Assembly: GCA_013697735.1 (NCBI GenBank)
Contig: JACCWH010000050.1
Location: forward strand, 62-64,061
Direction of reading: 5' to 3'
Source of the DNA: Trueperaceae bacterium
Lineage (GTDB): Bacteria; Deinococcota; Deinococci; Deinococcales; Trueperaceae
Length of the DNA: 64,000 nucleotides
Shown here: one piece after another, positions 1-64,000 of the stretch
How the letters are laid out: each line of letters begins with the position of its first letter
Numbering within the stretch: position 1 is the first letter of the stretch
Position numbers and translations under genes: made by a program
Notes under the pieces: generated by a model
Database searches by the model: none
Seen by the model: only the letters and a program-made list of their open reading frames with translations
Told to the model about the DNA's origin: nothing

Positions 1-20
1 CGCTCCACCGCGGAGGCTTC

Positions 21-572
21 ATGGCAAAGACCGAAACCGTGACGATCGAAGAGACCCCCATCACCCTCGTCCGACCGACCTTCGGGAAGATGGGCACGAT
101 GGCCGCAGCCGTCCAGAAGCTCTACGAGATGAGCGACGCGGGCGCCGTCCTCACGCACCCGAGCTTCGCCGTCGTGGTCGAGAAGGCGTGCGCGACGCCC
201 GCCGATTACGAGATGGCGCGCGAGTTGTCCTTCGCGGGCATGTGGGAACTGTGGGAGGCGTACCTCGACTTCGGCGGCTACGAACAGTTTTTCACGGAGG
301 CCTCCGAGCGGCAGCGGAGGCGGCAGGAGGAGCTGACGGAACGGCGACTCAAGGCGCAAAGCGCGCAGTTCGACCAGATGAAGCGGCTTGGCTTCTTGGA
401 CAAAGACTTCTCGCTCGGCGACGTAATGAAGGACAGCCTCATCCAGGGCGCGCACTCACAGTTGCAGACTGGCGCGCCGACGCCCAACGTAGGGGGCGAG
501 GAGCCGATCCCGACCTCGCCATCGTTTACGACTACTACGCCGGAGCCTACGGCTGGCGACCCGAAGAAGTAG
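21..572 (+). CDS. tail assembly chaperone (gpG-like)
   Basis: 183-aa ORF with GGAGG 6 nt upstream of ATG 21. It lies between the major tail protein (63364..63996, contiguous if the window is circular) and the tape measure gene, the conserved chaperone position. It is overlapped in the -1 frame by ORF 188..892. Confidence 0.6.
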   Translation: MAKTETVTIEETPITLVRPTFGKMGTMAAAVQKLYEMSDAGAVLTHPSFAVVVEKACATPADYEMARELSFAGMWELWEAYLDFGGYEQFFTEASERQRRRQEELTERRLKAQSAQFDQMKRLGFLDKDFSLGDVMKDSLIQGAHSQLQTGAPTPNVGGEEPIPTSPSFTTTTPEPTAGDPKK

Positions 573-892
573 ACGCGCAAGACTACTGGCTGATCGCTCT
601 CGACATGCCGATGGCGGCCCGCAAGCGCCGCGCGCTGGAGCAACTCGACCTCGCCTACCTAGAGGTCGACTTGCGCGGCCCCGAAGGCCAACAGGTCTCC
701 TACGACGAGAAGGGCAAGCGCGTCAGCGGTAAGGCGCGCACCGACTACATCGGCTTCAAGAAGCGCATCGAGCGCTTGCAGGTGGAGGCGGGCCTCGTCG
801 ACCGCGACCTCCTCCGCATCGTCGAGGAGATCAAGCGCCAGGATCGCTTCTTCGGCGAAGCGACGACGGGTCTGAAATCCGTGGACGGCTGA
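21..892 (+). CDS. candidate gpGT-like -1 frameshift fusion (frame of 21..572 joined to frame of 188..892)
   Basis: The -1 frame stays open across the 3' part of 21..572 and runs to 892, where its TGA overlaps the next ATG. An independent start at ATG 605/611 has no visible RBS. The G-run at 492-496 is the best slippery candidate. Synteny matches lambda G/GT. Confidence 0.35.
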
Positions 893-1431
893 TGCTCTCA
901 CGCCCCTCGGTTGCGCCTGGGGTCTCTGCTATCCTCCCGCCGATGCGGGTCACGGTGATCGTCGAGGATCGCAAGCTCGTCCGGGCGCTGGGGCTCATCC
1001 GCTCCCGAGCACCCGGCGAGATGGAGATCATCGCCCGCACGCTCGCCGCGATCGGCAAGGAGTATGCGCGCGACATCATCACCGTAGTGATCTACGCGAC
1101 CCCGCAACGGAGCGGCTACAAGCGCACGCGCTTCCTGCTCCGCTCGATCTTCGGCGAGTTCCAGAAGATGGAGCGCGGTCACGTCGTCACCATCGGCGCA
1201 GCCGCGAAGTACGCGTACTTCAACGAGCTGGGCACCTATGACAGTGCCATCCTTCCCGAGACCGTCCTCGATGATGCCCGCCGGAACCGCTCGGACTTGA
1301 TCACGCTCGAATACGGGTCGCCCGAGCGGGGCTTGGAGCCGCGCCCGTTCATCCTCCCGGCCATGATCAAGCTCGAACGCGAACTACCAGGCCTCGTGCT
1401 CACCGCCTACCGGAGGCTCGGCCGTGGCTGA
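892..1431 (+). CDS. HK97 gp10-family head-tail/tail-completion protein
   Basis: The motifs AAKYAYFNELGT and RPFILPAM fit the HK97 gp10-family signature. ATG 892 overlaps the upstream TGA. An alternative start, ATG 943 (MRVTVIV...), lies exactly 7 nt after a TGcTATCCT extended -10. Confidence 0.7.
   Translation: MLSRPSVAPGVSAILPPMRVTVIVEDRKLVRALGLIRSRAPGEMEIIARTLAAIGKEYARDIITVVIYATPQRSGYKRTRFLLRSIFGEFQKMERGHVVTIGAAAKYAYFNELGTYDSAILPETVLDDARRNRSDLITLEYGSPERGLEPRPFILPAMIKLERELPGLVLTAYRRLGRG
927..942 (+). promoter_or_regulatory. extended -10 promoter candidate (TATCCTCC class)
   Basis: TGcTATCCT at 927-935, followed by exactly 7 nt and then ATG 943. Confidence 0.4.
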
Positions 1432-4400
1432 CCTGCCGGACTTCAGCGCGAAGTTCCTCCTCGACTCCAGCCAGTTCGACGACGCCGTCGACAAGGTCCT
1501 CGGGCGGATCGGTCGCGTCCGCGCCGCCGTCAGCGGGTGGTCGGAGGACCTCACCCAACTCTCGAACCGCGCCGCCGCCCTCGGTGTCTCGCTCGGCATC
1601 GGCCTCGCCCCCGGCGTCGCGGGCATGATCTCGCTGGAGAGCGCGCTCGCGCGCACGCTCTCCGTCGGTGACGCGACCGAGCTACAGATCGCCCGGATCA
1701 CCGCCGCCGCGAAAGAGATGGGCAGCGGCGTGATCGGGCCGACCCAAGTCGCCGACTCGCTCTACAACCTCGCCTCCGCGGGCTTGGAGACCGAGCAACA
1801 GCTCACGGCGCTCCCGACCGTGATCCAGCTCGCCGTCGCGAGCGCGGTCGACCTCGACACGTCCTCGCAGCTCCTCGTCCAGACGATGCGGGCATTCAAC
1901 CTCGAAGCCAGCCAGACAGCGCGAATCGCGAACGTGATCGCCGCGTCGAACGCGGTCTCCTCGTCGAACGCCTTGCGCCTCGCCGAGGCCTACAAGCTCG
2001 TCGCTGCGAACGCCTCCGCCGCGAACCTGACGCTGGAAGAGACCACCGCCGCCCTCAACATCCTGATCGACGTCTTCCAGAACGGCGAGCAGGCGGGCAC
2101 CGGCTTGCGCAACGTGATCACCCGCCTCGCCGCGGGCGGACCGCAGTTGCGCGAGGCGGCCGACAAGGCCGGGATCTCGATTCGCAACCTCAACCCCAGC
2201 GTCGTCGGCTTGGGCGTCGCCATCGAGAACCTCGCGCAGCTCATGGCGGTCGACGCCTCCGCCGCGTTCGCGATCTTCGGCGACCGCGGGCAGACCACCG
2301 CGAACATCCTCGCCGCGAACGCCGAGCGCTTCGCCGACATGGAGGAGGCGATCACCGGCACGAACGCCCTACTGGGGCAGTTCAACCGGCAGACGGCGAC
2401 GACGAGTGCGCGGTTGCGCACCATGCGCAATCAGGTGGTCGTCACCGGGATCGCTTACTCCCAGGGCCTCAAGCCGTTCATCGACGCCTCCGCGGGCGCC
2501 CTCACGGGGCTCATGGTCGTCCTCAACGCCGTTCCCGCACCCCTGAAGGCAGTGATCGGCGCCGTCGCCGCCGCCGTAGCGGGCTTCCTCCTGTGGCAAG
2601 CGATCCTCTTCCGCATGATCAAGGCCCTGCTCACGACCACGTTCGCCCAGAACATCCTCAACGCGACCCAGAAGGCCTTTTGGGGGCTGCTCGCGGAATC
2701 GGGCGTGAACGTGGAGCACCTCCAGGGGCTATTGAGAGGGCTCACGGTAGCGAACCTGCAAGCGGCTGCGTCGGGCGACAAACTCGCGCTCGTGCAGGTT
2801 CGTCAGGGCGCGGTCGCGGTCGTGCTCGCCGCGAAAGCCGCGATCCTCGCGACGGCGCTGGGGGCTCTCAGGAACGCCACGATGGCCGCGAAGGCTGCGC
2901 TAGCCATTCTGATAGCCAACCCCGTGCTCGTCGCCATCGGGCTGGCGCTGGTCATACTGCAACAGCTCGCGCGCTACGCCGAGATCCTCCGTCCCGCCCT
3001 CGTGCAACTCCGCGGTTCGTTCAGCGCCATGGCCTCCACCGCGCTCGGGTTGCGCGAGGTGTCCGACGTCCTCAAGGTGATGGGCGCGTTCCTCAATAGC
3101 GTGCTGATCGCGGCGATGGAGGTCCTAGCCCTCGTCACGGCGGACGTCGCCTACCGCTTCCGACTGCTCGCACTGAATCTCCAGTTCATGCGTGACGCGG
3201 GCGCCGCCCGCAACCTCGCGCAAATCGCAGAGGCGCAAGCTCGGCTTCGGGAGGAGACCGCGGCCGCCACCGAAGAATGGATGCAACTGCGGCGCGAGAT
3301 CGACGCGACCGCGCAAGCCGCCACGAACGCCGCCTGGGGAATCGCCGCCGCCGACCTCGAAGAGCTACGTCGCCAGCTCGGCATGACCGAGGCGGAGTTC
3401 GCCGCCCTCCGCGCGACCGCGCTCGCCACCTACGCTTCCTTCACGCAGCTCGCCTCCGACATCGTCTTCGACATCGACGCGACACCCTTCGAGCGCACCA
3501 TCCGCTCGATCCGGGAGACCACCGCGCAGCTCATCAAGGACCTCGCCGCCGAGCTGGACGAGAATCCCCTCCTGGGGCTGCTCGACGTCGACGGCAACGA
3601 AGTCCAGAACCTCGCCGACTCGATGTACGGCACCCTCCTCGCCGCCATCGAGCGGGCCGGGCGCGACGCGGACGCGATCGCCACCGCGCGCTTCATCGCC
3701 GACATCCAACGCCAGGTCGATGATGCCCGCATCAACGCCTTGCGCGATGGCGCGGAGAAGCTCGAAGCCCAGCACGCCCTCCGGGAGGCCGACATCGCGC
3801 GGCAACAGGCCGAATCGCTGCGCGGGCTCGAAGAGGGGAGCCTCGATTACATCGCCGTGCTGGAGCACTACACCGACCTCATCCTCCTCAACCGAGCGCG
3901 CTACGCCGAGGAGTTGGCCGAGCTGGAAGAGCGCATCGCGCAGACCGTCGAGAATGCGCAGCGCGAGGTCACGGATCGACGCATCGCAGCGATGGAGGAC
4001 GGCGAGGCGAAGATCCGCGCCCAAGCCGCCTTGCGCGTCGAGGACGCGCGCAAGCAATCGACCGAGCGCCTAGAGTTCGTCCAGGACGACACCGACGCGT
4101 ACGAGGCGATCAAGAACGCCGAAGCGGAGCTGGTGGGGCTCCTCAACGCCGAGATGCTGCGAGAGATCGAGCTGCACAATAAGCGCGTCGCGGACGCCCT
4201 CCGCCAGAGCACCGAGACCTACCGCGGCGTCCTCGACGAGCTGCAGCGTGAATCGCGCCGCCTCACGACCGGAGCGCAGGGCGATCCCTTCACGGCGCTG
4301 CTCCTCGGGCAACAGGTGGAGTTGGAACGCGCCGCCGAGGGGATCCGCAGCGCCCTCGCCGCGGTCGCCGCGGACGCGGAGACGGGCATCATCACCCTCG

Positions 4401-7144
4401 CCGAAGCGACCGAGCGAGGCGCCGCGATCATGGCCGCCTGGGCCGCGAACGAAGCGGCCACCCGAGGGGGGCACTTGCGCGACCAGCGCGCCTTCAACGC
4501 GAGCCGCGAAGCCGATCAGCTCGCGCACCGGGACCGCATCGCCGCGATCTACGACAGCATGGCCGCCGCCGCAATCGAGGATCCAGTCCAACAGGCGGCC
4601 GCAGAGCGCGACGCGGAGCTGGCCCGCCTCGACGCTTGGCTCGCCGAGCGAGCGTTGCGCACCGAGCGCGATTACGCCCAACGCCTCGCTGACGAGGAGG
4701 AGTTCCAGGCTCGCCGAGCGCAGACCATCGCGAACGCCGAGCGCGCCATCGCGGCGGCGCAAGAGCGCGCTAGTGAAGAGCTGCAGCGAGCCATCGCCGA
4801 ACGCGTCAGCGCCGAAGCAACCACCAGCGCCTCGCTCCGCCAGAGCGGAATCGCGGGCATCGTGAACGTCGAGGACTTGCGCCTCAGTGCCCAGCGCCTC
4901 CGGGAGGTCGCGAGCGAGTTACGCGCGCTCGGCGCCACGGGCGAGACGCTCGCGGGGCTCCGTGAGGAGCTGGAGGACACGCAACGCGCCATCGCCACCC
5001 TCGCTCGCGAGGCCCGGACCTTCCTGGGCGACACGCTCGCCTCCGTTGCCGCCGAAGTTCGGGAGCTGACGGAGGATCTCTACTTCACCGACGCCGAACG
5101 CGGCCAGAGCGCGCTCCGGCGGACCCTGCAGGGCTTCGACGAGCAGCTCGTGAGCGCTCGGTCTTACCTGCGCGAGCGCTTGGGGGATACGAGCGCCTTC
5201 CACGACGCGATGGCGAGCCTCGAAGAGGCCACCGCAGAGCGTCGACGCTTGACCGTGGAGCGCTTCAATCGGGACGTCGCCAAAGCCGAGAGCGATCGCG
5301 TCGACGCGGTGCAGGACGCGAACGCGCAGATCGGCCGGGAGACCGATCGGCTCCAGGCGGGCCTCATCCGCGACCGCGTGCGAAGCGAGCAAGCGCTCTA
5401 CCGGGTCGAACAGGCGGATCGCCGCCGTCAGTTCTTCGACCAGCTCGACGACTTGAGGGCGACGAACGAAGAGCGCATCGAGCTGATCGGCGGCTTCCGG
5501 CGGCGCGAGATGGCGATCGAGGAGGAGCACGCTCGCAGCGTGACCGCCCTCATCCGCCAATCGACCGAAGCGCGCTTCAGCGGCTTCGCGCAAGCGCAAG
5601 CGCAAGCACTCCAGTTGCAAGACGGCGCCGCCCAAGCCGCCGCCCGCGCGTACATCACGAACGTGGACGCGCAGATCGAAGCGTTGCGCCGCCAGGAGGA
5701 GGCCCAGCGGGCCAGCCTCACCACTACAGCGCGCGAGATCGACCTCCTCCGGGAGCGCAACACCGCGCTGCTCGCGTCGATCAGCGCGGTCTCGCAAGTG
5801 CGCTCCTACTACGAGCAGGTCCGCGACCTCTTCCAGGACCCCCGGGACGCTGGGGATCCACGCGTCGAGGCCGAGCGCGACCGCGCCATCGCGAAGCAGC
5901 TCTTCGACGACGCCGTACGGGCGAATGTCCCCCTCAACGAACGCGCGGCGCTGCTCCGGGACCTCATCGCCCTCAACGAACGCGTCGTCGAGTCGGGCGG
6001 CGAGTCCATCGGCCCCGACTTCGCGATCGTCGCGGCCGCTCGCGCCGAGTACGAGAGGACGATCGCGACCGCGCAACGCGCCGCTGACGAATGGAACCGT
6101 AACGAGAGCGCGATCACCGAGATGGAGGGCTCGGCCGGAACCCTCGAAAGCGCGCTCGCGACGCTCGCGGTCGAGATCAAGGCCCTCGGCGACGAGCTGA
6201 CGCGCCTCAACCGCATCACCCAGGGCGAGATCTGGGACGCGGCGGAGGGCCGCTTCCTCGACGTAGCGGACGCCGCCGTGCTCGCCAGGCAGCGCTACCT
6301 GGACGCCATTACGCAGATCGTCATGGAGTCGGGCAACTTCATCGGCGCGGTCTCGCCGCAGATCGCCGAGGAGCTGCTCTCGCAACTCGAACGCGGCGAC
6401 TTCCAGGCGCTCCTACGCACGTACTCCCTACAGACGGGCCACACCATGACCCAGGGGATGCTGGAGGGGCTCCTCAACACCCCCGTCCCGGGCAACACGG
6501 GCGAAACGCTCGCCGAGACGCTCGGCATCACCGACGTTCCCGCCCTGATGGAGAAGCTCGCGACGCAAGGAATGATCAAGCTCGCGGAGGAAATCGGCGA
6601 GAGCGGCGAAGCCGAGGCCGAGGGCGAGGAGTCGGCCGAGCAGATCTTCGCGGCCATGAAGCCGGTGATCGACGAGGCCGTCCTGCAACTCGGTGAAGTA
6701 GCCGGGCGCGGCCTGATGGAGGCGTTCGCGGAGGGAATCCGCGCGAATGAGGGCGTGATCCTCTCCGCGGTCGAGGCCGTGCTCGTGAAGGTGCGCGATC
6801 TGCTCCCCTCCTCGGACGCGAAGCGCGGGCCGCTCTCGGACTTGACCTTCTCGGGCGGTAGGCTCGTCACCACCTTCGCCAAGGGCGCCGAGAACCGCTC
6901 GGGCGAGCTGGCGAAGCGCATGGAGGGCGTCTTCGCGCACGCTCGGCCGGGCGCGATGGGACCCTCCCCCACCCGCATGCACTTCGGTGTGGGCGGCGGG
7001 GACACGCACTCGACCTCGATCACCATCAATGACAAGCGCGAGGGTGTCACCGGCCCCGTGCACATGGCGACGAACACGCTCATGAGCGCCGTACGCCGCG
7101 AGGTCGACGTGACTCGGCGCTTACGCCAGGGTGGGGGACGCTGA
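1424..7144 (+). CDS. tail tape measure protein (1906 aa)
   Basis: GTG 1424 has GGAGG 8 nt upstream. The N-terminus carries a tape-measure core motif (IGPTQVADSLYNLASAGLETEQ...). A hydrophobic segment spans roughly aa 340-590, followed by more than 1000 aa of Ala/Glu/Arg/Leu coiled coil. It sits after the chaperone genes. Confidence 0.95.
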   Translation: MADLPDFSAKFLLDSSQFDDAVDKVLGRIGRVRAAVSGWSEDLTQLSNRAAALGVSLGIGLAPGVAGMISLESALARTLSVGDATELQIARITAAAKEMGSGVIGPTQVADSLYNLASAGLETEQQLTALPTVIQLAVASAVDLDTSSQLLVQTMRAFNLEASQTARIANVIAASNAVSSSNALRLAEAYKLVAANASAANLTLEETTAALNILIDVFQNGEQAGTGLRNVITRLAAGGPQLREAADKAGISIRNLNPSVVGLGVAIENLAQLMAVDASAAFAIFGDRGQTTANILAANAERFADMEEAITGTNALLGQFNRQTATTSARLRTMRNQVVVTGIAYSQGLKPFIDASAGALTGLMVVLNAVPAPLKAVIGAVAAAVAGFLLWQAILFRMIKALLTTTFAQNILNATQKAFWGLLAESGVNVEHLQGLLRGLTVANLQAAASGDKLALVQVRQGAVAVVLAAKAAILATALGALRNATMAAKAALAILIANPVLVAIGLALVILQQLARYAEILRPALVQLRGSFSAMASTALGLREVSDVLKVMGAFLNSVLIAAMEVLALVTADVAYRFRLLALNLQFMRDAGAARNLAQIAEAQARLREETAAATEEWMQLRREIDATAQAATNAAWGIAAADLEELRRQLGMTEAEFAALRATALATYASFTQLASDIVFDIDATPFERTIRSIRETTAQLIKDLAAELDENPLLGLLDVDGNEVQNLADSMYGTLLAAIERAGRDADAIATARFIADIQRQVDDARINALRDGAEKLEAQHALREADIARQQAESLRGLEEGSLDYIAVLEHYTDLILLNRARYAEELAELEERIAQTVENAQREVTDRRIAAMEDGEAKIRAQAALRVEDARKQSTERLEFVQDDTDAYEAIKNAEAELVGLLNAEMLREIELHNKRVADALRQSTETYRGVLDELQRESRRLTTGAQGDPFTALLLGQQVELERAAEGIRSALAAVAADAETGIITLAEATERGAAIMAAWAANEAATRGGHLRDQRAFNASREADQLAHRDRIAAIYDSMAAAAIEDPVQQAAAERDAELARLDAWLAERALRTERDYAQRLADEEEFQARRAQTIANAERAIAAAQERASEELQRAIAERVSAEATTSASLRQSGIAGIVNVEDLRLSAQRLREVASELRALGATGETLAGLREELEDTQRAIATLAREARTFLGDTLASVAAEVRELTEDLYFTDAERGQSALRRTLQGFDEQLVSARSYLRERLGDTSAFHDAMASLEEATAERRRLTVERFNRDVAKAESDRVDAVQDANAQIGRETDRLQAGLIRDRVRSEQALYRVEQADRRRQFFDQLDDLRATNEERIELIGGFRRREMAIEEEHARSVTALIRQSTEARFSGFAQAQAQALQLQDGAAQAAARAYITNVDAQIEALRRQEEAQRASLTTTAREIDLLRERNTALLASISAVSQVRSYYEQVRDLFQDPRDAGDPRVEAERDRAIAKQLFDDAVRANVPLNERAALLRDLIALNERVVESGGESIGPDFAIVAAARAEYERTIATAQRAADEWNRNESAITEMEGSAGTLESALATLAVEIKALGDELTRLNRITQGEIWDAAEGRFLDVADAAVLARQRYLDAITQIVMESGNFIGAVSPQIAEELLSQLERGDFQALLRTYSLQTGHTMTQGMLEGLLNTPVPGNTGETLAETLGITDVPALMEKLATQGMIKLAEEIGESGEAEAEGEESAEQIFAAMKPVIDEAVLQLGEVAGRGLMEAFAEGIRANEGVILSAVEAVLVKVRDLLPSSDAKRGPLSDLTFSGGRLVTTFAKGAENRSGELAKRMEGVFAHARPGAMGPSPTRMHFGVGGGDTHSTSITINDKREGVTGPVHMATNTLMSAVRREVDVTRRLRQGGGR

Positions 7145-7530
7145 TGCTGAAACTCGCGACCGTCGAGGTAGAGGCGCACCACGAGCCCCCACGGCCGATG
7201 CTGCCCCCGCGACGCCGAGTGCAGGTGCTCCATGGCGCGGTGGGGGACCTGGAGGAGCACGTCGTGGATTGGGGGCTCGAAGCGAGCCGCCCCATCCGCT
7301 TCGCGTCGAGCCCGCACCAGGGCTTCCTCACCGGCCCCCAAGTGGAGGCGCTGCACGCCCTCTACGAGGCGGGCGCCACGTTCGCGTTGGAGACCGACCT
7401 CCTGAAGCCCCTCGGTGGGCTCGCCGACACCTATACCTGCCGCTTCGACACCCGAACGGTGCCGATCTTCCCGCCCGCGGATCCAGCGGGCAACCTCTAC
7501 TACCTCGACATGGTCCTACTCATCTTGTGA
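7144..7530 (+). CDS. hypothetical tail protein (distal-tail position)
   Basis: 128-aa ORF whose ATG overlaps the tape-measure TGA. GC3-rich frame. First gene after the tape measure. Confidence 0.6.
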   Translation: MLKLATVEVEAHHEPPRPMLPPRRRVQVLHGAVGDLEEHVVDWGLEASRPIRFASSPHQGFLTGPQVEALHALYEAGATFALETDLLKPLGGLADTYTCRFDTRTVPIFPPADPAGNLYYLDMVLLIL

Positions 7531-7542
7531 TGGAGGTCTGAT

Positions 7543-7929
7543 ATGCCCCCCGTTCTGCAATGGTTCGAGAGCGATGGCGTGACACCGCTCGGCAGCCTCG
7601 CCCTCGGCACCGTCGGCCCGGGCGAGAGTTACTTCGGCAAGAACGGCTCCTACCGGGAGTTGATCCTGAAGAACACCGGGAACGCCGTCGCCGACTCCGT
7701 CGAGATCAACATCCAGAAGGTCATGACCTTCGCGATCGACGAGTACCTCCAGGTCGCCTACGGCGTTACACCCGGCGCCTTCTCTGGGTACGCGGATCCA
7801 CCCCTCGCCCTCGGCACACTCGCGCCGGACGCCACCGTGCAGGTCTACGTCGATCTGGTGATTCCCGTCATGGCAGCCAGGCGCAGCGGCCAGTGGGCCA
7901 ACCTCGCCGTCGGTTACGTGGACGCATAG
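7543..7929 (+). CDS. hypothetical tail-associated protein
   Basis: 128-aa ORF with GGAGG 6 nt upstream of the ATG and a beta-rich composition, within the tail module. Confidence 0.6.
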   Translation: MPPVLQWFESDGVTPLGSLALGTVGPGESYFGKNGSYRELILKNTGNAVADSVEINIQKVMTFAIDEYLQVAYGVTPGAFSGYADPPLALGTLAPDATVQVYVDLVIPVMAARRSGQWANLAVGYVDA

Positions 7930-7938
7930 GCTCCGAGC

Positions 7939-9042
7939 GTGCCTCCGCGCTGGTTCTACCCCCTCGACCCCGTCCTCGACCCGGCGCTACTGCCCGCGGT
8001 TCGCGAGGGCGCGGCCTGGGGCCTGCACGCGGGGCGCTACTACCTGCTCGGCGGCTTCGACGCCGCCTACGGCGCGACGACGAGCGTCTACTCCTACTCA
8101 CCCCTCGATAACGCCTGGGTCACGCACGATCCCATCACACCCGCGATCGCTCAGTACCTCGCTATCGCGAGCGTCGGCGACTGGATCTACTTCACCGGCC
8201 CGCTTGGATCCTTCCACCGCTACAACCCCGCCACTGGGGTCAGCGAAGCGCTCACCGCGAGTGGGATCGGCGACGAGCACCCCCTCGTCGCGCGAGGTTC
8301 GAGCATCTATCACGGCGTCACCACACCCCAACCCCGCGTCTACGACACGATGGTCGGCGCCTGGAGCGACACCCCCGGCGTGACGCCGTTCGTCTCTCCC
8401 GCTCCCCTCCCGGGCCTGATGGCTGACGGCTCCACGATCATCGTGAGCACCCAGGTGGGCGCGACGACGGTAGTGCGCCGCTGGACGCCCCTCACTGGCG
8501 CCTGGAGCGACCTACCCACGGCGGCCGTCGACCGCTGGCAACCCTCGCTCGTGCGCTACCGCGGCACCCTCTACCTCATCGGCGGCGTGGCGTCGGATGG
8601 CGTGAGCCCGCAACCGGGCTTCGCGACCCTCGAAGCGGGCGCACCCTCGTGGACGGAGTCGCCCGATGGCGACCTGGCCGCGTGGGCGAACGGTGTGCTG
8701 GTCGGTGATCGCTTCGTCGCCGCGGGCGGCTACGATCACGTCGCCCTCGCGCCGACGGACACCATCGCCTTGTACGGCCAACCGCTTCACGTACTCGGCG
8801 CGAGCGCGAGCGTCGAACTGCCGATCGCGACCAACGTCGTACTCCTATCGGTCTCGGCGAGCGTTCAGGGCGGCCCCGGCAGGCGCCTCGACCTGCTCGT
8901 CTCCTCGCACACGGGCGCCCAGCGCAGCGTGAACCTACCGATCGTCGTCTCGACGCGCGACGAAGCGCTCGTCGCGATCACTGACCACTCCGACTTCGAC
9001 CCCCTGGACGAGACGATCATCATCCCGCCCGGTGGCGCCTGA
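7939..9042 (+). CDS. Kelch-repeat-like beta-propeller protein (tail module)
   Basis: About six repeats of the Kelch pattern (hydrophobic-x-GG ... Y/W ... W): YYLLGGFD..VYSYSPLDNAW, IYFTG..FHRYNPATG, IYHG..VYDTMVGAW, VRRWTPLTGAW, LYLIGGV, FVAAGGYD. Confidence 0.65.
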   Translation: MPPRWFYPLDPVLDPALLPAVREGAAWGLHAGRYYLLGGFDAAYGATTSVYSYSPLDNAWVTHDPITPAIAQYLAIASVGDWIYFTGPLGSFHRYNPATGVSEALTASGIGDEHPLVARGSSIYHGVTTPQPRVYDTMVGAWSDTPGVTPFVSPAPLPGLMADGSTIIVSTQVGATTVVRRWTPLTGAWSDLPTAAVDRWQPSLVRYRGTLYLIGGVASDGVSPQPGFATLEAGAPSWTESPDGDLAAWANGVLVGDRFVAAGGYDHVALAPTDTIALYGQPLHVLGASASVELPIATNVVLLSVSASVQGGPGRRLDLLVSSHTGAQRSVNLPIVVSTRDEALVAITDHSDFDPLDETIIIPPGGA

Positions 9043-10910
9043 TGCCGTGGGGACCCGACCGCGTTCGCCGCCCGGCGGCGTACGTCGACTACTCGCTCGA
9101 TTGGGCGCTCGGCGGGGGCCTCGCTGGCACCGCGACGCGCATCGGCCGCTCACAGCCGGGCGATCCCGGCGTCACGCCCCCCGGGGAGTACCGCGACGAC
9201 CTCGCTCACGCCTGGCAACGCGGCGGCGCCATCACGACGCAACGCTCCTACTTCGCGAGCGCCGCCCTGGCGCTCTCGGATGGCCTTATCGAGGTCGAGC
9301 TGGTGCCCGACATCGAAGCGCTGCTCCCGGGCTTCGGCAGGGCACCCGATTGCCTCTACCCGCTCGAAGCGCTGCTCTGCGAGGTCGAGCACCTGGATCA
9401 CGTCTGCGGTGACGCGGCGCAGGACCTCATCGACGCGGTGATGCCGACCCGCTTGGAGTTGGCGACGTCCGCCGCGCTGGGGGCTGGCGTCGTGCTCGCA
9501 CTCACGCGCGGGCCGGGACTCTACGGCGTCGACGATAGGGTGCCGACGGACTACACCACGCTCGGCAAGGCCCCCATGGCGGTGATCGGCGAGCTGCTCT
9601 TGCGCACGGACGCGCGGTATTGGTTCACGCCCGGGATCCTCCACATCGACGGGCGAGCGATGCCGAGCGCCGCGAGCGCCGACCCACCCAGTGACCCCAT
9701 GACGGGGCCGGGAGCGTTGTGGCTCGATCAGGCGACCGAGAGCGGTTCGGTGAGCGTCGACCTCGACGCCTCCACGACGAAAGCGCAGGCCGCCCTCGCG
9801 TTGAAGGCGCCGGACCTCGCCGAGTTCCTGAAAGACTGCGATCCGAGCGAGGCCGACGGCTGCGTGGGGCGCACGTTCGAGACGATGGAGAACGGGGTAC
9901 TGGCCTGGACGGAGGAGTCGGGGGATCCGACCACCGGCTCGTACACCGAGACCGCCTACCGCATCACCAAGGTCGGCGGCCAGGTGGTCGAGGAGCGCAC
10001 CACCACCAGCGCCAACCGCATCGTCTGGAGGCGCGACCTCCTGAACGACTGGACTCCCGGGCTCGGCTACTGGCGCCCCACGCCGGTGCTGATGGTGGTG
10101 GAGTGGACGATCAAGACCAACACCTTCCTCGGCTGTTGCCCGAACGCCCTCTCGCACTCGGTCGAGAACACGTGGGTACCCCGGCTACCCGACGAGCGCT
10201 TCAGCCCCGAGGGGGATCCGCGCTTGCAGGCTGGCGCGAACGAGGCGGCGGGCGTCTACCTGAGCGCGACGCGCGAGACGACGCAAACGTGGCACGCGGA
10301 GGGGTGGTTGCGTACTCGCGTCGAGGCCGAAGCGAAGCAGGACGGTTGGACGTACGCCTTCGGGGGCGAGAACCTGACGCTGGAAGTCACGTACGTGCCC
10401 TCCTACAAGCGTTCCAGCCGCAGCGAGAAGTTCATTCCCATCGGCGGCGGCAAGTGGCACATCGACACCCGCATCAATGGCGTGGTGCCGATGGCGATTC
10501 GCGAGTACACCAGCCTCGGCACCGAAATCGTGGGCGCGCACGACACCGTGATCGTCAACTCCTACACGATCGAGAGCGATGGCGGCCCACCCACCGTGTC
10601 GTGCGACGTCGATCCCTGCAACCCGGACGAAACGTGCGAGGAGCGCGCGCAACGGCGTTACGACGAGGCGCTGGAGGAGCACGCCGAGGAGACGGCCGTC
10701 CTGGCCTCTCGGGCCATCAACCGCCCAGCGCGCCTGTTGCGTCAGAGCTTCGCCGTCAACCGCTCCGAGGACGTCCAGGTGGGCGACTTCGTCACCACCA
10801 CCCGCGGCCCCGCCGTCGTCACCCGCATCACCTGGTCGGGAGCGAGCCCGCACGGCGGCGGCGAGCCGAGCGACGAGACGTCGATCGAGTGCTGGAGCGC
10901 GCTGCCGTGA
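9042..10910 (+). CDS. large tail tip/baseplate-like protein (622 aa)
   Basis: The ATG overlaps the upstream TGA. GC3-rich frame. Size and position are typical of tail tip proteins. No specific motif recognised. Confidence 0.6.
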   Translation: MPWGPDRVRRPAAYVDYSLDWALGGGLAGTATRIGRSQPGDPGVTPPGEYRDDLAHAWQRGGAITTQRSYFASAALALSDGLIEVELVPDIEALLPGFGRAPDCLYPLEALLCEVEHLDHVCGDAAQDLIDAVMPTRLELATSAALGAGVVLALTRGPGLYGVDDRVPTDYTTLGKAPMAVIGELLLRTDARYWFTPGILHIDGRAMPSAASADPPSDPMTGPGALWLDQATESGSVSVDLDASTTKAQAALALKAPDLAEFLKDCDPSEADGCVGRTFETMENGVLAWTEESGDPTTGSYTETAYRITKVGGQVVEERTTTSANRIVWRRDLLNDWTPGLGYWRPTPVLMVVEWTIKTNTFLGCCPNALSHSVENTWVPRLPDERFSPEGDPRLQAGANEAAGVYLSATRETTQTWHAEGWLRTRVEAEAKQDGWTYAFGGENLTLEVTYVPSYKRSSRSEKFIPIGGGKWHIDTRINGVVPMAIREYTSLGTEIVGAHDTVIVNSYTIESDGGPPTVSCDVDPCNPDETCEERAQRRYDEALEEHAEETAVLASRAINRPARLLRQSFAVNRSEDVQVGDFVTTTRGPAVVTRITWSGASPHGGGEPSDETSIECWSALP

Positions 10911-11089
10911 GCAATAACGCGACGGGTGTGGTCGTCGCGATCGGCGCGAACGCCGTGCGCGTGCGCCTCGCGAACGGACGTAGCGTCACCTGCCGCAACA
11001 CCTTGGGTGCGCGCACGCCGCCCGGCTCGACCGTGATCGTCGTGACCACCGACGCGGGTGGGACCGACATCGTGGGGAGAGTGCGTTGA
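10907..11089 (+). CDS. small tail-module protein (60 aa)
   Basis: GTG 10907 overlaps the upstream stop (GTGA), and its TGA overlaps the next start (TTGA). Beta-strand-rich sequence (VVVAIGANAVRVRL...VIVVTTD). It is the terminal part of track ORF 9719..11089. Confidence 0.45.
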   Translation: MSNNATGVVVAIGANAVRVRLANGRSVTCRNTLGARTPPGSTVIVVTTDAGGTDIVGRVR

Positions 11090-13869
11090 CCTTCGACCAG
11101 CGCTTCCTGGCGTGGTTCATCAGGGTCCTGGCCGAAGCGATCGAAGCGATGGACCTCACCGATGGCGACGAGGACGTGAGCGCGGGAACCGTGGTGGTAC
11201 CCGGCGTCCTGGGGCAGGTCGCTCGCGACACCCGGGGTGGCCTCATCGCCACGCCCAGGGAAAGCAACCTCTACGCGAGACCGCGGCTACCGTTGACGAT
11301 GGGCGTCGTGGATGGTTGGCAGTTCGCGTACGGCGACAACCGGCGCATCCACCTCGCCCTACAGGCGGACGAGAGCGCGCTCGCCATATCGCCCCCCCAC
11401 CTCATCGTCACCTTCGCCGACATCCTCACGCCGCAGAGCCCCGCGCACTTCGCCGCAGCGTTCGCCTTTCGCACCTACCCGACCAGCCCCCACTACGTCG
11501 ACACCGCGCTCCTCTCCCTACCGGGCGTCGCCGCCTACCCGCTCCGCACCACCCCCCAGGGCGCCTGGGCGACCCCGTACCCGCCACCACCGACGCACTA
11601 CGGGGAGCTGGGCTACCTGCCCCTCATGGACGACGGCAACTACGATCACACGTTCCACTTCTTCTCCTCACCCACGCGCGACACCGACACCTGGGGGCTA
11701 CTCCCCGCCGTCGGGAATCAGCACCGCCCGAGCGCCTGGTTCACACCCAACGATTACCTCTGGGAGTGGGCGCGACGCCTGGACCCGCGCCACAACACCC
11801 TCCTACCGTTCATGGCGGGCGTCGACTCCGGGGGGCTCTACCTGCGCGTGCCCCAGGCGGTCGCATCACATCGGCCCAACGCCTTCGCCTTCCTGCACGG
11901 CTTCGCCGAGTGGACGTTCCCGCCCCTCAACACCGGCACCATCGGCATCCTCTACGCCGCGACCGAGTGGGGGCAACTGACCGGGCACGTCGCCAAAGAG
12001 GCGGGCTTCCCCTACCTGCCCGAGGGCGCCACCATGCCCGCCAAAGCCATCGCGGTGACGGCGTTCGAGTCACTCTTCATGGCCTATCCGATCACCTCCG
12101 GGTGGAAGTGGGACGCGGACCTGGTGAGGTACTACCTCGACGACTACCAGAGTGTCGCCGCGTACCCGGGTGACATCCTCGCCGTCGGTCAGCACTGGGA
12201 CGACGTCGCTAGCGTCCTCTTCACGGCGCACTCACTCGCGCACGAGAATCAGGTGGAGCGCTACCCTGGGCCGGTGCTCGACAGCGTTAGCGCGCTCACT
12301 CGCTTCACCCAGACGGTGGGGACGCAACGCGTTTACGAGGGCGGAACCGTGAGCGCGGGCGAGGGCGCGTTGCGGATCGAGCGCTTCGGCTTCGCCTCCC
12401 TCTCGGGAGTGGACGGCTACCTCTACAGCACCCCCGAGCGCCGCGTGGTTGATCGCCTCGGTATCCACTGGAGCGTGACCCCAGAGCAAGCCGCCGGGCC
12501 GTTACCGCCACCGCCGGGCGGTGAAAGCGTGAACGCGCCCTACTACCTCAACATGTGGCGCGCTGCGGGCGACGTAAGGCTCCCCGGCACGACCGTCGCG
12601 ACCGCCACCTACGTCGATTGGGGCATCTGCAATCAGGACTACCGGGTGATCGTCTCCCGGGAAAGCGAGGACCGCGGTTTCGGCGCGAGCGAGGGGCAGC
12701 GTTCTCGCCGCCTCTACCTCAACCTCCAGCGCAAGAACAACGGTGGCGACTTCATCGCCGAGCGGGGCCTCACCCACTGGGGGCGGATCACCACCAGCGT
12801 CGGCTTTTGGTTTCGCACGAACCGCCGCTGGGTGCTCCCGGACACGGTGGATGGCTGGTGGACGAACTACAGCGCGCTCGACGTGCGGCCGGGCGGCCGG
12901 AGCGACGAATACTTCGCGTGGCGGCACGCGTGGCAACCCGCTGCCGCCGAGGGGAACCTCACGCACGGATCCGTGAACATGCCGCGCTCCGCCGCGGGCT
13001 TCGAGCAGCAGCGCGGCGACCTCTTCGTCAGCAATCCCAGTGGGAGGATGGTCGACGGCTTGGGTGTCGAGGGCCTCAGTGGCCGCGACCTCGGCCTGCA
13101 CCACGACTACCCCAATCCGCCCGTCACGATGTTCACCACGGTCGGCGGGAACCCCCAGCCGTCCGCCAACGTCGCGCAGCCGAGCGAACGCGCGGGCATC
13201 TGGTACAGCCTCGCCATGATCGAGATTGGCGCACGAACGGCGTTCACCCCCGCGCCCTACCCCACCCTCTTCGACTTCGAGGAGGACAGTGCGGGCGGCG
13301 AGGTCCAAGCGATCATCGACGACGCGGGCGTCCCCTACTGGAACCCCGAGAACGGGACGTTCGACAAGCACTCCGCGCTCGGCTACCCCAACCTCGCCGA
13401 CATCCTCGCGCGCTACGTCAACGGCGCGAACCTCTACGAGGGGCCTCTCGGTACACTGCCGGTCCCGCTGGCGGGCGTGAGTCGAATCGAGACCTTCTGC
13501 GGGCTCGACTTCGACGCTGGCGGCTTTCACGCGCTCGACGTGGCGCTCGCGCCCGATGGGGACCTGATCTGCGTCGCGGTCGACATCGCCTGGTCGTACC
13601 GCATCAGCCGCGGCTCGCCCGCGGGCGGCTGGAGCCTCGTCGCCGCGGGCGCGTCGATCACCGAGCTGCTCCTGGGTAACGACGCGACCGACTTCGACAC
13701 GAGCGACATGCCGATCCAGGAGTACCGCTTCATCCTGCCCGACTGGCCGAGCCCCATCGGCACCCTCCGCTCCACCCGCACCTCGATCGCCTTCCGGGCT
13801 AGGGAGCCGCACGCCGCCAGTGGCGACACACGCCCCGTGATCGCCCGCATCGCCGGGTGGCTGACGTGA
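11086..13869 (+). CDS. large tail fibre/host-recognition candidate (927 aa)
   Basis: Longest distal tail ORF, with a TTG start overlapping the upstream stop and a GC3-rich frame. No specific motif recognised. Confidence 0.6.
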   Translation: MTFDQRFLAWFIRVLAEAIEAMDLTDGDEDVSAGTVVVPGVLGQVARDTRGGLIATPRESNLYARPRLPLTMGVVDGWQFAYGDNRRIHLALQADESALAISPPHLIVTFADILTPQSPAHFAAAFAFRTYPTSPHYVDTALLSLPGVAAYPLRTTPQGAWATPYPPPPTHYGELGYLPLMDDGNYDHTFHFFSSPTRDTDTWGLLPAVGNQHRPSAWFTPNDYLWEWARRLDPRHNTLLPFMAGVDSGGLYLRVPQAVASHRPNAFAFLHGFAEWTFPPLNTGTIGILYAATEWGQLTGHVAKEAGFPYLPEGATMPAKAIAVTAFESLFMAYPITSGWKWDADLVRYYLDDYQSVAAYPGDILAVGQHWDDVASVLFTAHSLAHENQVERYPGPVLDSVSALTRFTQTVGTQRVYEGGTVSAGEGALRIERFGFASLSGVDGYLYSTPERRVVDRLGIHWSVTPEQAAGPLPPPPGGESVNAPYYLNMWRAAGDVRLPGTTVATATYVDWGICNQDYRVIVSRESEDRGFGASEGQRSRRLYLNLQRKNNGGDFIAERGLTHWGRITTSVGFWFRTNRRWVLPDTVDGWWTNYSALDVRPGGRSDEYFAWRHAWQPAAAEGNLTHGSVNMPRSAAGFEQQRGDLFVSNPSGRMVDGLGVEGLSGRDLGLHHDYPNPPVTMFTTVGGNPQPSANVAQPSERAGIWYSLAMIEIGARTAFTPAPYPTLFDFEEDSAGGEVQAIIDDAGVPYWNPENGTFDKHSALGYPNLADILARYVNGANLYEGPLGTLPVPLAGVSRIETFCGLDFDAGGFHALDVALAPDGDLICVAVDIAWSYRISRGSPAGGWSLVAAGASITELLLGNDATDFDTSDMPIQEYRFILPDWPSPIGTLRSTRTSIAFRAREPHAASGDTRPVIARIAGWLT

Positions 13870-14354
13870 GTTCCCGCCACCGCCTCCCCAGCTACGCCGT
13901 GATCCCCCAGGGCGGGGGACCGGCCTGGATCCGCCCAGCGACGCTGGAGGTGGTGTCTGGCACCGTCACTGGCGGCGACGTGTTGGCGACCGCACCCTAC
14001 CCGTACGATCCCGACCCCCTGCTCCGCGCCTCCCTCGCGTCTGGCGGTGTCCGCATCGGCGGTGTCGGCGCCCCCGCGACCGCCCGGCTCACTTTCCCCG
14101 TCGCGGTGGCGTCACAAGCGAGTGGACCGTCGATCGACTCCTTCCTGGCCCAGCTCCTCCTCGTGCACTCGGGCGCGTTGACGATCGACATGCCGAGCGC
14201 GGCAGGCTACCCGCACGATTACGGCTTGACGGGCATACTCTTCACCACCTTCGGCCAGCGGCTCACGTACGGCGCCACCCCCGACCGCGTCGACATCACG
14301 AGCGAGGGCGCCCTCGTCAGGTGTGCGCTCGGGCTCATCGGTTTCACGCTGTAG
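13857..14354 (+). CDS. hypothetical tail protein
   Basis: 165-aa ORF whose GTG start overlaps the end of the previous gene. Last gene of the plus-strand tail block. Confidence 0.55.
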   Translation: MADVSSRHRLPSYAVIPQGGGPAWIRPATLEVVSGTVTGGDVLATAPYPYDPDPLLRASLASGGVRIGGVGAPATARLTFPVAVASQASGPSIDSFLAQLLLVHSGALTIDMPSAAGYPHDYGLTGILFTTFGQRLTYGATPDRVDITSEGALVRCALGLIGFTL

Positions 14355-14357
14355 CGG

Positions 14358-15338
14358 CTAGTCCTCCGGCCGTGAGAGGGTCGGCACGGCGACGCCCTCA
14401 CGCCGCAGAGCGGTCACGGTCGCGGGCGTGTCGCGCTGGTAGGCCCAGCGGGCCGTGCGCTTCAACTCCGTCGCCATGTCGCGCCCCGTATCCCACCCCG
14501 TCACGATCGGCGAGAGATCCGAGACCGCTTGCGCTTCGCTCACGCCGAACTTCAACGCGACCCCGCACGCGATCGTGAGCACCCGGTGGCGCGCGAGCGG
14601 CACCGGGTACCAGGCGAAGAGCGCGTCGACGATCTTGTCCCAGTCCCCCGTGCCCGACACGCGCGTGGAGCGGTCGAAATCCCGCCGGTAGGCTCGCGCG
14701 GGCGGCGGAAACGCGCCTTGCAGCTCCGAATCGAGGTAGAAGGCCTCGGGCGCCTCGAAGAGCACTCGGGAGATGAACGGTTCCGGCATGACGCCGCCCG
14801 CCTTGCGTTTCCTGTGCGCGAACCCGGGCGCGCGCAGCACCCGAGCGATGTCTTTCACGCTCTGATCGCCCCCCCAGTAGCCGATCACGCCCTCCTCGAC
14901 GTCCCGGTACCGCTCTAGTGCGAGGTCGGCGCCCGGCACGGCGTACCACAGCGCGTGGACGCCGTTGCGGGTCTCGACGATCAGCGAGGGGGGGAGGTCG
15001 TGAGCGAGCAGCTTGCGCGTCACCGCGCGCTTCACCCCCTCGTCGGGGATCCCGTCGATGTCGGTGTACCAGGCGCGAATCTCGATGATGTCCTCGGCTC
15101 GGCGGCGACCGTTCATGCGCGTCTCATTCACGGTGTAGTAGATCCCCGCCCCGCGATCGTTCTCGTCCATCAGCTCCACGTAGCTCTCTTCCCAGGTCCC
15201 TTCGAGGACGCGCGGCACGATCTCGGCGTCCTCGTCGTCCCGGAAGACCTGCCACGCTTGCGGGCCGTAGAGGAGCGAGCAGGGCGGCGGGGGAATCCTC
15301 ACGCGCCTACCGTAACCCGCTACGCACCGCCTGGGCAT
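14358..15338 (-). CDS. archaeo-eukaryotic (AEP) primase-polymerase with PriCT-like C-terminus
   Basis: Motifs GIYYTVNE, WYTDIDG (DxD) and ETRNGVHALW (sxH) appear in AEP order, followed by a helical C-terminal domain. An alternative start, GTG 15302, lies 4 nt after the upstream stop. Confidence 0.7.
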   Translation of the reverse strand: MPRRCVAGYGRRVRIPPPPCSLLYGPQAWQVFRDDEDAEIVPRVLEGTWEESYVELMDENDRGAGIYYTVNETRMNGRRRAEDIIEIRAWYTDIDGIPDEGVKRAVTRKLLAHDLPPSLIVETRNGVHALWYAVPGADLALERYRDVEEGVIGYWGGDQSVKDIARVLRAPGFAHRKRKAGGVMPEPFISRVLFEAPEAFYLDSELQGAFPPPARAYRRDFDRSTRVSGTGDWDKIVDALFAWYPVPLARHRVLTIACGVALKFGVSEAQAVSDLSPIVTGWDTGRDMATELKRTARWAYQRDTPATVTALRREGVAVPTLSRPED

Positions 15339-15591
15339 ACTCGCGCTCGGCCTTGTCGGCGCGCACGAGCGCGTCGGTCATGTCGAGGATGCAGCGCTCG
15401 CGGTGCTCGTTGGCGCCCTTCAGGCGGTCCTCCAGGTCGGCTACCCGCCAACGGAGCGTCCTCGCCTCCGCCACGGCAACGCGCTCCCTCTCTTCGAGCT
15501 GCGCGATGTAGTCACGCATGGGCGCGGCGATCGCGCTCGACTTGACCGAGTCCAGCGCCGCCCGAGCGGTGCGACGGAGGTCGCTACTCAC
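15307..15591 (-). CDS. hypothetical coiled-coil protein
   Basis: 94-aa ORF with heptad-like Glu/Arg/Leu/Ala content. Overlaps its neighbours within the operon. Confidence 0.55.
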   Translation of the reverse strand: MSSDLRRTARAALDSVKSSAIAAPMRDYIAQLEERERVAVAEARTLRWRVADLEDRLKGANEHRERCILDMTDALVRADKAEREYAQAVRSGLR

Positions 15592-16613
15592 GCTGCCGCC
15601 CGATCGGCCAAGCTCTGCAGCGTGCGAACCGCCGTCTTGATCTGCCCGAGGGTCAAGTCGCGCAAGCGGGCACCCTGCGTGCGCGCGATGCGGTCGATGA
15701 GGTCGCCCAGCTCGTTATTCGGCCCGCCCTGGTGGGCGTCGTCGCCGTACAACTCCTCGGCCAACTCCCTGATCCTCGCGAGCCCAGCGAGCACCTCCTG
15801 GTCGATCGGCTTGCCGATCGGCTCCTCCACCTCCTCCTCGCGCGGTTCGTCGGCGAGTTGCGCCTTCACCGCGCCGAGCAGCTCGGTGTAGAGCGTGCGC
15901 TGGGCCTCCGCGTCCGCGGGGATCATGTCGATGCGCTCGCCGAAGTGCTCGGCCACCGCGTTCAGCCCCGGCTCGCTGATCACGCGCTCGATCAACGTGC
16001 GCAGCGCTCGCGCGCCCGCCGTCTCACCGGGAGCCTGAAGGAAGATCGCGAGGTCGAGGTTGTCGCGTTCGAGCTGGATCAGGAAGGCGGTGGCGGTGGA
16101 GCGCAGCGTCTCCTCGCCGGGAGCGCCCACGAACTTCTCCCACACTCGCGCGGACGCCTCGACGCAGGCGGTGTAGGCGGCCTCCAGCTCCGCGAGAGCC
16201 TCCTGAGCGCTTCGCCGGGGCCGCGAGGCACTCCGAGCCCCTGGCGCCTCGCGTAGCGGCGCCTCGTCGGCCTGGGGCTGTGGTGGCGCCTGCTCGCGTC
16301 GCGGCGCGACTGCCGTTCCTGGGTCGATCACGTCGATCTTCCAGGCGAGCGACTTCGAGCCGGGGATGTCGCACTTCGTGATGTCGGCCGTCGCTCCCTT
16401 ACCGATCCCGGCCTTGCCGATCTCCTCGTGCAACCGCGGGGTGGCGAAGAGACCGCGCTCATTGTCCTCCTCGTCCGTGACTTTATACAGGAAGGAATCA
16501 TCGTATTCGGGGTTAGTGGAGGGGATCCGCTTGCCGTCGCCGTACGTGAAGACGAGCCGCTCGGTAATGTTGGTACGAAACTGCATCTTGGGGGGATACT
16601 TCTTGTCAGCCAC
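15588..16613 (-). CDS. hypothetical protein (possible ssDNA-binding/replication accessory)
   Basis: GTG 16613 has AAGGAG 7 nt upstream, so the track start at 16631 was trimmed. The N-terminal ~100 aa are beta-rich (KMQFRTNITERLVFTYGDG...), followed by an acidic Pro-rich linker and a helical C-terminus. The functional guess is weak. Confidence 0.6.
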   Translation of the reverse strand: MADKKYPPKMQFRTNITERLVFTYGDGKRIPSTNPEYDDSFLYKVTDEEDNERGLFATPRLHEEIGKAGIGKGATADITKCDIPGSKSLAWKIDVIDPGTAVAPRREQAPPQPQADEAPLREAPGARSASRPRRSAQEALAELEAAYTACVEASARVWEKFVGAPGEETLRSTATAFLIQLERDNLDLAIFLQAPGETAGARALRTLIERVISEPGLNAVAEHFGERIDMIPADAEAQRTLYTELLGAVKAQLADEPREEEVEEPIGKPIDQEVLAGLARIRELAEELYGDDAHQGGPNNELGDLIDRIARTQGARLRDLTLGQIKTAVRTLQSLADRAAA

Positions 16614-16842
16614 GGGCTCGCTCCTTCGCAATGCGCGCGATCGCCAAGCGAAAGCGGCGCTCCTGGCGGGGCGTCACGCCGCGCACGCCCTTCTCGACGC
16701 GCGCCACGTACGGCTGCGAGACGCCCAGGACGCGCGCTAGGTAGGTCTGCGAGATGGCGTGCTCGACGCGCAACGCGCGCATCTCGGGGCCGAAGTTACG
16801 TCCGGGCGGTCGCCCGCCGGTGTCGGGAGTCGATTCGTTCAT
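16606..16842 (-). CDS. XRE-family helix-turn-helix regulator (78 aa)
   Basis: The sequence EMRALRVEHAISQTYLARVLGVSQPYVARVEKG is a classic HTH_XRE pattern. The ATG overlaps the upstream TGA (ATGA). Trimmed from track ORF 16606..17181. Confidence 0.75.
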   Translation of the reverse strand: MNESTPDTGGRPPGRNFGPEMRALRVEHAISQTYLARVLGVSQPYVARVEKGVRGVTPRQERRFRLAIARIAKERARG

Positions 16843-17600
16843 GCTGATGCCTCGAATACCTGCAAGCGCGAGCGCCTGCGGAGATCGTCGAGCGTGCCGC
16901 CGTGCGAACCATCCACACTCGCGATCACGGTCAGGTTGGAGAGCGGGAACCGCGCGATGATCGCGCTCTGGTACGAGCGTTGCCCAGTGAGGTCGACCCC
17001 GGGAGCGTGGACCTCGTAGGCGAAGTCGTCGAAGCGCCGCAAGTCGACCGACGAGAGCCCCAGTGAGCGCAGCTCGTTGTCGCCCGCCTTGCCGGGGGGA
17101 TCGACCCAGAGGGTGCGCGAGCACGCCACGCTCGGTGGGACGGAGAAGTGCGCTTCGGAGCCGCGCCGAACGTGAGCGCACTTCCTCACGAGCGCGCTCG
17201 GCGTAGTGGCGAAGTAGTCCGACAGGAGCGCGTAGTGCGCCGGGTAGCCGCGAGCGTGCACGAAGTAGATCAACGAGCCCGGCCCCAGGCGCTCGACCTC
17301 GACGGCTGACGAGATCCGGCGGCTGAAGCCCTTGCGGCGCCCCTCTTCGAGGAAGTCCGCGGGGTAGGGGTAGTGCTTCGAGCCGACCCAGTCGAGCACG
17401 TGCGTGACACCATCGGGATCATCGAAGAGGGTGATGCCGAGTTGGGCGAGTCCCAACTCCTCGGGCGTGACGCTCACGAGCGGATCGACGAGGTAGGCCT
17501 CGATCGGTTGGCCTTGCGCGATGCGCTCGACCTCCAGGTAGACGCCCCCCGCCGTGCGCGAGTCGCCACAGCCGCGCGTGACGCCGACCTCGGCGGGCAT
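16839..17600 (-). CDS. hypothetical protein translationally coupled to the ParB-like gene
   Basis: 253 aa starting at ATG 17600, which overlaps the ParB-like TGA (ATGA). GC3-rich frame. No motif recognised. The N-terminal extension in track ORF 16839..18506 is rejected. Confidence 0.65.
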   Translation of the reverse strand: MPAEVGVTRGCGDSRTAGGVYLEVERIAQGQPIEAYLVDPLVSVTPEELGLAQLGITLFDDPDGVTHVLDWVGSKHYPYPADFLEEGRRKGFSRRISSAVEVERLGPGSLIYFVHARGYPAHYALLSDYFATTPSALVRKCAHVRRGSEAHFSVPPSVACSRTLWVDPPGKAGDNELRSLGLSSVDLRRFDDFAYEVHAPGVDLTGQRSYQSAIIARFPLSNLTVIASVDGSHGGTLDDLRRRSRLQVFEASA

Positions 17601-18394
17601 CACGCCACCTCGAAGGCGCGCTGTAGCGCGGCGAGCGCGTCGTCGAAGGTGAGCCCCTCGGCGCGAGCGGATCCGGCGGCGTCTTCGAGCATGTCGGCGG
17701 GCGCGAAGAGCCGCGCTTCGCCCATCACCTCGTCGACGCGTGCCATCACGCCCTCGCGCGAGACGCGCAGCACGTCCGAGATGTGCGCGCTGGTGATCCT
17801 CGCCTCGCCGCGAGTGTGCAGGACCAACCTCTCCTGTTGCGCTGGCGTGAGGTTCGCGATGCGCTCGGCCGTGCCGATCGCGACCTCGCCCGCCCAGACC
17901 CGATCGAGGAGGTCCTCGCGCAAGCCCTCGACGAGCTTCAGGCGCTTGGCGATGGTCGAGCGCGAGATCCCGAGGTCCCGGGAGATCTCGTCGAGGGTGA
18001 AGCCCGCCCGGCGGAGCGTCTGGAAGTGCTCGGCTTCCCGCAGGGGATTCGGCGCACGAAGCAGGTTCAGGCTCGTCGCCATCGCGGCGATCTCCGCCTC
18101 GTCGACGTCGGCGGGAAGGATGGCGGCCATGATGCGCTCGTAGCCTTGCGCTCGCATCACGGCGATGCGCCTCGCGCCGTCGATCACGCGGTAGCGGACG
18201 CAGCCGAGGCCCAGGTCGCTCTCGAAGGCGACGCTCTGGAGCAGGGGCAGGGTGAGCTGGCCGAAGGTTTCGATGGATCGCCCGACGAGTGAGCGGGCTC
18301 GGCTGGGGACGTCGATGTCGACGTCGACGAGCGCGACCGAGGCCGTGAAGGGCTTGGAGCGCTCGAAGAGGCGTTCGGGTTTGGTAGCGGGCAT
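17600..18394 (-). CDS. ParB/Spo0J-like N-terminal domain protein with HTH
   Basis: ParB box RVIDGARRIAVMRAQG, followed by an HTH (FTLDEISRDLGISRSTIAKRL). GGAGG lies 4 nt upstream of the ATG. Confidence 0.8.
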   Translation of the reverse strand: MPATKPERLFERSKPFTASVALVDVDIDVPSRARSLVGRSIETFGQLTLPLLQSVAFESDLGLGCVRYRVIDGARRIAVMRAQGYERIMAAILPADVDEAEIAAMATSLNLLRAPNPLREAEHFQTLRRAGFTLDEISRDLGISRSTIAKRLKLVEGLREDLLDRVWAGEVAIGTAERIANLTPAQQERLVLHTRGEARITSAHISDVLRVSREGVMARVDEVMGEARLFAPADMLEDAAGSARAEGLTFDDALAALQRAFEVA

Positions 18395-18445
18395 GACTCC
18401 TCCGTAACCGCTTTGCGGTACGGATAGCGTATAACCTATTCCACC

Positions 18446-18850
18446 CTAGCGCAAGCCCTCGCCCACGATGCGCAACTCGCTCGCCATGCGCACCGAATCC
18501 GCCCACGAACCGTAGCGGCGGATGAACGTGTTGGCGTGCACGGTGCGCGGATCCCGCGACATCTCCGTCGAGGAGGGCGGCCGCCCCAGCTCGCGCGTGA
18601 GCAGCTTCATGTCGCGCCGCAACCTCGCCTCACTCGTGCCCGGGTTGCCGCGCCGCACCTGCACGCGCAACGCCAACGCGAGCGCCCTCGACCACGAACC
18701 GAACCGGACCTTCACCGTCGCCGCCGCGGGCAGCGTGAGCCCGGGGATCCCCCGATCCAGGTCGTCCATCGTCGGCGGCCGCCCCAGCGCGCGCTTGGCC
18801 TGCCGCAGGGCGGCCAGTAGCTCTCGGTCGGTGTAGAGGCGCCTCGTCAC
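18446..18850 (-). CDS. protein made of two homing-endonuclease-associated repeats (no nuclease domain)
   Basis: Two copies of the pattern ...LGRPPt..d......y..rFGSW..A: YTDRELLAALRQAKRALGRPPTMDDL...VRFGSWSRAL and LRRDMKLLTRELGRPPSSTEM...IRRYGSWADSV. GTG 18850 lies 7 nt after a TGgTAGAAT -10. Confidence 0.6.
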   Translation of the reverse strand: MTRRLYTDRELLAALRQAKRALGRPPTMDDLDRGIPGLTLPAAATVKVRFGSWSRALALALRVQVRRGNPGTSEARLRRDMKLLTRELGRPPSSTEMSRDPRTVHANTFIRRYGSWADSVRMASELRIVGEGLR

Positions 18851-18927
18851 GACCGCGATTCTACCAAAATGCGCGACATTGGCACGAGGCCTGAAACACG
18901 CGTTACGCTGCGCGGTGGAGGAACCAA
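18851..18927. promoter_or_regulatory. divergent promoter region (lowest-GC intergenic spacer)
   Basis: Minus strand: TGgTAGAAT (complement of 18858-18866), then 7 nt to GTG 18850. Plus strand: TTGGCA 18880-18885, 18 nt, TACGCT, GGAGG, ATG 18928. Confidence 0.5.
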
Positions 18928-19230
18928 ATGGAGCTGTTGAAAGCCGATCGCATGACCGAGCGCATCGTGGGCGAAGCCATGCGCCGCTGGCCCCTCGTCT
19001 ACCATCGCCGGGCCTCGTACCACGCCACCGACGTCCTGCACGACTACGGGCTGGCGCTCGCCGCGCTCTCCCTCCCCTGGTGGCGCTGGTCGCTCGTCTA
19101 CGGCGTCGCCGCCCCCACGCGACCCTGGGGGATCCCCGCGCACCTCCGCCGAGTCGTGAGCGCTCGCCGAGTGATCCGCGAGTCGATCGAGCGCGCCGTG
19201 AGCTGCGATGTCCGCGCCATCTTCCGCTAG
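18928..19230 (+). CDS. hypothetical protein
   Basis: 100-aa ORF with GGAGG 6 nt upstream of the ATG and a GC3-rich frame. First gene of the rightward early block. Confidence 0.55.
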   Translation: MELLKADRMTERIVGEAMRRWPLVYHRRASYHATDVLHDYGLALAALSLPWWRWSLVYGVAAPTRPWGIPAHLRRVVSARRVIRESIERAVSCDVRAIFR

Positions 19231-19603
19231 CACGAGGCAGCTCGCTCGCGCTCTGCGCCGCCTCGAAGAGGCCGCCAGGTCGAAGCGCGACGCACTCAAG
19301 AAGGGACCAGACGGCCACTTCACCGCCGCGAGCGCCACGATCGGCGGCTACCGCCTCTCCGTGCGCTACAACCGCCACGGCCAACGCGAGGTCAGCGTGA
19401 GCGCGCTAGAGCGCGGCGGTCACTACCTCGCCCTCGACCCGACCGTGATCGCGACCGTGAGCGCAGCGCACCGAGAGGTCTACGGTTCCTCACTGCGCAC
19501 GGCATACACTGAGCCGCGACGCATTCGAGACGGCGGGCCGCTCTACTGGGCGGTGCTCCACCAGGACGAAACCAACGTCCAGGGCCGCCTCGACCCCACA
19601 TAG
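19208..19603 (+). CDS. hypothetical protein
   Basis: 131-aa ORF with a GC3-rich frame, followed by a 9-bp-stem hairpin. Confidence 0.6.
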   Translation: MSAPSSASTRQLARALRRLEEAARSKRDALKKGPDGHFTAASATIGGYRLSVRYNRHGQREVSVSALERGGHYLALDPTVIATVSAAHREVYGSSLRTAYTEPRRIRDGGPLYWAVLHQDETNVQGRLDPT

Positions 19604-19606
19604 AAC

Positions 19607-19632
19607 CGGCCGGAGAGGGTGGACTCCGGCCG
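19607..19632 (+). terminator. hairpin (9-bp GC stem)
   Basis: CGGCCGGAG / CTCCGGCCG with an 8-nt loop, 4 nt after the stop at 19603. No U-tract. Confidence 0.4.
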
Positions 19633-19751
19633 ACTCACCTGCAGGTCTGCGGCAAGCAGGCTTACAGCGTACCGCAAGGGTGGCACACACAGCACATGCC
19701 TGTAACACAGCCGATCGCCGTCCGCATCGAGCCCAACTCGTGAAGAGCATC

Positions 19752-20750
19752 ATGCGCAAGGAGCTGCGCGCATCCTTCACGCACGTCCCCAACGAGATTA
19801 TTCGAGATCCCGACGTGTCGCCCCAGGCGCGACTCCTACTGATCCTGATGCTGTCCTTCCCGGACGACTGGGTGTTCAGCATGGAACACCTACGCGTGAC
19901 GTACTTGAGGGTTGGCAAGCACGCGGCGAGAGCTGCGCTAGCGGAGCTGATGGCGATCGGTTACGTGTCCCGACAACCGCGCCAGGAGGACGACGGCCGA
20001 ATGCACGGGCACACCTACATCGTCCGCGATCACCGGGCAGCGACTCAGGCGCCGCCACCGAAGTCCGGTTTTCCGACTGTCGGTGAACCGCCCACACCGA
20101 AGTCCGGTTTTTCGATCATCGGTGAACCGCAACCTACTAAGACTGAAAGATCTACGAAGACTGAAAGACCGAAGATCTTAGAACCTAAGATCACAACATC
20201 TGTCGGCAAAGCCGACGAGGGTGTCCAGGCAGAGAGCGCAAAGGCTGAAGCGCGAGCTGCCGTCGAAGCGGTGCGCGCTACCTGGAACGCCCGATGCGGC
20301 GCGCTCGCGAAGAGCCGCAACGGCAGCGCCGAGATCGAGAAGAAGATCCGCGCGCTGCAAAAGCGCCATGGCGCCGCGCTCCCCGAAATGTTCGCGAGCG
20401 GAATCGCGGCCGTGCGCGACGACCCGTACTGGCTCGGCTCGAAGGCTCCCGAGCGCTCGCGCCGCCGCGATGGCGCGCCGTACGGGCTGATCAACTACCT
20501 CCGGCACGTCGAGGGCAAAGCGGACATGGCCGCAGGGAGCCCTCAGATCGCCGTGGCGGGCTTGCAAGCGCCGCAGGTAGGGGAGAGTTGGTATCTCGCG
20601 GACGGCCACGCCACGGTGGTCCAGAACGAACAGGCGGGCTATGTGCGCGTTCGCCTCGACTTCGTCGTCAACTCCACGCCCGGCCGCCGAATCGGTGACA
20701 CGATCGAGGTCGACGTGCAACAGCTCCGCCGAAAGCGCATGGCGCCATGA
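19752..20750 (+). CDS. replisome organiser / replication initiator-like winged-helix protein
   Basis: The N-terminus (FTHVPNEIIRDPDVSPQARLLLILMLSFPDDW...) fits the phage replication-protein HTH pattern. It lies directly upstream of the DnaB-type helicase and contains tandem DNA repeats. The track start GTG 19680 is an alternative. Confidence 0.65.
   Translation: MRKELRASFTHVPNEIIRDPDVSPQARLLLILMLSFPDDWVFSMEHLRVTYLRVGKHAARAALAELMAIGYVSRQPRQEDDGRMHGHTYIVRDHRAATQAPPPKSGFPTVGEPPTPKSGFSIIGEPQPTKTERSTKTERPKILEPKITTSVGKADEGVQAESAKAEARAAVEAVRATWNARCGALAKSRNGSAEIEKKIRALQKRHGAALPEMFASGIAAVRDDPYWLGSKAPERSRRRDGAPYGLINYLRHVEGKADMAAGSPQIAVAGLQAPQVGESWYLADGHATVVQNEQAGYVRVRLDFVVNSTPGRRIGDTIEVDVQQLRRKRMAP
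20055..20192 (+). repeat. iteron-like direct repeats plus a less GC-rich palindromic stretch inside the organiser gene (origin candidate)
   Basis: Two ~39-bp units (CCGAAGTCCGGTTTT(C/T)CGA..(G/A)TCGGTGAACCGC at 20055-20091 and 20093-20130). Two 18-bp units share AAGACTGAAAGA (20139-20150 and 20157-20168). AGATCT palindromes lie at 20148-20153 and 20173-20178. Confidence 0.55.
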
Positions 20751-22066
20751 GCCAACTCCAGCCCATCGAAGTCGAACGCGCGGTGCTCTCGATCATCGTC
20801 CAGCACGGCGCTACCAGCCTCTTCGACGACCTCACGCCCGAGCACTTCGGTCACGACGGCAACCGCGCGCTCTTCACCGCCCTCGCTGCGCTGCACCGAG
20901 CCGGTCGACCGCTCGACCAGCCGACCGTGACCGACGCCCTCACCGGCACGCCCGCCCTCTCGCGCGTGGGCGGCGTCGCCGCGCTCGCCCTGCTCTGGTT
21001 CGACGACTCGGCGGTCGCCGCGAACCTGCCGCACTACCGCCGCACGATGGTCGAGGCGGCCAGCCGCCGCGCTCTCTCGCTCACCCTGGCGACCCTCGCC
21101 CGGGCGGTGGAGACCGAGGACGATCTCGCCGCCCTCGTCGACCGCGTCGAGCGCGAGGTCCTGGAGCGCACCACGCGCTCGGGCGCCTCCTCCGCCTTCG
21201 TCTCCTCGAAGGAGATGGTCCTCGACGCCATGGCGCTGATCGACGCCGTGCGCGAGGACGGCCTGGTCGGCTTCGACACCGGCATCGCCGAACTAAATGC
21301 GCTCTTCGGCGGCTGGGAGCCCGGCACCCTCAACATCATCCTGGGTGCTCCGGGTGTCGGGAAGACGGCGCTGTGGCTGCAGAGCGCGCTGCACGTCGCC
21401 ACCCAGGCGCCCGTGGCGCTCGTGCAGCTCGAAATGACGCCCGGCAAGATGGGCTTGCGCGCGCTCGCGAACATGTCCCGGGTCTCCTTCGGCCGAATGC
21501 GCAAGAACGGCCTGCAGGACCGGGACTTCCAGCGCATGAGCGATCACCTGGGCCGCCTCGCCGCGCTACCCATCCACATCGCCCCGAGCGGCGTCGAGAC
21601 CCTCGACGAGGTCCGCGCCTGGTACCGACGCATGTACGTCGATCACGGCTGCCGCTCGCTCTGGATCGACAACATGAAGCTCATCACCCTCGCCGACACC
21701 CGCGTGCGCGACCTCGATCGCTTCACCGTGATCACGCGCTCCCTCAAGCGCCTGTCGATGGAGCTGCTCTCGCCCATCCAGACGATCCACCACATGAATC
21801 GCGGCGAGGACGAACTGAAGGCGCCGACCTTGCGCTCGGGGTACGGCTCCTCCTCGATCGAGCAGGACGCCGACATCGTGCTCGCGCTCTGGCGCCCCAT
21901 CCCCGACGCCGTGGCGGAGGTCGAGGTCCTGCCGCTGAAGGTGCGCGACGCCTTCGGCCAGGCCTTCCTCCTCAACTGGATCGGCGACCAACAGCGGTAC
22001 GCCAGCCTCTCCCGAGCCGCCGAGCCGCCGCTCTACAGCGACCAGGGCTACGCGGAGCACAACTGA
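20747..22066 (+). CDS. dnaB: DnaB-type replicative helicase
   Basis: The N-terminus begins IEVERAVLSIIV.... Walker A is GAPGVGKTALWLQ and Walker B is SLWIDNMKLI. Length of 439 aa fits. Confidence 0.9.
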   Translation: MSQLQPIEVERAVLSIIVQHGATSLFDDLTPEHFGHDGNRALFTALAALHRAGRPLDQPTVTDALTGTPALSRVGGVAALALLWFDDSAVAANLPHYRRTMVEAASRRALSLTLATLARAVETEDDLAALVDRVEREVLERTTRSGASSAFVSSKEMVLDAMALIDAVREDGLVGFDTGIAELNALFGGWEPGTLNIILGAPGVGKTALWLQSALHVATQAPVALVQLEMTPGKMGLRALANMSRVSFGRMRKNGLQDRDFQRMSDHLGRLAALPIHIAPSGVETLDEVRAWYRRMYVDHGCRSLWIDNMKLITLADTRVRDLDRFTVITRSLKRLSMELLSPIQTIHHMNRGEDELKAPTLRSGYGSSSIEQDADIVLALWRPIPDAVAEVEVLPLKVRDAFGQAFLLNWIGDQQRYASLSRAAEPPLYSDQGYAEHN

Positions 22067-22428
22067 TGGGACCGCGGCCCGTGCGGGCGAGGGGACCGCG
22101 GATCCCCGAGAGCGCCTTCCAAGCGCAGTTCCTCACGTACGCGAGCATGAACGGCTGGCGATCGTTCCACGCTCGGCCCGCCCAGAACCGCCGGGGGGAG
22201 TGGGGCACCGCGGTGGCGGGCGACGGCAAGGGTTTCCCCGACACCGTGCTGCTCCGCGACGAGCGCATCGTCGTCGCCGAGCTGAAGGCCGAGGGCGGCA
22301 CCCTGCGCCCCGACCAGCGCGCCTGGATCGCCGCTTGGCGCCTCACTCCGGCGGAGGTCTACGTGTGGACGCCGGAAGATTGGTCGGTGATCTTCAAGGT
22401 TCTGAGCCGTGTCACGCGAAGGGGTTGA
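22066..22428 (+). CDS. VRR-NUC domain nuclease
   Basis: GFPDTVLLRDERIVVAELKAEGGTLRPDQRAWI matches the PD-(D/E)xK VRR-NUC pattern. The ATG overlaps the dnaB TGA. It is the terminal part of track ORF 20641..22428. Confidence 0.75.
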   Translation: MGPRPVRARGPRIPESAFQAQFLTYASMNGWRSFHARPAQNRRGEWGTAVAGDGKGFPDTVLLRDERIVVAELKAEGGTLRPDQRAWIAAWRLTPAEVYVWTPEDWSVIFKVLSRVTRRG

Positions 22429-22469
22429 CACGCGGAGGTTTAGGTTATACAATGCGGGCGGAGGAAACC
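22411..22469 (+). promoter_or_regulatory. cassette promoter P1
   Basis: TTGACA 22425-22430, 17-nt spacer, TACAAT 22448-22453, GGAGGAAACC, ATG 22470. Member of the 9-copy cassette family. Confidence 0.7.
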
Positions 22470-22727
22470 ATGAAGAAGCCAGCCAAGACCATCAAGATCG
22501 CCGTCGACTCGAAGGGCAAGCGCTACCGCATCCGCCGCGACGGACGCTGCTACCAGTGGTCGAGCGTCGCCTCGTCCTACCCTTACGCCGCCGCCGTCGA
22601 CCAGATCGAAGCGGAGGGGGGCCACGTCGAGATCGAGCCGAACCCCTACTACGAGGCCGAGCTGAAGCGCTACGAGGACGCGAAGATCCGGCGCGACTGG
22701 AACCTGTGGCTGGGATTCGGTCGATGA
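22470..22727 (+). CDS. hypothetical early protein
   Basis: 85 aa. First ORF behind cassette promoter P1 (GGAGGAAACC ATG). Confidence 0.65.
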   Translation: MKKPAKTIKIAVDSKGKRYRIRRDGRCYQWSSVASSYPYAAAVDQIEAEGGHVEIEPNPYYEAELKRYEDAKIRRDWNLWLGFGR

Positions 22728-23038
22728 ATAACGGCGAGGGGGGCCCCACGGGGCCCCACCCCCTACCCCTCGGCCGAGTCGTCGCCACCCCCGGCGCGAT
22801 CGACCTACTCGACCGCCTCGGCGGACCCCGAAGCAAGTTGACGATCGCCACCCTGATCCGCCGCCACTCGAACGGCGACTGGGGCGACCTCTGCGACGAG
22901 GACCGACAGGTCAACGTCGACGCGCTCGCGAACGGCGAGCGAATCATGTCGGTCTACACCGTGCACGACGCGCGCCTCTACGTGATCACCGAAGCCGACC
23001 GCAGCGCCACCACCTTCCTGCTCCCGAGCGAATACTGA
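22724..23038 (+). CDS. conserved small protein with GDWG motif (family common on plasmids and phages)
   Basis: LGRVVATPGAIDLL...RHSNGDWGDLCDEDRQVN...ITEADRSATTFLLPSEY matches a widespread family of unknown function that I recognise from memory. ATGA overlap with the upstream gene. Confidence 0.65.
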   Translation: MNNGEGGPTGPHPLPLGRVVATPGAIDLLDRLGGPRSKLTIATLIRRHSNGDWGDLCDEDRQVNVDALANGERIMSVYTVHDARLYVITEADRSATTFLLPSEY

Positions 23039-23059
23039 GGCCGGACCCGCCCTGGACGG

Positions 23060-23077
23060 GGGCGCCTTCGGGCGCCC
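23060..23077 (+). terminator. hairpin with TTCG tetraloop
   Basis: GGGCGCC TTCG GGCGCCC, located between the gene ending at 23038 and cassette P2. Weak T-tract (TCGTTATC). Confidence 0.45.
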
Positions 23078-23082
23078 TCGTT

Positions 23083-23145
23083 ATCACGCGATAGGGTTGA
23101 CACGCAGAGGTTTAGGTTATAGCATGGGTCTTAGGAGGAAACACC
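23083..23145 (+). promoter_or_regulatory. cassette promoter P2
   Basis: TTGACA 23097-23102, 17-nt spacer, TAGCAT 23120-23125, GGAGGAAACACC, ATG 23146. Confidence 0.7.
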
Positions 23146-23355
23146 ATGAAGCAGCCCAGCCCCGCACAAGTCAAGCTCCTCGAAGCAATGAGCAACGGCG
23201 CCACCCTGACCATCAGCACCATGTACGATCGCTCCGCCTATCTCGTCGACGGATCTTCGCGGCGGAAAGTCTCCCTCGCGACCGCCATGGCCGTCGCCGA
23301 GCGCCCCGAAGTCCGCCGTAAGGCCGGGGGCTACGTGCTCCGCGGGGGGGCGTGA
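23146..23355 (+). CDS. hypothetical early protein
   Basis: 69 aa, behind cassette promoter P2. Confidence 0.6.
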   Translation: MKQPSPAQVKLLEAMSNGATLTISTMYDRSAYLVDGSSRRKVSLATAMAVAERPEVRRKAGGYVLRGGA

Positions 23356-23555
23356 GCGCCATGCCCGAGACCGCCACCACCCCCGAGCCCATCCTGATCC
23401 GTCGACTCTTCCACCCCTACGGGACCTCACCCCCCGTCTGGCAGGTCTTCCGCTGGCAGGGCTCCCACGTCGTCAACCTCGGGAAGTGGACGACCGAGGC
23501 GAAGGCGCTCACCGCGAAGCGCGCGATCGAGAAGCAGGAAGCCGCCGATGCCTGA
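23352..23555 (+). CDS. hypothetical protein
   Basis: 67 aa. GTG start overlaps the upstream stop. Confidence 0.5.
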   Translation: MSAMPETATTPEPILIRRLFHPYGTSPPVWQVFRWQGSHVVNLGKWTTEAKALTAKRAIEKQEAADA

Positions 23556-23793
23556 CGAAGCGCGCCCGACCCTGCTCGTGCCTGAGCCGTGGAACCTGGA
23601 CGATCACCACCTCGGCGGCTACCGAGAGGCCGACGTCGGCGACGCGCTCGCGTTCCTGGGGCTGACCGTGGATCACCTGGCCTATGCGATCGCCGCGCTT
23701 CGGTATCGGCATCGCGGTCTCGGGGTCGATGAGGAGACGGAGGTCGCGCTAGAAGCCGTCCTCGATCGTCTCGACGAGGAGAGAGCGCCGTGA
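23548..23793 (+). CDS. hypothetical protein, paralogue of 24115..24399
   Basis: 81 aa. Shares MPDE.RPT..., DALAFLGLTVDHL and VLDRL.EE with 24115..24399, including a 36-nt identical DNA stretch. Confidence 0.6.
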   Translation: MPDEARPTLLVPEPWNLDDHHLGGYREADVGDALAFLGLTVDHLAYAIAALRYRHRGLGVDEETEVALEAVLDRLDEERAP

Positions 23794-24122
23794 CCGACTA
23801 CCTGCCCAACGTGAGCGGTCTGCTGCGTGTCTGTGCAGGATGCCGTACGATCGTTACCCCCGAGCAGTTGCAGGGTTCCGATTGGCACGACGTGTTCTTC
23901 CACGGCGACCACGCGCCTTGCGGCCCCGTCCTGTCATACGTGGCGTCTCGCGCGGACCTGCTGCGAGCGATCCACCCGAGACTGACAGAGCAGGACATGC
24001 GGATCGCATCCACCCTGTTCGAGGAGGAAGCCGCTCGCCTGCACCCCGACTGCATCGCGCGTGGGCGGTACGAGGCTCGCGCTGAGCGTTTTCGACCGCC
24101 AGAGGAGCCACGCGATGCCTGA
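23790..24122 (+). CDS. hypothetical Cys-containing protein
   Basis: 110 aa. GTGA overlap with the upstream gene. Contains CAGC...H..H..C, a possible metal site. Confidence 0.55.
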   Translation: MTDYLPNVSGLLRVCAGCRTIVTPEQLQGSDWHDVFFHGDHAPCGPVLSYVASRADLLRAIHPRLTEQDMRIASTLFEEEAARLHPDCIARGRYEARAERFRPPEEPRDA

Positions 24123-24399
24123 CGAGCCGCGCCCGACCAAGGTCAAGACCCTAGCCGTTCGTACCGATTACGAGTTCGGCGATGTCGAGTGGGTAAATGC
24201 CACCACCGCTGATGCGCTCGCGTTCCTGGGGCTGACCGTGGATCACCTGTCACGGCTGGCCCTCGCCGCCACCATGGGCGCAGGTACGCGGCGGTGGGAC
24301 CATCCGGTGTTTCACGAAGCCAGGGCCGAGGGCGACGTTGCCGCAATCAAGGCGGTCGCCGTCGTCCTCGATCGTCTCGGTGAGGAGGTGAAGCCGTGA
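24115..24399 (+). CDS. hypothetical protein, paralogue of 23548..23793
   Basis: 94 aa from ATG 24115 (trimmed from the track start at 24061). Uses the same ATGCCTGA overlap with its upstream gene as its paralogue. Confidence 0.6.
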   Translation: MPDEPRPTKVKTLAVRTDYEFGDVEWVNATTADALAFLGLTVDHLSRLALAATMGAGTRRWDHPVFHEARAEGDVAAIKAVAVVLDRLGEEVKP

Positions 24400-24593
24400 A
24401 CCTTCGGCTGCGCTGGCTCTATCTGAGGGTGTGGTGCAGCTCGCGCTGGCGCTGGGTAACGGGGCAGCCACCGCGCACCTTCACCGAGCACGAGCGCGCG
24501 CAGATCAGGTGGATGCTGCACGAGTCGGGCGCCGACGCGAAGACGATGGATCTCGTCGACGAGCGCATCGAGCGGCGACGGAGGGGGCCGTGA
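24396..24593 (+). CDS. hypothetical protein
   Basis: 65 aa, Trp/Arg-rich. GTGA overlap with the upstream gene. Confidence 0.45.
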   Translation: MNLRLRWLYLRVWCSSRWRWVTGQPPRTFTEHERAQIRWMLHESGADAKTMDLVDERIERRRRGP

Positions 24594-24598
24594 ACGAC

Positions 24599-24660
24599 GT
24601 CACGCAATAGGGTTGACACGCTCGGGGTTTAGGGTATAGGATGCTGGTGGAGGAAACACC
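24599..24660 (+). promoter_or_regulatory. cassette promoter P3
   Basis: TTGACA 24613-24618, 18-nt spacer ending GGTTTAGGGTA, TAGGAT 24637-24642, GGAGGAAACACC, ATG 24661. Confidence 0.7.
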
Positions 24661-25803
24661 ATGACGACGCGCACCGATCCCCACAGCCCCAAGAACTTCG
24701 AGCCCACGCACTACACCTTCATCGGCTGGATCTACACCGGCTCCAACGTCGAAGCCGCCGACGCCCTCAACGATCCCGAGGCCGTCGACTTCATGGACGC
24801 GCACCCGCACGTCGGCGTCTACGGCGCGAGCCAGTGCGATCACTGCGGCTCGCGCTTCGCCTACGGCGCCGTCTTCTCCTACCGCGGCGAAGGCTGGATC
24901 ACCGTCGGCCACGACTGCGCCTCCGGCCGCTTCAACTGCCCCGACCGCTTCACCTTCGAGCTGGCGACCATGCGCCGGAAGGTCGCCGCCCTGCGCGAGT
25001 ACGGCAAGAAGAGCGCCGCCGTCCGCAAGCTGATGGCCGCGCACCCGGACCTCGCCGTCGCCGCCGAGTGGAGCACCGAGGCCTGGGAGATCCGCAACGA
25101 TCTCCGGGCGCAAGACACCGAAGAGGGCGAGCGCGAAGCCCGCGTCCTCGGCCACCTCGTCGGCTTCAACATCGACACCATCCGCGACATCGTCGCGAAG
25201 CTCTTCCGGTACGGCTCGATCTCCGAGAAGCAGACCGCCTTCGTGATCCGCCTCGCCCGAGAGGGCCAGGAGAAGCTCACGCAGGCCAAGGCGATCGCCG
25301 AGCGCATCGCGGCTATGGAGCCCCTCACCGCGGGTCGCCAGGCGCTCGAAGGCACCCTGAAGAGCGTCAAGAGCTACGACGGCTTCAACGGCCCCGTCTG
25401 GAAGATGGTCGTCGCCCTCGACTCCGGCCACGCCGTCTTCGGCACCGTCCCCGGATCCCTCTGGGAGGACGCCAACCGCATCGCCTTCGGCGAGGGCACC
25501 GTCCCGATGGATGGGCTGAAGGGGATCCGCGTGCGCTTCGACGCCAACGTCGACCCGAGCGTCGGCGATAACGACTTCGCGAAGTACAGCCGCCCGACGA
25601 AGTGCGAGGTCCTCGACGTCACCCCCATGCGCGCCGCCCAAGCGCGCGCCGAGGCGAGCGAGATCGAGCGCCGCCTCGCCCAGGTCGCCGAGCTGGCCGC
25701 CAACGATGCCGACGACGCGGCCTGGACCGAGGTTGCCGCGAAGCTCGCAACCCGCCGCGCCGAGGTTGCCGCGCGAGTGGCGATCGTCACGCAAAGGAGT
25801 TGA
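24661..25803 (+). CDS. hypothetical early protein (380 aa) with N-terminal Cys/His cluster
   Basis: Behind cassette promoter P3. Contains CDHCGS...GHDCAS. Its stop codon lies inside the -35 box of P4. Confidence 0.7.
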   Translation: MTTRTDPHSPKNFEPTHYTFIGWIYTGSNVEAADALNDPEAVDFMDAHPHVGVYGASQCDHCGSRFAYGAVFSYRGEGWITVGHDCASGRFNCPDRFTFELATMRRKVAALREYGKKSAAVRKLMAAHPDLAVAAEWSTEAWEIRNDLRAQDTEEGEREARVLGHLVGFNIDTIRDIVAKLFRYGSISEKQTAFVIRLAREGQEKLTQAKAIAERIAAMEPLTAGRQALEGTLKSVKSYDGFNGPVWKMVVALDSGHAVFGTVPGSLWEDANRIAFGEGTVPMDGLKGIRVRFDANVDPSVGDNDFAKYSRPTKCEVLDVTPMRAAQARAEASEIERRLAQVAELAANDADDAAWTEVAAKLATRRAEVAARVAIVTQRS

Positions 25804-25847
25804 CGCCAAGTAGGTTTAGGGTATAGGATGGTCTCGGAGGAAACACC
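25786..25847 (+). promoter_or_regulatory. cassette promoter P4
   Basis: TTGACG 25800-25805, 18-nt spacer, TAGGAT 25824-25829, GGAGGAAACACC, ATG 25848. Confidence 0.7.
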
Positions 25848-26231
25848 ATGATGAAGATCGTCGCCCGCCGCCGCACCATCGAGATCGAGAACCTTCACCG
25901 CGTCTTCCAGCACGCCACCCACTCCAGCTCCAGCTACTCCTTTTCGTGCCACCCCAACGGGGACGTCGACTTCAACGCGCTCGCCCCGATCGCGGCCCAG
26001 AACGCTCGCGAGCTGCTCGCTGGCCGCGACGCCGACTACCGCGACGTCGGCGTGCGCATCAGCGCCGAGCGCCAGGTCGATCCCGCCATCGGCCAGTGCG
26101 AGTGTGGCCAGCGCACCTCGCTCTGGACCAACGACAACGAGTGCGGCTGTGGCCGCTGGTACAACGCGAGCGGCCAGGAGCTACTCGCCCCCGACGCCCG
26201 CGATCGCGACGCCGAGCGGGCGGGCTACTGA
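25848..26231 (+). CDS. hypothetical Cys-rich protein
   Basis: 127 aa, behind cassette promoter P4. Contains the zinc-ribbon-like sequence GQCECGQ...NECGCGRWYN. Confidence 0.6.
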   Translation: MMKIVARRRTIEIENLHRVFQHATHSSSSYSFSCHPNGDVDFNALAPIAAQNARELLAGRDADYRDVGVRISAERQVDPAIGQCECGQRTSLWTNDNECGCGRWYNASGQELLAPDARDRDAERAGY

Positions 26232-26386
26232 TGCACGCCGCCCAGGCCGAAGCCAAGCGCATCGCGCTCCTCTGCGCCGCCGCCGCCGCCGCCGTCGCCC
26301 TCCGTGAACTGAGCGGCCGACTTCGCGAGATCTCGAACCGCCTCGCCGACCTGGACCGCACGCTCGAACCGCCCCGCGATCACTGA
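26231..26386 (+). CDS. hypothetical small protein (51 aa)
   Basis: ATGA overlap with the upstream gene. Hydrophobic Ala-rich segment followed by a helix. A strong hairpin follows. Confidence 0.45.
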   Translation: MHAAQAEAKRIALLCAAAAAAVALRELSGRLREISNRLADLDRTLEPPRDH

Positions 26387-26401
26387 CACAAGCGCAGCAC
26401 G

Positions 26402-26431
26402 AGAGGCCCCTCGCTCACCCGGGGGGCCTCT
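26402..26431 (+). terminator. hairpin (9-bp stem)
   Basis: AGAGGCCCC ... GGGGCCTCT after the stop at 26386. Marks the end of accessory cluster A. Confidence 0.5.
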
Positions 26432-26441
26432 GCTATCCTCC
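26431..26441 (+). promoter_or_regulatory. extended -10 promoter candidate (TATCCTCC class)
   Basis: TGcTATCCTCC lies immediately after the 26402-26431 hairpin. The flanks CTCTGCTATCCTCC are identical to the copy at 923-937. It is upstream of the fibre-like block. Confidence 0.45.
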
Positions 26442-26514
26442 GCCGCGATAGCGGCCGGGCGACACCACCATCACGGTGATTCCCCCAGGGCTCGGTCAAC
26501 GCAACGGAGGGCCC

Positions 26515-26916
26515 ATGGCCGCAATGTCCGACTTCCTCGAATCCGCGCTCGCCGCGCACATCTTCAAGAACACGGCTTTTGCGACACCCGGCAATAGCCT
26601 TTTCGTGGCCGCGTTCGTCGGCGACAACGGTCTCGAAGCGGGCACGCTCACGAGCGAGGTTGCGGGCGGCGCGTACGCCCGCCAACAGGTCGTCGCCGCC
26701 GGGTGGACGCAGACGGGCGGCGTCGTGGCGAACACCGCCGCCGTCGAGTTCCCCCTCGCCACCGCCTCGTGGGGCACCGTGACGCACGTCGCCATCATGA
26801 GCGCGATCACCGGCGGCAACGTCCTCGTCCACGGCCTGCTCGCCTCCTCTCGCGTGATCGGGAACGGCGACCAGCTCAAGTTCGCAGCGGGCGACTTGAC
26901 TCTCACCTTCCTGTAG
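26515..26916 (+). CDS. conserved phage protein of a family usually encoded beside tail-fibre genes
   Basis: The pattern ...EVAGGAYARQQV...NTAAVEFPLATASWGTVTHVAIMSAITGGNVL...GDQLKFAAGDLTLTF is a recurrent phage family recognised from memory. GGAGG lies 5 nt upstream of ATG 26515. Confidence 0.65.
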   Translation: MAAMSDFLESALAAHIFKNTAFATPGNSLFVAAFVGDNGLEAGTLTSEVAGGAYARQQVVAAGWTQTGGVVANTAAVEFPLATASWGTVTHVAIMSAITGGNVLVHGLLASSRVIGNGDQLKFAAGDLTLTFL

Positions 26917-27297
26917 GTGAACGCGCTCCGCTGGAGCGTCCGCTATTGGCATGGGGACGATCGCTTCTCCACCGTCGATTCGGCCACCAGCCGATGGCGC
27001 GCGCTCCCGGTCGACGGCGTCGTCTGGGTCCACGTTTGGAACGGTGCGTACCGGCACGAACTAAAGGGGATGGACAACTACTGGCTTATGGAGGACGTTC
27101 ACAGCTACGGACTCTATAACGACCCCGAGAGCCTCTCGTGGTACGCCAACCCGGCCGCCCCGCAGGCGTTCGCGTTCGTATGGCCGACCCCCGAGACCGC
27201 CATGCCCCTCGCGAACGCCCGCCCGCCCGCCCGCGTTCATACGCTCATCGGCGTCATGATGCCCGACTCGCTCGCGCGCGCTGAGGGGATCCTCTAA
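26917..27297 (+). CDS. hypothetical protein
   Basis: 126 aa. GTG start immediately after the upstream TAG. Trp-rich. Confidence 0.55.
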   Translation: MNALRWSVRYWHGDDRFSTVDSATSRWRALPVDGVVWVHVWNGAYRHELKGMDNYWLMEDVHSYGLYNDPESLSWYANPAAPQAFAFVWPTPETAMPLANARPPARVHTLIGVMMPDSLARAEGIL

Positions 27298-29363
27298 TGC
27301 CGCGCGTCTACACCCGCGACACTCAAGTCAACATCGGGTCGGGCGGACTCATCTACGACCTGAGCGACACAACCGACGTCAACGCCTCGCTTGCCACCGG
27401 CAACTACAGCAACTCCGCGTACGACGTGAAGTTCTCCTGGCAGATCGAACTGCCGCAAGCCGCCGCGGACATGCCGAGCAACACGGTCTTTCCCGTATCC
27501 GTCGTGATCGGCAGCATCACGTCGACGTCGCTCGCGCGTTTCCGGCTGGAGCACTACAACGGCACGACGTTCACGGCGGCGAGCGCGTACTCCGCGGAGT
27601 TCAGCACGCCCGGGACCAAAACCTTCAACCTCACGCTCGCCGCGACGTGGAACCCCCTCAACTTCAACCGCCTCCGGCTGGTGGTGGAGGCACGCAAGGT
27701 GTCGTCTCACGGCAGCGACAGCCTGTCAATGACCGTGAACGGCGCCAGCGGCTACGTCGATTACGTGACCGACCCCAGCCGCTACATCGCCGCCGCGCTC
27801 ACCGCTACGGCGACCCTCGCCGCCACCGGAACCGTGGTACTGCCACCGCGTGCGAACTTGCAGGCCGCCCTCACGTTCACGGCGGTCGCGAACCGCTACA
27901 TGGTCGAGGAGGTCTACCCCGCGGGCCTCATCCGAGCGACCACGACCCCCGCCCAGTGGACGATCCAATCCCGCACGCTGGTCGCCCTCAACTCGATCAC
28001 CGCGTACAGCGTCCCGTTCGGCCGCAAACGCGCGGCGGGCGGCGTCTACACGGGCGTCCTCGCCATCGGCAAGATCGCGGCCGCGGGCGAGGCCGATTAC
28101 CCGCCGTTCGCGACCATCCAAGTCACGCTGCCCGAGGAGGCGCCCTACACCCTCACCACCGCCCGCCTACCGGGCTGGCCCACGAACGCCGTCCGAGTCG
28201 ATGGCGGCTGTGGCCTCGTGGAGTGGAACGGTGGGCTGTACCTCTCCTACACGTGGTTCGACGCGACCGCCACGCAAGGCGCCCGCTACGGCTTCTCGGT
28301 CGACCGTTTCGACCTCACCACCCTAGCGTGGGCGAACGTCGCGCAACAGGGCGGGCTGGACTCGTGGGCGGACTCTGGCAACACGATCGAATCGAACGCC
28401 GGAAACCGCCGCGGGTACGCCTACCCGGTGATCGCCGACGGAGCGCAGTTCATCCTCGTCGGGTGCGGCGACCGAAACTCCGCGACCTTCAACCCCTCGA
28501 CCACGAAGATCGTCTCCTACCGCTGCTACCGCCTCACGACCGGCCACGCCCTCACGTTCGAGGCGGCGATCGCCGGGAGCAGCATCCTCGCCACGAACAC
28601 CTACGGTGACAACGGTGGATCGACCGTGCCGTGGGCCCCCCGCGCCATGCGCGGCTTCGTCGCGAGCGACGGGCGCCCCGCGTGGATCTTCCTCTCCTCG
28701 GCGTTCTCAAGCGGGTGGGCGATCATTCGGCTCACCACCACACCGAGCCTCGTGCGCGATTACCTCTCCGGCCTCCTCGTGACCGGGTACTTCACGTCCG
28801 ACAACGGCAAGCGGAACGCCGACAACATCGTGCCGTTTCGCACCAGCGCCGGTCGCGTGGGGATCGTCGAGAGCACCGTCAATACCGGCGTAGAGCGCAA
28901 CCTCTTGCGCGTGTACGATTACGTGGCGGGCACCGCGCTGGGTAGTAACTACCAAGTCGGCAACCCAGCGATCCCCGTGGGCGTGCTCGACGGGATCCAC
29001 TTCGCGGATCCGGGACACTCTGACGTCACCGCCGTGCGCGCGCTCTCCCACCCGTGGGTCATGGGGAGCATCGACTACGCGCTCACCGGCGCGCAACCCA
29101 ACCTCGCGAACTTGCCCGCCACCCGCACCGAGTACGTGCGGGCGCTCCGAAGCCCCTTCGTCGACACCCCCTCGCTCACGCTCGCCCCCGCGGGCGCGAG
29201 CGATACGGGCTTCTCGTGGAACGGTGACGACTACATCGTCCGCCCGATCGTCTCGGGACCCTTCTCCGGCCCGTACTTCCTGGAGACGTGGATCACGCGG
29301 CGCGGAACCAAACTCGCCACCCTCTTACCGGCGACACTCACGCCGCTCCGGTCGCCGGGGTAG
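27297..29363 (+). CDS. large structural-like protein (688 aa)
   Basis: TAATG overlap with the upstream gene. Beta-rich, Thr/Ser/Gly/Ala-rich composition typical of fibre or receptor-binding proteins. No motif recognised. Confidence 0.6.
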   Translation: MPRVYTRDTQVNIGSGGLIYDLSDTTDVNASLATGNYSNSAYDVKFSWQIELPQAAADMPSNTVFPVSVVIGSITSTSLARFRLEHYNGTTFTAASAYSAEFSTPGTKTFNLTLAATWNPLNFNRLRLVVEARKVSSHGSDSLSMTVNGASGYVDYVTDPSRYIAAALTATATLAATGTVVLPPRANLQAALTFTAVANRYMVEEVYPAGLIRATTTPAQWTIQSRTLVALNSITAYSVPFGRKRAAGGVYTGVLAIGKIAAAGEADYPPFATIQVTLPEEAPYTLTTARLPGWPTNAVRVDGGCGLVEWNGGLYLSYTWFDATATQGARYGFSVDRFDLTTLAWANVAQQGGLDSWADSGNTIESNAGNRRGYAYPVIADGAQFILVGCGDRNSATFNPSTTKIVSYRCYRLTTGHALTFEAAIAGSSILATNTYGDNGGSTVPWAPRAMRGFVASDGRPAWIFLSSAFSSGWAIIRLTTTPSLVRDYLSGLLVTGYFTSDNGKRNADNIVPFRTSAGRVGIVESTVNTGVERNLLRVYDYVAGTALGSNYQVGNPAIPVGVLDGIHFADPGHSDVTAVRALSHPWVMGSIDYALTGAQPNLANLPATRTEYVRALRSPFVDTPSLTLAPAGASDTGFSWNGDDYIVRPIVSGPFSGPYFLETWITRRGTKLATLLPATLTPLRSPG

Positions 29364-29372
29364 GGGGAAGCG

Positions 29373-31877
29373 ATGGCCTACTCGCGTGACCTCATCATCT
29401 CCGAGGGATCCATCGCGCCGATCACGTCGGCGACCCTCTACGAGCGCAAGCCGACCGGCGTGTACGACCCCATCCTCACGCTCACGATCCCGACCCCCTC
29501 CAACCCGCGCGGGCGATCGTGGGTCGACGCGGTCGACAAGATCGCGCTCATCAGTACCCCCGCCTTCGACTCGACCGAGCTGTACTTCAAGGTGTTCGAT
29601 CGCGCCACCGGCGCCGTGCTGGAGGAAGAGAACACCAGCTACGCCGCCATCAACGGTGACGTAACCGCGATCGACAACACGGCAGCGACCGCGAACGCGA
29701 TCGCCGTCTCGGACAGCTTCTACAACCTCGGCTTTCACTCCGACACGAACCGCTTGCGGGTCGTCGTCACGCGGCGCGTGTTCGGCGGCGGCTGGACCGG
29801 CCGCTATGTCGATACGACCGACACCAACCGCGTTCTGCTAGCGGTCGGCGCGCCGCGCGCAATCAGCGGCGTCGTGCACTGGCCGGTGATCGAACAGCGC
29901 AGCGGTTCTGGGCACCCGCTCATCTACGCGGTCTACAAGTACGCGATCGCCACGAACACGCTCACCCGCACGCAAGTCGGGACCACCTCCAAGCCCGCGA
30001 GCGAGACAGGCTCGCCCGTGGTGATCGCGCTGGAGGTCGGTGCTACCTCGCCGTTCACCGTTCGCGCCCTCACCGGCCGCAGCGGCACCGCCACCGCGGA
30101 GAGCGGCATGTACGCCGAGTTCGACCTCGCCGAAAGCGCGCTCCTCGCCTCCGGCGCCCTCTCCACCACGCGCACGTTCGCTAACACCGTTCACCGCGGC
30201 GGCGTGATCGCTGGCGACCGGCTGTACATCACGGAGCGCGGCGCCACGAACGACAGGCGCGTCCTGTGGCGCGTGGATCACCCCGCCCTCGTGCTGGTCG
30301 ACACGTCGCCCGCCACCGGCCTGGACGTCGACGGCTCACTCGACATGCACTCCCGGTTCGCTCCGCCCGATACGCACTGGTGGGCGCAGCGCCTCAACAT
30401 CTCTTCTTCGAGCACCCTGCACTACAACAGCGACGCGCTCGCCGAGATCCAGTCGACGCTGGTCCTCGACGAACCCGGCGAGGTGTTTGGCTCCGCGCAC
30501 CTGAGCGCCGCCCTCACCATCGCCGCGTCCGCCACGCGAGTCCAGCACGTCAGCGCGGAACTGCAAGCGAGCGCGACCCTCACCGCCACCCCCACCCGCG
30601 TCGTCGCTGCGAGTGCCGACCTGAGCGCGCTCGCCGTAGCGAGCGCCAACGCGCTCGCCGTTCGCTACGCCACCGCCACCCTCACCGCCGAAGCCGACCT
30701 CACCGCCAGCACGGTCGGCATCATCTTCGCGAGCGCCGCCCTGATCGCGGCCACCGACCTCACCGCCAACGCGCTCGCCGTTCGTGGCGCCACCGCCACC
30801 CTCACCGCAGTGGGGACGATGGCCTCACAGGCCACGCGCGTTCGCTCGGGCGCGCTCGCCCTCCAAGCGACCGCCACCCTCACCGCCAACGCGCTCCGAG
30901 TCCGGCACGCGACCCTCGCGCTCGACCCCACCGCCACCCTCACCGCCAACGCGCTCCGAGCGCGACTCGTCGCCGCCGACCTGCAAGCCACCCTCACCCT
31001 CGAAGCAAACAGCGTCGGCGTCTCCCTCGCGAGCGCCGCCCTCGACGCCACCCTCACCCTCACCGCGGTCCCCACCCGCGTCGTCGCGGCCACCCTCACC
31101 CTCACCGCGAGCGCGACCCTCGACGCCACCGCCACGACGATCCGCACCACCAGCGCCACCCTCACCGCAGAGGCAGCGCTTTACGCCCTCCCCGCCAGCC
31201 CCACCGACGCCGCCGACCTGCAAGCCACCCTCACCCTCACCGCGGTCCCCACCCGCGCCCGCACCACCAGCGTCGCCCTCACCACCGAAGCCGAGCTGGC
31301 CGCGTCCCCCACGCGCGTCCGCCCGGCGACCCTCACCCTCGACGCCACCGCCACCCTCTACGCCCTCGCCACCCGCGTGGGGTCCGCGCAACTCGACCTC
31401 CTCGCCGAAGCGATCCTCACCGCCGACGCCACCGTCGGAACCCCCATCCAGAACGCCGAAGCGCACCTGAGCGCCACGGCGCTCCTCGCCACCAACGCCA
31501 GCGTCGTCAAGCGCGGCGGTGCCACCCTAAGCGCCGCCCTCACCCTGCAAGCCACCGCGCTCCGCGCACGTCACGCGCTCGCCCAGCTCGACGCCACCGC
31601 CCAACTACAAGCGACCCCCACCAAGCACGTCCTCGCCAGCGCGGACGTGCAGGCCCTCGCCACCCTCTACGCTCGCGCCAACATCGTGCGTTACGCTCAC
31701 GCCGAGCTGCAGGCCCTCGCCACCCTCACCGCCATCGGTGGCGTCGCCGAGACCTCCCCCCTCGGCCTCATCCTCAACCCCCAAGGCAGGAACACCAACG
31801 CCTCACTTGGCGCGCGTAACGCCGCCCCAGGCCTCGGTGGCCGTACTACCGGCCCCGGCCAGAATGAGACACCATGA
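29373..31877 (+). CDS. repeat-containing fibre-like protein (834 aa; about 21 x 20-aa repeats)
   Basis: The N-terminal ~375 aa are non-repetitive. Residues 377-790 form a strict 20-residue period (L-x-A-T-A-T-L-T-A-x-x-x-R-V-R...), visible as a 60-nt period in the DNA. Confidence 0.7.
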   Translation: MAYSRDLIISEGSIAPITSATLYERKPTGVYDPILTLTIPTPSNPRGRSWVDAVDKIALISTPAFDSTELYFKVFDRATGAVLEEENTSYAAINGDVTAIDNTAATANAIAVSDSFYNLGFHSDTNRLRVVVTRRVFGGGWTGRYVDTTDTNRVLLAVGAPRAISGVVHWPVIEQRSGSGHPLIYAVYKYAIATNTLTRTQVGTTSKPASETGSPVVIALEVGATSPFTVRALTGRSGTATAESGMYAEFDLAESALLASGALSTTRTFANTVHRGGVIAGDRLYITERGATNDRRVLWRVDHPALVLVDTSPATGLDVDGSLDMHSRFAPPDTHWWAQRLNISSSSTLHYNSDALAEIQSTLVLDEPGEVFGSAHLSAALTIAASATRVQHVSAELQASATLTATPTRVVAASADLSALAVASANALAVRYATATLTAEADLTASTVGIIFASAALIAATDLTANALAVRGATATLTAVGTMASQATRVRSGALALQATATLTANALRVRHATLALDPTATLTANALRARLVAADLQATLTLEANSVGVSLASAALDATLTLTAVPTRVVAATLTLTASATLDATATTIRTTSATLTAEAALYALPASPTDAADLQATLTLTAVPTRARTTSVALTTEAELAASPTRVRPATLTLDATATLYALATRVGSAQLDLLAEAILTADATVGTPIQNAEAHLSATALLATNASVVKRGGATLSAALTLQATALRARHALAQLDATAQLQATPTKHVLASADVQALATLYARANIVRYAHAELQALATLTAIGGVAETSPLGLILNPQGRNTNASLGARNAAPGLGGRTTGPGQNETP
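30501..31742 (+). repeat. about 21 tandem 60-nt (20-codon) coding repeats
   Basis: Recurrent ACCGCCACCCTCACCGCCAACGCGCTCCGAG-type units. Examples are 30873 vs 30933 (60 nt apart) and higher-order copies 31051 vs 31231. Confidence 0.85.
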
Positions 31878-32224
31878 TCCTCCACACCTTCTACCTCCAG
31901 CACGACAACGAGCAAGCCTTCGAGCTACTCGAAGGCGGAGCCAACCTCAACCTCGCCCGCTACAACGGCATCACGCGCATCACCATCGACCTCGATCGCG
32001 GCCCCACACTCGACTCCGCGATCACACCCAACCTCATCAAGTGGGGCGACCAAGACCACGACGTCGACGACAAAGTCGTGATCGAGGGAGCGGTGCTCGC
32101 CGAGGTACCCGACCTCCTCCCCGGCCGCTACGGCGCCCGCGTCGTCGTCTACAGCCTCGACCAACCCAAAGGAATCGTCTTCCTCGACTACCTCGACTAC
32201 CGCATCACCATCCACGGCGACTAG
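31874..32224 (+). CDS. hypothetical protein
   Basis: 116 aa. ATGA overlap with the repeat-protein gene. Confidence 0.55.
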   Translation: MILHTFYLQHDNEQAFELLEGGANLNLARYNGITRITIDLDRGPTLDSAITPNLIKWGDQDHDVDDKVVIEGAVLAEVPDLLPGRYGARVVVYSLDQPKGIVFLDYLDYRITIHGD

Positions 32225-32256
32225 CACGCGAGCGCGAGAGGCGGCCGACAGTGAGA

Positions 32257-32517
32257 ATGCGCTTCGTCGCGCGAACGGGAGGCAAAACGCACGAGGTGAG
32301 GGTCAGCATCATTCACGAGGATGGCGACAGAATCCGCCTACGATGTGAGGGGATTCTTCCCTATCCTGGGTACTGGAAGTTTGAGAAGATAGAGCGGGGC
32401 CAGACGGTTCAGCTCATCCAGCCCGACGGAACGACCCTACGGGCACGCTTCACGGGCGGTAGTGGCAGAAGGATGCACGTCGTACTCCTGCCGCTTGAAA
32501 CCGCCCGAGTCGAGTGA
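32257..32517 (+). CDS. hypothetical protein with atypical codon usage
   Basis: 86 aa. Visibly lower GC with many A/T-ending codons (aga, ata, att, ctt, tat, ttt, agt, gta) that are rare elsewhere. GTG 32251 is an alternative start. Confidence 0.5.
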   Translation: MRFVARTGGKTHEVRVSIIHEDGDRIRLRCEGILPYPGYWKFEKIERGQTVQLIQPDGTTLRARFTGGSGRRMHVVLLPLETARVE

Positions 32518-32533
32518 CCCTCGGGAGTGTGCT

Positions 32534-32797
32534 ATGCCTGCTCGATCCGAAAGGAAACCATACGAACCTCGCCGCTACTGCCTCCACCTCGTCGGGTGGA
32601 CGTACCGAGGCTGGTACCAATGCCGCGCGCACGTCTTCGCCACGCACGATCCAGACGTCGTCTATTGCGGCCTCTGCGGCCGATACTCGCCCGTCGCCTG
32701 GACCGAAGCCGTCGACAGACCCCGCCCCATGGCGACGCTGTACGAGCGCGCTTCGGCGCTCGTCAAGTGGGCCGAGCCCAAGGAAAAGATCGCGTGA
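32534..32797 (+). CDS. hypothetical Cys4 protein
   Basis: 87 aa from ATG 32534. Contains four Cys residues (C..C...C..C spacing). Confidence 0.5.
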   Translation: MPARSERKPYEPRRYCLHLVGWTYRGWYQCRAHVFATHDPDVVYCGLCGRYSPVAWTEAVDRPRPMATLYERASALVKWAEPKEKIA

Positions 32798-33231
32798 CCA
32801 GCCCCCCCATCGACCGCACGCTCGGCAGCCTCCATCCAATGTTCCGCAACGCTCTCGAAGCGTGGCTCACCGAAGCGAGAGCACGCGTGGAGCACGTCGA
32901 CTTCCGCGTCACCGAAACGCGACGCACGCTCGAACGCCAAGCGTGGCTCTACGCGCAAAGCCGCGAAGCGCCGTACCTCCGCTCACCGCCCGTCACCTGG
33001 ACCCTCGACTCACGGCACCGCTTCGGCCTCGCCGCGGATCTCGCCATGATCCGCAAGGACACTAAGCGCGCCATCTGGGAAGTGTCGTCCTGGCGATGGC
33101 TCTACCGCACCATCCCCGTAGAGCCGTATGGGCTACGCCACCTCGACCCGATCGAGCTGGTGCACCTCGAATGGCGTTACGCCGACGAAGCGATCGCCGA
33201 AGCCCCCGTCGTCGACCTCGTGCAGACGTGA
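32794..33231 (+). CDS. peptidase M15-type endolysin
   Basis: SRHRFGLAAD is a perfect SxHxxGxAxD motif, with a downstream D....H (DPIELVH). GTGA overlap with the upstream gene. Trimmed from track ORF 32527..33231. Confidence 0.8.
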   Translation: MTSPPIDRTLGSLHPMFRNALEAWLTEARARVEHVDFRVTETRRTLERQAWLYAQSREAPYLRSPPVTWTLDSRHRFGLAADLAMIRKDTKRAIWEVSSWRWLYRTIPVEPYGLRHLDPIELVHLEWRYADEAIAEAPVVDLVQT

Positions 33232-33236
33232 CACAC

Positions 33237-33269
33237 CCCGCCACAGGCCGCCCAGAAGCCCGTGGCGGG
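33237..33269 (+). terminator. hairpin (8-bp stem)
   Basis: CCCGCCAC ... GTGGCGGG after the endolysin stop at 33231. Confidence 0.35.
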
Positions 33270-33371
33270 CCCCAGTCGCCCCAGGCACCCTCCGGTAGGG
33301 GTGAAAGCCGCCCCGCTACGCCCTGAGCGCCTCATGCCACAGTCGGTAACGAATCACCCCAGGAGGTCGCC

Positions 33372-33854
33372 GTGCTCACCGAGTTCTGGAACGACACAGC
33401 CCTACCCGCGCTCCTCAGCGTCCTCAGCGTCGCGCTGACGATCGGCACCGCGTACGCCATCGGCGCCATCCGAGCTTGGGGCGCAGCCCAACAGGCCGCC
33501 TGGCTGCACGCCACCATCGCCAGCGCAGCCGACGCAGTCGAAACCGCCGTCGCCGCCGTCAACCAAACGCTCGTGAACGACCTCCGCGCCGCCAGCGCGG
33601 ACGGCCGCCTCACCCTCGACGAAGCCCAAGTCGCACTCGACCGCGCCATCACCCTCGCCCGCCGACAACTCGGCGCTGCAGGCCTCACCGCCCTCAACCG
33701 AGCGCTCGGCGACAACGTCGATCAGGTACTCACCAGCATGGTCGAAGCCACACTCAACGAAACGAAAGCCGACGACGCGCACGTCAGCGACTTCACGCTC
33801 CGCGAAGAGCAACTCGATCGGCTCGAAGCCGAGATACTGAGGCGCACACCATGA
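33372..33854 (+). CDS. holin-like membrane protein (LL-H-type architecture)
   Basis: AGGAGG lies 5 nt upstream of GTG 33372. An N-terminal transmembrane (TM) helix (ALPALLSVLSVALTIGTAYAIGAI) is followed by a long helical region. It sits next to the endolysin. Confidence 0.5.
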   Translation: MLTEFWNDTALPALLSVLSVALTIGTAYAIGAIRAWGAAQQAAWLHATIASAADAVETAVAAVNQTLVNDLRAASADGRLTLDEAQVALDRAITLARRQLGAAGLTALNRALGDNVDQVLTSMVEATLNETKADDAHVSDFTLREEQLDRLEAEILRRTP

Positions 33855-34129
33855 AAACAGCACTCACGCAACTCCTCCTCACCCTCGCCACGTTCCTACC
33901 CGAAGCATGGCGACCGACCACACGCACCCTCGCCGCCATGGTCAGCGCCGCCAAATGGCACGACGACGACGCCCGCTGGACGGAAGTGATGGTCGTCATA
34001 AACGAAGCGCTCCGAGACATGCAAGCCGCAGGCCAACAGACAGGCAGCGTCACCAAAGCAGCCCGCGTCGCCGCGGACCTCAAGATCGGCCGCGAACTAC
34101 GCCGCCTCGGCCTCGTGGACGTCGTCTGA
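33851..34129 (+). CDS. hypothetical lysis-cassette protein
   Basis: 92 aa. ATGA overlap with the upstream gene. Hydrophobic N-terminus (ALTQLLLTLATFL). Confidence 0.55.
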   Translation: MKTALTQLLLTLATFLPEAWRPTTRTLAAMVSAAKWHDDDARWTEVMVVINEALRDMQAAGQQTGSVTKAARVAADLKIGRELRRLGLVDVV

Positions 34130-34473
34130 TGCGCCACCACCTCGCCCTCGCCCTCGCGTACCTCGCGCTCACAGCCTGCGCGCCCGCGTTCCTCCCCACC
34201 ACCACCCGCACGAACGGTGACGTAGTGATCCTCCTCACCGTCAACGAAGCCGCCTACGACGTCACCCTCACCGTGATCGGCGGCACCATCGACGACGACC
34301 GCTGCGTCGTCAGCGAGGGTGACACCGTCTGCCTCCTCGGCGACCTCCACGCACGATCGCGCCACACCCTCACAGCCACCGGCGCAGCCATCTCCTGCCA
34401 CGCGACCGGCTTCACCCGCCCAACGTTCGATCCACGCGCCGCACGCATCTACACCTGCCGCGCCCAGGGATAA
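34129..34473 (+). CDS. lipoprotein
   Basis: Signal peptide with lipobox (LALAYLALTAC). The ATG overlaps the upstream TGA. Confidence 0.6.
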   Translation: MRHHLALALAYLALTACAPAFLPTTTRTNGDVVILLTVNEAAYDVTLTVIGGTIDDDRCVVSEGDTVCLLGDLHARSRHTLTATGAAISCHATGFTRPTFDPRAARIYTCRAQG

Positions 34474-34651
34474 GCTTCAGCCACCGTTCACGAAGCGCCC
34501 GCGACGAACGATTCCCCACGCCACCCACCCCCCCACATTCGTAGCGTGAGGCCGGGAGGCCACACGTTGCCACCACAACCGCCCGGCGCCCCACGCGCCG
34601 GGTTGGCCCCCCTGCCGACGCTCCCAAGAGAGCGCGGGCAAGGAGGCGCAC

Positions 34652-35221
34652 ATGAACGGCGTTCCGGTGGTGATCGGCATCGTGCTCGCATGGGCCGGAA
34701 TCACATTCCCAGTCGAGAATCCACGCATCACCGGCGCCTTCGGAGCGACGAGCGGCGCCCACTACAACGCCGCCAGACGCCACCAAGGCGTCGACGTCGT
34801 GCCCTACGGCGGCGCCACGGGCAGAGCCGTCCTCGCACCCGCCAACGGCGTCGTGCACAGGGTCTACTACAGCCACACGACCGGCTGGGTCGTCGTGCTC
34901 GCAATCCAAGCGCCCGCCACGTTTTGGGCGACGTCACTCGCAGGACAAGTCCACACCATCGCGCAAGGCGAAACGTTCTTCATCGGCCTCAAGCACCACC
35001 AACGCGTGCTCGTCACCGAAGGACAACGCGTCACGTCGGGCCAAACGATCGCCGCGATCGGCTCCACCGGCTCCACCAGCACCGGAGCGCACGTGCACAT
35101 GGAGTTGCGGATCGGCCCACGCTGGACGGGCGGCTACCGCCTCGACCCCCTCGACTTCTTCCTCGCGTTCATCCCCGAACTACGCCCCCACCTCACCGCA
35201 CGAGGCTGGCGTGGACGCTGA
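34652..35221 (+). CDS. M23 (LytM-type) metallopeptidase with N-terminal membrane anchor
   Basis: HQGVD (HxxxD) and GSTGSTSTGAHVHMEL (HxH) motifs, plus an N-terminal hydrophobic helix (VPVVIGIVLAWAGI). AAGGAGG lies upstream of the ATG. Confidence 0.8.
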   Translation: MNGVPVVIGIVLAWAGITFPVENPRITGAFGATSGAHYNAARRHQGVDVVPYGGATGRAVLAPANGVVHRVYYSHTTGWVVVLAIQAPATFWATSLAGQVHTIAQGETFFIGLKHHQRVLVTEGQRVTSGQTIAAIGSTGSTSTGAHVHMELRIGPRWTGGYRLDPLDFFLAFIPELRPHLTARGWRGR

Positions 35222-35549
35222 ACGCCCCCCCACCACCGACACCAGCGCCCCGACCACCATCGAAGACCGCGTCGCAGCGCTCGAACAGTTCGCCATCCTC
35301 CTCGCGAACGACATGCGCTGGGTCAAAACCACCTTCGATCGAGACACCAGCCACGCCCACGCCGACAGTGACCGACGCGGCCACACAACCACCACCCGAG
35401 CCCTCCTCATCGTCGGCGTCGCCCTCGCCATCGTCGCCGGAGTCCTCGGCATCAAACTCCCCGGAATGCTCGGGAGCAACACCCCCCCAAGCGCCACCAG
35501 CGAACGATGGCCGCGATCCGAACTGCGCTACGAGGGCGTCACCGAGTAA
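35211..35549 (+). CDS. tail-anchored membrane protein
   Basis: 112 aa with a GC3-rich frame. A coiled segment is followed by a C-proximal TM helix (ALLIVGVALAIVAGVLGI). Its 3' end is duplicated at 35959..36050. Confidence 0.55.
   Translation: MDAERPPTTDTSAPTTIEDRVAALEQFAILLANDMRWVKTTFDRDTSHAHADSDRRGHTTTTRALLIVGVALAIVAGVLGIKLPGMLGSNTPPSATSERWPRSELRYEGVTE
35475..35549 (+). repeat. left copy of a diverged direct repeat flanking the lipoprotein gene
   Basis: Encodes ...NTPPSATSERWPRSELRYEGVTE*. The 25-nt core at 35508-35532 matches 35992-36016 with one mismatch. Confidence 0.7.
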
Positions 35550-35574
35550 CCGCGACCACCACCAAGGAGACCAC

Positions 35575-35946
35575 ATGCATACCCACCGCACCATCACCAC
35601 CCTCCTCACGCTCGCCCTCACCCTCGCAGCCTGCACGCCCAGCACCACGCCCCACACCACACCCGCACCCAACCACCGCACCATCGAAATCCCACGGATC
35701 CACCGCCCCATCGCGACCATCACCCAGCCCACACCCACCCTGCCGCCCCCCCGAGCGCGAGAGATCAGAACACCAACGACCCGCACCCCCAACCCCCAAC
35801 CGACACCCGCGCCCCCGACAATCCCGCCAGGCCTCCCACCCACCGACTGCCGACTCCACACCCTCCCACCGCAGAGCAGGGTCGACACGATCACGAAATG
35901 CCCGCAAGGACCCACAGACGTACGCAAACGCCAGCACCCCCAATAG
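35575..35946 (+). CDS. Pro/Thr-rich lipoprotein
   Basis: GGAGA lies 6 nt upstream of ATG 35575. Lipobox LALTLAAC, then extreme Pro/Thr/His richness. It is the terminal part of track ORF 34546..35946. Confidence 0.6.
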   Translation: MHTHRTITTLLTLALTLAACTPSTTPHTTPAPNHRTIEIPRIHRPIATITQPTPTLPPPRAREIRTPTTRTPNPQPTPAPPTIPPGLPPTDCRLHTLPPQSRVDTITKCPQGPTDVRKRQHPQ

Positions 35947-35958
35947 GGGCGCCGTGGC

Positions 35959-36050
35959 AACAGCACACCGCCCGCCGTTACGGGCGAGCGGTGGCCGCGA
36001 TCCGAACAGCGCTACGGGCAGGCCCGCTACGAGTACGCCATAACGGAGTG
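35959..36050 (+). repeat. right copy of the diverged direct repeat (relic 3' coding end)
   Basis: In frame after TAG 35944-35946 it reads ...NSTPPAVTGERWPRSEQRYGQARYEYAITE*. Confidence 0.7.
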
Positions 36051-36209
36051 ATAGCGCCGACCCATCCTGGCGTCCCCGTCCTCGGCCTCGCCCGTGTCGC
36101 CGTCCTCGCCCGTGTCGGGATTGGGATGCGGAACCGTGCCCGTATCGGGCGGTGGTTGATTCGTGTCCTGGTCGGGCTTCGGGCGGTCGGTCTGCGTACG
36201 ATCTGTCAT
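36027..36209 (-). CDS. small acidic low-complexity protein (60 aa)
   Basis: AGGAG lies 6 nt upstream of ATG 36209. It is the only minus-strand ORF in this region. Asp/Thr/Pro/Gly-rich. Trimmed from track ORF 36027..36605. Confidence 0.35.
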   Translation of the reverse strand: MTDRTQTDRPKPDQDTNQPPPDTGTVPHPNPDTGEDGDTGEAEDGDARMGRRYHSVMAYS

Positions 36210-36410
36210 GATGCGCTCCTCTCGGGGGGATAGATTCACGCTACCGCGACACCCCGCCCGACCGCGGTGACGGCACGGAGTAGTACCGTCGAAGGCGATC
36301 ACGCGGTCTCCGGGGAGGCGCACGAGCCGATAGGCCCCTGCGTGCCACCGCAAAGCGTGATGTAGGCTGACGTGGAGGAGGACCGCCACGCCAGCCCCGA
36401 AGGGGGGCAC

Positions 36411-36629
36411 ATGAAAGACCTCGCCTGGAAGAGCCGCACCCGACCAACCGGCGACCCCATGACGATCAACACCGCCAGCCCCTTCGAGCCCGGCATACCC
36501 ATGGTTCCTGACGACGGCCGCCCCATCTGCTCGCGCCACCTGCAACCAATCGGGCGCTACGGATGCACCGCCTGCAACGTCGGCAACGGCCACAAAGCGC
36601 GTCAAAGCGGCCCCACAAGTCGCTCATAA
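36411..36629 (+). CDS. hypothetical small Cys-containing protein
   Basis: 72 aa from ATG 36411, with a purine-rich stretch upstream. Contains C..H...C.AC. Confidence 0.35.
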   Translation: MKDLAWKSRTRPTGDPMTINTASPFEPGIPMVPDDGRPICSRHLQPIGRYGCTACNVGNGHKARQSGPTSRS

Positions 36630-36675
36630 CCCGCGCCGAAATCGCCCAGGACCACAGGGAAACGGCGATCAACAC

Positions 36676-37155
36676 ATGGACATTACGCCCGCTACCACGC
36701 TCTCCCAAGCCCGACGATACGTGGAGGTCGAACGCTTCACCGGCGTCCACTGCCCATGCTGCGACGCCTTCGTCAAGGTCTACCGACGCAAGATCACCAA
36801 CTCGCAAGTCCGTTTCCTCCGAGACCTCTACCAACTCGCGCGGCAGGCCGTTCCCTCGTTCCACGCGGGCACGGGCATCGGCGTCGACGTGCGGCAGATC
36901 ACCGGCCAACACATGCGCGGCGGCGACTACTCCAAGCTCCGCCACTGGGAGCTGATCGAGGACCACAGCGACATCGAGGGAGCGAGCGGCTACTGGGCCA
37001 TCACAGCGAAAGGCAAGGCGTTCCTCCTCGGCCAGATCGAAGTCCCGAAGTACGCTTGGGTGCTTCGCGACGCACCCGTCACGTACAGCGACGAAACGAT
37101 CAGCGTCCACGACGCCTGGGGCTTCGCCTTCGACGTCGGCGAGCTGATGGTGTGA
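36676..37155 (+). CDS. hypothetical zinc-finger/winged-helix-like protein
   Basis: 159 aa. HCPCCD motif followed by ...GDYSKLRHWELIE...GYWAITAKGKAFL, a DNA-binding-like pattern. Confidence 0.6.
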   Translation: MDITPATTLSQARRYVEVERFTGVHCPCCDAFVKVYRRKITNSQVRFLRDLYQLARQAVPSFHAGTGIGVDVRQITGQHMRGGDYSKLRHWELIEDHSDIEGASGYWAITAKGKAFLLGQIEVPKYAWVLRDAPVTYSDETISVHDAWGFAFDVGELMV

Positions 37156-37334
37156 GCGAGGGGGAGGCGCTGGATCCCAGGACGCTCCCCTCTCGCATCG
37201 TGGCCTCGAAGCGTCAGCGGTACCTGTGGGCGCTGGAACGCCTCGGCCGCTCCTACCCGATCGCGCGCAAGGACATCACCGCCTACGTCGACGAGCTGCT
37301 CGCGGAGCGCGCCGAGGAACTGCTCGCCGAGTAA
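37152..37334 (+). CDS. hypothetical protein
   Basis: 60 aa. GTGA overlap with the upstream gene. Confidence 0.45.
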   Translation: MSEGEALDPRTLPSRIVASKRQRYLWALERLGRSYPIARKDITAYVDELLAERAEELLAE

Positions 37335-37336
37335 GC

Positions 37337-37397
37337 GTCACGCGATACGGTTGACGTGGCCCCCCCCAAGGCGCTAGGCTCGACCCCGGAGGAACCA
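37337..37397 (+). promoter_or_regulatory. cassette promoter P5 (diverged copy)
   Basis: GTCACGCGATACGG left arm, TTGACG 37351-37356, 18-nt spacer (lacks TTTAGGGTA), TAGGCT 37375-37380, GGAGGAACCA, ATG 37398. Confidence 0.55.
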
Positions 37398-37445
37398 ATG
37401 CAAGAAGCCGCTACCGCCCACCCTGACCCTCGCGTGACGCCATGA
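37398..37445 (+). CDS. 15-codon leader ORF coupled to 37442..38428
   Basis: The cassette RBS (GGAGGAACCA) is positioned for ATG 37398. The ORF MQEAATAHPDPRVTP ends in a TGA that overlaps ATG 37442 (ATGA). Confidence 0.4.
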   Translation: MQEAATAHPDPRVTP

Positions 37446-38428
37446 TGCAGACGGCTGGACTATCGACCTACGGCGTCGCCAGCACCGACTGGCGCTCCCT
37501 ACAACGCGCCCTCAGCCGCTTTGGCGCCAAGAGGCTCCGCTCGACCGGCGGCCACCAACAGGTCGTCATGGAGTTGCGATCAACGCAAATCTACGCCGGG
37601 CCGCACGCAGGCAAGATCCCCCGCACCACCCCCGTCCACGTCAACAGCATCAAGCAGCTCCTCGGCCAAGTCGCCGCCGCGGGCATCCCGCCGATGCTCT
37701 TCGTCGCCGTCGTCGATAACGTCGGCCGCGTGCAATGGCGCCACCGCCCCCAAGCCCTCAAGCGCCTACTCACTATGCTGCGCAACGAAAAGCCCAACCT
37801 GAGCACGATCGAAGCCTGCCGCGATCTCATGTACCGCTTCACCAGCGAGGAGACGGGCGCCGAGATCGACGAGGTTCACGCCGTGGCGGACGACGAGCCC
37901 ACCCAAGCCGAACCTATCCAAGCCGAATCTACCCAGGACGAGCTTCCCATCGCCGAGACGCATCGGTACCGCATCAGCGAGATCGTCAGCGTCCTCGGCC
38001 TCGACTACGCGAATCCGCTGCGTCGCCGGGCAATCGGCTTCGTTGCCGCGCAGATCTCCGGGCACCACGCGGTCTCCGGCCGCCTCATCGACGAGGGCGC
38101 GATCGTGCTGAAGGCTCACGGCAAGGTGAACTTCTCCTACCTCAACACTCACGCCGTGCTGACGCTCGCCGAGGTGGTGCAGAACCACTTCGGCCTCGCC
38201 CCTGAAACGCGTGAGGAGCCCCAGGCGGCCCCAGAGCCCACACCAGCGCCCCCAGAGCCCCCCCAACCTCGGGACGAGCCCCAGGCGCCCCTGAGCGCCG
38301 CAGACGGCCTGCTCTTCATGTGCGCCCGCCTGGGCGTGAAGCCGACGTGGGACGGCTTCGGAATCAACGTCACGGCGACGATCGTCGACCTTGCGAACAC
38401 CTGGCGAGCGAATGGGGACCCGTGCTGA
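37442..38428 (+). CDS. hypothetical protein (328 aa), possible HicA-like N-terminal fold
   Basis: GC3-rich frame. The N-terminus (LQRALSRFGAKRLRSTGGHQQVV...IPRTTPVHVNSIKQLLGQVAAAGI) weakly resembles the HicA pattern. Acidic and Pro-rich linkers follow. Confidence 0.6.
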   Translation: MMQTAGLSTYGVASTDWRSLQRALSRFGAKRLRSTGGHQQVVMELRSTQIYAGPHAGKIPRTTPVHVNSIKQLLGQVAAAGIPPMLFVAVVDNVGRVQWRHRPQALKRLLTMLRNEKPNLSTIEACRDLMYRFTSEETGAEIDEVHAVADDEPTQAEPIQAESTQDELPIAETHRYRISEIVSVLGLDYANPLRRRAIGFVAAQISGHHAVSGRLIDEGAIVLKAHGKVNFSYLNTHAVLTLAEVVQNHFGLAPETREEPQAAPEPTPAPPEPPQPRDEPQAPLSAADGLLFMCARLGVKPTWDGFGINVTATIVDLANTWRANGDPC

Positions 38429-38742
38429 TGGATAAAGATGCAGAAAAGGCTCCCGAAACCCCGCGTGTAGACCCGGGGGAGCCGCATACGAATGCAGCGA
38501 CGCCGCCCAAGGTCTACATCTCGTCGCCCACGGAGGGCGTCTGGCGAGCCCTGATCGAGAGCGACGCCGAGCTGGGGGGATCCGCATCGTTCACCATCGA
38601 CCGGAGCGACCACGAACCCCGCTACCGCCTGTTCTTCGGCGGCGGGACCGCCTGGCGCGTAGCGCTCACCACCAACGAGCTGACGGCCTTGCGCTACCTG
38701 ATCGACCGCGCCCTCCTGGGCGAAGAGACGATCCCCTTCTGA
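38428..38742 (+). CDS. hypothetical protein
   Basis: 104 aa. The ATG overlaps the upstream TGA. Confidence 0.55.
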   Translation: MDKDAEKAPETPRVDPGEPHTNAATPPKVYISSPTEGVWRALIESDAELGGSASFTIDRSDHEPRYRLFFGGGTAWRVALTTNELTALRYLIDRALLGEETIPF

Positions 38743-39011
38743 TGCCACGCTGCCGCACCTGCCACCAAGCCATCGTGCGCCGAGCGAGGGAATCCGAGCG
38801 CAGCCTCGCCGAACGCCGCTATTGCAGCCCCGCCTGCGTCGCGCTCCGCGGCGGCCGCTACAAGTGGACCGACAAATCACCGCGCGCCACACCCGAGATC
38901 GTCGACGCCCGCCGCATCCCACAACGCGTGCGCGCCCTCCTCCTGAGCGCCGTCCAAGAGCACCCGTACCTACTGCGAGCCTTCGCCAGAGTCGCCAAGG
39001 GAGAACCATGA
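38742..39011 (+). CDS. hypothetical zinc-ribbon-like protein
   Basis: 89 aa. Contains CRTC ... CSPAC. Confidence 0.5.
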   Translation: MPRCRTCHQAIVRRARESERSLAERRYCSPACVALRGGRYKWTDKSPRATPEIVDARRIPQRVRALLLSAVQEHPYLLRAFARVAKGEP

Positions 39012-39199
39012 ACACACCATCCCAATCCTTCACCATCGCCGCGCTCGCCAGCGCCCTCACCCTCGCCATCGTCTTCGTCCTGATCTACGCGAACAGCGCC
39101 AACCTCGCCGCCGCCGCCCTCGGCACGGGCGCCACCGGGATCCTCACCGTGCTCACCATCGGCCTGCTCGACCTCCGCCGCACCAGGGGGCACCAATGA
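39008..39199 (+). CDS. small membrane protein (two TM helices)
   Basis: 63 aa with two hydrophobic helices. ATGA overlap with the upstream gene. Confidence 0.5.
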   Translation: MNTPSQSFTIAALASALTLAIVFVLIYANSANLAAAALGTGATGILTVLTIGLLDLRRTRGHQ

Positions 39200-39522
39200 G
39201 CAAAGCCAGCGTCCGAAGACTGATCAAGAACGCCGAACCGAGCGACGGCGTGGTGGTCATACCGTCCTCCGGCGACGCCCGCGACCCGGTTCAGATGTAC
39301 CGCGTGGGCGACGATGGCCGCTGGCAGCACTACGGCTACCCCTTCGATCGCCCGATGGGCGCCACCCTCGACGCGGTCGGGCTCATCAACGCGATTGGCC
39401 CGGGCGGCATGGTGCTGCACGTCCGAAGCGAGAAGTTCGACCTCTACGCCGAAGCCCTCCGCGACGGCGTCTCGGCGCTCCGCGACGCGCGCCCAGACGA
39501 CCGGGGCGCGATCGCGTCGTGA
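39196..39522 (+). CDS. hypothetical protein
   Basis: 108 aa. ATGA overlap with the upstream gene. Confidence 0.55.
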   Translation: MSKASVRRLIKNAEPSDGVVVIPSSGDARDPVQMYRVGDDGRWQHYGYPFDRPMGATLDAVGLINAIGPGGMVLHVRSEKFDLYAEALRDGVSALRDARPDDRGAIAS

Positions 39523-39528
39523 GAGATT

Positions 39529-39660
39529 CGCGACACCGCGACACTGGGAGCGCCCGAAACGACCGTAGCGCCGCACGCGAAACGGTGAAACGCGGCTATC
39601 ATGCGCTGCCAGGGGGAGCCATGACCGATCAGCCGCCCATCGCCGCACCATCGTGAAACC
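39529..39660 (+). repeat. short direct repeats upstream of terS
   Basis: Tandem CGCGACAC CGCGACAC at 39529-39544. GAAAC(G/C) occurs at 39556, 39579, 39587 and 39655. Confidence 0.4.
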
Positions 39661-40525
39661 GAAAGCCAAGGCGCCCCTCACCGTGGCGGAGAAGCGCGTC
39701 GCGCGAGCCAAGCGCACCGCGCGAGAGAAGGCGGCGAAGCACCCGAAGGAGCACCCGAAGTGCGGAGCGAGGAAGCGCCAGGGCGAAGGAACCTGCAAGA
39801 TGCACGCGGGCTGGGGCACCGACCACGTCGGTTACGGCCGCTGCAAGCGGCATGGGGGCAGCACGATCACGCACCGCCGCGCCGCCGCCAGGCAGATCGA
39901 GGAGGAAGCCGCGCGGGACACGCCCTACGAGGAGCTGGTCAAGCGCACGGACCTCGCCGACCTGATCGTCGAGCTGAAGAGTCGCAGCGACATCGCCGAC
40001 ATCACCGAGGAGCTGGCGCTCGCCCGCGCGGTCACGATCAACTTCATCAACCGCGCCGACGAGATGGAGCACGCCCTCCTACGCTGGTCAGCGAGCTTCG
40101 ATCCCTCCTACCGAGAAGCGCAACAGCTTCACCTGCACGAGCTGATCGACGCCCGCGCGAGCGAAGAGTGGGAGCGCTACACCGAGCTGATGGAGCGCCA
40201 ACCCGACCCCCTCGCCTTCGTCGATCGACCGAAGAAGATCATCGACCTCGCCAACGCCGTGAAGATGCTCCGCGACGTCGTCGCGATGGCCGACCGAGTG
40301 CTGGAGCGACGCGACGCCGGAGCGATCCCCGTACGCGACCTAGAGCGCGCGTTGGGGGAGATCGTCGGTGTCACTGAAGGCGCCATACGAGAGAACATTG
40401 GGGACGTCGCTCTTCGCGCAGCTATCCTCGCCGCGATCGAGCACGGCTGGTCCTCCATCGTCCTTGGACGTCGCGACCCGGCTGACGAGCGCACTCAGGA
40501 CGTTCACAGCCGACTCGCCAACTAG
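39653..40525 (+). CDS. terS: putative small terminase subunit
   Basis: Lies directly upstream of the large terminase. Basic N-terminus with the Cys/His motif CGARKRQGEGTCKMHAGWGTDHVGYGRCKRHGG, then a helical domain. The call rests mainly on position. Confidence 0.5.
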   Translation: MKPKAKAPLTVAEKRVARAKRTAREKAAKHPKEHPKCGARKRQGEGTCKMHAGWGTDHVGYGRCKRHGGSTITHRRAAARQIEEEAARDTPYEELVKRTDLADLIVELKSRSDIADITEELALARAVTINFINRADEMEHALLRWSASFDPSYREAQQLHLHELIDARASEEWERYTELMERQPDPLAFVDRPKKIIDLANAVKMLRDVVAMADRVLERRDAGAIPVRDLERALGEIVGVTEGAIRENIGDVALRAAILAAIEHGWSSIVLGRRDPADERTQDVHSRLAN

Positions 40526-42056
40526 CCGCTCCTGGACCTCCGCCCAACGAGCGCGCCTCAAGAGCGGCGAGTGCTCCCTCGTCGAGTGGGCCAGCTACTA
40601 CCTCCCCGACCTCGCGTACCTGGAGCCGGGCGAGATCCACCGCCGCATCGTCGCCAGCTTCGGCAACGGCGACTCCCTACGCGCGGCCGCAATGGCGTCG
40701 CGCGGCTCGGCGAAGTCGACGCTCATCGGCGTAGCGAACACCCTCCGCCTCGCCGCGCTCGGGCGCAAGCGCTTCATCGTCTACGTCTCACCCGAAGCCG
40801 AAGCGCACCTCGCGCGGATCCTCAACCAAGTGGTCGAGAACGATCGACTGCTCTTCGACTACCCGCACCTCCGCCCCCAGGACCACCGCCGCCTGAAGAT
40901 CATGCGCAAGCGCAAGCGCAAAGAGACGCAAGCGGAGTTCACCACCGAGGGTGGCGTGACCTTCATCGCGAAGACGCCCGGATCCGCCATCCGCGGCATG
41001 GTCCGCGACGCGCACCGCCCCGATCACCTCGTCCTGGACGACATCGAGAATAAGGACACGGCCGCCAACCCCGACCGCACGCGCAAGCTCATCAAGTGGG
41101 TGAAGGAAGACCTCATGGGCCTGGCAGGCCCAGGCAACGAAGCGATGAGCATCCACGCGATCGGCACCCCCCTCGCGCACTTCACGATGATCGGCACCCT
41201 CGTCGACGAGTGGAGCGGCGGCGTGATCCCCATCCACGACGCCCTCACGGGCGAGAACCTGTGGCCCGAGGGGCTCCCCGACGAGGAGCTGGACCGCAGG
41301 CGTTACGGCTTCTGGGCCGTCTTCGACGTCGACCTCCTCCGCGAGCTGCGCTATGCGCACGACACGCCCAGCGAGCAACTACCCGAGGGCGTGAAGTTCG
41401 TGGCTGGCATGGGCGACCGCGCCTACCACCAGGAGTACGAGATGAAGCCGATCGAGGACGGCGCCGCGGACTTCCAGCGGCACTGGTTCGACGATCGCTT
41501 CATCGACGCCGACGACGTCAACCCCGCCGACTTCGTGCAAACCGTACGCTCCTGGGACTTCGCGGCCACCGAGAAGGCGGCGAAAAGCCCCGACCCCGAC
41601 TGGACGGCGTGCGTAAAGATGGGCGTTGACAAGCGTGGCAGAGTCGTTATCCTCCACGCGTGGCAGGATCGACTCACCCCGCACGCGGTCGAGCAACGGG
41701 CCCAATCCTTCGCGAGGGAGGACGGTCAACGCGTGCGCATCACGATCCCGCAGGACCCCGGGCAGGCGGGCAAATCGCAAGTGTTCAACTGGGTCGTGAA
41801 GGTACTCCGCGGCTACCACGCGACCGCCGTCATACCCAGCGGCGACAAGCGCGTGCGCTGGTCGGGGCTCTCCGCGCAGGCCGAAGTGGGTAACGTCTGG
41901 ATCGTCCGCGCCCCCTGGAACAGCACATGGCTCGATCACATGTGCCAACTCCCCTTCGGCGCGCATGACGACATCGGCGATGCATCCGCGGACGCGTTCA
42001 ACTTCCTCAACCCCGGCGAGCCCATCTGGAGCGCCATGGAGGCCTTCCCCTCATGA
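40368..42056 (+). CDS. terL: large terminase subunit
   Basis: Walker A is ASRGSAKST and Walker B is HLVLDDIE. C-terminal nuclease motifs are WDFAAT...DWTACV and GAHDDIGDASADAF. GTG 40368 has GGGGGAG 7 nt upstream but overlaps terS by 158 nt, so the start is uncertain (TTG 40464 is an alternative). Confidence 0.85.
   Translation: MSLKAPYERTLGTSLFAQLSSPRSSTAGPPSSLDVATRLTSALRTFTADSPTSRSWTSAQRARLKSGECSLVEWASYYLPDLAYLEPGEIHRRIVASFGNGDSLRAAAMASRGSAKSTLIGVANTLRLAALGRKRFIVYVSPEAEAHLARILNQVVENDRLLFDYPHLRPQDHRRLKIMRKRKRKETQAEFTTEGGVTFIAKTPGSAIRGMVRDAHRPDHLVLDDIENKDTAANPDRTRKLIKWVKEDLMGLAGPGNEAMSIHAIGTPLAHFTMIGTLVDEWSGGVIPIHDALTGENLWPEGLPDEELDRRRYGFWAVFDVDLLRELRYAHDTPSEQLPEGVKFVAGMGDRAYHQEYEMKPIEDGAADFQRHWFDDRFIDADDVNPADFVQTVRSWDFAATEKAAKSPDPDWTACVKMGVDKRGRVVILHAWQDRLTPHAVEQRAQSFAREDGQRVRITIPQDPGQAGKSQVFNWVVKVLRGYHATAVIPSGDKRVRWSGLSAQAEVGNVWIVRAPWNSTWLDHMCQLPFGAHDDIGDASADAFNFLNPGEPIWSAMEAFPS
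41626..41655 (+). promoter_or_regulatory. promoter candidate inside terL (TATCCTCC class)
   Basis: TTGACA 41626-41631, 16-nt spacer, TATCCTCC 41648-41655. TATCCTCCACGCG is shared with the copy at 59365. Confidence 0.35.
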
Positions 42057-43666
42057 CCCGACGCTCCGGTGCGCCCGAGATCGTTCGCAAGATCCGCAAG
42101 AGCCACCACGGCGAGATCGTCATGCTCTCGACGCTAGAGCAAGCCTTCGTCGGCTGGGAGGACGAGAAGTCGACGCCCGAAAGCAGCCCCCACCACCCCG
42201 CGCGAGTGCTCTCAGCGAGCGAGATCGGCCAAGTCGACTTCCTCCGCCACTGGAAACCGCGGAACTTCCTCGCGAAGGTGATCGAGGAGCCCGTCGGTTT
42301 CCTCGGCCTCGCCCGCCCCCGCATCAACGTCGTGCGCCTACAGCCCGACGGCACACGCGTGCAACTCGACCCCGACCTCGGCGAAGACAAGGCGCTACAG
42401 ACGAAGGTCGAGGACTTCTACCAACGCAAGATCCGCCCCCGCCAAGCCGACATCGTGCTGTGGCAAGGCTGGTACGGCCGCAGCTTCATCAAAGTCGCGT
42501 ACGACCCCGGGGGATTCCCCTACCTCAACGCGGACGGTGAGGTCGCAGAGTTCGAGCGAACGCCCGGGATCCACGTGATCCCCTACCCCCGCTTCGAGGG
42601 CGGCACCGAACGCGCCGAAGCGTGGCATGACGGCGACGACCCCGACCTCATCACCGCCGCAGTCGTGTACTGGAACGAACGCGACGTCGAGGACCCCGAC
42701 GACACCGTCGAGACGCGGCACGCGCAACTCCTCTACCCCGACCGGATCGAGTGGCTCGTGCACACCGGCTCCGGCTGGGTGATCGACCCCACCCGCGGCG
42801 TGAGCGGCACCGGCATCGACCCGCACACGTGGGGCGTCGTGCCGCTCGTCGAGTGCTGGAACAACGGCAAGCCCGACGTGATCGACGCGCTCGACATCCA
42901 AGCGACGATCAACAAGGACGTGTACGACATGAACGCGCACGGCAACACCGTCGCCTTCCCCCAGCGTTACCGCAAGGGTTTGATCCCCGCGGGCGGCTGG
43001 CACCGCAATCCGATCACCGGCCAAGTCGAGGACGTCCGTCCACTCAAGAGCGGTCCCCACATCGTCTGGGACGTGCCTGACGGCGGCGACGTCGGGCAAC
43101 TCCCGAGCGACGCGGGCGAGTTCCTACTCGCGAAGTACAACGGCGACATCGAGGACCTCGCGACCCTCACGCGCTCCGTGGCGATCTCGAAGATGAAGCA
43201 ATCGAACGATACGAGCGGCGAGAGCAAGCACATGGACACCGCGCAGCTCCTCGGCCCACGCCTACAAGGCAAAGCCGAGGCCCTCGGGGCCGCCATCCGC
43301 AGCGTCTACCAGACCGCCTTCGCGATGGCGCGCAACGATAGGAACGTCGCCGCCATCCTCGACATGGAGGGCTTCGAGCAGCTCGACGTCGAGGTGATCT
43401 TCGAGCTGGACATCGACCGCGACAAGACCCGCGAAGCGCAGATGGATCAACTCGACCGCAACAGCGGCAACCTGAGCCTGCAGACGTACCTGATCCGCAG
43501 GGGCTTCACCGAGAGCGAAGCGAGCAAGGAGGTCGAGCGGATTCGCGACGAGCAGGCAGCCGCGCAAGAGATCAGCGAGGACGACGAAGCGCGCGCCGTC
43601 ACGGCCGCGAAGCGCGGCGCCAACGGTGCCATCGACAAGAGGGAGCCGAATGCCGAAGCTCGTTGA
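42053..43666 (+). CDS. portal protein
   Basis: 537 aa. ATGA overlap with terL. Size and position fit a portal. Acidic C-terminus. Confidence 0.75.
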   Translation: MTRRSGAPEIVRKIRKSHHGEIVMLSTLEQAFVGWEDEKSTPESSPHHPARVLSASEIGQVDFLRHWKPRNFLAKVIEEPVGFLGLARPRINVVRLQPDGTRVQLDPDLGEDKALQTKVEDFYQRKIRPRQADIVLWQGWYGRSFIKVAYDPGGFPYLNADGEVAEFERTPGIHVIPYPRFEGGTERAEAWHDGDDPDLITAAVVYWNERDVEDPDDTVETRHAQLLYPDRIEWLVHTGSGWVIDPTRGVSGTGIDPHTWGVVPLVECWNNGKPDVIDALDIQATINKDVYDMNAHGNTVAFPQRYRKGLIPAGGWHRNPITGQVEDVRPLKSGPHIVWDVPDGGDVGQLPSDAGEFLLAKYNGDIEDLATLTRSVAISKMKQSNDTSGESKHMDTAQLLGPRLQGKAEALGAAIRSVYQTAFAMARNDRNVAAILDMEGFEQLDVEVIFELDIDRDKTREAQMDQLDRNSGNLSLQTYLIRRGFTESEASKEVERIRDEQAAAQEISEDDEARAVTAAKRGANGAIDKREPNAEAR

Positions 43667-44051
43667 CGACCTCCACTACGCCGCCGCCCTCACGCTCACT
43701 CTCAAGATCCACGAGGAAGAGACGCACGCCTTCAAGGCTCGCCTCGCCGACCGCTCGGTCGCCCTCGTGTACGACGCCATGAGCGAGATGGGCGCCGAGT
43801 TCAACGAGGCGACGGTGCGCCGTCACCTCGCGAGGATGCCCGACGTGTACGTCGAGGAGTCGCTGCGCTACATCCGCCGCGTGCTCGTGCGCGTGGGCGA
43901 GGTCGAGTTGGCGAAGAAGCTCGAAGAGGCCGAGCGCGTGGTGGGGCTCGATGATCTGCCCGAGGCGTTCCGCGATGGGTACGACGAGATGTTGCGTGGT
44001 GGGCTGCTCGGTTCGCAAGAGGGCCCGGAGCCGCGAGTCGTCACGCAATAG
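43650..44051 (+). CDS. hypothetical protein
   Basis: 133 aa from ATG 43650 (GGGAG upstream); GTG 43626 is an alternative. Its last codons (VVTQ*) lie inside the left arm of cassette P6. Confidence 0.55.
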   Translation: MPKLVDDLHYAAALTLTLKIHEEETHAFKARLADRSVALVYDAMSEMGAEFNEATVRRHLARMPDVYVEESLRYIRRVLVRVGEVELAKKLEEAERVVGLDDLPEAFRDGYDEMLRGGLLGSQEGPEPRVVTQ

Positions 44052-44101
44052 GGTTGACATGCCGAGGGTTTAGGGTATAGGATGATCTCGGAGGAAACAC
44101 C
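44040..44101 (+). promoter_or_regulatory. cassette promoter P6
   Basis: TTGACA 44054-44059, 18-nt spacer, TAGGAT 44078-44083, GGAGGAAACACC, ATG 44102. Confidence 0.7.
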
Positions 44102-44335
44102 ATGCCACGCACCGAGACCGCCAACACCGACCGCCCCACCCTCGAAGCCCTCAAGGCCCGCATCGTCGCCCTCGGCGAAACCCCCAGCGGATGCTGGGAA
44201 GACGACCACCACGTCTACGCCTTCTCCGCTCGCGGCCTCGGCTCCGGCACGTACGGCCACCCCGCGCTCACGCTCCACTGGCAAGCAGCCGGGCGCTACT
44301 ACATCGAAACGATCACCCCCCGGAAGGGGCGGTGA
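44102..44335 (+). CDS. hypothetical early protein
   Basis: 77 aa, behind cassette promoter P6. Confidence 0.6.
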   Translation: MPRTETANTDRPTLEALKARIVALGETPSGCWEDDHHVYAFSARGLGSGTYGHPALTLHWQAAGRYYIETITPRKGR

Positions 44336-44631
44336 TCGCGGTGCTCCGCATGGCCATCGCCCGCATCGACATGCACCGAACCTTCGTCTTCGAGGTCGCC
44401 GACATCCGGGCGGCCTCACGCCACTACGCCGAACTGCGCGACTTCGGCGACTACACACCGAGCCAGATGGGCGACGGGATCATCTCCGATTCCGAGGGTG
44501 AGACGATCGCGGTCGTGACCTACAACGCTCGCGTCTGGGCGTACGACGCCGACGACGTCGAACGGCGCACCGCGCTGCTCTTCGATCCCGCCGCCCCCCT
44601 CACGCCGAAACCCGGCGAGGGGGGCTTCTGA
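44332..44631 (+). CDS. hypothetical protein
   Basis: 99 aa. GTGA overlap with the upstream gene. ATG 44350 is an alternative start. Confidence 0.5.
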   Translation: MIAVLRMAIARIDMHRTFVFEVADIRAASRHYAELRDFGDYTPSQMGDGIISDSEGETIAVVTYNARVWAYDADDVERRTALLFDPAAPLTPKPGEGGF

Positions 44632-44680
44632 TGGCTCTGTACGAATCCGCTGCAGTGACCGCTCGACCACAGGAGGATCC

Positions 44681-45430
44681 ATGCAAGACACCGCTACCAC
44701 CGCTACCATCGACTTCGACGCCCTCGACGCCATGTTCGACGACGGCATGGAGTACGCCCTAGCCGCTCACGATCGCCCCGACGCCGAGGAGTGGCCGAGC
44801 GCCCCCGGCTGGTCGAGCGAGGGCTTCGTGATCGACTCGCTCGACCTGGCCTCCTGGGCCAGCCGCCGGATCGACACCGCCGAGGAGATGAAGCTCGAAC
44901 AGACCGAGTGGCGCGCCCGCGAGATCGCCCGCATCGAGCACGCCTTCACGCGCAACGTCGCGCGCCACGCGGACACCATCGCCTTCCTCACGTCGAGCCT
45001 CGAAGTCTGGCACCGAGCACGCTACGCGCTCGACAAGAAGAAGACGATCGACCTCCCGGGTGGGCGCTTGCAGATCCGCAAGTCCGTGCAGACGATCCAG
45101 ATCCTCGACGAGGTCGCCGCGATCGCGGCCCTGAAAGCGGACGAGGCGACGCGCCCCATCGTGCGGGTCGAAGAGTCGATCATCATGAGCGCGCTGAAGG
45201 CGGCCCTGGCGCAGGGCGAGGCGGTCCTGGGCGAGGAGGGTGCCGAGAGCGAGACCCCGGGCATGGTGGCCCACCTGACCACCACCGGCGAGCGCGTCGA
45301 CTGGGCGATCTGGACGCCGCCGGGTGACTCGGTGAAGTTCGCGAGTGCCAGCGCGAAGGCCGCCAAGTCGAGCGCGAAGACCGCCAAGAAGGCCGCCAAG
45401 TCGGCGGGGGCCGACGATGAAGAGGCGTAG
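44681..45430 (+). CDS. Mu Gam-like host-nuclease inhibitor protein
   Basis: GGAGGA lies 3 nt upstream of the ATG. A coiled N-terminus (IDSLDLASWASRRIDTAEEMKLEQTEWRAREIARIEH...) is followed by KKTIDLPGGRLQIRK, typical of the Mu Gam-like family. Lys/Ala-rich tail. Confidence 0.6.
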   Translation: MQDTATTATIDFDALDAMFDDGMEYALAAHDRPDAEEWPSAPGWSSEGFVIDSLDLASWASRRIDTAEEMKLEQTEWRAREIARIEHAFTRNVARHADTIAFLTSSLEVWHRARYALDKKKTIDLPGGRLQIRKSVQTIQILDEVAAIAALKADEATRPIVRVEESIIMSALKAALAQGEAVLGEEGAESETPGMVAHLTTTGERVDWAIWTPPGDSVKFASASAKAAKSSAKTAKKAAKSAGADDEEA

Positions 45431-45572
45431 CCGCCTCCGGCGTAAGGCGACCTCCCTCCACGTCTACGTGCGTCCCTGGACGCACTCCGAGTGGGCGGGC
45501 GCGATTGTCGTCGCCCTCACCGCGCTGGGCGCGGTCGGCTACCTGATCTGGCATGTGGCGCGAAGCGGTTGA
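45417..45572 (+). CDS. small membrane protein (51 aa)
   Basis: Basic N-terminus followed by a TM helix (AGAIVVALTALGAVGYLIW). Its stop TGA lies inside the -35 TTGACA of cassette P7. Confidence 0.45.
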   Translation: MKRRSRLRRKATSLHVYVRPWTHSEWAGAIVVALTALGAVGYLIWHVARSG

Positions 45573-45616
45573 CACTCGCGAGGTTTAGGGTATAGGATGC
45601 GGGCGGAGGAAACACC
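45555..45616 (+). promoter_or_regulatory. cassette promoter P7
   Basis: TTGACA 45569-45574, 18-nt spacer, TAGGAT 45593-45598, GGAGGAAACACC, ATG 45617. Confidence 0.7.
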
Positions 45617-46168
45617 ATGACGAACGCTGCGCGCTACATCACCGGAACCGAGCAAGCGAAGATGATCCGCACCAGCCTGCGCGAGGCCTTCCCGGCCACC
45701 ACCTTCACCGTGCGCCAGTCGCGCGGCTCGGCGATCACCGTCGCCTGGGCCGACGGCCCGACCGTGAAGCAGGTCGACGCGCTCGTGCAGCGCTTCGCGG
45801 GCGGCGGCTTCGAGGCCTCCCTGGACCTCGGCTACAGCGTCCAGAGCTACGTCAAGGGCGAGCCCGTCCTCTTCGGCCAGCACTTCATCTTCGCCAACCG
45901 GCGCCTCTCCCTCGCCTTCGCATCGCGCTACCTCGCCCGCGCGAGCGCCTACTACGGTTTCAACGCCGACGCCTTCGCGCTCCGCGGTGACGGTGAGCGC
46001 GGCTACCGGATCGACGCGTCCGACACGAGGCTCGTCGGTTGGGATGCAATCGCGCTCGTCGCCAGGAAGGTCGACGCCTACTCGCACGAGGCCGCCAAGG
46101 ACTCTCCCACGGCTCGCCAGACCGGCACGCACGCGGAGGTCCCCTCGTACATCCAACGCGGCGAGTAG
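45617..46168 (+). CDS. LPD29-like protein (stand-alone large-polyvalent-protein-associated domain)
   Basis: TEQAKMIRTSLREAFPATTFTVRQSRGSAITVAWADGPTVKQVDALVQRF matches my memory of the LPD29 family pattern (TAKliR..Lk..FP..kFsVrs....sI.V.WtDGPt). Behind cassette promoter P7. Confidence 0.55.
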   Translation: MTNAARYITGTEQAKMIRTSLREAFPATTFTVRQSRGSAITVAWADGPTVKQVDALVQRFAGGGFEASLDLGYSVQSYVKGEPVLFGQHFIFANRRLSLAFASRYLARASAYYGFNADAFALRGDGERGYRIDASDTRLVGWDAIALVARKVDAYSHEAAKDSPTARQTGTHAEVPSYIQRGE

Positions 46169-46186
46169 GATCACCGCGGCTCGACC

Positions 46187-46206
46187 GGGCGCCCCACGGG
46201 GCGCCC
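46187..46206 (+). terminator. hairpin
   Basis: GGGCGCCCC AC GGGGCGCCC, between the stop at 46168 and cassette P8. Confidence 0.45.
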
Positions 46207-46213
46207 TACTCGT

Positions 46214-46275
46214 GTGCCGCGATACGGTTGACACGTGCGCAGTTTAGGGTATAGGATGATCTCGGAGGAAACACC
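46214..46275 (+). promoter_or_regulatory. cassette promoter P8
   Basis: TTGACA 46228-46233, 18-nt spacer, TAGGAT 46252-46257, GGAGGAAACACC, ATG 46276. Confidence 0.7.
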
Positions 46276-47085
46276 ATGACCCAGAACTACAACACCATCG
46301 CCCGCGTCCGCACCGGCTACCCCACCCGCGCCCCAGAGCCCAAGGACATCCTCGTGCGCATGAACGTCGACGGCACCGTCCACGAGGCCGGGCTCCTCGC
46401 GAGCCTGAAGCAGTATGGACTCCTCGGGGCCGACACCCGCGCGATCTACCTGGAGTCGTACGTCGACGGCGGCGCCCGCGACCACTTCGCGATCATGGAT
46501 GGCGGCAAGACGATCGGCTCGCTGCAGCTCCTCGGCGACGACGACAACACCCTCCACAATCGCGCCGCCGAGGGCGCCTGGCGGAACGTGATGGACGAGA
46601 AGGGCGACTCGGTCTACGAGGTCTGGTACACCACCGCCCCCGCCGCCTACGACTACAGCTACGTCCGCGCGAGCGACGCGACGCGCTTCGAGGCCACGAA
46701 AGAGGGCGCCGTGCTGCGCCGCGTCGAGATCCCCCGGGCCTCGGTGGCCTACCAGACCGCCCGCTACATGTCGGGGCTGCACATCGCCATCAACGAGGAG
46801 CAGGCCGAGCACGAGGCGCAACAGCGTTACGCCCTCGTGCGCTACGCTCGCGCCCACGTCGCGGGCGCCTACGAGGCCGGGATCTGGCTGGCGATCGTCG
46901 GCGATCGCCTCGTCGCCGATGTGCTGCGCCAGGCGCGGATCGACTCGGGCTGGAGACCCGGCGACGACCACCCAGCGCTCGCTACGATCGCCGTGGCGCT
47001 CCTCGACGGCTCCACGTCGCCCCTGGCGCGCCAGGTCGACCGCCTGGCGCTCCTGGGGGCTCTGACGCGCCACCTGAGCCGCTGA
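46276..47085 (+). CDS. hypothetical early protein
   Basis: 269 aa, behind cassette promoter P8. GC3-rich frame. Confidence 0.65.
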   Translation: MTQNYNTIARVRTGYPTRAPEPKDILVRMNVDGTVHEAGLLASLKQYGLLGADTRAIYLESYVDGGARDHFAIMDGGKTIGSLQLLGDDDNTLHNRAAEGAWRNVMDEKGDSVYEVWYTTAPAAYDYSYVRASDATRFEATKEGAVLRRVEIPRASVAYQTARYMSGLHIAINEEQAEHEAQQRYALVRYARAHVAGAYEAGIWLAIVGDRLVADVLRQARIDSGWRPGDDHPALATIAVALLDGSTSPLARQVDRLALLGALTRHLSR

Positions 47086-47106
47086 TCTCCCCCCACTCCC
47101 CCGGTC

Positions 47107-47169
47107 GTCCCGCAAAGCGGTTGACACCGGGGGAGTTTAGGGTATAGGCTTGCAATCGGAGGAAACACC
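47107..47169 (+). promoter_or_regulatory. cassette promoter P9
   Basis: TTGACA 47121-47126, 18-nt spacer, TAGGCT 47145-47150, GGAGGAAACACC, ATG 47170. Confidence 0.65.
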
Positions 47170-47979
47170 ATGACGAACACCGACAAAATCTTCGCCCCCA
47201 TCACCCTACCGATCACCCTCTCGGTCGGCCGAGCGCGCGCCTCCGCCATCGCCTGCTCCCTCGCCACCTACTCCGAAACCCTCACCGAGGCGGACGAGGC
47301 CTACCCGGTGCTCGCCATCGAGGAAGTGTTCCGCACGCTCTCCTGGCGCCTCCGCTCCCCCGCGGAGGTCTACCTGACCGGCCCCGAAGCCACCCTGATC
47401 GAGAAGGCCGTCGCCCACATCGTCTTCACCGTCGGCGGCACCATCGACGACACGCTGGTCCTGCGCGACCTCGGCAACGCCCACGAGGAGGCCAAAGCCG
47501 CGCAGGCGTCGACCTCGCTCGTCGCCCAGTTCAAGAGGGCACGCGACGACGCCCGCACGGCGTTCGGCGCCTCACGCGCTGGGCGCGCTGGGCGCGACGC
47601 CGCGGTTGCCAACTCCCGCCTCTTCCACGGCGCCACCGTCGACGACGCCACCACCGCCGTGATCGGGGCCATGAGCGCCGAAGACGACCGCGTCGGCCCC
47701 GGCGGCAACCGTTCCCACCACGTCTTGCACCGCCTCATACCCCTCATGTCGATCCTCTCAACCGTGCGCGACCTCGACTCGGACCTCTTCGTCGACGACA
47801 TTCGCGCCGCCCACCTCGTCCACTGGCACGGCAGCCTGTTTCAGCCCGAACACCTCGACGCCGCCCGCGCGATCGTCGCGAACGCGCGAGCGGACCAGGG
47901 CGCCGCCATCCTCTACGTCTACCGCGACGCGACCGGCGCCGCCTGGCGCTGCACGCACGAGCCCGTCACCACCCCCTGA
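47170..47979 (+). CDS. hypothetical early protein
   Basis: 269 aa, behind cassette promoter P9. Followed by a hairpin. Confidence 0.65.
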   Translation: MTNTDKIFAPITLPITLSVGRARASAIACSLATYSETLTEADEAYPVLAIEEVFRTLSWRLRSPAEVYLTGPEATLIEKAVAHIVFTVGGTIDDTLVLRDLGNAHEEAKAAQASTSLVAQFKRARDDARTAFGASRAGRAGRDAAVANSRLFHGATVDDATTAVIGAMSAEDDRVGPGGNRSHHVLHRLIPLMSILSTVRDLDSDLFVDDIRAAHLVHWHGSLFQPEHLDAARAIVANARADQGAAILYVYRDATGAAWRCTHEPVTTP

Positions 47980-47986
47980 CCCCCTC

Positions 47987-48004
47987 GGGCGCCCTCGGGC
48001 GCCC
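47987..48004 (+). terminator. hairpin
   Basis: GGGCGCC CTCG GGCGCCC after the stop at 47979. Confidence 0.45.
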
Positions 48005-48038
48005 CACCGCACTCCCCGTGCTGACGCCCTCAGCCTCG

Positions 48039-48067
48039 TTGACGATCCCGCCGCAGGCGCGTACCAT
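48039..48067 (+). promoter_or_regulatory. sigma-70-type promoter candidate (non-cassette)
   Basis: TTGACG 48039-48044, 17-nt spacer, TACCAT 48062-48067. It would give a ~125-nt leader upstream of ATG 48198. Confidence 0.4.
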
Positions 48068-48096
48068 CGACTCGGTCCTCCGAGACCCGTCGTTTG

Positions 48097-48177
48097 GTAG
48101 CGGCGTTACATACCGGATCAGGCCCCTCGTTTCCTCCAGAAGTCGGGGGCCTTATCCGTGGCACCGTAACGCGCTAC
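48097..48177 (+). promoter_or_regulatory. long imperfect hairpin in the 5' leader, with an anti-RBS sequence in the loop
   Basis: Nested stems are GTAGCG-GCGTTAC/GTAACGC-GCTAC, CGGAT/ATCCG and AGGCCCC/GGGGCCT. The apical loop carries TCCTCC (48132-48137), complementary to the RBS GGAGGA (48188-48193). Confidence 0.4.
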
Positions 48178-48197
48178 ACTCGCCGCCGGAGGATCGC

Positions 48198-48374
48198 ATG
48201 ACGAAGACACAAGCAGAACGAATCGAAGCCGATCAGGCGCGACGTGACGCCTACATCCAAGCCGCCCTCACTGGCCTCTTGGCCGGGAGGGAGGGCGATC
48301 TCCTCCTCGTCGACATCGGCGGGGACGCCGTCCAGTACGCCGAAGCCACCATGAAGGCCGCGGGCGAGTCCTGA
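48198..48374 (+). CDS. hypothetical small protein
   Basis: 58 aa from ATG 48198, with GGAGGA 4 nt upstream. Trimmed from track ORF 48018..48374. Confidence 0.5.
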   Translation: MTKTQAERIEADQARRDAYIQAALTGLLAGREGDLLLVDIGGDAVQYAEATMKAAGES

Positions 48375-49165
48375 TGGCGCACCAGCGCGGGCTCGCCTTC
48401 TTCGACGCTGGCCGCCGCGAGGATCACTTCCTCGACGCCAACTGGCCTGACAGGCCAATCGTCGCCTTCGACCTGGAGACCACCGGCGTCGACCCGCACG
48501 AAGCGCGCATCGTCACCTGGGCGTGGGCGGTCGTCCACCCCGACGGCGACGCTAACGCCGAGAGCGGCCTGGTGAAACCCGACGGCTTCGAGATCCCCGA
48601 GGGCGCCACCGCCGTGCACGGCATCAGCACCGAGGTGGCCCTCGCCGAGGGAAAGAGCCTCGCGCAGGCCCTCACCATCCTGAGCGCGAGGATCCACAAT
48701 GCCGCCATCACCGGAAAGCCGCTAGCGATCTTCAACGCGCCGTACGACATCACCGTCTTCGAGGCCGAACTGGCCCGCGTCGCCGGAGTGAGCGCGGGCG
48801 AGGTCGACCACACTGGCGACTACCCGCCGATCATCGACCCCCTCGTGCTCGACCGGCGCATCGAGAAGTACCGGAAGGGCAAGCGGCAGCTCGGCATCCT
48901 CGCCCCCACCTACGGCGTCGAGCTGGCCCCGGAAGAGGCGCACTCCGCCACCGCGGACGCCATCGCCGCCGGTCGCCTCGCGCTGGCGATGGCCGCGCAG
49001 CACCCGGATGCTCTGCGGATTCCAGCACTGCACCTGCACGAGCGCCAGGTGGCCTGGGCCGAAACGCAGACGACCGACTTCGAGGCCTACCTGCGCAGAT
49101 CGAAGAGCGACCCCACGATCACCCTCGGCCGCGGGTGGCCGCGCCAGCACCCGGTGAGCACGTGA
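48374..49165 (+). CDS. DEDDh 3'-5' exonuclease (DnaQ/epsilon-like)
   Basis: ExoI is FDLETTG, ExoII is FNAPYD and ExoIII is HSATADA. Confidence 0.85.
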   Translation: MAHQRGLAFFDAGRREDHFLDANWPDRPIVAFDLETTGVDPHEARIVTWAWAVVHPDGDANAESGLVKPDGFEIPEGATAVHGISTEVALAEGKSLAQALTILSARIHNAAITGKPLAIFNAPYDITVFEAELARVAGVSAGEVDHTGDYPPIIDPLVLDRRIEKYRKGKRQLGILAPTYGVELAPEEAHSATADAIAAGRLALAMAAQHPDALRIPALHLHERQVAWAETQTTDFEAYLRRSKSDPTITLGRGWPRQHPVST

Positions 49166-49308
49166 GCGCCTTCTGGCCCGCCCTCCTCGGCGGCTTCCTC
49201 GGGGCCACCCTCGGGCTCACCGTGATCATCTACCTCGCCGATCTGATGGACGCGTTCCGCCGAGGGCGACACAGCGCTCGCGTGCGCCGGGGTGGCTTGA
49301 AACCGTAG
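49162..49308 (+). CDS. small membrane protein (48 aa)
   Basis: GTGA overlap with the exonuclease gene. TM helix FWPALLGGFLGATLGLTVIIYL followed by a basic tail. Too short to appear in the ORF track. Confidence 0.4.
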   Translation: MSAFWPALLGGFLGATLGLTVIIYLADLMDAFRRGRHSARVRRGGLKP

Positions 49309-49361
49309 GGAGAGCGAGGCACCTCGCGCAACGCCCCGCCCAGGGCGTACCCTTCGGCCCG

Positions 49362-52300
49362 ATGGCCGACCCGACGAAGATCGACGACGAAATCGGCAGC
49401 GCCTTCCATGCCCTCTTCGGGTCAGGCGTTCGCCCCGCCAACCTCGCTGCCGCCGAAACGCACCTGGCCCGCCGCTTCACGGACGGGCCAGAGCTGTCGA
49501 CGCGCCTGTGGGGCGCCGGGCAGAGCGAGCGCGAGTCGATCATCGACTACCTACGCAAGGAGTACACGCTCGGGAGCGGCTTCGGCGAGACGCCCGGCTA
49601 CCCCTCCAACCGCATCCTCGACAACCTCCGCACGTGGTACACCGACGGCCCCTCCTCCGGCTTGCGTGGCGACCCCACGTACGTCGCGCGCCGCATCGCC
49701 GTGACCGAGTCGGCCTTCTTCACGCAAGCGCTCGATAACGCCGTTGACGAGGAGCTAGAGGCCGCCGGAATGATCGACGGCTACGAGATCCTCCTCGCGC
49801 CCGAACGCGACGATTGGGATTGCGAGTGCCCGGGGCACGCTGACGGCGGGCCCTACCCGACCCTGCTCGACACGCCCGAGCCCCCCTTCCACCCGTTCTG
49901 CGCGTGCAGGCGCCGCCCGATCTTCCTCGACGAACCCAAGCGCAAGAAGCAAGCCGATCGGCGTCGCGCCCTCACCGACTACGCCAGGGGCGTCGGCGTC
50001 GACGTGGCCGCCACCATGCTCGACCGGGAGATCGCCGACCCCAACGATCACCCCGTCCTCACGCTCTTCAAGCAGTACCTCGTCGACTACCTCGCCGGTG
50101 GAACCAAAGCGCACCTGCTCGGCAGCTCGCCACGCTGGGGGCGCCTGATCGGGCGCACCGCCCTCAACTTCACGCTGCGGCACGGCCGCGATTACGTGAT
50201 CAAGACCGCCGTCGACGCCGCCGCGTTGATCCAGAACACCCCCCGCGGCGTCCTCCTGCAAGCCATGACGCACCACCTCGCGCGCCACTACTACCTCGTG
50301 GGCCGCGAACGCCTCCGAACGATGTTCGCCCCCCGGCCGTACGGCGGCCGCGTTGGTGGCCCCCCAGGCGCGGGTAGCAGGCGAGGCCCCCCCGCGGCTC
50401 TCGTCGCGGACACGCGAGCAGTGAGCACCCTCACGCCCGAGATCATCGAGAACGCGGTCGAGTTGGAACGCGCGATGGTGCTCGCGCGCCAAGCGGGCGC
50501 GAAGCTCGGTCCGCCCCTCTCGCCCGCCGAGTTCGACGACAAGATCCGCACGCTCCTCAAGGACGCGATGGTGGGCGGTCGCCCCGTCACCGGCCACGGT
50601 GTCTTCCGGCCGAAGCCGGGAGAGAAGTGGACCGGCAACGAGATCCTCACGCAAGTCTTCGGTGACGGCCTACCGACCACGATCTCCGCCGAGCTGACGA
50701 CCTGGCAGGCGGGCGGGCAGATCGCTCGGCCTCGGCCGAACCTGATCGGCACCGTCACCCCCGACGGCCGCGCGCTCGCCCCCGGGGCCAGGCACGAGGT
50801 CGAGTACCGCGTCTGGCCCGTGAGCGCCATCGACGCCGCCACCCTCGGTGGGGCTCCGGGGGAAGTCTTCCTCCCCCCCGGCGCGACACTGCGCCCGTTC
50901 GCGGTCCAGGAGGAACGCGGGCGCTGGGTGGTCGACTTCCGGGAGATGCCATCGTGGTCGAAGCCCCTCGCGTACGCGGACGACGAGATCACCGCCTGGG
51001 CCAACCTCCCCGTCGGCGTACCCCTCGAACCGAGCGCGGCGCAGGACCTCGTCGACGCCTGGCGTTCACTCTTCCCCCTCCCACCGATGCAAGCCGTCGA
51101 GCACATGCTCTTCGGTCTCCCCGTGAACCTGCAACGCGTCGGCATCACCGGCCGCGCGAACACCATCAACCTCTCGATCACCACCGACGCCTTCACCGCC
51201 ACGCGCACCTTCACCCTGCGCGACGACGGGGTCCGCGTGAGCCACGACACCCTCCGAGTGATTCCCGACCGCCAGGGCGAGGGGCTCGCGCGATCGTTCC
51301 TCGCGAACAGCGTCTACCTGTACGAGGCGCTCGGCTTCAAGGCGATCGAGACGAACGCCTCCGCCCGCGGCGACGACGGCGGTGCTTACACCTGGGCGCG
51401 CTTCGGCTTCACGCCGCAGATCCCGGATTGGCAGGCCGTTCGTGATCGCAACGTCAGGGTGTGGCTCGAACAGAACCGCATCAACCTGACCGTCGCCGAG
51501 GTCAACCTGATCGAGGCCGCGCTCGCCAATCGCCACCCGCGAGCGCTCTGGGCGATCGCCGACCTACCCATCGGCCGCGAAGCGCTCCTCGGCGGCGCGG
51601 GCGTGGGATGGCGCGGGGTGCTCGACCTCACGGATCTGGAGGCGATGCAGCGCTTCAACGCCTACACGCGCCGCTTGCCCCTGGTGATGGAGCGCCAACA
51701 GATCGACCTATCCGAGGTCACGATCAGAAGCTACGCCCCCCCGCCGGATCCGCCACCCGCCATCACGCACGAGGACCAAGTCCGTTACCAGCTCGTCGAA
51801 AGCGAGTTCGCCGGGCCGAACGTGCGCAATGGCGACATCGACGTCAACGCCCAGCGTTGGGACGTCTTCGCGGGCGCCGATACGCCAGCCTCCCTCGTCG
51901 AGCGGCTCCGCAGCGCGCTCGCCGACATCAACCCGAACGTCTACGCCGGGCGCGACCTCGACACCGCGATCATCTCCTTCAGCGAGACCGGCCGCGCCCT
52001 CTACATGGACTACTACTTCCGGGTGGAGGGCGACGCCTTCGGCACCACGATCCAGCTCCGGCATGAGGGCGGGCGGTCGTACGTCGACAAGGTCCGCTTC
52101 TCGAACCCCGAGCGGATCCAGGAGTCCATCGACCTCCTGGGCGTGATCGAACGCGTCTTCCGCGACGAGCTTGGCTTCAACGGGATCAACGTTGACGTCG
52201 ACAGCATCGAGAGGCTCCGCGGCGGGCTGGGCATGGGCCTGCAGGTGCCCGCGTACCAGCGTATCCGGTTGGATATCCACCTGCGCGAAACGATCACCGA

Positions 52301-55300
52301 GGGGCTCGCGGGGAGCCCACGCAACGCGCAACTCCTCGAAGCCTACCTAAGTGACTCGGACGACGTCGGGACCTACCTGCCCATCGCCGCCGCGCTCGAA
52401 CCAACTTGGGCGATCACGCCGAGCGCCGCCTTTGCCCTGCAGACCACACCCCTCTCCCTCATCCTCCCGGTGCGGTCGTCGCCTCGGCGGCGCCTCTACG
52501 ACGCGCTCTCCAGCTCGGGGGGAGGGCCGATCATTCGCGGCCTCCTCGATCGAGCCGAAGAGATCCGCATCGAGGCCATGGCGATCCCCCAGGGCGCCGA
52601 CGTCCAGGGCGACATCACCTTCCCCGACGCCGCGCCCGCGGCCGCGCCGCTGCCCGATCGGAGCGGCTGGCCGACTGAGGCGCGCATCACCCAAATGCGC
52701 AGCGAATGGGGTGACGCCCCGACGACCGCCCAGGAGTTCCAGGACGTCTTCGGGCAGACGATGGATGATGTGCAGGTCGCCGTCTGGAATCAGCGCATCA
52801 ACATCCGACCCGAGCAGTTCGTCGAGTACCTCTACCAGTTCGCGCCGCCCGAAATGGTCGGCGCCTACACCTGGAACTGGCGCATCGGGCACCAGGGGCA
52901 CGTCGAGTTGGATCTGAGGACGACGGCGGGCGTGACCGGCGTCAGCATGGAGATGCGGCGCACCTTCGACTTCTCCCGGCACGGCGATCACAGCGTCTAC
53001 CACGGCTACTACCGGGTCAGCCGCGACTCGGCGAGCCCCCTGCGTGGCGTCGCCCGCGCCGTCTTCTCGGGCTTCTGGGACATCTACGACCACATGGGCA
53101 TCGCGCGAGTCGGCGTCTCCGCCTCCCTCTCTCGCGGCGGTTACGTCTGGGCGCGCTTCGGCTTCCTCCCCGACGGCAACATCTCCGACCTGGGCGACCG
53201 CATGGCGCAGCACCTGGGCTTCGACGCCGTCGCCGCAATCGCGCAGCACGTCGATCCGAACGAGATCGCCGCCACCCTCCGCGGCGCGGCGATCGCGGAG
53301 TACGCCGACGAGCTGGTCGACCTCTACGAGAGCGTGAGCGGCCCCGGCCTCTTCCAGGACCAACTGAGCGTCCTGGTCCCCACCGACCCCGACCGCGTCG
53401 CGGAGATCTTCCGGGAGGTCGATCTCGCCGTCACCCAAGCCGACATCGACGACGCCGTCGACGACGCCGCGAACGCGCTCATGGGCGCTCACAACTCGCC
53501 GATCGAGGCGCTCACCGCCGACTTCCTCGACCAGGAGGGCATCACCGGCTACCCCGACGAGCCGCGCATGCTCTGGGACATCGCCGACCACCTCCAGGGC
53601 GCCGACGTCCTCATGGGCCAAAGCTGGTCGGGCACGTTCGACATGAACGATCCCGACCAGCTCGACCGCTTCAACGGGTACGTGCGGCGCGGTCAGCCGT
53701 GGACGGACCTCCTCGACTACACCGAACAGATCACCGGCTCGCGCCACATGACCTTCTCCCTCAACCGCGCCAAGGTCGCCCGCGCACTCGCGCAACAGAC
53801 GCCCGCCGTTCCCGACGCCCAACTCCCCGTGTGGGAGCCGGACCCCCTCCTCCAGCGCGGGCTCATGCCGAATGTCGGTGTCGCCCCGGCGGGCGTCGAC
53901 CAGGCCTCCTTCGAGTTCATCGCTCGGCACGTCTGGCAGACCACGCCCACGCTCCAGGGCGGTTCCGCGGCCACACACACCGTGGGCAGGCTACGCGAGC
54001 GCGCGGCACACACGATGGAGGGGATGGTGGCGACCCTGAATGTCCCGCCCGCCGCCATCGAGCGCATGATCCTCCCCCCGAAGAGCTGGCCCGCCACGTT
54101 CCAGCTCGCCGCCGAGCCGGTCCACGCGGGAACGGTCGGGAGTCGCGGCGTCCAGTACGAGTTCGAGCTGAGCGCCGCCACGCCGAACCCCGAGTTTGAC
54201 CCCGCCGCCACGCCGAACGCTGATACCAACCCCGAACGGCTCTCCATGCACGTGCTCCTGACGAGCACGCTCGGAACGGGCGAGACGCTCCCGACGACGG
54301 TGATCGACTTCGGCGCGAGCGCATACTTGCGCGTCACGCCCGCGCAGATGATCGAGTCGATCGGCGAGGCCTACCGCGTGGTCCGCGCCGTGACCGCCGA
54401 AGCGAGCAACGTCCAGATCTCGTTCGACACGCTCTCCTTCAGCCACCTCCTCACCCTCGACCTCGCGGATCCCGCGCGGATCCGCGGCATGTCCGAGCTG
54501 GGCTCGATCTTCGCGTGGGCGCCGCACGACCCCAACATGGTGAGCGCGTTGCGCTCGGGGCTCACCAACGCCCACTACTTCCTGCAGGGCCCGACCGGGA
54601 ACGCTGGCATCGTCGACGACGCCACCTTGCGCCGCGTCGAGGCGCACGCGCTCGGGAGCGACATGGGTCGCTGGGTGATGATCGACGACCTCGCCCGGCA
54701 CGGCGAGTACCGCGCCCTCGGTGAGATCGTCATGCAGGGAACCTGGGGCGGTCGGGTGACGCTCGATGTCGTGCGCGAGCGCGCCACGCACCTGATCCCA
54801 ATGCGCCCCCTCTCCCAGCCGATCGTGCGCCTCCCCGAGCGCGTGCTCACCACGGCTGATCCCGAAGCCCAACGCGCTTGGGAGGCGGCGATCGGCCCCG
54901 CCTTCCCAACGCGCTCGGGCGGCGACATGAGCCTCCTGCAACAGCGCGAATCCGGCACCATCGACCTGTGGCTCTCGCAATCACAACGCGACGTGTGGCT
55001 CGCCGATCCCGGCCTCGCCGACGTGCAACGCCTGGCGGTGCTCGACATGATCGCAGGCCCCCGCGCCCCCATGGGGCAACCTCACGCGGATGTCGCGGCG
55101 ACCTTCTACCACCTCCTCAACACTCCCGTGGCGCGGCACCTGAGCCCCGCCGAGCTGTGGCGCGGGTCGGGATTGCGCGATGTTCACCTCGACACCCTCG
55201 CCAACTCCTTCTCGGTCATGCTCTCGCCGCCCGGCCACCAGCTCGGCCGCATCGGCGTCCAGATCCAAGTGCCGCACGCCATCGACGAGCCGGTCCAGAG

Positions 55301-58300
55301 CGTGATCACCGGCTTGGGGGCCGCCCAAGCGATCCTGACCCGCGCTGAAGTGATCGGCCTGGTCGCGAGCGTGGCCGAGGCGGCGTACACCGTCAACCGG
55401 CACCGCATGGGTGGTCGGAGCCGCGCGCAGCTCGCCCTCAACGTGTACGACGGCGAGATCGCCGAGCGGTTGATGCGCGTCTTCTTCGAGCCGGTCGACC
55501 CGGTGCAGATCGAGATGGTCCTCACGCAGATGAAGGTCGTCGCCGAGCGTTCGATGGGTCGCACGCAAGCGAGCGGCGACACTGACGCCTGGAACCGCTA
55601 TCGCAACGTGGTCGAGCGGCTCGAATACTACATCCACGGGACCGACGACCTCGCCACCCGACAGGGGGCCTTCACGAGCCCGAACCACTACATGGCCGGG
55701 ATCGTTCGCACGGCCATCGACGAGCTGGGGCTCGACATCCACCTGCGCGCCACCGGCATCACGGTCGGCGCCTCCGACCGGATCCGCGATCAGGTCGACC
55801 GGATCCTCGACCCGACCTACGGTTCGCGCCTTGAAGTCAGCCTCCCCCCCGGCCTCGATGGCGTGATCACGACCACCAACTACCGAGCGGACGCCGCCGT
55901 CGCCGCCGATGATCTCCTCCGCGACGCTCGCGCGGGGCTCGACCTCGAACGCTGGAACGCCGATCCCGTCCTGCGGCAAGACCAGGCCTTTCCCACCATC
56001 GTCACGGAACGCGCGGCGCGGCCACCCCTCGTCCGCCGCGCTGGCGTTCCCGTCGCGATGGGGCTCGACGAGGTTGGCCTGCAGGGCCTCGGCACGCTGA
56101 TCAACCTCGGCAACCGCACGACCACCCCCTTCGCCGCGATCGTCGGTGCGGGAACCGAGCCGTTCAACACCGAGAGCGTCTTCCTGCAGCTCCGTCGCAT
56201 GTTCGACCTCGACACCCTCTACGGGCGCGGGCCCATGGAGCAGCTCACCGGCTTGCGCGCGGTCTTCGACGAGTCCGCGGCGGTCCTGGCCGTCAGGGGC
56301 ACCCCGCTACTCGGCTTCGTCAACCTCGATCGGTTGATGTCCGGTAGTAAACCCTTCGTCAACCCGTCACCCACCTACCCCGACGCCGTCGCCCCCAACG
56401 ATCACACGGACCTCCCGGGCTATCGCCCCATCGGGCGCTGGGACACATCGAACGACGTGATGGGCGTGATCATCCACGAACACGCGCACATCGCCACGAC
56501 CAGGGTGCTTCACGAGGTCAAGGAGGGCGTGGCGCACGCTCGCACGAGCGCGGGCCCGCACGACGACGCCATCCGGGATTGGGTCGCCCAGGTAGTAGCG
56601 GTCGACCTGAGCGTGCCATCGCACACGGCCCTCCGCGTGCTCTTTCCCTCCGATTACGTCTTCAACACCTACATCCACGAGCGTGAGGTCGATAGGCAGT
56701 ACCGCGAGATCGCCACGTTTGCGAACCTCGTCCCACCACCGCCGCTCTACCCGGACAAAGCGGTGAACGAAATGATCGCGGAGAGCTTCACCGCGATGGC
56801 GATCGACGCCGATCGCTTCCGTCGCGAGCATCCCCTCCTCGCGAACATCGTGGATCTCGTCCTGGTCGAGGCGGGCACCCCGATCATCTGGCCCGCACCC
56901 GGTGAGTTGCGGCGAGTCAATCGCGGCGCCAAGCCGCCGGTCCCGGCGGTCACGCTCGCCCCCCCCGAGCGACCCGTGACGCGCTGGTCGGCTGGGACCC
57001 ACGACCCCCTCACCGTCCCCCGCCTCCCCCCCTTGCCCATCCCCGAAACCGACGAAATCGCGCTCGCCCTCGTTCACGGCGCGGCCCACCAGGCCGCCCT
57101 CACCGCGATGGAGGAGGGCACCGGCATCGTCGTGGTCAATATCGACGCCGTTCAACCGCCGACCCCCACCGCAGAGCGCCGCGGTGGAGTGACGGTCAGC
57201 GCTCTCTCCCGGCATCTGTCGCCCCTCCCCGGCCCACCCCAGGATCCGGTCGCGTGGTTCGCGGGCCTGAAGGAGACGCTCCGCCCGGGCGGCCTGCTCG
57301 TCGCCTACACCCAGAACGTTCACGTGACCCCAGCGACGGGCCAACCGATCGGCAACCTGCTCGACACGCCCGCCGAACGCGCCGCCCTAGAGAGCAACTT
57401 CGCCTACGTCATGCACGTGCACCAGCTCCCCAACGGCCTCAACGTCTGGATGGCGAGCGACGATCGGGCGCGACTCACCGCGGCTACTGCCGAGTTCGCC
57501 GCCCGCTACAACCCGCACCCCCGCCCGGGCGCGATCCCCCCCGGCTCACCCCTCGCGGGGTTGCGCTCACACCCCCTGCGCTTCGACACGGAGATCAACG
57601 AAACCTTCTCGTACGGCGACGCAGCGCTCTATCACGGCACCCGCATCGACATGGCGCTGCGAATCGAGGAGGAGGGCCTGCTCCCCCGCACGGGCGACCT
57701 CACCGAGTCGGTCTACAGCGACTACCCCGGCCAGGTGATCCCCGGCGCCGCCTTCTTCGTCCAGGAGGACCGCCTCGACGCTTTCATCGTCAACCTGATC
57801 GCGATGCGCTACCACGTCGGCCAGAAGCTCGATACGGACATCTCGAAGGTCACGCTGCGCGACGTCCTCGAACACGGCGCGCTGATCGTCGTCGAGCGGT
57901 ACGACCCGGAGGAAGTCTTCCAGCGCAACTGGGAGGGGTGGGACGACGACGAGGGCGAGGAGCGCGCCCTCTTCGTCGACCTCAACGGCGCGCCGGTCAA
58001 CGCGTCGCGCTTCGAGGGGTTGGTCCAGATCGAGGAGGAGGACATCTTCTCGCTCGAACCCCTCCCGGCGAGCGACATCCTCGTCGGCCAACGCCTCCTC
58101 GACTTCTTCCTCACCACCGAACAGCGCCGCACGTCGGTCGAGGAGGCCTTCCCCGGTCAGCTCGACGACATGTACGCCCGCGATCCCCTCTTCCCGGACG
58201 TCCCCCCCGAAGCGAAGCGCAACATCTTCGCTGACGTCTACACCCCCGTGCAACTCCTGGAGCGCGCTATCGAGGAGCAGGGCTTCACCCGGCCGAGCAT

Positions 58301-58634
58301 CCTCGACGACCTCGGCATCGGCCCCGCCGCCCACTGGCCGAGCGTGCGTGAGGGGGCGAACGTGATCGAGCTGGCCGACCTCCTGGCGCTCGACCGGACC
58401 ATCACACCGCGCCTCACCCCCGCCGAGGCCGCCCTCTACACACCCACGTACCTCGCCGCGCGTTACGGTTATCAAGCGGTCGCCTTCGGTGGGATGTATG
58501 CTGTTCTGGACGTCGACGCGGAGCCGGAAGTGGAGGCGGCAGCGTTGATCGGTGGCACGCGGAGACAGCTCGAACAGATCCGTAGCGCCAACCCCGACGT
58601 CGAGTTCCGCTACCTGCGTTATGGAGGACGATAG
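49362..58634 (+). CDS. giant MuF-fused polyvalent protein (3090 aa)
   Basis: Single uninterrupted GC3-rich ORF. The N-terminal MuF/SPP1-gp7 head-morphogenesis signature is RIAVTESAFF...DDWDCECPGHADGG...PPFHPFCACRRRP. Two GNAT-like modules, an HEHAH metallopeptidase motif and other modules lie downstream. Confidence 0.9.
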   Translation: MADPTKIDDEIGSAFHALFGSGVRPANLAAAETHLARRFTDGPELSTRLWGAGQSERESIIDYLRKEYTLGSGFGETPGYPSNRILDNLRTWYTDGPSSGLRGDPTYVARRIAVTESAFFTQALDNAVDEELEAAGMIDGYEILLAPERDDWDCECPGHADGGPYPTLLDTPEPPFHPFCACRRRPIFLDEPKRKKQADRRRALTDYARGVGVDVAATMLDREIADPNDHPVLTLFKQYLVDYLAGGTKAHLLGSSPRWGRLIGRTALNFTLRHGRDYVIKTAVDAAALIQNTPRGVLLQAMTHHLARHYYLVGRERLRTMFAPRPYGGRVGGPPGAGSRRGPPAALVADTRAVSTLTPEIIENAVELERAMVLARQAGAKLGPPLSPAEFDDKIRTLLKDAMVGGRPVTGHGVFRPKPGEKWTGNEILTQVFGDGLPTTISAELTTWQAGGQIARPRPNLIGTVTPDGRALAPGARHEVEYRVWPVSAIDAATLGGAPGEVFLPPGATLRPFAVQEERGRWVVDFREMPSWSKPLAYADDEITAWANLPVGVPLEPSAAQDLVDAWRSLFPLPPMQAVEHMLFGLPVNLQRVGITGRANTINLSITTDAFTATRTFTLRDDGVRVSHDTLRVIPDRQGEGLARSFLANSVYLYEALGFKAIETNASARGDDGGAYTWARFGFTPQIPDWQAVRDRNVRVWLEQNRINLTVAEVNLIEAALANRHPRALWAIADLPIGREALLGGAGVGWRGVLDLTDLEAMQRFNAYTRRLPLVMERQQIDLSEVTIRSYAPPPDPPPAITHEDQVRYQLVESEFAGPNVRNGDIDVNAQRWDVFAGADTPASLVERLRSALADINPNVYAGRDLDTAIISFSETGRALYMDYYFRVEGDAFGTTIQLRHEGGRSYVDKVRFSNPERIQESIDLLGVIERVFRDELGFNGINVDVDSIERLRGGLGMGLQVPAYQRIRLDIHLRETITEGLAGSPRNAQLLEAYLSDSDDVGTYLPIAAALEPTWAITPSAAFALQTTPLSLILPVRSSPRRRLYDALSSSGGGPIIRGLLDRAEEIRIEAMAIPQGADVQGDITFPDAAPAAAPLPDRSGWPTEARITQMRSEWGDAPTTAQEFQDVFGQTMDDVQVAVWNQRINIRPEQFVEYLYQFAPPEMVGAYTWNWRIGHQGHVELDLRTTAGVTGVSMEMRRTFDFSRHGDHSVYHGYYRVSRDSASPLRGVARAVFSGFWDIYDHMGIARVGVSASLSRGGYVWARFGFLPDGNISDLGDRMAQHLGFDAVAAIAQHVDPNEIAATLRGAAIAEYADELVDLYESVSGPGLFQDQLSVLVPTDPDRVAEIFREVDLAVTQADIDDAVDDAANALMGAHNSPIEALTADFLDQEGITGYPDEPRMLWDIADHLQGADVLMGQSWSGTFDMNDPDQLDRFNGYVRRGQPWTDLLDYTEQITGSRHMTFSLNRAKVARALAQQTPAVPDAQLPVWEPDPLLQRGLMPNVGVAPAGVDQASFEFIARHVWQTTPTLQGGSAATHTVGRLRERAAHTMEGMVATLNVPPAAIERMILPPKSWPATFQLAAEPVHAGTVGSRGVQYEFELSAATPNPEFDPAATPNADTNPERLSMHVLLTSTLGTGETLPTTVIDFGASAYLRVTPAQMIESIGEAYRVVRAVTAEASNVQISFDTLSFSHLLTLDLADPARIRGMSELGSIFAWAPHDPNMVSALRSGLTNAHYFLQGPTGNAGIVDDATLRRVEAHALGSDMGRWVMIDDLARHGEYRALGEIVMQGTWGGRVTLDVVRERATHLIPMRPLSQPIVRLPERVLTTADPEAQRAWEAAIGPAFPTRSGGDMSLLQQRESGTIDLWLSQSQRDVWLADPGLADVQRLAVLDMIAGPRAPMGQPHADVAATFYHLLNTPVARHLSPAELWRGSGLRDVHLDTLANSFSVMLSPPGHQLGRIGVQIQVPHAIDEPVQSVITGLGAAQAILTRAEVIGLVASVAEAAYTVNRHRMGGRSRAQLALNVYDGEIAERLMRVFFEPVDPVQIEMVLTQMKVVAERSMGRTQASGDTDAWNRYRNVVERLEYYIHGTDDLATRQGAFTSPNHYMAGIVRTAIDELGLDIHLRATGITVGASDRIRDQVDRILDPTYGSRLEVSLPPGLDGVITTTNYRADAAVAADDLLRDARAGLDLERWNADPVLRQDQAFPTIVTERAARPPLVRRAGVPVAMGLDEVGLQGLGTLINLGNRTTTPFAAIVGAGTEPFNTESVFLQLRRMFDLDTLYGRGPMEQLTGLRAVFDESAAVLAVRGTPLLGFVNLDRLMSGSKPFVNPSPTYPDAVAPNDHTDLPGYRPIGRWDTSNDVMGVIIHEHAHIATTRVLHEVKEGVAHARTSAGPHDDAIRDWVAQVVAVDLSVPSHTALRVLFPSDYVFNTYIHEREVDRQYREIATFANLVPPPPLYPDKAVNEMIAESFTAMAIDADRFRREHPLLANIVDLVLVEAGTPIIWPAPGELRRVNRGAKPPVPAVTLAPPERPVTRWSAGTHDPLTVPRLPPLPIPETDEIALALVHGAAHQAALTAMEEGTGIVVVNIDAVQPPTPTAERRGGVTVSALSRHLSPLPGPPQDPVAWFAGLKETLRPGGLLVAYTQNVHVTPATGQPIGNLLDTPAERAALESNFAYVMHVHQLPNGLNVWMASDDRARLTAATAEFAARYNPHPRPGAIPPGSPLAGLRSHPLRFDTEINETFSYGDAALYHGTRIDMALRIEEEGLLPRTGDLTESVYSDYPGQVIPGAAFFVQEDRLDAFIVNLIAMRYHVGQKLDTDISKVTLRDVLEHGALIVVERYDPEEVFQRNWEGWDDDEGEERALFVDLNGAPVNASRFEGLVQIEEEDIFSLEPLPASDILVGQRLLDFFLTTEQRRTSVEEAFPGQLDDMYARDPLFPDVPPEAKRNIFADVYTPVQLLERAIEEQGFTRPSILDDLGIGPAAHWPSVREGANVIELADLLALDRTITPRLTPAEAALYTPTYLAARYGYQAVAFGGMYAVLDVDAEPEVEAAALIGGTRRQLEQIRSANPDVEFRYLRYGGR
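49629..49931 (+). other. MuF-like head morphogenesis domain of the giant protein (aa ~90-190)
   Basis: The pattern TE..a...A.n......e.g......l.a..D...C..C....G......PP.HP.C.CRR is present. Confidence 0.75.
51084..51432 (+). other. GNAT-like module 1 of the giant protein (aa ~575-690)
   Basis: RQGEGLARSFL fits the Q/R-x-x-G-x-G/A motif, followed by LYEALGFKAIETNAS...GAYTWARFGFTP. Confidence 0.5.
52809..53187 (+). other. GNAT-like module 2 of the giant protein (aa ~1150-1275)
   Basis: LRGVARAVFSGFWDIYDHMGIARVGVSAS...GGYVWARFGFLP. Shares an 18-nt identical DNA stretch (53148-53165) with module 1 (51393-51410). Confidence 0.5.
56259..56862 (+). other. HExxH metallopeptidase-like region of the giant protein (aa ~2300-2500)
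   Basis: VIIHEHAHIATT (HEHAH at nt 56475-56489), with a downstream acidic NEMIAESF that could supply the third zinc ligand. Confidence 0.5.
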
Positions 58635-58918
58635 TGATCGAATACGGCAACGAAAACGAAACCATGGAGTTACTCTTTGCTGCGTTGACCGACATGAAAG
58701 TGCGCATCGGCAAAGCCGCCTACACGGGCACCCTCACCGAGGAGATGTTCGATCGTGAGGCCGCGAGCTTCAAGGCGCTGCACGAGGAGCACCGTGGGGA
58801 CTACCGGATGATGCGCCTCGTGCGCAGCCACCGCGAGGACTTCGGCGACTTCAGCGCGCAAGCGATCCACGATTGGATCAACCGCGGCCGCCTGAACGAT
58901 AGCGAGGAGAGGACCTGA
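58634..58918 (+). CDS. hypothetical protein
   Basis: 94 aa. The GTG overlaps the TAG of the giant gene. The 5' part is visibly less GC-rich. Confidence 0.55.
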   Translation: MIEYGNENETMELLFAALTDMKVRIGKAAYTGTLTEEMFDREAASFKALHEEHRGDYRMMRLVRSHREDFGDFSAQAIHDWINRGRLNDSEERT

Positions 58919-59244
58919 TGGCGAAACGGGAACGATCCCCCGAGGAGGAGGCCCGGTGGCTCGCGTGGACCGCCAAGATGCGCGCGTACTACGCCGAGAC
59001 GTACCCCGGCAAGGTCGAGAGCGGCCTCGACATGATCGACGAGAATAACGAGGGCGAGCTACTGATCTCTCTCGGCCACATCGTTCGGCTGATGAAGAGC
59101 GGGCGCACGTACGGCGAGGCGGTCCAGCTCTTCGGGATCCGCGGCCACCCCTACTTCGCGGAGTTCTGGGCCCCGACCCCCCTGTGGGGGGATGCGAAGT
59201 GGGCCGACGAGACACGCAAGCGCCTCGCCAAGGAACCGGAGTAG
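58918..59244 (+). CDS. hypothetical protein
   Basis: 108 aa. The ATG overlaps the upstream TGA. A 9-bp-stem hairpin follows. Confidence 0.55.
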   Translation: MAKRERSPEEEARWLAWTAKMRAYYAETYPGKVESGLDMIDENNEGELLISLGHIVRLMKSGRTYGEAVQLFGIRGHPYFAEFWAPTPLWGDAKWADETRKRLAKEPE

Positions 59245-59289
59245 CGGTACCCTTCACGGGCGTGACTCGCTCACGCTCCCTGGAACGAC

Positions 59290-59325
59290 CTACCGCCCTC
59301 GGGATACCTCGCTCGGGGGCGGTAG
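59290..59325 (+). terminator. hairpin (9-bp stem)
   Basis: CTACCGCCC ... GGGCGGTAG after the stop at 59244, directly upstream of the 59342 promoter candidate. Confidence 0.45.
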
Positions 59326-59341
59326 CTGTGCGGCAACCGCC

Positions 59342-59372
59342 TTTACAACTTCACGGTCGTCACGTATCCTCC
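59342..59372 (+). promoter_or_regulatory. late promoter candidate for the scaffold/decoration/capsid operon (TATCCTCC class)
   Basis: TTTACA 59342-59347, 17-nt spacer, TATCCTCC 59365-59372. Located in a 240-nt intergenic region just after a hairpin. Confidence 0.55.
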
Positions 59373-59483
59373 ACGCGATCCAGGCAGGGACACCCATGGC
59401 GGCGTCATGGACGGCCCCGCGTAGCGTCAACCCCAACCACGCCGGTGGCGTGCGGGCCGATGGCCCAGACCGGAGACCCAACC

Positions 59484-60176
59484 ATGACGATCAAGGTCGG
59501 CAAGCCCCCCGCAGGCCTGAAGGGCGACGAGATCGACGCGTGGTACGCCGAGGCGTACCGCGATGCGTACGAATCGGCCTCCTTCAAGCAGCGTGAAGCG
59601 AAGCGCGAAGCCGAAACGGCCTTAGAGGCCATGACGAAAGAGCGCGACGAGCTGACGAAGCGCGTCCCAGGCGACGACGCCGTCCTCCTCAAGGGCGACG
59701 ACGTGAAGCGCTGGGAGGAGCTGACCAAGCTCGACGTGGACGCCCTCAAGGCGTCGGCGTTGAAGGGCGAGAAGATCGCTCGGCAGACGTTCCTCACCGC
59801 CGTGGCTGAAGCCGAGGGCTTCAACCCCAAGACCTTCGCCGAGCTGGTCGAGCTGCGTGGCGTCAAGATCGACGCCGAGGAGAAGGACGGCGTCGTCGCC
59901 TACTCCATCGCGCTCACCCAAGACGGCAAGGAATCTCGGGTCGCCGTGCGCGAGCACTTCGAGCACGCTTTCGCGGATTGGCTTCCCGCCCTCGACGTCG
60001 CTCCCGGCGACAGTCGTCGCCCGCCCCCCACGTTCACGCCCGCAGGCGGCCGCCTCCCCACGCCCCCACGACTCAAGCCCGGGGACGTGCAAGCCGACTT
60101 CGTCGCGAAGCGCAACGCGGAGGCCGTGAAGTCGACGAACGTCGTCACACGCGCACTCACAGGAGGTAAGTCCTAA
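59484..60176 (+). CDS. scaffolding protein
   Basis: 230 aa from ATG 59484, with GGAGA 7 nt upstream. Helical, Lys/Glu/Ala/Asp-rich. Lies immediately upstream of the decoration and major capsid genes. Trimmed from track ORF 59184..60176. Confidence 0.6.
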   Translation: MTIKVGKPPAGLKGDEIDAWYAEAYRDAYESASFKQREAKREAETALEAMTKERDELTKRVPGDDAVLLKGDDVKRWEELTKLDVDALKASALKGEKIARQTFLTAVAEAEGFNPKTFAELVELRGVKIDAEEKDGVVAYSIALTQDGKESRVAVREHFEHAFADWLPALDVAPGDSRRPPPTFTPAGGRLPTPPRLKPGDVQADFVAKRNAEAVKSTNVVTRALTGGKS

Positions 60177-60178
60177 CC

Positions 60179-60568
60179 ATGCCCACGTACAACATCGGGC
60201 GACCGAAGTTCGTCGCTCACGAAGGCAGCGTGATGCTCTACGGTACCGGCGTCCAGATCGACTGGGCCACCGTCACCGCGGACGGGAACGGCGTCAAGAA
60301 GATGCTGTCCGGTACGCTGCTCCACATCGACCCCACGACGCAGCTCGCGCAAGCCGCCGACACCGGCGGTACGCCCGACGCGCCCGCCAGCGCCATCCTC
60401 GTGTCGGACGTCAGCGATACCCCCGGCCAAAATAAGGGGTTTCACGGCGCCTACGTCGGCGGCGTGTTCTACGAGAACCTCATGGCGACGCCCCCCACCG
60501 CGGGTGACAAGACGGCCCTCGGGTCGCGCTTCGTCTTCCAGGTCTACGCTGATTCGAGGCTCGACTAA
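60179..60568 (+). CDS. head decoration protein (lambda gpD-like)
   Basis: 129 aa directly upstream of the gpE-like capsid gene. The segment ...ASAILVSDVSDTPGQNKGFHGAYVGGVFYENL... parallels the gpD pattern. Confidence 0.6.
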   Translation: MPTYNIGRPKFVAHEGSVMLYGTGVQIDWATVTADGNGVKKMLSGTLLHIDPTTQLAQAADTGGTPDAPASAILVSDVSDTPGQNKGFHGAYVGGVFYENLMATPPTAGDKTALGSRFVFQVYADSRLD

Positions 60569-61680
60569 TGCGCTTCGATCTCCGGCACTACATCAACAAT
60601 CTCGACGGCGACGTGATGCACCAGCTCGCCAACGGCGTGCCCGATGGCGAAATGCTGTGGGCCACGTTCCTGCCCGAGCAAGCGCGCGACACCTACCGGA
60701 TCGACGACTCCCAGATGGTCGTCTACTCGACGATGGCTGGCATCGTCGGTCGGGACTCGCCGTACGCGCCCGGCGGGGTCGTGGTCGCGAGCGACTTCAA
60801 GGAAGACGTCGTGAAGTGGTCGATCGAGGCCGCGCTCGGCGAGAACCAGATGATCAAGCTCCAGGAGCTTGCCAGGAAGATCGACATGGGCTCGTCCTCG
60901 CCCCAAGCGATGGTCGAGACCCTCCTCAACTTCTCGGACAAGATCATCGGCCAGTCGCTCCGCGACGGTCTGGAGTACGCCCGCGGTCGCGCGATCCAGG
61001 ACGGCTCGCTCGACTGGACCTTCAACGGCAAGCGGCTCCAGGCCGACTACAACTACCCCGCCGGGCACGTGATCGCCCGCGCGGCCGACGCCGGTGGCGA
61101 CTGGGGCGGCCCCAACTCGACCTTCTGGGCCGACATCGAGCACGCTCGTCGCCTGCTCGACCGCCAAGTGCGCGTGATCGTCATGACCACGAACACCCTC
61201 AACCGGATCATGGCGAACCCGGAAAATAAGCTCCAGGTCACGGAGTTGGCTCGCTCGCGCTACACGGCCAGCTACTCCCTCAAGCAAGTTGCGCAGATCG
61301 GGTACGCGAACGTCGTGCCCGAGGACTACCGCTCGCAGGTGGAGATCGTCACCTACGACCGCAACTTCACGCTCTTCGATCCCGACTCCGCGGACGCGAT
61401 GAAGCACGTCCCGGCGATGGACGACGACCGAGTGATCATCATGGGGCAACCCACGGGCATCCGCTTCGAGGTCGGCTCCACCGAGCTGCCCGAGTACGCG
61501 TACGGCTACACGCACGTGGCGCCCACCGTCGAGGGCGGCGGCTCGTCCGGGCGCTGGATGCGCGTCTACACCCCCGAGGATCAGCCCTGGCGGCTGATCG
61601 GTCAGGGCGTCATGAACGCTCTGCCGGTGATTCGCGAAGCACGCCGGATCGTGGTCTTCAACCTCACGCCGCAGGCCTGA
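60568..61680 (+). CDS. major capsid protein (lambda gpE-like family)
   Basis: 370 aa. The C-terminal part (RVIIMGQPTGIRFEVG...RWMRVYTPEDQPWRLIGQGVMNALPVI...) parallels lambda gpE. The D-then-E gene order supports the call. Confidence 0.8.
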   Translation: MRFDLRHYINNLDGDVMHQLANGVPDGEMLWATFLPEQARDTYRIDDSQMVVYSTMAGIVGRDSPYAPGGVVVASDFKEDVVKWSIEAALGENQMIKLQELARKIDMGSSSPQAMVETLLNFSDKIIGQSLRDGLEYARGRAIQDGSLDWTFNGKRLQADYNYPAGHVIARAADAGGDWGGPNSTFWADIEHARRLLDRQVRVIVMTTNTLNRIMANPENKLQVTELARSRYTASYSLKQVAQIGYANVVPEDYRSQVEIVTYDRNFTLFDPDSADAMKHVPAMDDDRVIIMGQPTGIRFEVGSTELPEYAYGYTHVAPTVEGGGSSGRWMRVYTPEDQPWRLIGQGVMNALPVIREARRIVVFNLTPQA

Positions 61681-61718
61681 GAGTCGCAATAGCCCCCCGG
61701 GGCGGAGAGAGGTAGGGC

Positions 61719-62228
61719 ATGGCTGAAATCGTAGTGGTCGAAGCGAAGCTGGTCGCTCGGGTCGGCACCACCGCGGGGCGCTCCGTGGACGTCACGGGCG
61801 TCTTCGCGGTCGATCGCGACCGCATCGCGGCGACCCTCCGAGCCGCACCCCGCCGCATCACCGTCCTCGATCGGGGGCCCACGGACGACGAGATGGCAGC
61901 CGCGCGCTCGCGGGGACTGATCGGGGACTCGAACCCCGACGCCACCCCGAAAGAGGGCGCGGAGGCCACTCGGGCGACCGAAGATAGTGCCGCCCTCGAA
62001 GTCTCGGCCACACTCACGGCCAACGCTTCGGCAGAGGAGCCGGTGTACCTCACGGACCTGAACCGCGACGAGCTGCTCGTCACCGTCGAAGCCCTCGGGC
62101 TCCCCGCCAAAGGCAACATGCCCACCCTGATCAAGTCGATCCGGGACCTGGCGGCCGAGAAGGGCGTCGAGAGCGAGGACGTCAACGAGATCGTCGCCGG
62201 GATCCTCGCGAAGGAGTCGACTGAGTGA
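61719..62228 (+). CDS. hypothetical head-associated protein with SAP/HeH-like motif
   Basis: 169 aa. LTDLNRDELLVTVEALGLPAKGNMPTLIKSIRD resembles a SAP/Rho-N-type helix-extended-helix motif. Confidence 0.5.
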   Translation: MAEIVVVEAKLVARVGTTAGRSVDVTGVFAVDRDRIAATLRAAPRRITVLDRGPTDDEMAAARSRGLIGDSNPDATPKEGAEATRATEDSAALEVSATLTANASAEEPVYLTDLNRDELLVTVEALGLPAKGNMPTLIKSIRDLAAEKGVESEDVNEIVAGILAKESTE

Positions 62229-62665
62229 GCCTCGTCCTCGCCACGGACTTCCCCCGCTGGACCCGCTCGAAGCTGGGACTCCCCCCAGATGGGGATCTCG
62301 CCTACGAGATCGAGGTGGCGATCGACCGGGCCGTGGACCACGTCCGCGACCTGATCGGGGTGGCGGCGTACGACGCCCTCGCCCTGGACACGGTGGCGAA
62401 CACCCCCAGACGCAAGCGCCTCAAGCGCGCTCTCGTCGCCCTGATCGAAAGCCGCCTGCACGACCTAGCGGCCGAGCACGCTGGCGCACGGGTCGGCTCG
62501 ACCACGCAAGGGCGCCGATCGAAGACGTTCGGCACCGAAGCGATCACGACCTCGCGCCGCGCGAGTTCGCGCGCCTTCAGTGATTACGCTACCGAGATGT
62601 TCGCCCTCGGCCACACAGTCCGACCCGAGGCGACGTCGATCCACTACACGGTGGTGGAGCGCTGA
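62225..62665 (+). CDS. head-tail connector (gp6-like position)
   Basis: 146 aa. GTGA overlap with the upstream gene. Position after the capsid gene. Confidence 0.5.
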   Translation: MSLVLATDFPRWTRSKLGLPPDGDLAYEIEVAIDRAVDHVRDLIGVAAYDALALDTVANTPRRKRLKRALVALIESRLHDLAAEHAGARVGSTTQGRRSKTFGTEAITTSRRASSRAFSDYATEMFALGHTVRPEATSIHYTVVER

Positions 62666-62991
62666 TGGAGCTGATCGAGGAGCGACTGAAGCCTTACGTC
62701 GCCTCGCGGACCCTCTTCGGGACCATGGGACCGACGGGGCTCCAGTCGCCGCCCTCCACGACGACCCTCACCGTCAACATCGACATCCAAGAGTCGGGCG
62801 GACCCCGCTTCGAGGGCGGCACCCTCGTGCGCAACACCGGCGCCTACGTCGGCTTCAGCTACGACGCCCTCGCCATCCACGATCGCCTCCTCGCCACCCC
62901 CTACGGCGCCCTCGTCGTCGTCTCGGCGTACCTCTGGGACGACGAGGAGGGGGAACCCAACCACTACGAGATCGGCCTCGACCCGGCATGA
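62665..62991 (+). CDS. head closure/adaptor protein (positional)
   Basis: 108 aa. The ATG overlaps the upstream TGA. Confidence 0.45.
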   Translation: MELIEERLKPYVASRTLFGTMGPTGLQSPPSTTTLTVNIDIQESGGPRFEGGTLVRNTGAYVGFSYDALAIHDRLLATPYGALVVVSAYLWDDEEGEPNHYEIGLDPA

Positions 62992-63353
62992 AAGCCGACG
63001 TCTACACCTACCTCCACACCCGACTGGTGGCCGCCACCCCCGCGAGCGCCGACTACTACCCGCCCGATCGCGCGCCGGATCTCGCGACGCACCTCTCGAA
63101 CGGGCGCACGTGGGTGAAGCTCTACGCGCCCACCGAGGACGGCGACGCCGCCCCCGTGCAGCACTACTCGATCATCGTCGACGTCGGCAACATCAGCCTC
63201 GAAGCCGCCCGCAGTGTCGCGGAGGGAATCCGCGCGTCCCTCGATCACGCGCTCCGCGCTCCCAGCCCCTTCCGTCGTCAACGCATCGTCGCGCTCGACG
63301 AGGGATCCTTCCACCGCGTGCAGTTCACCTACCGACTGCAACGCGCGACATAG
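62988..63353 (+). CDS. tail completion/neck protein (positional)
   Basis: 121 aa from ATG 62988 (ATGA overlap). Trimmed from track ORF 62580..63353. Confidence 0.45.
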   Translation: MKADVYTYLHTRLVAATPASADYYPPDRAPDLATHLSNGRTWVKLYAPTEDGDAAPVQHYSIIVDVGNISLEAARSVAEGIRASLDHALRAPSPFRRQRIVALDEGSFHRVQFTYRLQRAT

Positions 63354-63363
63354 AGGAGCACCC

Positions 63364-63996
63364 ATGCCCTTCGTAGTCACAAACGCCGCCACGGCTCCCT
63401 CCGCGGATCCCGTGGCGGTCCTCGGCCTCCGGTCCTACTTCCGTGGGGATGCGAACGCCTGGCACGACTTCGGCCACGTGCGCGCCCCCCAGCGCGAGCA
63501 AGACCTCACCGAGCTGGAGATCAAGAGCGCTCGCCTGGGGCGCCTCGCCGTGATCAAGAAGGTCACGACCGAAGCCTCCCTGGAGTTCACGTTCGAGTCC
63601 ATCAGCGTCTTCGACCAGGCGACCGTCGCGCTGCACTCGGGTGGTCCCGCGGGCGATGGCGTGATCGGTGCGGGCGCCTTCTACGCCACCGAGGAGTTCC
63701 TCGGCACCCCCGGCCAGCTCCTCCTGGTGAAGCCGAACGCCGAGGCGGGCGGCATGGCGTTGATCCAGTTCTACCCGAACGTCCTCATGAAGGGCGACGG
63801 TGAGGAGGGCGCCGACGGTGAGAACGAATCCAGCCTCACCTTCCGAGTGACGATCCTCCCGGACGAGGACTACGTGGTCCCCGCTGGAATCGCCGTCGCA
63901 ACACCCGCCGCGCCCTTCGGCTTCCGGTACGCGACGCCCGCCGCGAGCGTCGACGCCGCGATCGACGCGATCTCCGATGGTGCCAACCCCGCCTGA
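63364..63996 (+). CDS. major tail protein
   Basis: 210 aa from ATG 63364, with GGAG upstream. Last gene before the chaperone and tape measure genes if the window is circular. Trimmed from track ORF 63214..63996. Confidence 0.6.
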   Translation: MPFVVTNAATAPSADPVAVLGLRSYFRGDANAWHDFGHVRAPQREQDLTELEIKSARLGRLAVIKKVTTEASLEFTFESISVFDQATVALHSGGPAGDGVIGAGAFYATEEFLGTPGQLLLVKPNAEAGGMALIQFYPNVLMKGDGEEGADGENESSLTFRVTILPDEDYVVPAGIAVATPAAPFGFRYATPAASVDAAIDAISDGANPA

Positions 63997-64000
63997 TCGG

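Follow-up and report, generated by a model that had tools for sequence, protein, structure and literature searches.

A repeated cassette of a predicted promoter and ribosome-binding site precedes nine gene groups in an uncultured phage from a Trueperaceae bin

Why would a phage repeat one unit of ~65 bases, a near-consensus host-type promoter fused to a strong ribosome-binding site, ahead of nine groups of genes? The question is raised by a 64,000-nucleotide stretch of DNA (hereafter, the window) from a contig that is labelled as a Trueperaceae MAG and is a phage or phage-plasmid of ~64 kb. The phage is uncultured and was binned with a Trueperaceae genome; it encodes a tape-measure protein and an SPP1-like portal. 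Its host is likely a member of the Deinococcota, an assignment based only on the NCBI contig label (MAG bin) and a GC content of 68%. Judging from the sequence, we consider it probable that the units are strong expression cassettes for host RNA polymerase, probably acting early, and that they also lie at mosaic junctions.

A preliminary description of this DNA had listed nine copies of the unit, and all nine are present at the listed positions on the plus strand; shuffled sequences are expected to contain none. Eight copies are nearly identical and one is diverged. Each is 62-66 nt long and terminates in an ATG that opens an ORF. The first cassette (c1; 22411..22472) reads GTCACGCGAAGGGG-TTGACA-N17-TACAAT-N6-GGAGGAAACC-ATG and is followed by an ORF at 22470-22727 (DUF6330) and by an ATGA-coupled ORF at 22724-23038; the stop codon of the VRR-NUC gene upstream (22426-22428) lies inside its -35 hexamer. 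Cassette c2 (23083..23148; spacer of 17 nt, -10 hexamer TAGCAT) heads six small overlapping ORFs (23146-24593), c3 (24599..24663; TTGACA-N18-TAGGAT) heads a 380-aa ORF (24661-25803), and c4 (25786..25850; TTGACG-N18-TAGGAT), which overlaps the 3' end of that ORF, heads ORFs at 25848-26231 and 26232-26386. Cassette c6 (44040..44104) lies directly 3' of a 141-aa gene that follows the portal gene, a position that is syntenic in all related lineages, and precedes a 77-aa ORF (44102-44335) and a Mu Gam-like gene (44681-45430). An LPD29-domain ORF (45617-46168) is headed by c7 (45555..45619). Cassettes c8 (46214..46278) and c9 (47107..47172; -10 hexamer TAGGCT) head 269-aa ORFans at 46276-47085 and 47170-47979, respectively, which are not paralogues.

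The copy reported as diverged, c5 (37337..37400), keeps the left arm, TTGACG-N18-TAGGCT and GGAGGAACCA-ATG; it retains GGAGGAACCAATG and has lost the GTTTAGGGTA spacer block. The ORF opened by its ATG has 15 codons and is ATGA-coupled to a 328-aa gene (37442-38428), after which come a small-terminase-like gene (39653-40525), the large terminase and the portal, with no further cassette between them. The proposal that the cassettes drive all accessory genes is therefore too broad, because the c5 operon runs into the terminase and portal genes and long stretches with other small genes are cassette-free.

A search with the 30-nt core TTGACA-N7-GGTTTAGGGTATAGGAT, allowing up to three mismatches, gave six matches versus 0.00 expected (100 shuffles). 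On both strands of the 64 kb, TTTAGG occurs eight times, always within a cassette, and all seven exact occurrences of GGAGGAAACACCATG are cassette-internal. The nine occurrences of TAGGNTATA in the window are distributed over eight cassettes and a partial tenth copy on the minus strand (18392..18454). This copy has the form TTGCGC-N17-TACGCT, ends in GGAGGAGTC-ATG at a ParB-like gene (17600-18394), and carries the TAGGTTATA spacer/-10 block as in c1 and c2; its leader is 31 nt long and contains a small hairpin.

Each cassette comprises three fixed blocks (the left arm with TTGACA, GTTTAGGKTA with TAnnnT, and GGAGGAAACACC with the ATG) that are joined by two linkers. The -35 hexamer is TTGACA in seven of the nine copies and TTGACG in two, and the spacer between the -35 and the -10 is 18 nt in seven copies, one longer than the E. 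coli optimum, and 17 nt in two. The -10 hexamers are TAGGAT (five copies), TAGGCT (two), TACAAT (one) and TAGCAT (one). GGAGG lies 6-8 nt after the -10 and 5-7 nt before the ATG. From the start of the -35 to the ATG, the distance is 48 nt in five copies; the other four have 45, 47, 49 and 49 nt, in agreement with the preliminary description. On sequence grounds, this is the geometry of a housekeeping-sigma promoter: a canonical -35, a spacer of 17-18 nt and TAnnnT, with a Shine-Dalgarno (SD) sequence 6-8 nt further on. Because the SD follows the -10 at this distance, transcription is predicted to start at, or within a few bases of, the strong GGAGG, giving a leader of ~12 nt. The initial reading as a promoter plus ribosome-binding site thus fits, and the architecture is kept in relatives. 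TAnnnT is the more likely -10 hexamer, because a T occupies -7 in every copy of the window and of lineages A, B and D (see below), and c5 keeps only that register. The other candidate register, TATAnn, in which the G at -14 is invariant, is less likely.

Conservation had been said to extend beyond the hexamers, and mean pairwise identities among the eight strong copies bear this out. The values are 0.73 for the left arm, 0.96 for the -35, 0.96 for the spacer block, 0.84 for the -10 and 0.97 for the SD block, versus background levels of 0.38 and 0.37 in the linkers and 0.31-0.42 in the flanks. The spacer block therefore equals the -35 in conservation and exceeds the -10. Length changes are confined to the linkers; the spacer block keeps a constant register to the -10, as does the left arm to the -35. 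Since the linkers have decayed to background and the blocks have been kept, neutral positions have been randomised, and selection acts on the blocks, which are no mere recent duplicates. Coding constraint cannot explain the conservation, because the genes downstream of the cassettes are mutually unrelated and three upstream genes end within a cassette. In contrast to classical UP elements, the left arm is rich in GC. Its variants form a mosaic: positions 8 and 10 occur in all four combinations. A CACGC repeat on both sides of the -35, which had been attributed to the left arm in general, is found in three adjacent copies (c1, c2 and c3) and not in the other six; apart from this, the N7 that follows the -35 stands at background identity (0.38).

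All four GC hairpins that had been reported at the ends of units exist. On the plus strand, GGGCGCC-ttcg-GGCGCCC (23060..23077) ends unit 1, 5 nt upstream of c2; a hairpin with a stem of ~11 bp (about 26402..26432) ends unit 4; GGGCGCCC-cacg-GGGCGCCC (46187..46206) ends unit 7, 7 nt upstream of c8; and GGGCGCC-ctcg-GGCGCCC (47987..48004) ends unit 9. The intergenic fold at the first of these has a predicted energy of -27 to -31 kcal/mol. The stem GGGCGCC/GGCGCCC is common to three of the four hairpins, and a U tract is absent at all four. The accompanying idea of autonomous promoter-ORF-hairpin units is overstated: several units contain 2-6 genes, and five of the nine lack a strong terminal hairpin, unit 6 having two weaker 7-bp stems. 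A strong hairpin stands immediately 5' of a cassette in only two of nine cases (23060 and 46187).

The same cassette architecture is present in six related lineages, including A (L077, L082), B (L080, L087), C (L084, L088), D (L089) and E (L090), whose portals are 50-60% identical to that of the window. The cassettes occupy syntenic sites, one behind the gene next to the portal and one behind the replication module. The left arm and spacer are lineage-specific, and across all lineages nothing is invariant but the hexamers TTGACA and TAnnnT at 17-18 nt; in lineage C, the four L084 copies have a 19-nt spacer to TATAAA. A generic host promoter, which the preliminary description had set against its own reading, is not indicated: the exact 16-mer is absent, in an exact search only, from every Deinococcota representative genome.

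Between L077 and L082, the post-portal cassettes keep their blocks, and both linkers are entirely different. One homology block in this pair (14264-16188 and 14577-16548, respectively) extends from the first base of cassette 2 into the SD of cassette 3, and another ends 33 nt past cassette 4. Two of ~18 homology endpoints fall in cassettes, which make up an estimated ~2.6% of the region, a coincidence that taken singly is weakly significant; junctions could simply fall between genes anyway. The genes behind the cassettes are almost wholly non-homologous between lineages, and the flanks are conserved. Most are ORFans; others encode Mu Gam and LPD29 proteins in the window, and ArdC-N/M78 anti-restriction-like and SprT-like proteins in the relatives. 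The lineage A homologue of the 328-aa gene behind c5 sits in the post-portal variable region.

We propose that each cassette forms a complete, compact expression signal, read by the host's RNA polymerase together with the housekeeping sigma factor. Because no phage factor would be needed, firing would probably be early, after DNA entry, and variable accessory genes would receive high, uniform expression, for example for end protection by Mu Gam or for the LPD29 protein. In Deinococcus deserti, a TATAAT-like -10 is found at 94% of mapped starts and there is no general -35 (PMC4007540); a perfect TTGACA would therefore mark unusually strong promoters. The additional conserved blocks probably serve as promoter-strength elements, with the left arm locked to the -35 and the GTTTAGGKTA block (-22 to -13) locked to the -10. 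The latter overlaps the interval of the Z-element (-22 to -18), a spacer region recognised by the beta' zipper of Thermus aquaticus RNA polymerase; with this enzyme, the spacer from -24 to -18 raises promoter strength when the -10 is non-consensus (PMC3173786). Here too, a conserved A/T-containing patch, GTTTA, lies at -22 to -18 in register with a non-consensus -10, and T. aquaticus belongs to the phylum of the presumed host. However, GTTTA is unlike the published AACCT, AACAT and AAATT (PMC3173786), and its function here we purely infer. The same ~65 nt at unit boundaries could also make the cassettes homology patches for the exchange of gene modules, which would account for cassettes at mosaic junctions in relatives.

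Other readings deserve consideration. It is possible, though rather unlikely, that the left arm, the GTTTAGGKTA block or both are sites for a phage regulator such as an Xre-type HTH protein, so that one protein would turn all nine units on or off at once, in the manner of the phiC31 early-promoter repressor sites or Cluster A stoperators. This concerns the extra blocks only and is compatible with promoter function. It would suit the strong conservation of the spacer block and the variation of the blocks, but not of the hexamers, between lineages. The phage does encode an Xre-type HTH (residues ~130-172 of the ORF at 16606-17181, in a minus-strand module), whose lineage B homologue is 33% identical and has a different recognition helix, so co-evolution with the blocks is conceivable; the missing spacer block of c5, at the head of the packaging operon, could mean different regulation. 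However, the cassettes contain neither a dyad nor a direct repeat that is convincing. GTCA-N11-TGAC has arms of only 4 bp; its gap is N10 in lineages A and B, and lineages C and D lack it. Neither block recurs in isolated form elsewhere, such as beside the HTH gene. Moreover, the promoter design is shared by lineages D and E, whose spacers are quite different, and the TAGGTTATA block is common to the leftward ParB/HTH/RepB promoter, which fits a general promoter element better than an operator of lytic genes. Somewhat less likely again is that near-identity is kept primarily as a substrate for homologous or site-specific exchange and the promoter is a by-product, along the lines of the insertion, deletion and swapping of gene units modelled for T4-type phages (PMC4122927). 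The cassette-to-cassette homology block, homology that begins or ends at a cassette in three of four pairs, the differing gene content between conserved flanks, the other position of the 328-aa gene in lineage A and the mosaic left arms all suit exchange. Recombination alone, though, would preserve identity over the full length and not three blocks with background-level linkers; the blocks match the contact points of RNA polymerase and ribosome exactly, and the statistics on endpoints are weak.

That the promoters serve a sigma factor or RNA polymerase encoded by the phage, instead of the host housekeeping holoenzyme, seems very improbable. Extended conservation does recall promoters of phage-encoded polymerases, and several large ORFs are without annotation (27297-29363, 29373-31877 and a 3090-aa ORF), but the sole lineage-invariant parts are the housekeeping consensus, and no sigma factor or RNA polymerase domain was detected among the scanned ORFs. 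The N-terminus of the 3090-aa ORF matches minor head and head-morphogenesis protein families, which we take to be of the MuF/gp7 type, and the ORF at 29373-31877 is a repeat protein adjoining a fibre gene. Least credible of all is a repeat without any role in expression, whether recent duplicates or a selfish miniature element. Multiple copies of uniform length between genes might suggest one, yet blocks have outlasted linkers, all copies are co-oriented with genes and end in a start codon, no terminal inverted repeats or target duplications were found at the cassettes, and orthologous sites persist despite the divergence of the portals.

The cassette is real, yet it is no new kind of element: it is a functional analogue of morons and of PeSLs, the promoter-early stem-loops of T4-type myoviruses (Arbiol 2010; Comeau 2014, PMC4122927). 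The likeness to PeSLs, already drawn in the preliminary description, is apt. Both are composites of a sigma-70-like promoter (near-perfect TTGACA-N17-TATAAT in RB49/phi1; PMC4122927), an SD and a start codon at the 3' end. Both are multi-copy, concentrated in ORFan-rich hyperplastic regions that differ between related phages, have their own sequence version in each lineage, and lie at indel and replacement junctions. In c2 and c8, a GC stem-loop just 5' of the promoter is a further likeness. In contrast to PeSLs, the cassettes belong to an unrelated phage, their stem-loop is not integral and is mostly absent in relatives, their upstream arm is GC-rich and not AT-rich, their leader is cut to ~12 nt, and a spacer block of 10 nt matches the -35 in conservation. 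Mini-circle excision belongs to the PeSL model.

The morons of lambdoid phages, which Juhala and Hendrix reportedly described in 2000, are promoter-gene-terminator units. The resemblance lies in accessory genes that have their own promoter, and some a terminator hairpin, inserted between conserved modules, here between the portal and MuF-like head protein genes. However, moron promoters are individual and unrelated, whereas one promoter sequence is reused nine times here, and many units lack a terminator. The early promoters of T4, of which there are about 40 copies, are conserved past the hexamers, including upstream A-tracts. They too are many copies of one very strong promoter for the host holoenzyme, 5' of small early genes; the sequence here is another one, in a GC-rich context, with the ribosome-binding site and start codon fused at a fixed distance. 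In Cluster K mycobacteriophages, the SAS is a promoterless 13-bp translation-linked motif and the ESAS consists of paired 17-bp inverted repeats (PMC3203893). The cassettes have no such inverted repeats, and their ribosome-binding block makes up no more than the 3' third of a promoter cassette; like those motifs, they are asymmetric, one-orientation repeats that include the SD core, lie a few bases 5' of the ATG of non-structural genes, contain stop codons of upstream genes, and, as judged here by the exact 16-mer, are absent from the host genome.

The nine cassettes of the preliminary description were found on the forward strand of the window, beginning at 22411, 23083, 24599, 25786, 37337, 44040, 45555, 46214 and 47107. 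A search with a 30-nt core and at most three mismatches gave six matches, compared with 0.00 expected from 100 dinucleotide-preserving shuffles. Block-wise scans recovered eight strong copies and a diverged copy at 37337 that keeps the left arm and RBS; with up to four mismatches allowed per block, no further copies were detected on either strand of the window. All eight instances of TTTAGG in the window lie within cassettes, as do seven of the nine TTGACA hexamers. The two remaining TTGACA hexamers represent a marginal depletion (5.2 expected). TAGGAT is more strongly depleted outside cassettes (1 versus 9.1 expected), but this hexamer contains a stop codon.

Each cassette begins with a 14-nt left arm, GTCACGCRAWAGGG, which is GC-rich with an A/T core of just 3-4 nt, and which adjoins a -35 box of the form TTGAC(A/G) (TTGACA in seven copies, TTGACG in two). 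The -10 box fits TAnnnT in all nine copies (TAGGAT five times, TAGGCT twice, TACAAT and TAGCAT once each) and lies 17-18 nt past the -35 box, the spacer being 18 nt in seven copies and 17 nt in two. After another 6-8 nt comes the SD block, GGAGGAAACACC, which is exact and abuts the ATG in seven copies. In all nine copies, the repeat runs from promoter to SD and closes with the start codon. As originally described, the distance from the start of the -35 box to the ATG is 48 nt in five copies; it is 45, 47, 49 and 49 nt in the others.

Among the eight strong copies, mean pairwise identity is 0.73 for the left arm, 0.96 for the -35 box, 0.96 for a GTTTAGGKTA block within the spacer, 0.84 for the -10 box and 0.97 for the SD block. 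The corresponding values are 0.38 for the linker after the -35 box, 0.37 for the linker after the -10 box and 0.31-0.42 for 30-nt flanks. Because the linkers are at background identity, the copies must be old, with the blocks held by purifying selection. Length changes among copies are confined to the linkers, which indicates that the left arm is locked to the -35 box, the spacer block to the -10 box and the SD block to the ATG. Coding constraint does not explain this conservation, because the downstream genes are unrelated and three upstream genes end in cassettes. For example, the 269-aa ORFs behind the copies at 46214 and 47107 have no similarity to each other; paralogy, none of which was detected, is ruled out. 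Two upstream genes have TGA stops within the -35 box (22426-22428 and 25801-25803), and a third has a TAG stop in the left arm (44049-44051). No match to Rfam was found in the window.

The octamer TATAnnnT permits two -10 registers. On the basis of the sequences compared, we prefer TAnnnT, since it gives spacers of 17-18 nt, every copy of the window and of three related phage lineages (A, B and D, described below) has its final T (-7), the copy at 37337 and lineage D keep no other register, and the copy at 22411 then reads TACAAT. The other possible register takes TATAnn as the -10 box with a spacer of 15-16 nt; an invariant G at -14 speaks for it, as does lineage C, in which it is the sole register (TGG-TATAAA, with a 19-nt spacer). 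In either register, transcription is predicted to start 0-5 nt upstream of GGAGG, giving a leader of about 12-17 nt that would consist essentially of the SD and the SD-ATG spacer.

The cassette would be explained most simply as an optimal RBS joined to a very strong promoter recognised by the housekeeping holoenzyme of the host. In Deinococcus deserti, a TATAAT-like -10 box is found at 94% of mapped starts, a general -35 motif is lacking, and leaderless transcripts make up 60% of mRNAs (PMC4007540). Against this background, a perfect TTGACA with an SD marks unusually strong, leadered units. When TAnnnT is taken as the -10 box, the spacer block occupies positions -22 to -13. The Z-element, which comprises spacer positions -24 to -18 and is contacted by the beta' zipper of T. 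aquaticus RNA polymerase, boosts promoters with a non-consensus -10 box (PMC3173786). The spacer block is perhaps a Z-element-like contact of the host enzyme, although its sequence is unlike the published examples. We also infer early expression without the need of a phage factor, because the cargo that can be identified (Mu Gam and LPD29 in the window; ArdC-N/M78 and SprT-like proteins in the relatives) is of a kind typically required as soon as the DNA has entered.

The eight strong copies are followed by about twenty genes with few or no family matches, which fall into two variable regions, at 22.4-26.4 kb and at 44.0-48.0 kb. The copy at 22411 precedes a DUF6330 gene (22470-22727) that is ATGA-coupled to the next gene (22724-23038), and the copy at 23083 precedes six small overlapping ORFs (23146-24593). 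Those at 24599 and 25786 are followed by one gene (24661-25803) and two genes (25848-26231 and 26232-26386), respectively. In the second region, the copy at 44040 precedes a 77-aa ORF and a Mu Gam-like gene (44681-45430), that at 45555 a gene for an LPD29 domain protein (45617-46168), and the last two the unrelated 269-aa ORFans. The original proposal that the cassettes drive all accessory genes was too strong: the diverged copy heads the packaging operon, and other small genes have no cassette. The packaging operon begins with a 15-codon ORF (37398-37445, forward strand; MQEAATAHPDPRVTP), whose TGA overlaps the ATG (ATGA) of a 328-aa gene (37442-38428); this ORF reflects either translational coupling or the remnant of a shifted start. 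Then come, with no other cassette, three genes that together span 39653-43666: the small-terminase-like gene and those for the large terminase and the SPP1-type portal.

Several units had also been described as closing in GC hairpins. Such hairpins do follow the units of the copies at 22411, 25786, 45555 and 47107, none of them with a U tract. Three hairpins (23060-23077, 46187-46206 and 47987-48004) have the stem GGGCGCC/GGCGCCC in common and differ in their loops. As this palindromic stem recurs between units, the hairpin is a small repeat in its own right, distinct from the cassette. A strong GC hairpin is directly upstream of the copies at 23083 and 46214 only; weaker stems lie 20-87 nt before the copy at 45555, and nothing of the kind precedes the other six. 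A palindrome at 22740-22757 was rejected as a terminator because it sits inside the ORF at 22724-23038.

Portal homologues with 50-61% identity were found on metagenomic contigs of 20-66 kb, and in six lineages the portal or DnaB gene was inspected together with about 10 kb of sequence to either side. Every lineage carries the same cassette design at syntenic positions, that is, directly after the ~140-aa gene downstream of the portal gene and after the replication module; some also have a cassette at a divergent promoter region. Lineage A (loci L077 and L082) has RTCACCAGCGRGG-TTGACA-N8-TATGAGGGTA-TACKCT-N6-8-AGGAGG-N5-ATG in at least four copies per locus, and the version of lineage B (L080 and L087) is nearly the same. 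The design reads GTTCTCAGGCGGGG-TTGACA-...CTGATCATGG-TATAAA-...AGGAG in lineage C (L084; four copies), TTGACA-N18-TA(A/G)(C/T)AT-N6-7-AGGAGGAAAGACC-ATG in lineage D (L089; two copies) and TTGACA-N16-TGA-TAACAT-N9-AGGAGGAAGACG-ATG in lineage E (L090). TTGACA is invariant in the relatives, and canonical hexamers and a short distance from the -10 box to the SD are common to all lineages; the left arm and spacer come in a different version in each lineage. When L077 and L082 are compared at their orthologous post-portal cassettes, the blocks have been retained and the two linkers are wholly different, which is independent evidence of constraint on the blocks. No strong GC hairpin was found upstream of the cassettes in the relatives. 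A 9-bp inverted repeat around the -10 box (GACACCCAG...CTGGGTGTC) was rejected as a general feature, because it is limited to three near-identical lineage-A copies and is absent from the window; one lineage-B copy has a palindrome.

The window's exact version of the cassette was not found elsewhere in our exact-motif scans. An exact 16-mer, scanned in IMG/VR and 185,579 GTDB representative genomes, gave only isolated chance matches, nearly all in unrelated low-GC taxa and with at most one copy per genome; none was in a Deinococcota representative genome. A gapped 21-base pattern gave two AT-rich chance matches in JGI metagenomes and IMG/VR. The possibility, raised in the preliminary description, of a generic host promoter therefore does not apply to the cassette in its full, exact form.

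A partial tenth cassette lies on the minus strand at 18392-18454. It consists of TTGCGC-N17-TACGCT with the TAGGTTATA block of the copies at 22411 and 23083, has a 31-nt leader containing a hairpin and ends in GGAGGAGTC-ATG at the ParB-like gene. This instance of TAGGTTATA (18430-18438) is the only one beyond the forward-strand cassettes, and its presence in a promoter-like site 31 nt upstream of the SD of the ParB-like gene fits a general promoter element better than a lytic-gene operator. The 3' half of the design was also observed on the forward strand at 18879-18930 (TTGGCA-N19-TACGCT-N7-GGAGGAACCAA-ATG), before a gene at 18928-19230, and at 48175-48200 (TACACT-N7-GGAGGATCGC-ATG, without a -35 box), before a 58-aa ORF (48198-48374). 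About one such 3'-half site is expected by chance.

A putative phage regulator that binds the left arm, the spacer block or both is a possible alternative to recognition by the host polymerase alone. The minus-strand module encodes an Xre-type HTH protein that has diverged between lineages, so it could have co-evolved with the lineage-specific blocks. However, the cassettes contain no convincing dyad or repeat, and no isolated copies of the left arm or spacer block occur elsewhere. The CACGC direct repeat that had been noted around the -35 box is present in three adjacent copies and absent from the others. A GTCA-N11-TGAC dyad was rejected as an operator, because its 4-bp arms are weak, its spacing shifts in lineages A and B, and it is gone in C and D.

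A role in recombination had also been suggested. Between L077 and L082, a block of homology detected by blastn (14264-16188 versus 14577-16548) extends, in both loci, from the first base of cassette 2 to the SD of cassette 3, and the end of a second block is 33 nt past cassette 4. In pairwise alignments, homology switches on or off at a cassette in three of four positions. By a rough estimate, single coincidences of this kind are only weakly significant, and mosaic junctions tend to fall between genes anyway. Recombination probably arises secondarily, from the presence of identical ~65-nt patches where units meet. We consider it improbable that the left arm and spacer block, instead of contacting host RNA polymerase, form the recognition site of a co-evolving phage activator, repressor or recombinase-like protein. 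In that case, the cassette would be dedicated to capturing and co-regulating genes, in effect as an integron-like promoter/attachment unit, in a hitherto undescribed group of Deinococcota phage-plasmids. For eight of the nine cassettes, no homologue of the downstream genes is present in the 21.5-kb loci flanking the portal gene in L077 or L082; a homologue of the 328-aa gene behind the diverged copy is present in the post-portal variable region of lineage A.

By analogy, the functionally closest known systems would be the PeSLs (promoter-early stem-loops) of T4-type phages, together with T4 early promoters. PeSLs combine a sigma-70-like promoter with an SD and with a start codon that closes the repeat on its 3' side (PMC4122927), a layout that the window's cassettes share. 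Like the clusters at 22.4-26.4 kb and 44.0-48.0 kb, the regions that carry PeSLs are hyperplastic and rich in ORFans that vary from one related phage to another. PeSLs also lie at indel or replacement junctions between close relatives, with excision between tandem copies; for the cassettes, a junction position was seen in the related pair L077 and L082, whose block ends match the modular shuffling proposed for PeSLs (PMC4122927). However, the cassette is not a PeSL by descent. PeSLs have an integral stem-loop just upstream of the promoter, which is not so in the window's cassettes, and are AT-rich upstream of the -35 box, whereas the left arm is GC-rich. In addition, PeSLs belong to T4-like myoviruses, whereas the window encodes a tape-measure protein, a portal of the SPP1 type and a head protein resembling MuF, and shows no similarity to T4.

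Mycobacteriophage SAS elements are short asymmetric motifs that take the place of the RBS, 3-7 bp ahead of the start codon (PMC3203893), and, like the cassette, are RBS-linked, in one orientation and absent from the host. Their sequence, GGGATAGGAGCCC, is unrelated to the cassette's SD block. ESAS elements are paired 17-bp inverted repeats upstream of SAS with no promoter, whereas the window's cassettes have a canonical promoter in that space and no inverted repeats. Compared with operator arrays bound by phage repressors (the conserved inverted repeats of phiC31 and the Cluster A stoperators), which have a dyad or a defined asymmetric site, the window offers only the weak GTCA-N11-TGAC dyad, with a spacing that is not conserved across lineages, and the Xre-type HTH protein as a candidate binder. 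In their placement between the portal gene and the MuF-like head protein gene, the cassettes resemble morons.

The window (68% GC) has the genes of a tailed phage, together with plasmid-like features. It includes a tape-measure protein (1424-7144), a module of RepB-primase, Xre-HTH and ParB-like genes (14358-18394, minus strand), a replication initiator, DnaB and VRR-NUC (19680-22428), a gp80-like fibre gene (26476-26916), an M23 peptidase (34652-35221), an RNase T-type exonuclease (48374-49165) and a major head protein (60568-61680). No integrase was found in the ORFs scanned, and the element may be maintained as a phage-plasmid. Its assignment to a Trueperaceae host derives from binning; the portal and DnaB proteins have 100% identity to proteins of a 64,145-bp contig that NCBI labels "MAG: Trueperaceae bacterium". 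No close relative was found in the collections searched: megablast and blastn against ~50,000 phage records detected no DNA-level similarity, the best tblastn match of the terminase has less than 30% identity, and IMG/VR gave no relatives when queried with the portal protein and a portal alignment. A full-text literature search for Truepera or Trueperaceae with phage returned no paper on Trueperaceae phages.

For such an uncultured phage group without a close deposited relative, the cassette provides a ready map of transcription units that is useful for annotation, and it flags genes that are likely expressed first. These genes (Mu Gam, ArdC-like, LPD29 and many ORFans) are candidates for anti-defence and host takeover. 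The cassette is also an independent and phylogenetically remote instance of the PeSL principle, in which a strong promoter/RBS unit is reused at module boundaries, and this parallel supports such cassettes as a general route of gene shuffling in phages. For high-GC Deinococcus-Thermus hosts, it is predicted to be a compact promoter-RBS part of probably very high strength, and its conserved spacer block offers a natural test case for Z-element-like spacer recognition by Deinococcus-Thermus RNA polymerase.

Some additional features of these genomes were observed. A giant 3090-aa ORF (49362-58634, forward strand) lies between the variable region and the capsid genes and may be a packaged polyvalent protein. 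Only its residues 45-200 match minor-head or head-morphogenesis families (PHROGs), a match that we read as MuF/gp7-type, and it has no match in Pfam or to PDB sequences; the versions in relatives are 4007-4037 aa. An LPD29 gene lies separately upstream. A tRNA-Leu(gag) predicted by ARAGORN at 27873-27962 (minus strand), antisense inside a 688-aa ORF (27297-29363), is probably a false positive, as Rfam is silent there. In lineage E, four tandem GGGCGTACA copies (L090, 5238-5276), absent from the window, are directly upstream of the post-portal -35 box and look like iterons or regulator sites. Lineage B has nine copies of a 28-nt motif (CGCGCTGCCCTGCCGGGAGAGGAA...) upstream of the terminase gene (L080, 1512-4452), most of which end a few bases before the starts of successive small ORFs; the motif is either a start-associated repeat of the SAS type or a conserved 3' end shared by tandem paralogues. 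Downstream of the gp80-like fibre gene, an 834-aa ORF (29373-31877, forward strand) carries a periodic repeat of 60 nt (20 aa), present about 17 times and mainly at 30497-31732, and is probably a tail-fibre repeat protein; its counterpart in lineage C is 1375 aa long and has similar repeats.

Follow-up and report, generated by a model that had tools for sequence, protein, structure and literature searches.

Was the block of genes between the portal gene and the giant MuF-type gene of this phage inserted there, and what would its products do? In the window (i.e., the whole stretch of 64,000 nucleotides that was analysed), the two genes are separated by 5.7 kb, as an earlier note on this DNA had observed (Table 1). 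The note also regarded the block as inserted, which synteny does not bear out: portal and MuF-type genes are adjacent in none of eight relatives, and the order portal, g1 homologue, island is found in all eight. Since every relative carries a block at the same site, with mostly different genes, the locus is best described as a lineage-wide gene-swapping hotspot rather than a one-off insertion, and as a slot it is ancestral down to a portal identity of 49% at least. That it is a variable hotspot with autonomous promoters we hold to be very likely; we also consider it probable that the interval represents, in this phage, a hypervariable accessory slot found throughout the lineage and built as a moron array of PeSL-like cassettes.

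At 64 kb, the contig represents a near-complete phage genome, which was binned with a Trueperaceae MAG. The phage has no close cultured counterpart, its lineage is absent from the phage collections searched, and neither 128 genomes from the family nor about 185,000 genomes of reference species yielded a relative; the best portal match in the databases (81% identity) lies on a 1.7-kb contig. The comparison set comprises eight metagenomic relatives whose DNA was read, making nine phages with the window, to which their identity is 49–61% for the portal and 56–72% for TerL. The host is assigned from binning and GC content only (68.3% in the phage vs. 69.8% in the MAG), and therefore a 'host sigma consensus' for the promoter cassettes is an assumption. 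No spacer or prophage link to a host was found, and the contig has no host DNA flanks.

Wherever they are visible in the relatives, the flanks are conserved (TerL, portal, g1 and the N-terminus of the giant protein). The portal gene matches PF05133 (36.4 bits vs. a cut-off of 25.5) and phrog_104 (E = 4e-15). The start of g1 overlaps the portal stop codon, the gene has no promoter of its own, and its homologues (120–142 aa, 38–50% identity) lie directly 3' of the portal gene in eight of eight relatives. Hence g1 is a core gene, translationally coupled to the portal gene, and not variable cargo; the interval of 43650–49308 given in the note stands for 44052–49308, which is the variable island, and fails for g1. 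An AF2 model of g1 from a 7-sequence alignment (pLDDT 84) is a long helical hairpin without a fold match in the PDB or BFVD. On the right side, the MuF label of the giant gene is plausible but weak: residues 1–200 match only the PHROG category 'minor head protein / head morphogenesis' (phrog_115, E = 8e-7; phrog_1657, E = 7e-6), and the protein has no match in Pfam. Its first 400 aa are 43–54% identical to those of L009, L013 and L016. The predicted promoter of the giant gene is of a leaderless type without a −35 box and differs from the island cassettes: in four phages, only a TAnnnT hexamer (TAGGCT, TAAGCT and TATCCT in L009, L013 and L016, each 6 nt before a GTG) stands 6–8 nt before the start codon, and an SD is absent.

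Table 1. Features of the variable slot, its flanks and the other cassette-bearing regions of the window.
Feature	Coordinates	Strand	Evidence or remark
Replication initiator	19680–20750		Just upstream of first cassette group
DnaB	20747–22066		Just upstream of first cassette group
Four more same-family cassettes (22425, 23097, 24613, 25800)	22425–25850	+	Just downstream of replication genes
Diverged cassette and 328-aa gene	37351–38428	+	Gene homologues inside islands of L009, L013, L015, L016
Portal, 537 aa, left conserved flank	42053–43666	+	PF05133 SPP1_portal, phrog_104
g1, 133 aa, all-helical core gene	43650–44051	+	Homologues 3' of portal
Cassette P6	44054–44104	+	TTGACA-N18-TAGGAT, then GGAGGAAACACC-ATG
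g2, 77 aa	44102–44335	+	No family match
g3, 99 aa	44332–44631	+	GTGA-coupled to g2; no family match
g4, Mu Gam-like DNA-end-binding protein, 249 aa	44681–45430	+	PF07352, phrog_2205
g5, single-pass membrane protein, 51 aa	45417–45572	+	Hydropathy
Cassette P7	45569–45619	+	
g6, solo LPD29-domain protein, 183 aa	45617–46168	+	PF18847, phrog_15549
GC hairpin (GGGCGCCCC..GGGGCGCCC)	46187–46206	+	3' of g6, without U-tract
Cassette P8	46228–46278	+	
g7, 269-aa ORFan	46276–47085	+	
Cassette P9	47121–47172	+	−10 is TAGGCT
g8, 269-aa ORFan	47170–47979	+	No family match
GC hairpin	47987–48004	+	3' of g8
Fifth promoter candidate	48039–48067	+	TTGACG-17-TACCAT
Structured leader, about 130 nt	48068–48200	+	5' GGUCCUCCG pairs with Shine-Dalgarno sequence of g9
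g9, 58 aa	48198–48374	+	phrog_30098 (unknown function), E = 1e-5
g10, DnaQ/epsilon-type DEDDh 3'-5' exonuclease, 263 aa	48374–49165	+	NF005927, PF00929, phrog_192
g11, single-pass membrane protein, 48 aa	49162–49308	+	GTGA-coupled to g10
TACCCT −10 hexamer, right island boundary	49348–49353	+	8 nt before giant-gene ATG, no SD
Giant gene, 3090 aa, MuF-like N-terminus, right conserved flank	49362–58634	+	phrog_115, phrog_1657

The giant or MuF gene is visible 3' of the island in four of the eight relatives, the other four loci ending within the island; fully visible islands measure 4.6–8.8 kb and hold 7–20 genes beyond g1, and that of L015 exceeds 9 kb. The 98 island genes of the nine phages form 61 families, 39 of them singletons; no family is universal, and none reaches more than five of the phages. 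The accessory character proposed for the block agrees with this pattern: just two of its ten variable genes (g2–g11) have a homologue in any relative's island, namely the exonuclease (encoded by two of eight relatives, and 41% identical to the one at the end of the L009 island) and Gam (one of eight; about 30% identity, in the L017 island). Genes also change place between the island and other cassette-bearing regions: an exonuclease homologue of L099 lies outside its island, upstream of the terminase, and an island family of 312–375 aa, present in five relatives (four by direct match to the window), has its window copy at 37442–38428 behind a diverged cassette. The closer pair L009 and L013 share colinear blocks broken by gene-sized insertions or replacements that end at cassettes or at hairpin-SD repeats (e.g., L009 17448–17683 vs. 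L013 17635–17898, behind a 98%-identical cassette).

All four early-cassette promoters (P6–P9) and the one other candidate that the note had listed are present. P6–P9 are near-identical in promoter and ribosome-binding site, with the form TTGACA-N18-TAGGAT/TAGGCT ... GGAGGAAACACCATG. A 28-nt cassette core occurs in six exact copies in the contig (0.00 expected from shuffles) and nowhere else in the MAG, and a looser pattern gives nine units, in line with the numbering P1–P9. The TGA within the TTGACA of P7 is the stop codon of g5, and a GTCAC-N7/8-GTTGAC inverted repeat over the −35 box is conserved in the cassettes. Every relative repeats a cassette of its own (TTGACA, 17–18 nt, TAnnnT, then GGAGG and a start codon; a unit of about 50–65 nt), the first copy of which stands immediately 3' of g1 in seven of eight relatives and behind one intervening gene in L099. 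In the 10 kb on each side of the portal gene, four cassettes lie inside and none outside the island in L009, three and none in L013, and two and none in L016; L015 has four inside and L100 two. Within that range, the only cassette outside an island in the relatives follows RusA in L017. The fifth candidate can be aligned with L009 and L013 at its TACCAT −10 and at a CCGCAGGC motif upstream of it. These predicted consensus promoters, of a type different from that of the giant head gene, uphold the view that the block carries promoters of its own.

Because the cassettes conform to the consensus of the housekeeping sigma and would not depend on a phage factor, host RNA polymerase should transcribe the units upon DNA entry, and on these promoter motifs we lean toward early expression of the island. 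On the + strand, no canonical intrinsic terminator was found from 39 to 50 kb; late transcripts of the portal unit are therefore likely to read through into the island, and late expression of the cargo is also possible. The hairpin 3' of g6 is a possible terminator or attenuator (46166–46230 folds at −34.3 kcal/mol, z = −2.65), and the one 3' of g8 (fold of 47977–48040, z = −2.12) has a counterpart at the corresponding position of L009 and L013. The cassettes of L009, L013 and L015 have evident PeSL-type stem-loops; here such stem-loops lie 3' of g6 and g8, and not every window cassette has one. The leader before g9 folds at −63.8 kcal/mol (z = −4.36; 0 of 200 shuffles equally stable).

Family matches and hydropathy recover all of the products that had been read from the translations, i.e., Gam, LPD29, the DEDDh exonuclease, two 269-aa proteins and small membrane proteins. 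Gam (g4) matches PF07352 (48.5 bits vs. a cut-off of 28.3, E = 1e-12) and phrog_2205 (E = 2e-19) and has a Lys/Ala-rich C-terminal tail, and g6 matches PF18847 (65.4 bits vs. 27, E = 8e-18). The exonuclease g10 (NF005927, 224.8 bits vs. 186; PF00929, E = 6e-11) retains D33, E35, D125, H190 and D195. The 19-residue hydropathy peaks of g5 and g11 are 1.99 and 2.01. No family match was obtained for six of the ten cargo genes, and two more match families of unknown function (LPD29 and phrog_30098). The two ORFans g7 and g8 are equal in length and show no relatedness: g7 found only itself among 5.8 billion proteins and nothing in Pfam, PHROG, NCBIfam or PADLOC, with chance-level PDB matches and a poor single-sequence AF2 model (pLDDT 43), and g8 has one weak match (E = 2e-5 over 106 aa) among 1.84 billion representatives.

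The anti-nuclease flavour ascribed to the block is seen in Gam here and, in the islands of the relatives, in ArdC-like (ArdcN+M78) genes in five, SprT-like genes in two and Gam in one; from these few Pfam hits, together with LPD29 in the window, the theme of the slot is probably DNA-end protection and anti-restriction. Among the window's genes there is no match to a family with proven anti-defence function. As a full-length DnaQ/epsilon-type enzyme, g10 would fit DNA metabolism as well as counter-defence, and some of the cargo may have a role in normal DNA metabolism, the exonuclease being a cellular-type DnaQ and Gam being used also in phage replication. Judged from sequence, the chances are even that at least one cargo gene is a true counter-defence factor. 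The slot is a good place to hunt anti-defence genes; to call it the most plausible location in the window was an overstatement, as the same cassette also precedes genes without assigned function at 22.4–26.2 kb and 37.4 kb, and genes move between these regions and the island in different relatives.

We propose that the slot lies between a late portal-g1 unit and a separately promoted giant MuF-type gene, and that upon DNA entry its cassettes would drive four early units (g2–g5, g6, g7 and g8), with a fifth (g9–g11) expressed from the TACCAT promoter via a leader that would mask the ribosome site. The products (the Gam-type and LPD29 proteins, the epsilon-type exonuclease, two membrane peptides and the ORFans) would guard the genome against host nucleases and restriction, or process it, both on entry and during replication; in relatives, this role would be filled by ArdC-like and SprT-like genes. 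The repeated cassettes could serve as homology patches for gene swaps between phages, and between the slot and other cassette-bearing regions of the same genome.

If the island proteins were instead late, virion-packaged 'solo' effectors, made with the MuF polyvalent protein and ejected with the DNA, they would act before transcription. The island does lie directly upstream of the MuF-type giant gene, with no canonical terminator between it and the portal unit; LPD29, which occurs solo in g6, was defined as a domain from polyvalent proteins; and capsid deployment has been proposed for solo domains among late structural genes (Iyer et al., PMC5512222). This reading is nevertheless unlikely, given that the units have a full −35/−10 consensus and a strong SD whereas their structural neighbours are leaderless and −35-less, that the same cassette adjoins replication-module genes, that island genes lie far from head genes in other relatives, and that no sequence exchange was detected between island genes and giant proteins.

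Much of the cargo might also be displaced replication and recombination equipment, with Gam shielding rolling-circle ends and the epsilon-like exonuclease proofreading with a host polymerase. Normal Mu growth requires Mu Gam, g10 scores above the curated cut-off of an epsilon-subunit subfamily, and the ORFs scanned code for an initiator, DnaB and a primase-like protein but no DNA polymerase. The exonuclease and Gam are too patchy among the relatives to fit core replication functions well, however, and eight of the ten cargo genes have no replication link, which makes this account quite improbable. Least probable of all, in our estimation, is that the units are classical prophage-expressed morons, whose constitutive promoters would act in lysogenic conversion or in superinfection exclusion (e.g., through small membrane proteins) and not in the lytic cycle. 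Their promoter-gene(-hairpin) layout within a late operon recalls the moron definition and the ant moron of P22 (PMC2629481), two small membrane proteins are present, and the inverted repeat at the −35 box may act as an operator; yet a scan of ten larger ORFs outside the head module (a subset of the genome that includes the three large minus-strand ORFs) gave no match to integrase or recombinase families, PADLOC detects no protein of a defence system except for a generic DEDDh model, and the missing host flanks and the absence of relatives from the genomes searched argue in the same direction.

The preferred reading, a slot of swappable, self-promoted units, has its closest parallel in PeSL cassettes, known from the hyperplastic regions of the T4-type phages RB49 and phi1. 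Such a cassette joins a stem-loop and an SD to a sigma-70 early promoter; the cassettes border ORFans in plastic regions and mediate shuffling (Arbiol et al. 2010, PMC2839356). Both systems show many copies of a unit that runs from the upstream gene's stop codon through a sigma-70-consensus promoter (and stem-loop) to the SD and start codon, both cluster these copies upstream of ORFans in plastic regions, and in both, close relatives differ by gene-sized insertions or replacements with repeats at their ends. The window, in contrast, represents a separate uncultured lineage with a 64-kb genome of 68% GC, binned with a Trueperaceae MAG, and its array stands within the head module, flanked by portal-g1 and by the MuF-type gene; its predicted cassettes have no AT-rich upstream element, and some copies have no stem-loop.

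The moron concept is reportedly that of Juhala and Hendrix. The 'ant moron' of P22-like phages, an example of a fixed moron site in a late operon (PMC2629481), is likewise independently promoted, non-morphogenetic, variable in length and content, and fixed in position within a morphogenetic cluster across a phage group. It is, however, one regulated module, whereas the window region consists of four to five tandem units with one reused promoter, is present in every relative examined, and comes with no indication of lysogeny or prophage expression.

Solo LPD genes adjoining structural genes have been proposed as early-invasion factors (Iyer et al. 2017, PMC5512222), and LPD29 here, like the ArdC-N/peptidase and SprT-like genes of relatives, stands beside a MuF-type polyvalent gene. 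That work infers capsid delivery, whereas the host-type promoters of the window genes indicate early synthesis rather than packaging, and the window cargo is mostly ORFans and not LPD families. Finally, iLund4u describes phage diversity hotspots and anti-defence islands via guilt-by-location (bioRxiv 10.1101/2024.10.15.618418). Although the lineage lies outside the phage collections searched and its theme is a matter of few Pfam hits, the slot shares with such hotspots its conserved flanks, its variable cargo of mostly unannotated proteins and its partial functional theme.

The interval between the portal gene and the giant 3090-aa gene is best supported as a lineage-wide accessory hotspot built from PeSL-like cassettes, because its flanks are conserved and its cargo is variable, because promoter and ribosome-binding-site (RBS) units are repeated within it and breakpoints fall there, and because the giant gene has a promoter of another type. 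The earlier note had described this 5.7-kb gap as an accessory island inserted into the head module, and the items that it listed (Gam, LPD29, an exonuclease, two 269-aa proteins and small membrane genes) are all present. The claim of insertion did not survive the synteny check: all eight relatives carry an island, and none has g1, the first gene of the gap, next to the giant gene. A recent, one-off insertion is therefore rejected, and the slot is ancestral.

A search of the portal protein against 5.8 billion proteins returned 14 relatives (44-81% identity), all of them metagenomic, and the DNA was read around eight of these (loci with L numbers). Gene order is the same in all eight: TerL (56-72% identical to that of the window), portal (49-61%), a g1 homologue of 120-142 aa (38-50%) and a run of small genes, followed, where the locus reaches far enough, by a MuF-type gene that shares 43-54% identity over its first 400 residues. 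The g1 homologue abuts or overlaps the portal stop, with no promoter, in each case; and since it directly follows the portal gene in all eight, g1 belongs to the conserved late portal unit. As such, an accessory island with its own predicted promoters is real, but the first gene assigned to it is core, and, as judged from gene order, the variable part spans 44052-49308. The portal stop and the start of the MuF-type gene are 5.7 kb apart in the window; the corresponding gap measures 8.8 kb in L009, 8.3 kb in L013, 4.6 kb in L016 and more than 9 kb in L015. The AF2 model of g1 was good (pLDDT 84), and a fold search with it against PDB and BFVD gave no match at E<=0.001.

Coordinates of genes, promoter candidates and repeats in the window and in its relatives
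Feature	Sequence	Position	Strand	Length	Family or motif
1906-aa ORF	window	1424-7144		1906 aa	
RepB-primase-like gene	window	14358-15338			
Replication initiator	window	19680-20750			
DnaB	window	20747-22066			
TerL	window	40368-42056			
Portal	window	42053-43666			
g1	window	43650-44051	+	133 aa	no family
g2	window	44102-44335	+	77 aa	no family
g3	window	44332-44631	+	99 aa	no family
g4	window	44681-45430	+	249 aa	Mu Gam, PF07352 E 1e-12
g5	window	45417-45572	+	51 aa	no family
g6	window	45617-46168	+	183 aa	LPD29, PF18847 E 8e-18
g7	window	46276-47085	+	269 aa	no family
g8	window	47170-47979	+	269 aa	no family
g9	window	48198-48374	+	58 aa	phrog_30098, function unknown
g10	window	48374-49165	+	263 aa	RNase_T; NF005927 'epsilon subunit' subfamily
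g11	window	49162-49308	+	48 aa	
Cassette core copies in the island interval	window	44054, 45569, 46228, 47121	+		
Fifth island promoter candidate	window	48039-48067	+		TTGACG-17-TACCAT
Giant-gene hexamer regions	L009	20320-20345			
	L013	19828-19853			
	L016	9393-9418			
Hairpin-SD repeat copies	L009	16648-16690, 18332-18377			
	L013	16823-16864, 18535-18577			
	L011	13549-13609			

The MuF label that the earlier note gave to the right flank proved weaker than assumed. Residues 1-250 of the giant protein have no Pfam match, to Phage_Mu_F or otherwise, even at E<=1; in favor of the label are its position downstream of the portal gene, conserved in L009, L013 and L016, and residues 25-200, which match PHROG minor-head and head-morphogenesis families only (phrog_115, E 8e-7; phrog_1657, E 7e-6; phrog_2841, E 1e-4). 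The MuF-type gene after the island encodes 745 aa in L009, 3090 aa in the window, 4007 aa in L013 and 4037 aa in L016, and the polyvalent protein, at 745 to about 4000 aa, thus matches the adjoining island in plasticity. No sequence exchange between island genes and the giant proteins was detected.

The giant gene has no Shine-Dalgarno (SD) sequence. Its ATG is preceded by a TACCCT hexamer that ends 8 nt upstream (49348-49364), and a TAnnnT hexamer stands 6 nt before a GTG in the relatives (TAGGCT in L009, TAAGCT in L013, TATCCT in L016). Leaderless mRNA promoters are common in Deinococcus and Actinobacteria, and the hexamer, which lies 6-8 nt before the start in four of four phages, is predicted to be a conserved promoter of the leaderless type. 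This promoter class marks the right boundary of the island: Because its layout is leaderless and lacks a TTGACA box, the island units are unlike the promoter of their structural neighbor in kind. The L016 motif is also found in the window, as TATCCTCC at 930, 26434, 41648 and 59365.

The 28-nt core of the cassettes, TTGAC-N10-TTTAGGGTATAGG, has six copies in the contig (vs. 0.00 in shuffles) and none elsewhere in the metagenome-assembled genome (MAG). Each island cassette consists of TTGACA, 18 nt, TAGGAT (TAGGCT in the last), 7-8 nt and an invariant GGAGGAAACACC-ATG. A looser pattern recovers nine units in the contig, i.e., the nine that the earlier note had numbered P1-P9, and the four island cassettes and one further candidate that it reported were likewise found. 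The five units outside the island begin at 22425, 23097, 24613, 25800 and 37351, four of them just downstream of replication genes and one at 37.4 kb. The fold of the first island cassette is no better than that of shuffles, and GC hairpins without U-tracts follow g6 (z -2.65) and g8 (z -2.12). An imperfect inverted repeat, GTCAC-N7/8-GTTGAC, lies upstream of and overlaps the -35 box (44039-44059, and in other cassettes) and is conserved across diverged phages (L009 11985-12002, L013 and L016); this putative operator may bind a phage regulator that shuts the cassettes off.

Each relative's island carries its own version of a repeated cassette, comprising GGTTGACA, 17-19 nt, TAnnnT or TATAAA, GGAGG and a start codon. 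The first cassette comes directly after g1 in seven of the eight relatives, with one gene between them in L099. Within 10 kb on either side of the portal gene, L009, L013 and L016 have four, three and two cassettes inside the island and none outside; L015 and L100 have four and two island cassettes, and the single off-island cassette within that distance follows a RusA gene in L017. The cassettes of L009 and L013 have inverted repeats across the spacer and -10 box, and those of L015 have them on either side of the -35 box. Between the closest pair, L009 and L013, colinear blocks are broken by gene-sized insertions and replacements, whose ends coincide with cassettes or with a second repeat, a hairpin-SD element. 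For example, a cassette with 98% identity between the two phages is followed by unrelated sequence, L009 17448-17683 in one and L013 17635-17898 in the other. The second intergenic repeat, which also marks L009/L013 breakpoints, consists of a GGGCGCGGCGGCGCCC hairpin and, after it, AGGAGGAAGCCATG, and it lacks a promoter. In L016, GGGCGTACAG is repeated four times in tandem (5240-5285) immediately before the first island promoter.

The cargo turns over extensively. Clustering of 98 island genes from nine phages gave 61 families, including 39 singletons, and the widest spans no more than five of the nine phages. Two of ten cargo genes in the window have a partner in the relatives: Gam (30% identity to L017) and the exonuclease (41% to L009). 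The two most widespread families, present in five relatives each, are an ArdC-like family (ArdcN plus M78 peptidase; L015, L016, L017, L099 and L100) and a protein of 312-375 aa. The ArdC-N plus metallopeptidase combination (i.e., ArdC-type anti-restriction) is absent from the window, and the window copy of the 312-375-aa family stands outside the island (37442-38428, 328 aa), behind a diverged cassette at 37351 (TTGACG..TAGGCT..GGAGGAACCAATG). This 328-aa gene is directly matched in the islands of L009, L013, L015 and L016 and has changed slots. Because this family occurs off-island, and the L099 exonuclease homologue lies upstream of that phage's terminase, genes move between the slot and other cassette-bearing regions.

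The family-library search covered g1-g10. The product of g4 falls within the Mu Gam family (48.5 bits vs. a gathering score of 28.3, profile positions 4-136 of 149; phrog_2205, E 2e-19) and is a likely Gam-type DNA-end binder. It is about 75 residues longer than Mu Gam, and its C-terminus (45340-45427) is a Lys/Ala-rich tail, SAKAAKSSAKTAKKAAKSAG, reminiscent of the basic tails of mycobacterial Ku and histone-like proteins. The g6 product belongs to the LPD29 family (65.4 bits vs. a cut-off of 27, profile positions 2-92 of 93), and g10 encodes, by curated score, a DnaQ/epsilon DEDDh exonuclease (NF005927, 224.8 bits vs. a cut-off of 186) with a complete catalytic set (D33, E35, D125, H190, D195). 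PDB sequence searches gave no match for Gam and none or chance-level matches only for LPD29 and the exonuclease. Both g5 and g11 have one hydrophobic span (19-residue Kyte-Doolittle mean about 2.0). The equal length of g7 and g8 prompted a test of paralogy, which was rejected (BLASTP between them, E 6); the two have only their length in common. Against 5.8 billion proteins, both returned self-hits only, and g8 has a single weak match among 1.84 billion representatives; in PDB, g7 has chance-level matches only and g8 has none. Because the AF2 model of g7, built without an alignment, had a pLDDT of 43, it was left out of the fold search.

The g8-g9 gap comprises 219 non-coding bases that hold a hairpin, a TACCAT promoter and a leader of about 130 nt. 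Both the TACCAT -10 box and a CCGCAGGC motif upstream of it can be aligned with L009 and L013. The leader (48068-48200) has a predicted folding energy of -63.8 kcal/mol (z -4.36), which none of 200 shuffles equals, and in the predicted structure its 5' GGUCCUCCG pairs with GGAGGA, the SD of g9, which suggests that RNA structure could gate translation of g9-g10-g11. Because structure is less evident in the leaders of relatives (z -2.45 and -0.84), this gating is kept as an observation only. Rfam yielded no match to the leader and no family across the whole window.

The window is nearly the entire contig of 64,085 bp (68.3% GC), which carries neither host flanks nor a terminal repeat and reads as a circularly permuted tailed-phage genome. 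Since the same portal occurs on a 64,145-bp contig of another assembly, the phage genome is probably complete. The + strand ORFs beyond the 3090-aa gene, which run off the contig end, match no Pfam family and, judged by position, are presumably head and tail genes, to which the 1906-aa ORF at 1424-7144 is added. ARAGORN calls a 90-nt tRNA-Leu(GAG) at 27873-27962 (- strand), antisense to a 688-aa ORF (27297-29363), and this call is probably spurious.

The contig's MAG (237 contigs, 69.8% GC) is placed in Trueperaceae (Deinococcota) by its RpoB, whose C-terminal 400 residues are 96% identical to those of a named Trueperaceae MAG. The host assignment to Trueperaceae rests only on binning and GC content; a search for spacers or shared DNA gave just three matches of 23 nt, all at chance level and all outside repeat arrays. 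To our knowledge, hardly any phages of Trueperaceae (Deinococcota) have been described. No cultured phage resembles this lineage: Among 50,697 phage records, all TerL matches are below 30% identity, and neither the portal (tblastn) nor the MuF-like N-terminus has a match. A megablast of 43000-50000 against phages was empty, the portal had no match in IMG/VR, and searches of 128 host-family genomes and, with a portal profile, of about 185,000 reference species genomes found no relative.

If the interval is a hotspot of this kind, unmodified host RNA polymerase would read the cassette units soon after DNA entry, the cargo (the Gam end-binder, LPD29 and the exonuclease, together with ArdC-like and SprT-like proteins in relatives) would protect or process phage DNA, and the cassette repeats would serve as homology patches for gene exchange. 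We infer from sequence, as did the earlier note, that expression would be early and the role one of counter-defence. An alternative is that the island products are solo effectors made late and packaged in the capsid. Iyer et al. (PMC5512222) proposed capsid packaging for solo polyvalent-protein domains beside structural genes; no canonical terminators were found on the + strand at 39-50 kb, and transcription may read through from the portal unit into the island. It might also be that Gam and the epsilon-type exonuclease perform ordinary replication or recombination functions. Among the island genes, PADLOC models detected nothing specific to known anti-phage defence systems, and g10 was matched by generic DEDDh models only.

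A further explanation is that the island units are morons expressed from a prophage, in the style of the P22 ant moron (PMC2629481). However, a scan of ten larger ORFs revealed no integrase, and the searches turned up no integrated relative. It is also conceivable, though we regard it as rather improbable, that the roughly 60-nt cassettes form a recombinase-free, integron-like exchange system that circulates ORFan counter-defence genes (g2, g3, g7, g8) among phages and among two or three slots per genome, and that the slot is also a nursery for solo domains that become fused to the giant ejected protein or are set free from it. Under the best-supported reading, that of a lineage-wide accessory hotspot, the slot narrows the search for early or anti-defence genes to a short, clearly delimited set of candidates (mostly ORFans, in 61 families from the nine phages), each supplied with a ready-made promoter and RBS unit that is predicted to be strong.

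A moron, in the sense of Juhala and Hendrix, is an independently transcribed unit that separates two genes which lie side by side in related phages; morons are not required for morphogenesis and are frequently expressed from the prophage. The island units have their own predicted promoters, yet their flanks are adjacent in none of the eight relatives, and only single genes come and go. In placement inside a morphogenetic cluster, the closest system is the fixed site of the P22-like 'ant moron' (PMC2629481). As a phenomenon, the accessory hotspot is already known, and diversity hotspots with partial anti-defence themes have now been systematically catalogued (bioRxiv 10.1101/2024.10.15.618418).

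In design and behavior, the closest known match to the window cassettes is the PeSL, which consists of a stop codon, a sigma-70 promoter, a stem-loop, an SD and a start codon, and which concentrates before ORFans in the hyperplastic regions of RB49 and phi1, where it mediates modular shuffling (PMC2839356). Here, too, a short repeated unit has a promoter of housekeeping-sigma consensus and ends in an SD and start codon, the units lie upstream of ORFans in a plastic region, and indels between relatives are bounded by repeats. The definition of PeSLs also includes a stem-loop in each cassette, demonstrated promoter and terminator activity, and recombination mini-circles; the window cassettes are PeSL-like candidates. 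What is new is the unstudied phage lineage, the portal/MuF site and the unusual uniformity of the cassettes, which extend the principle of PeSLs and morons, i.e., that gene shuffling is both marked and driven by repeated promoter cassettes, to a phage group of a very different kind and to a location within the head module.
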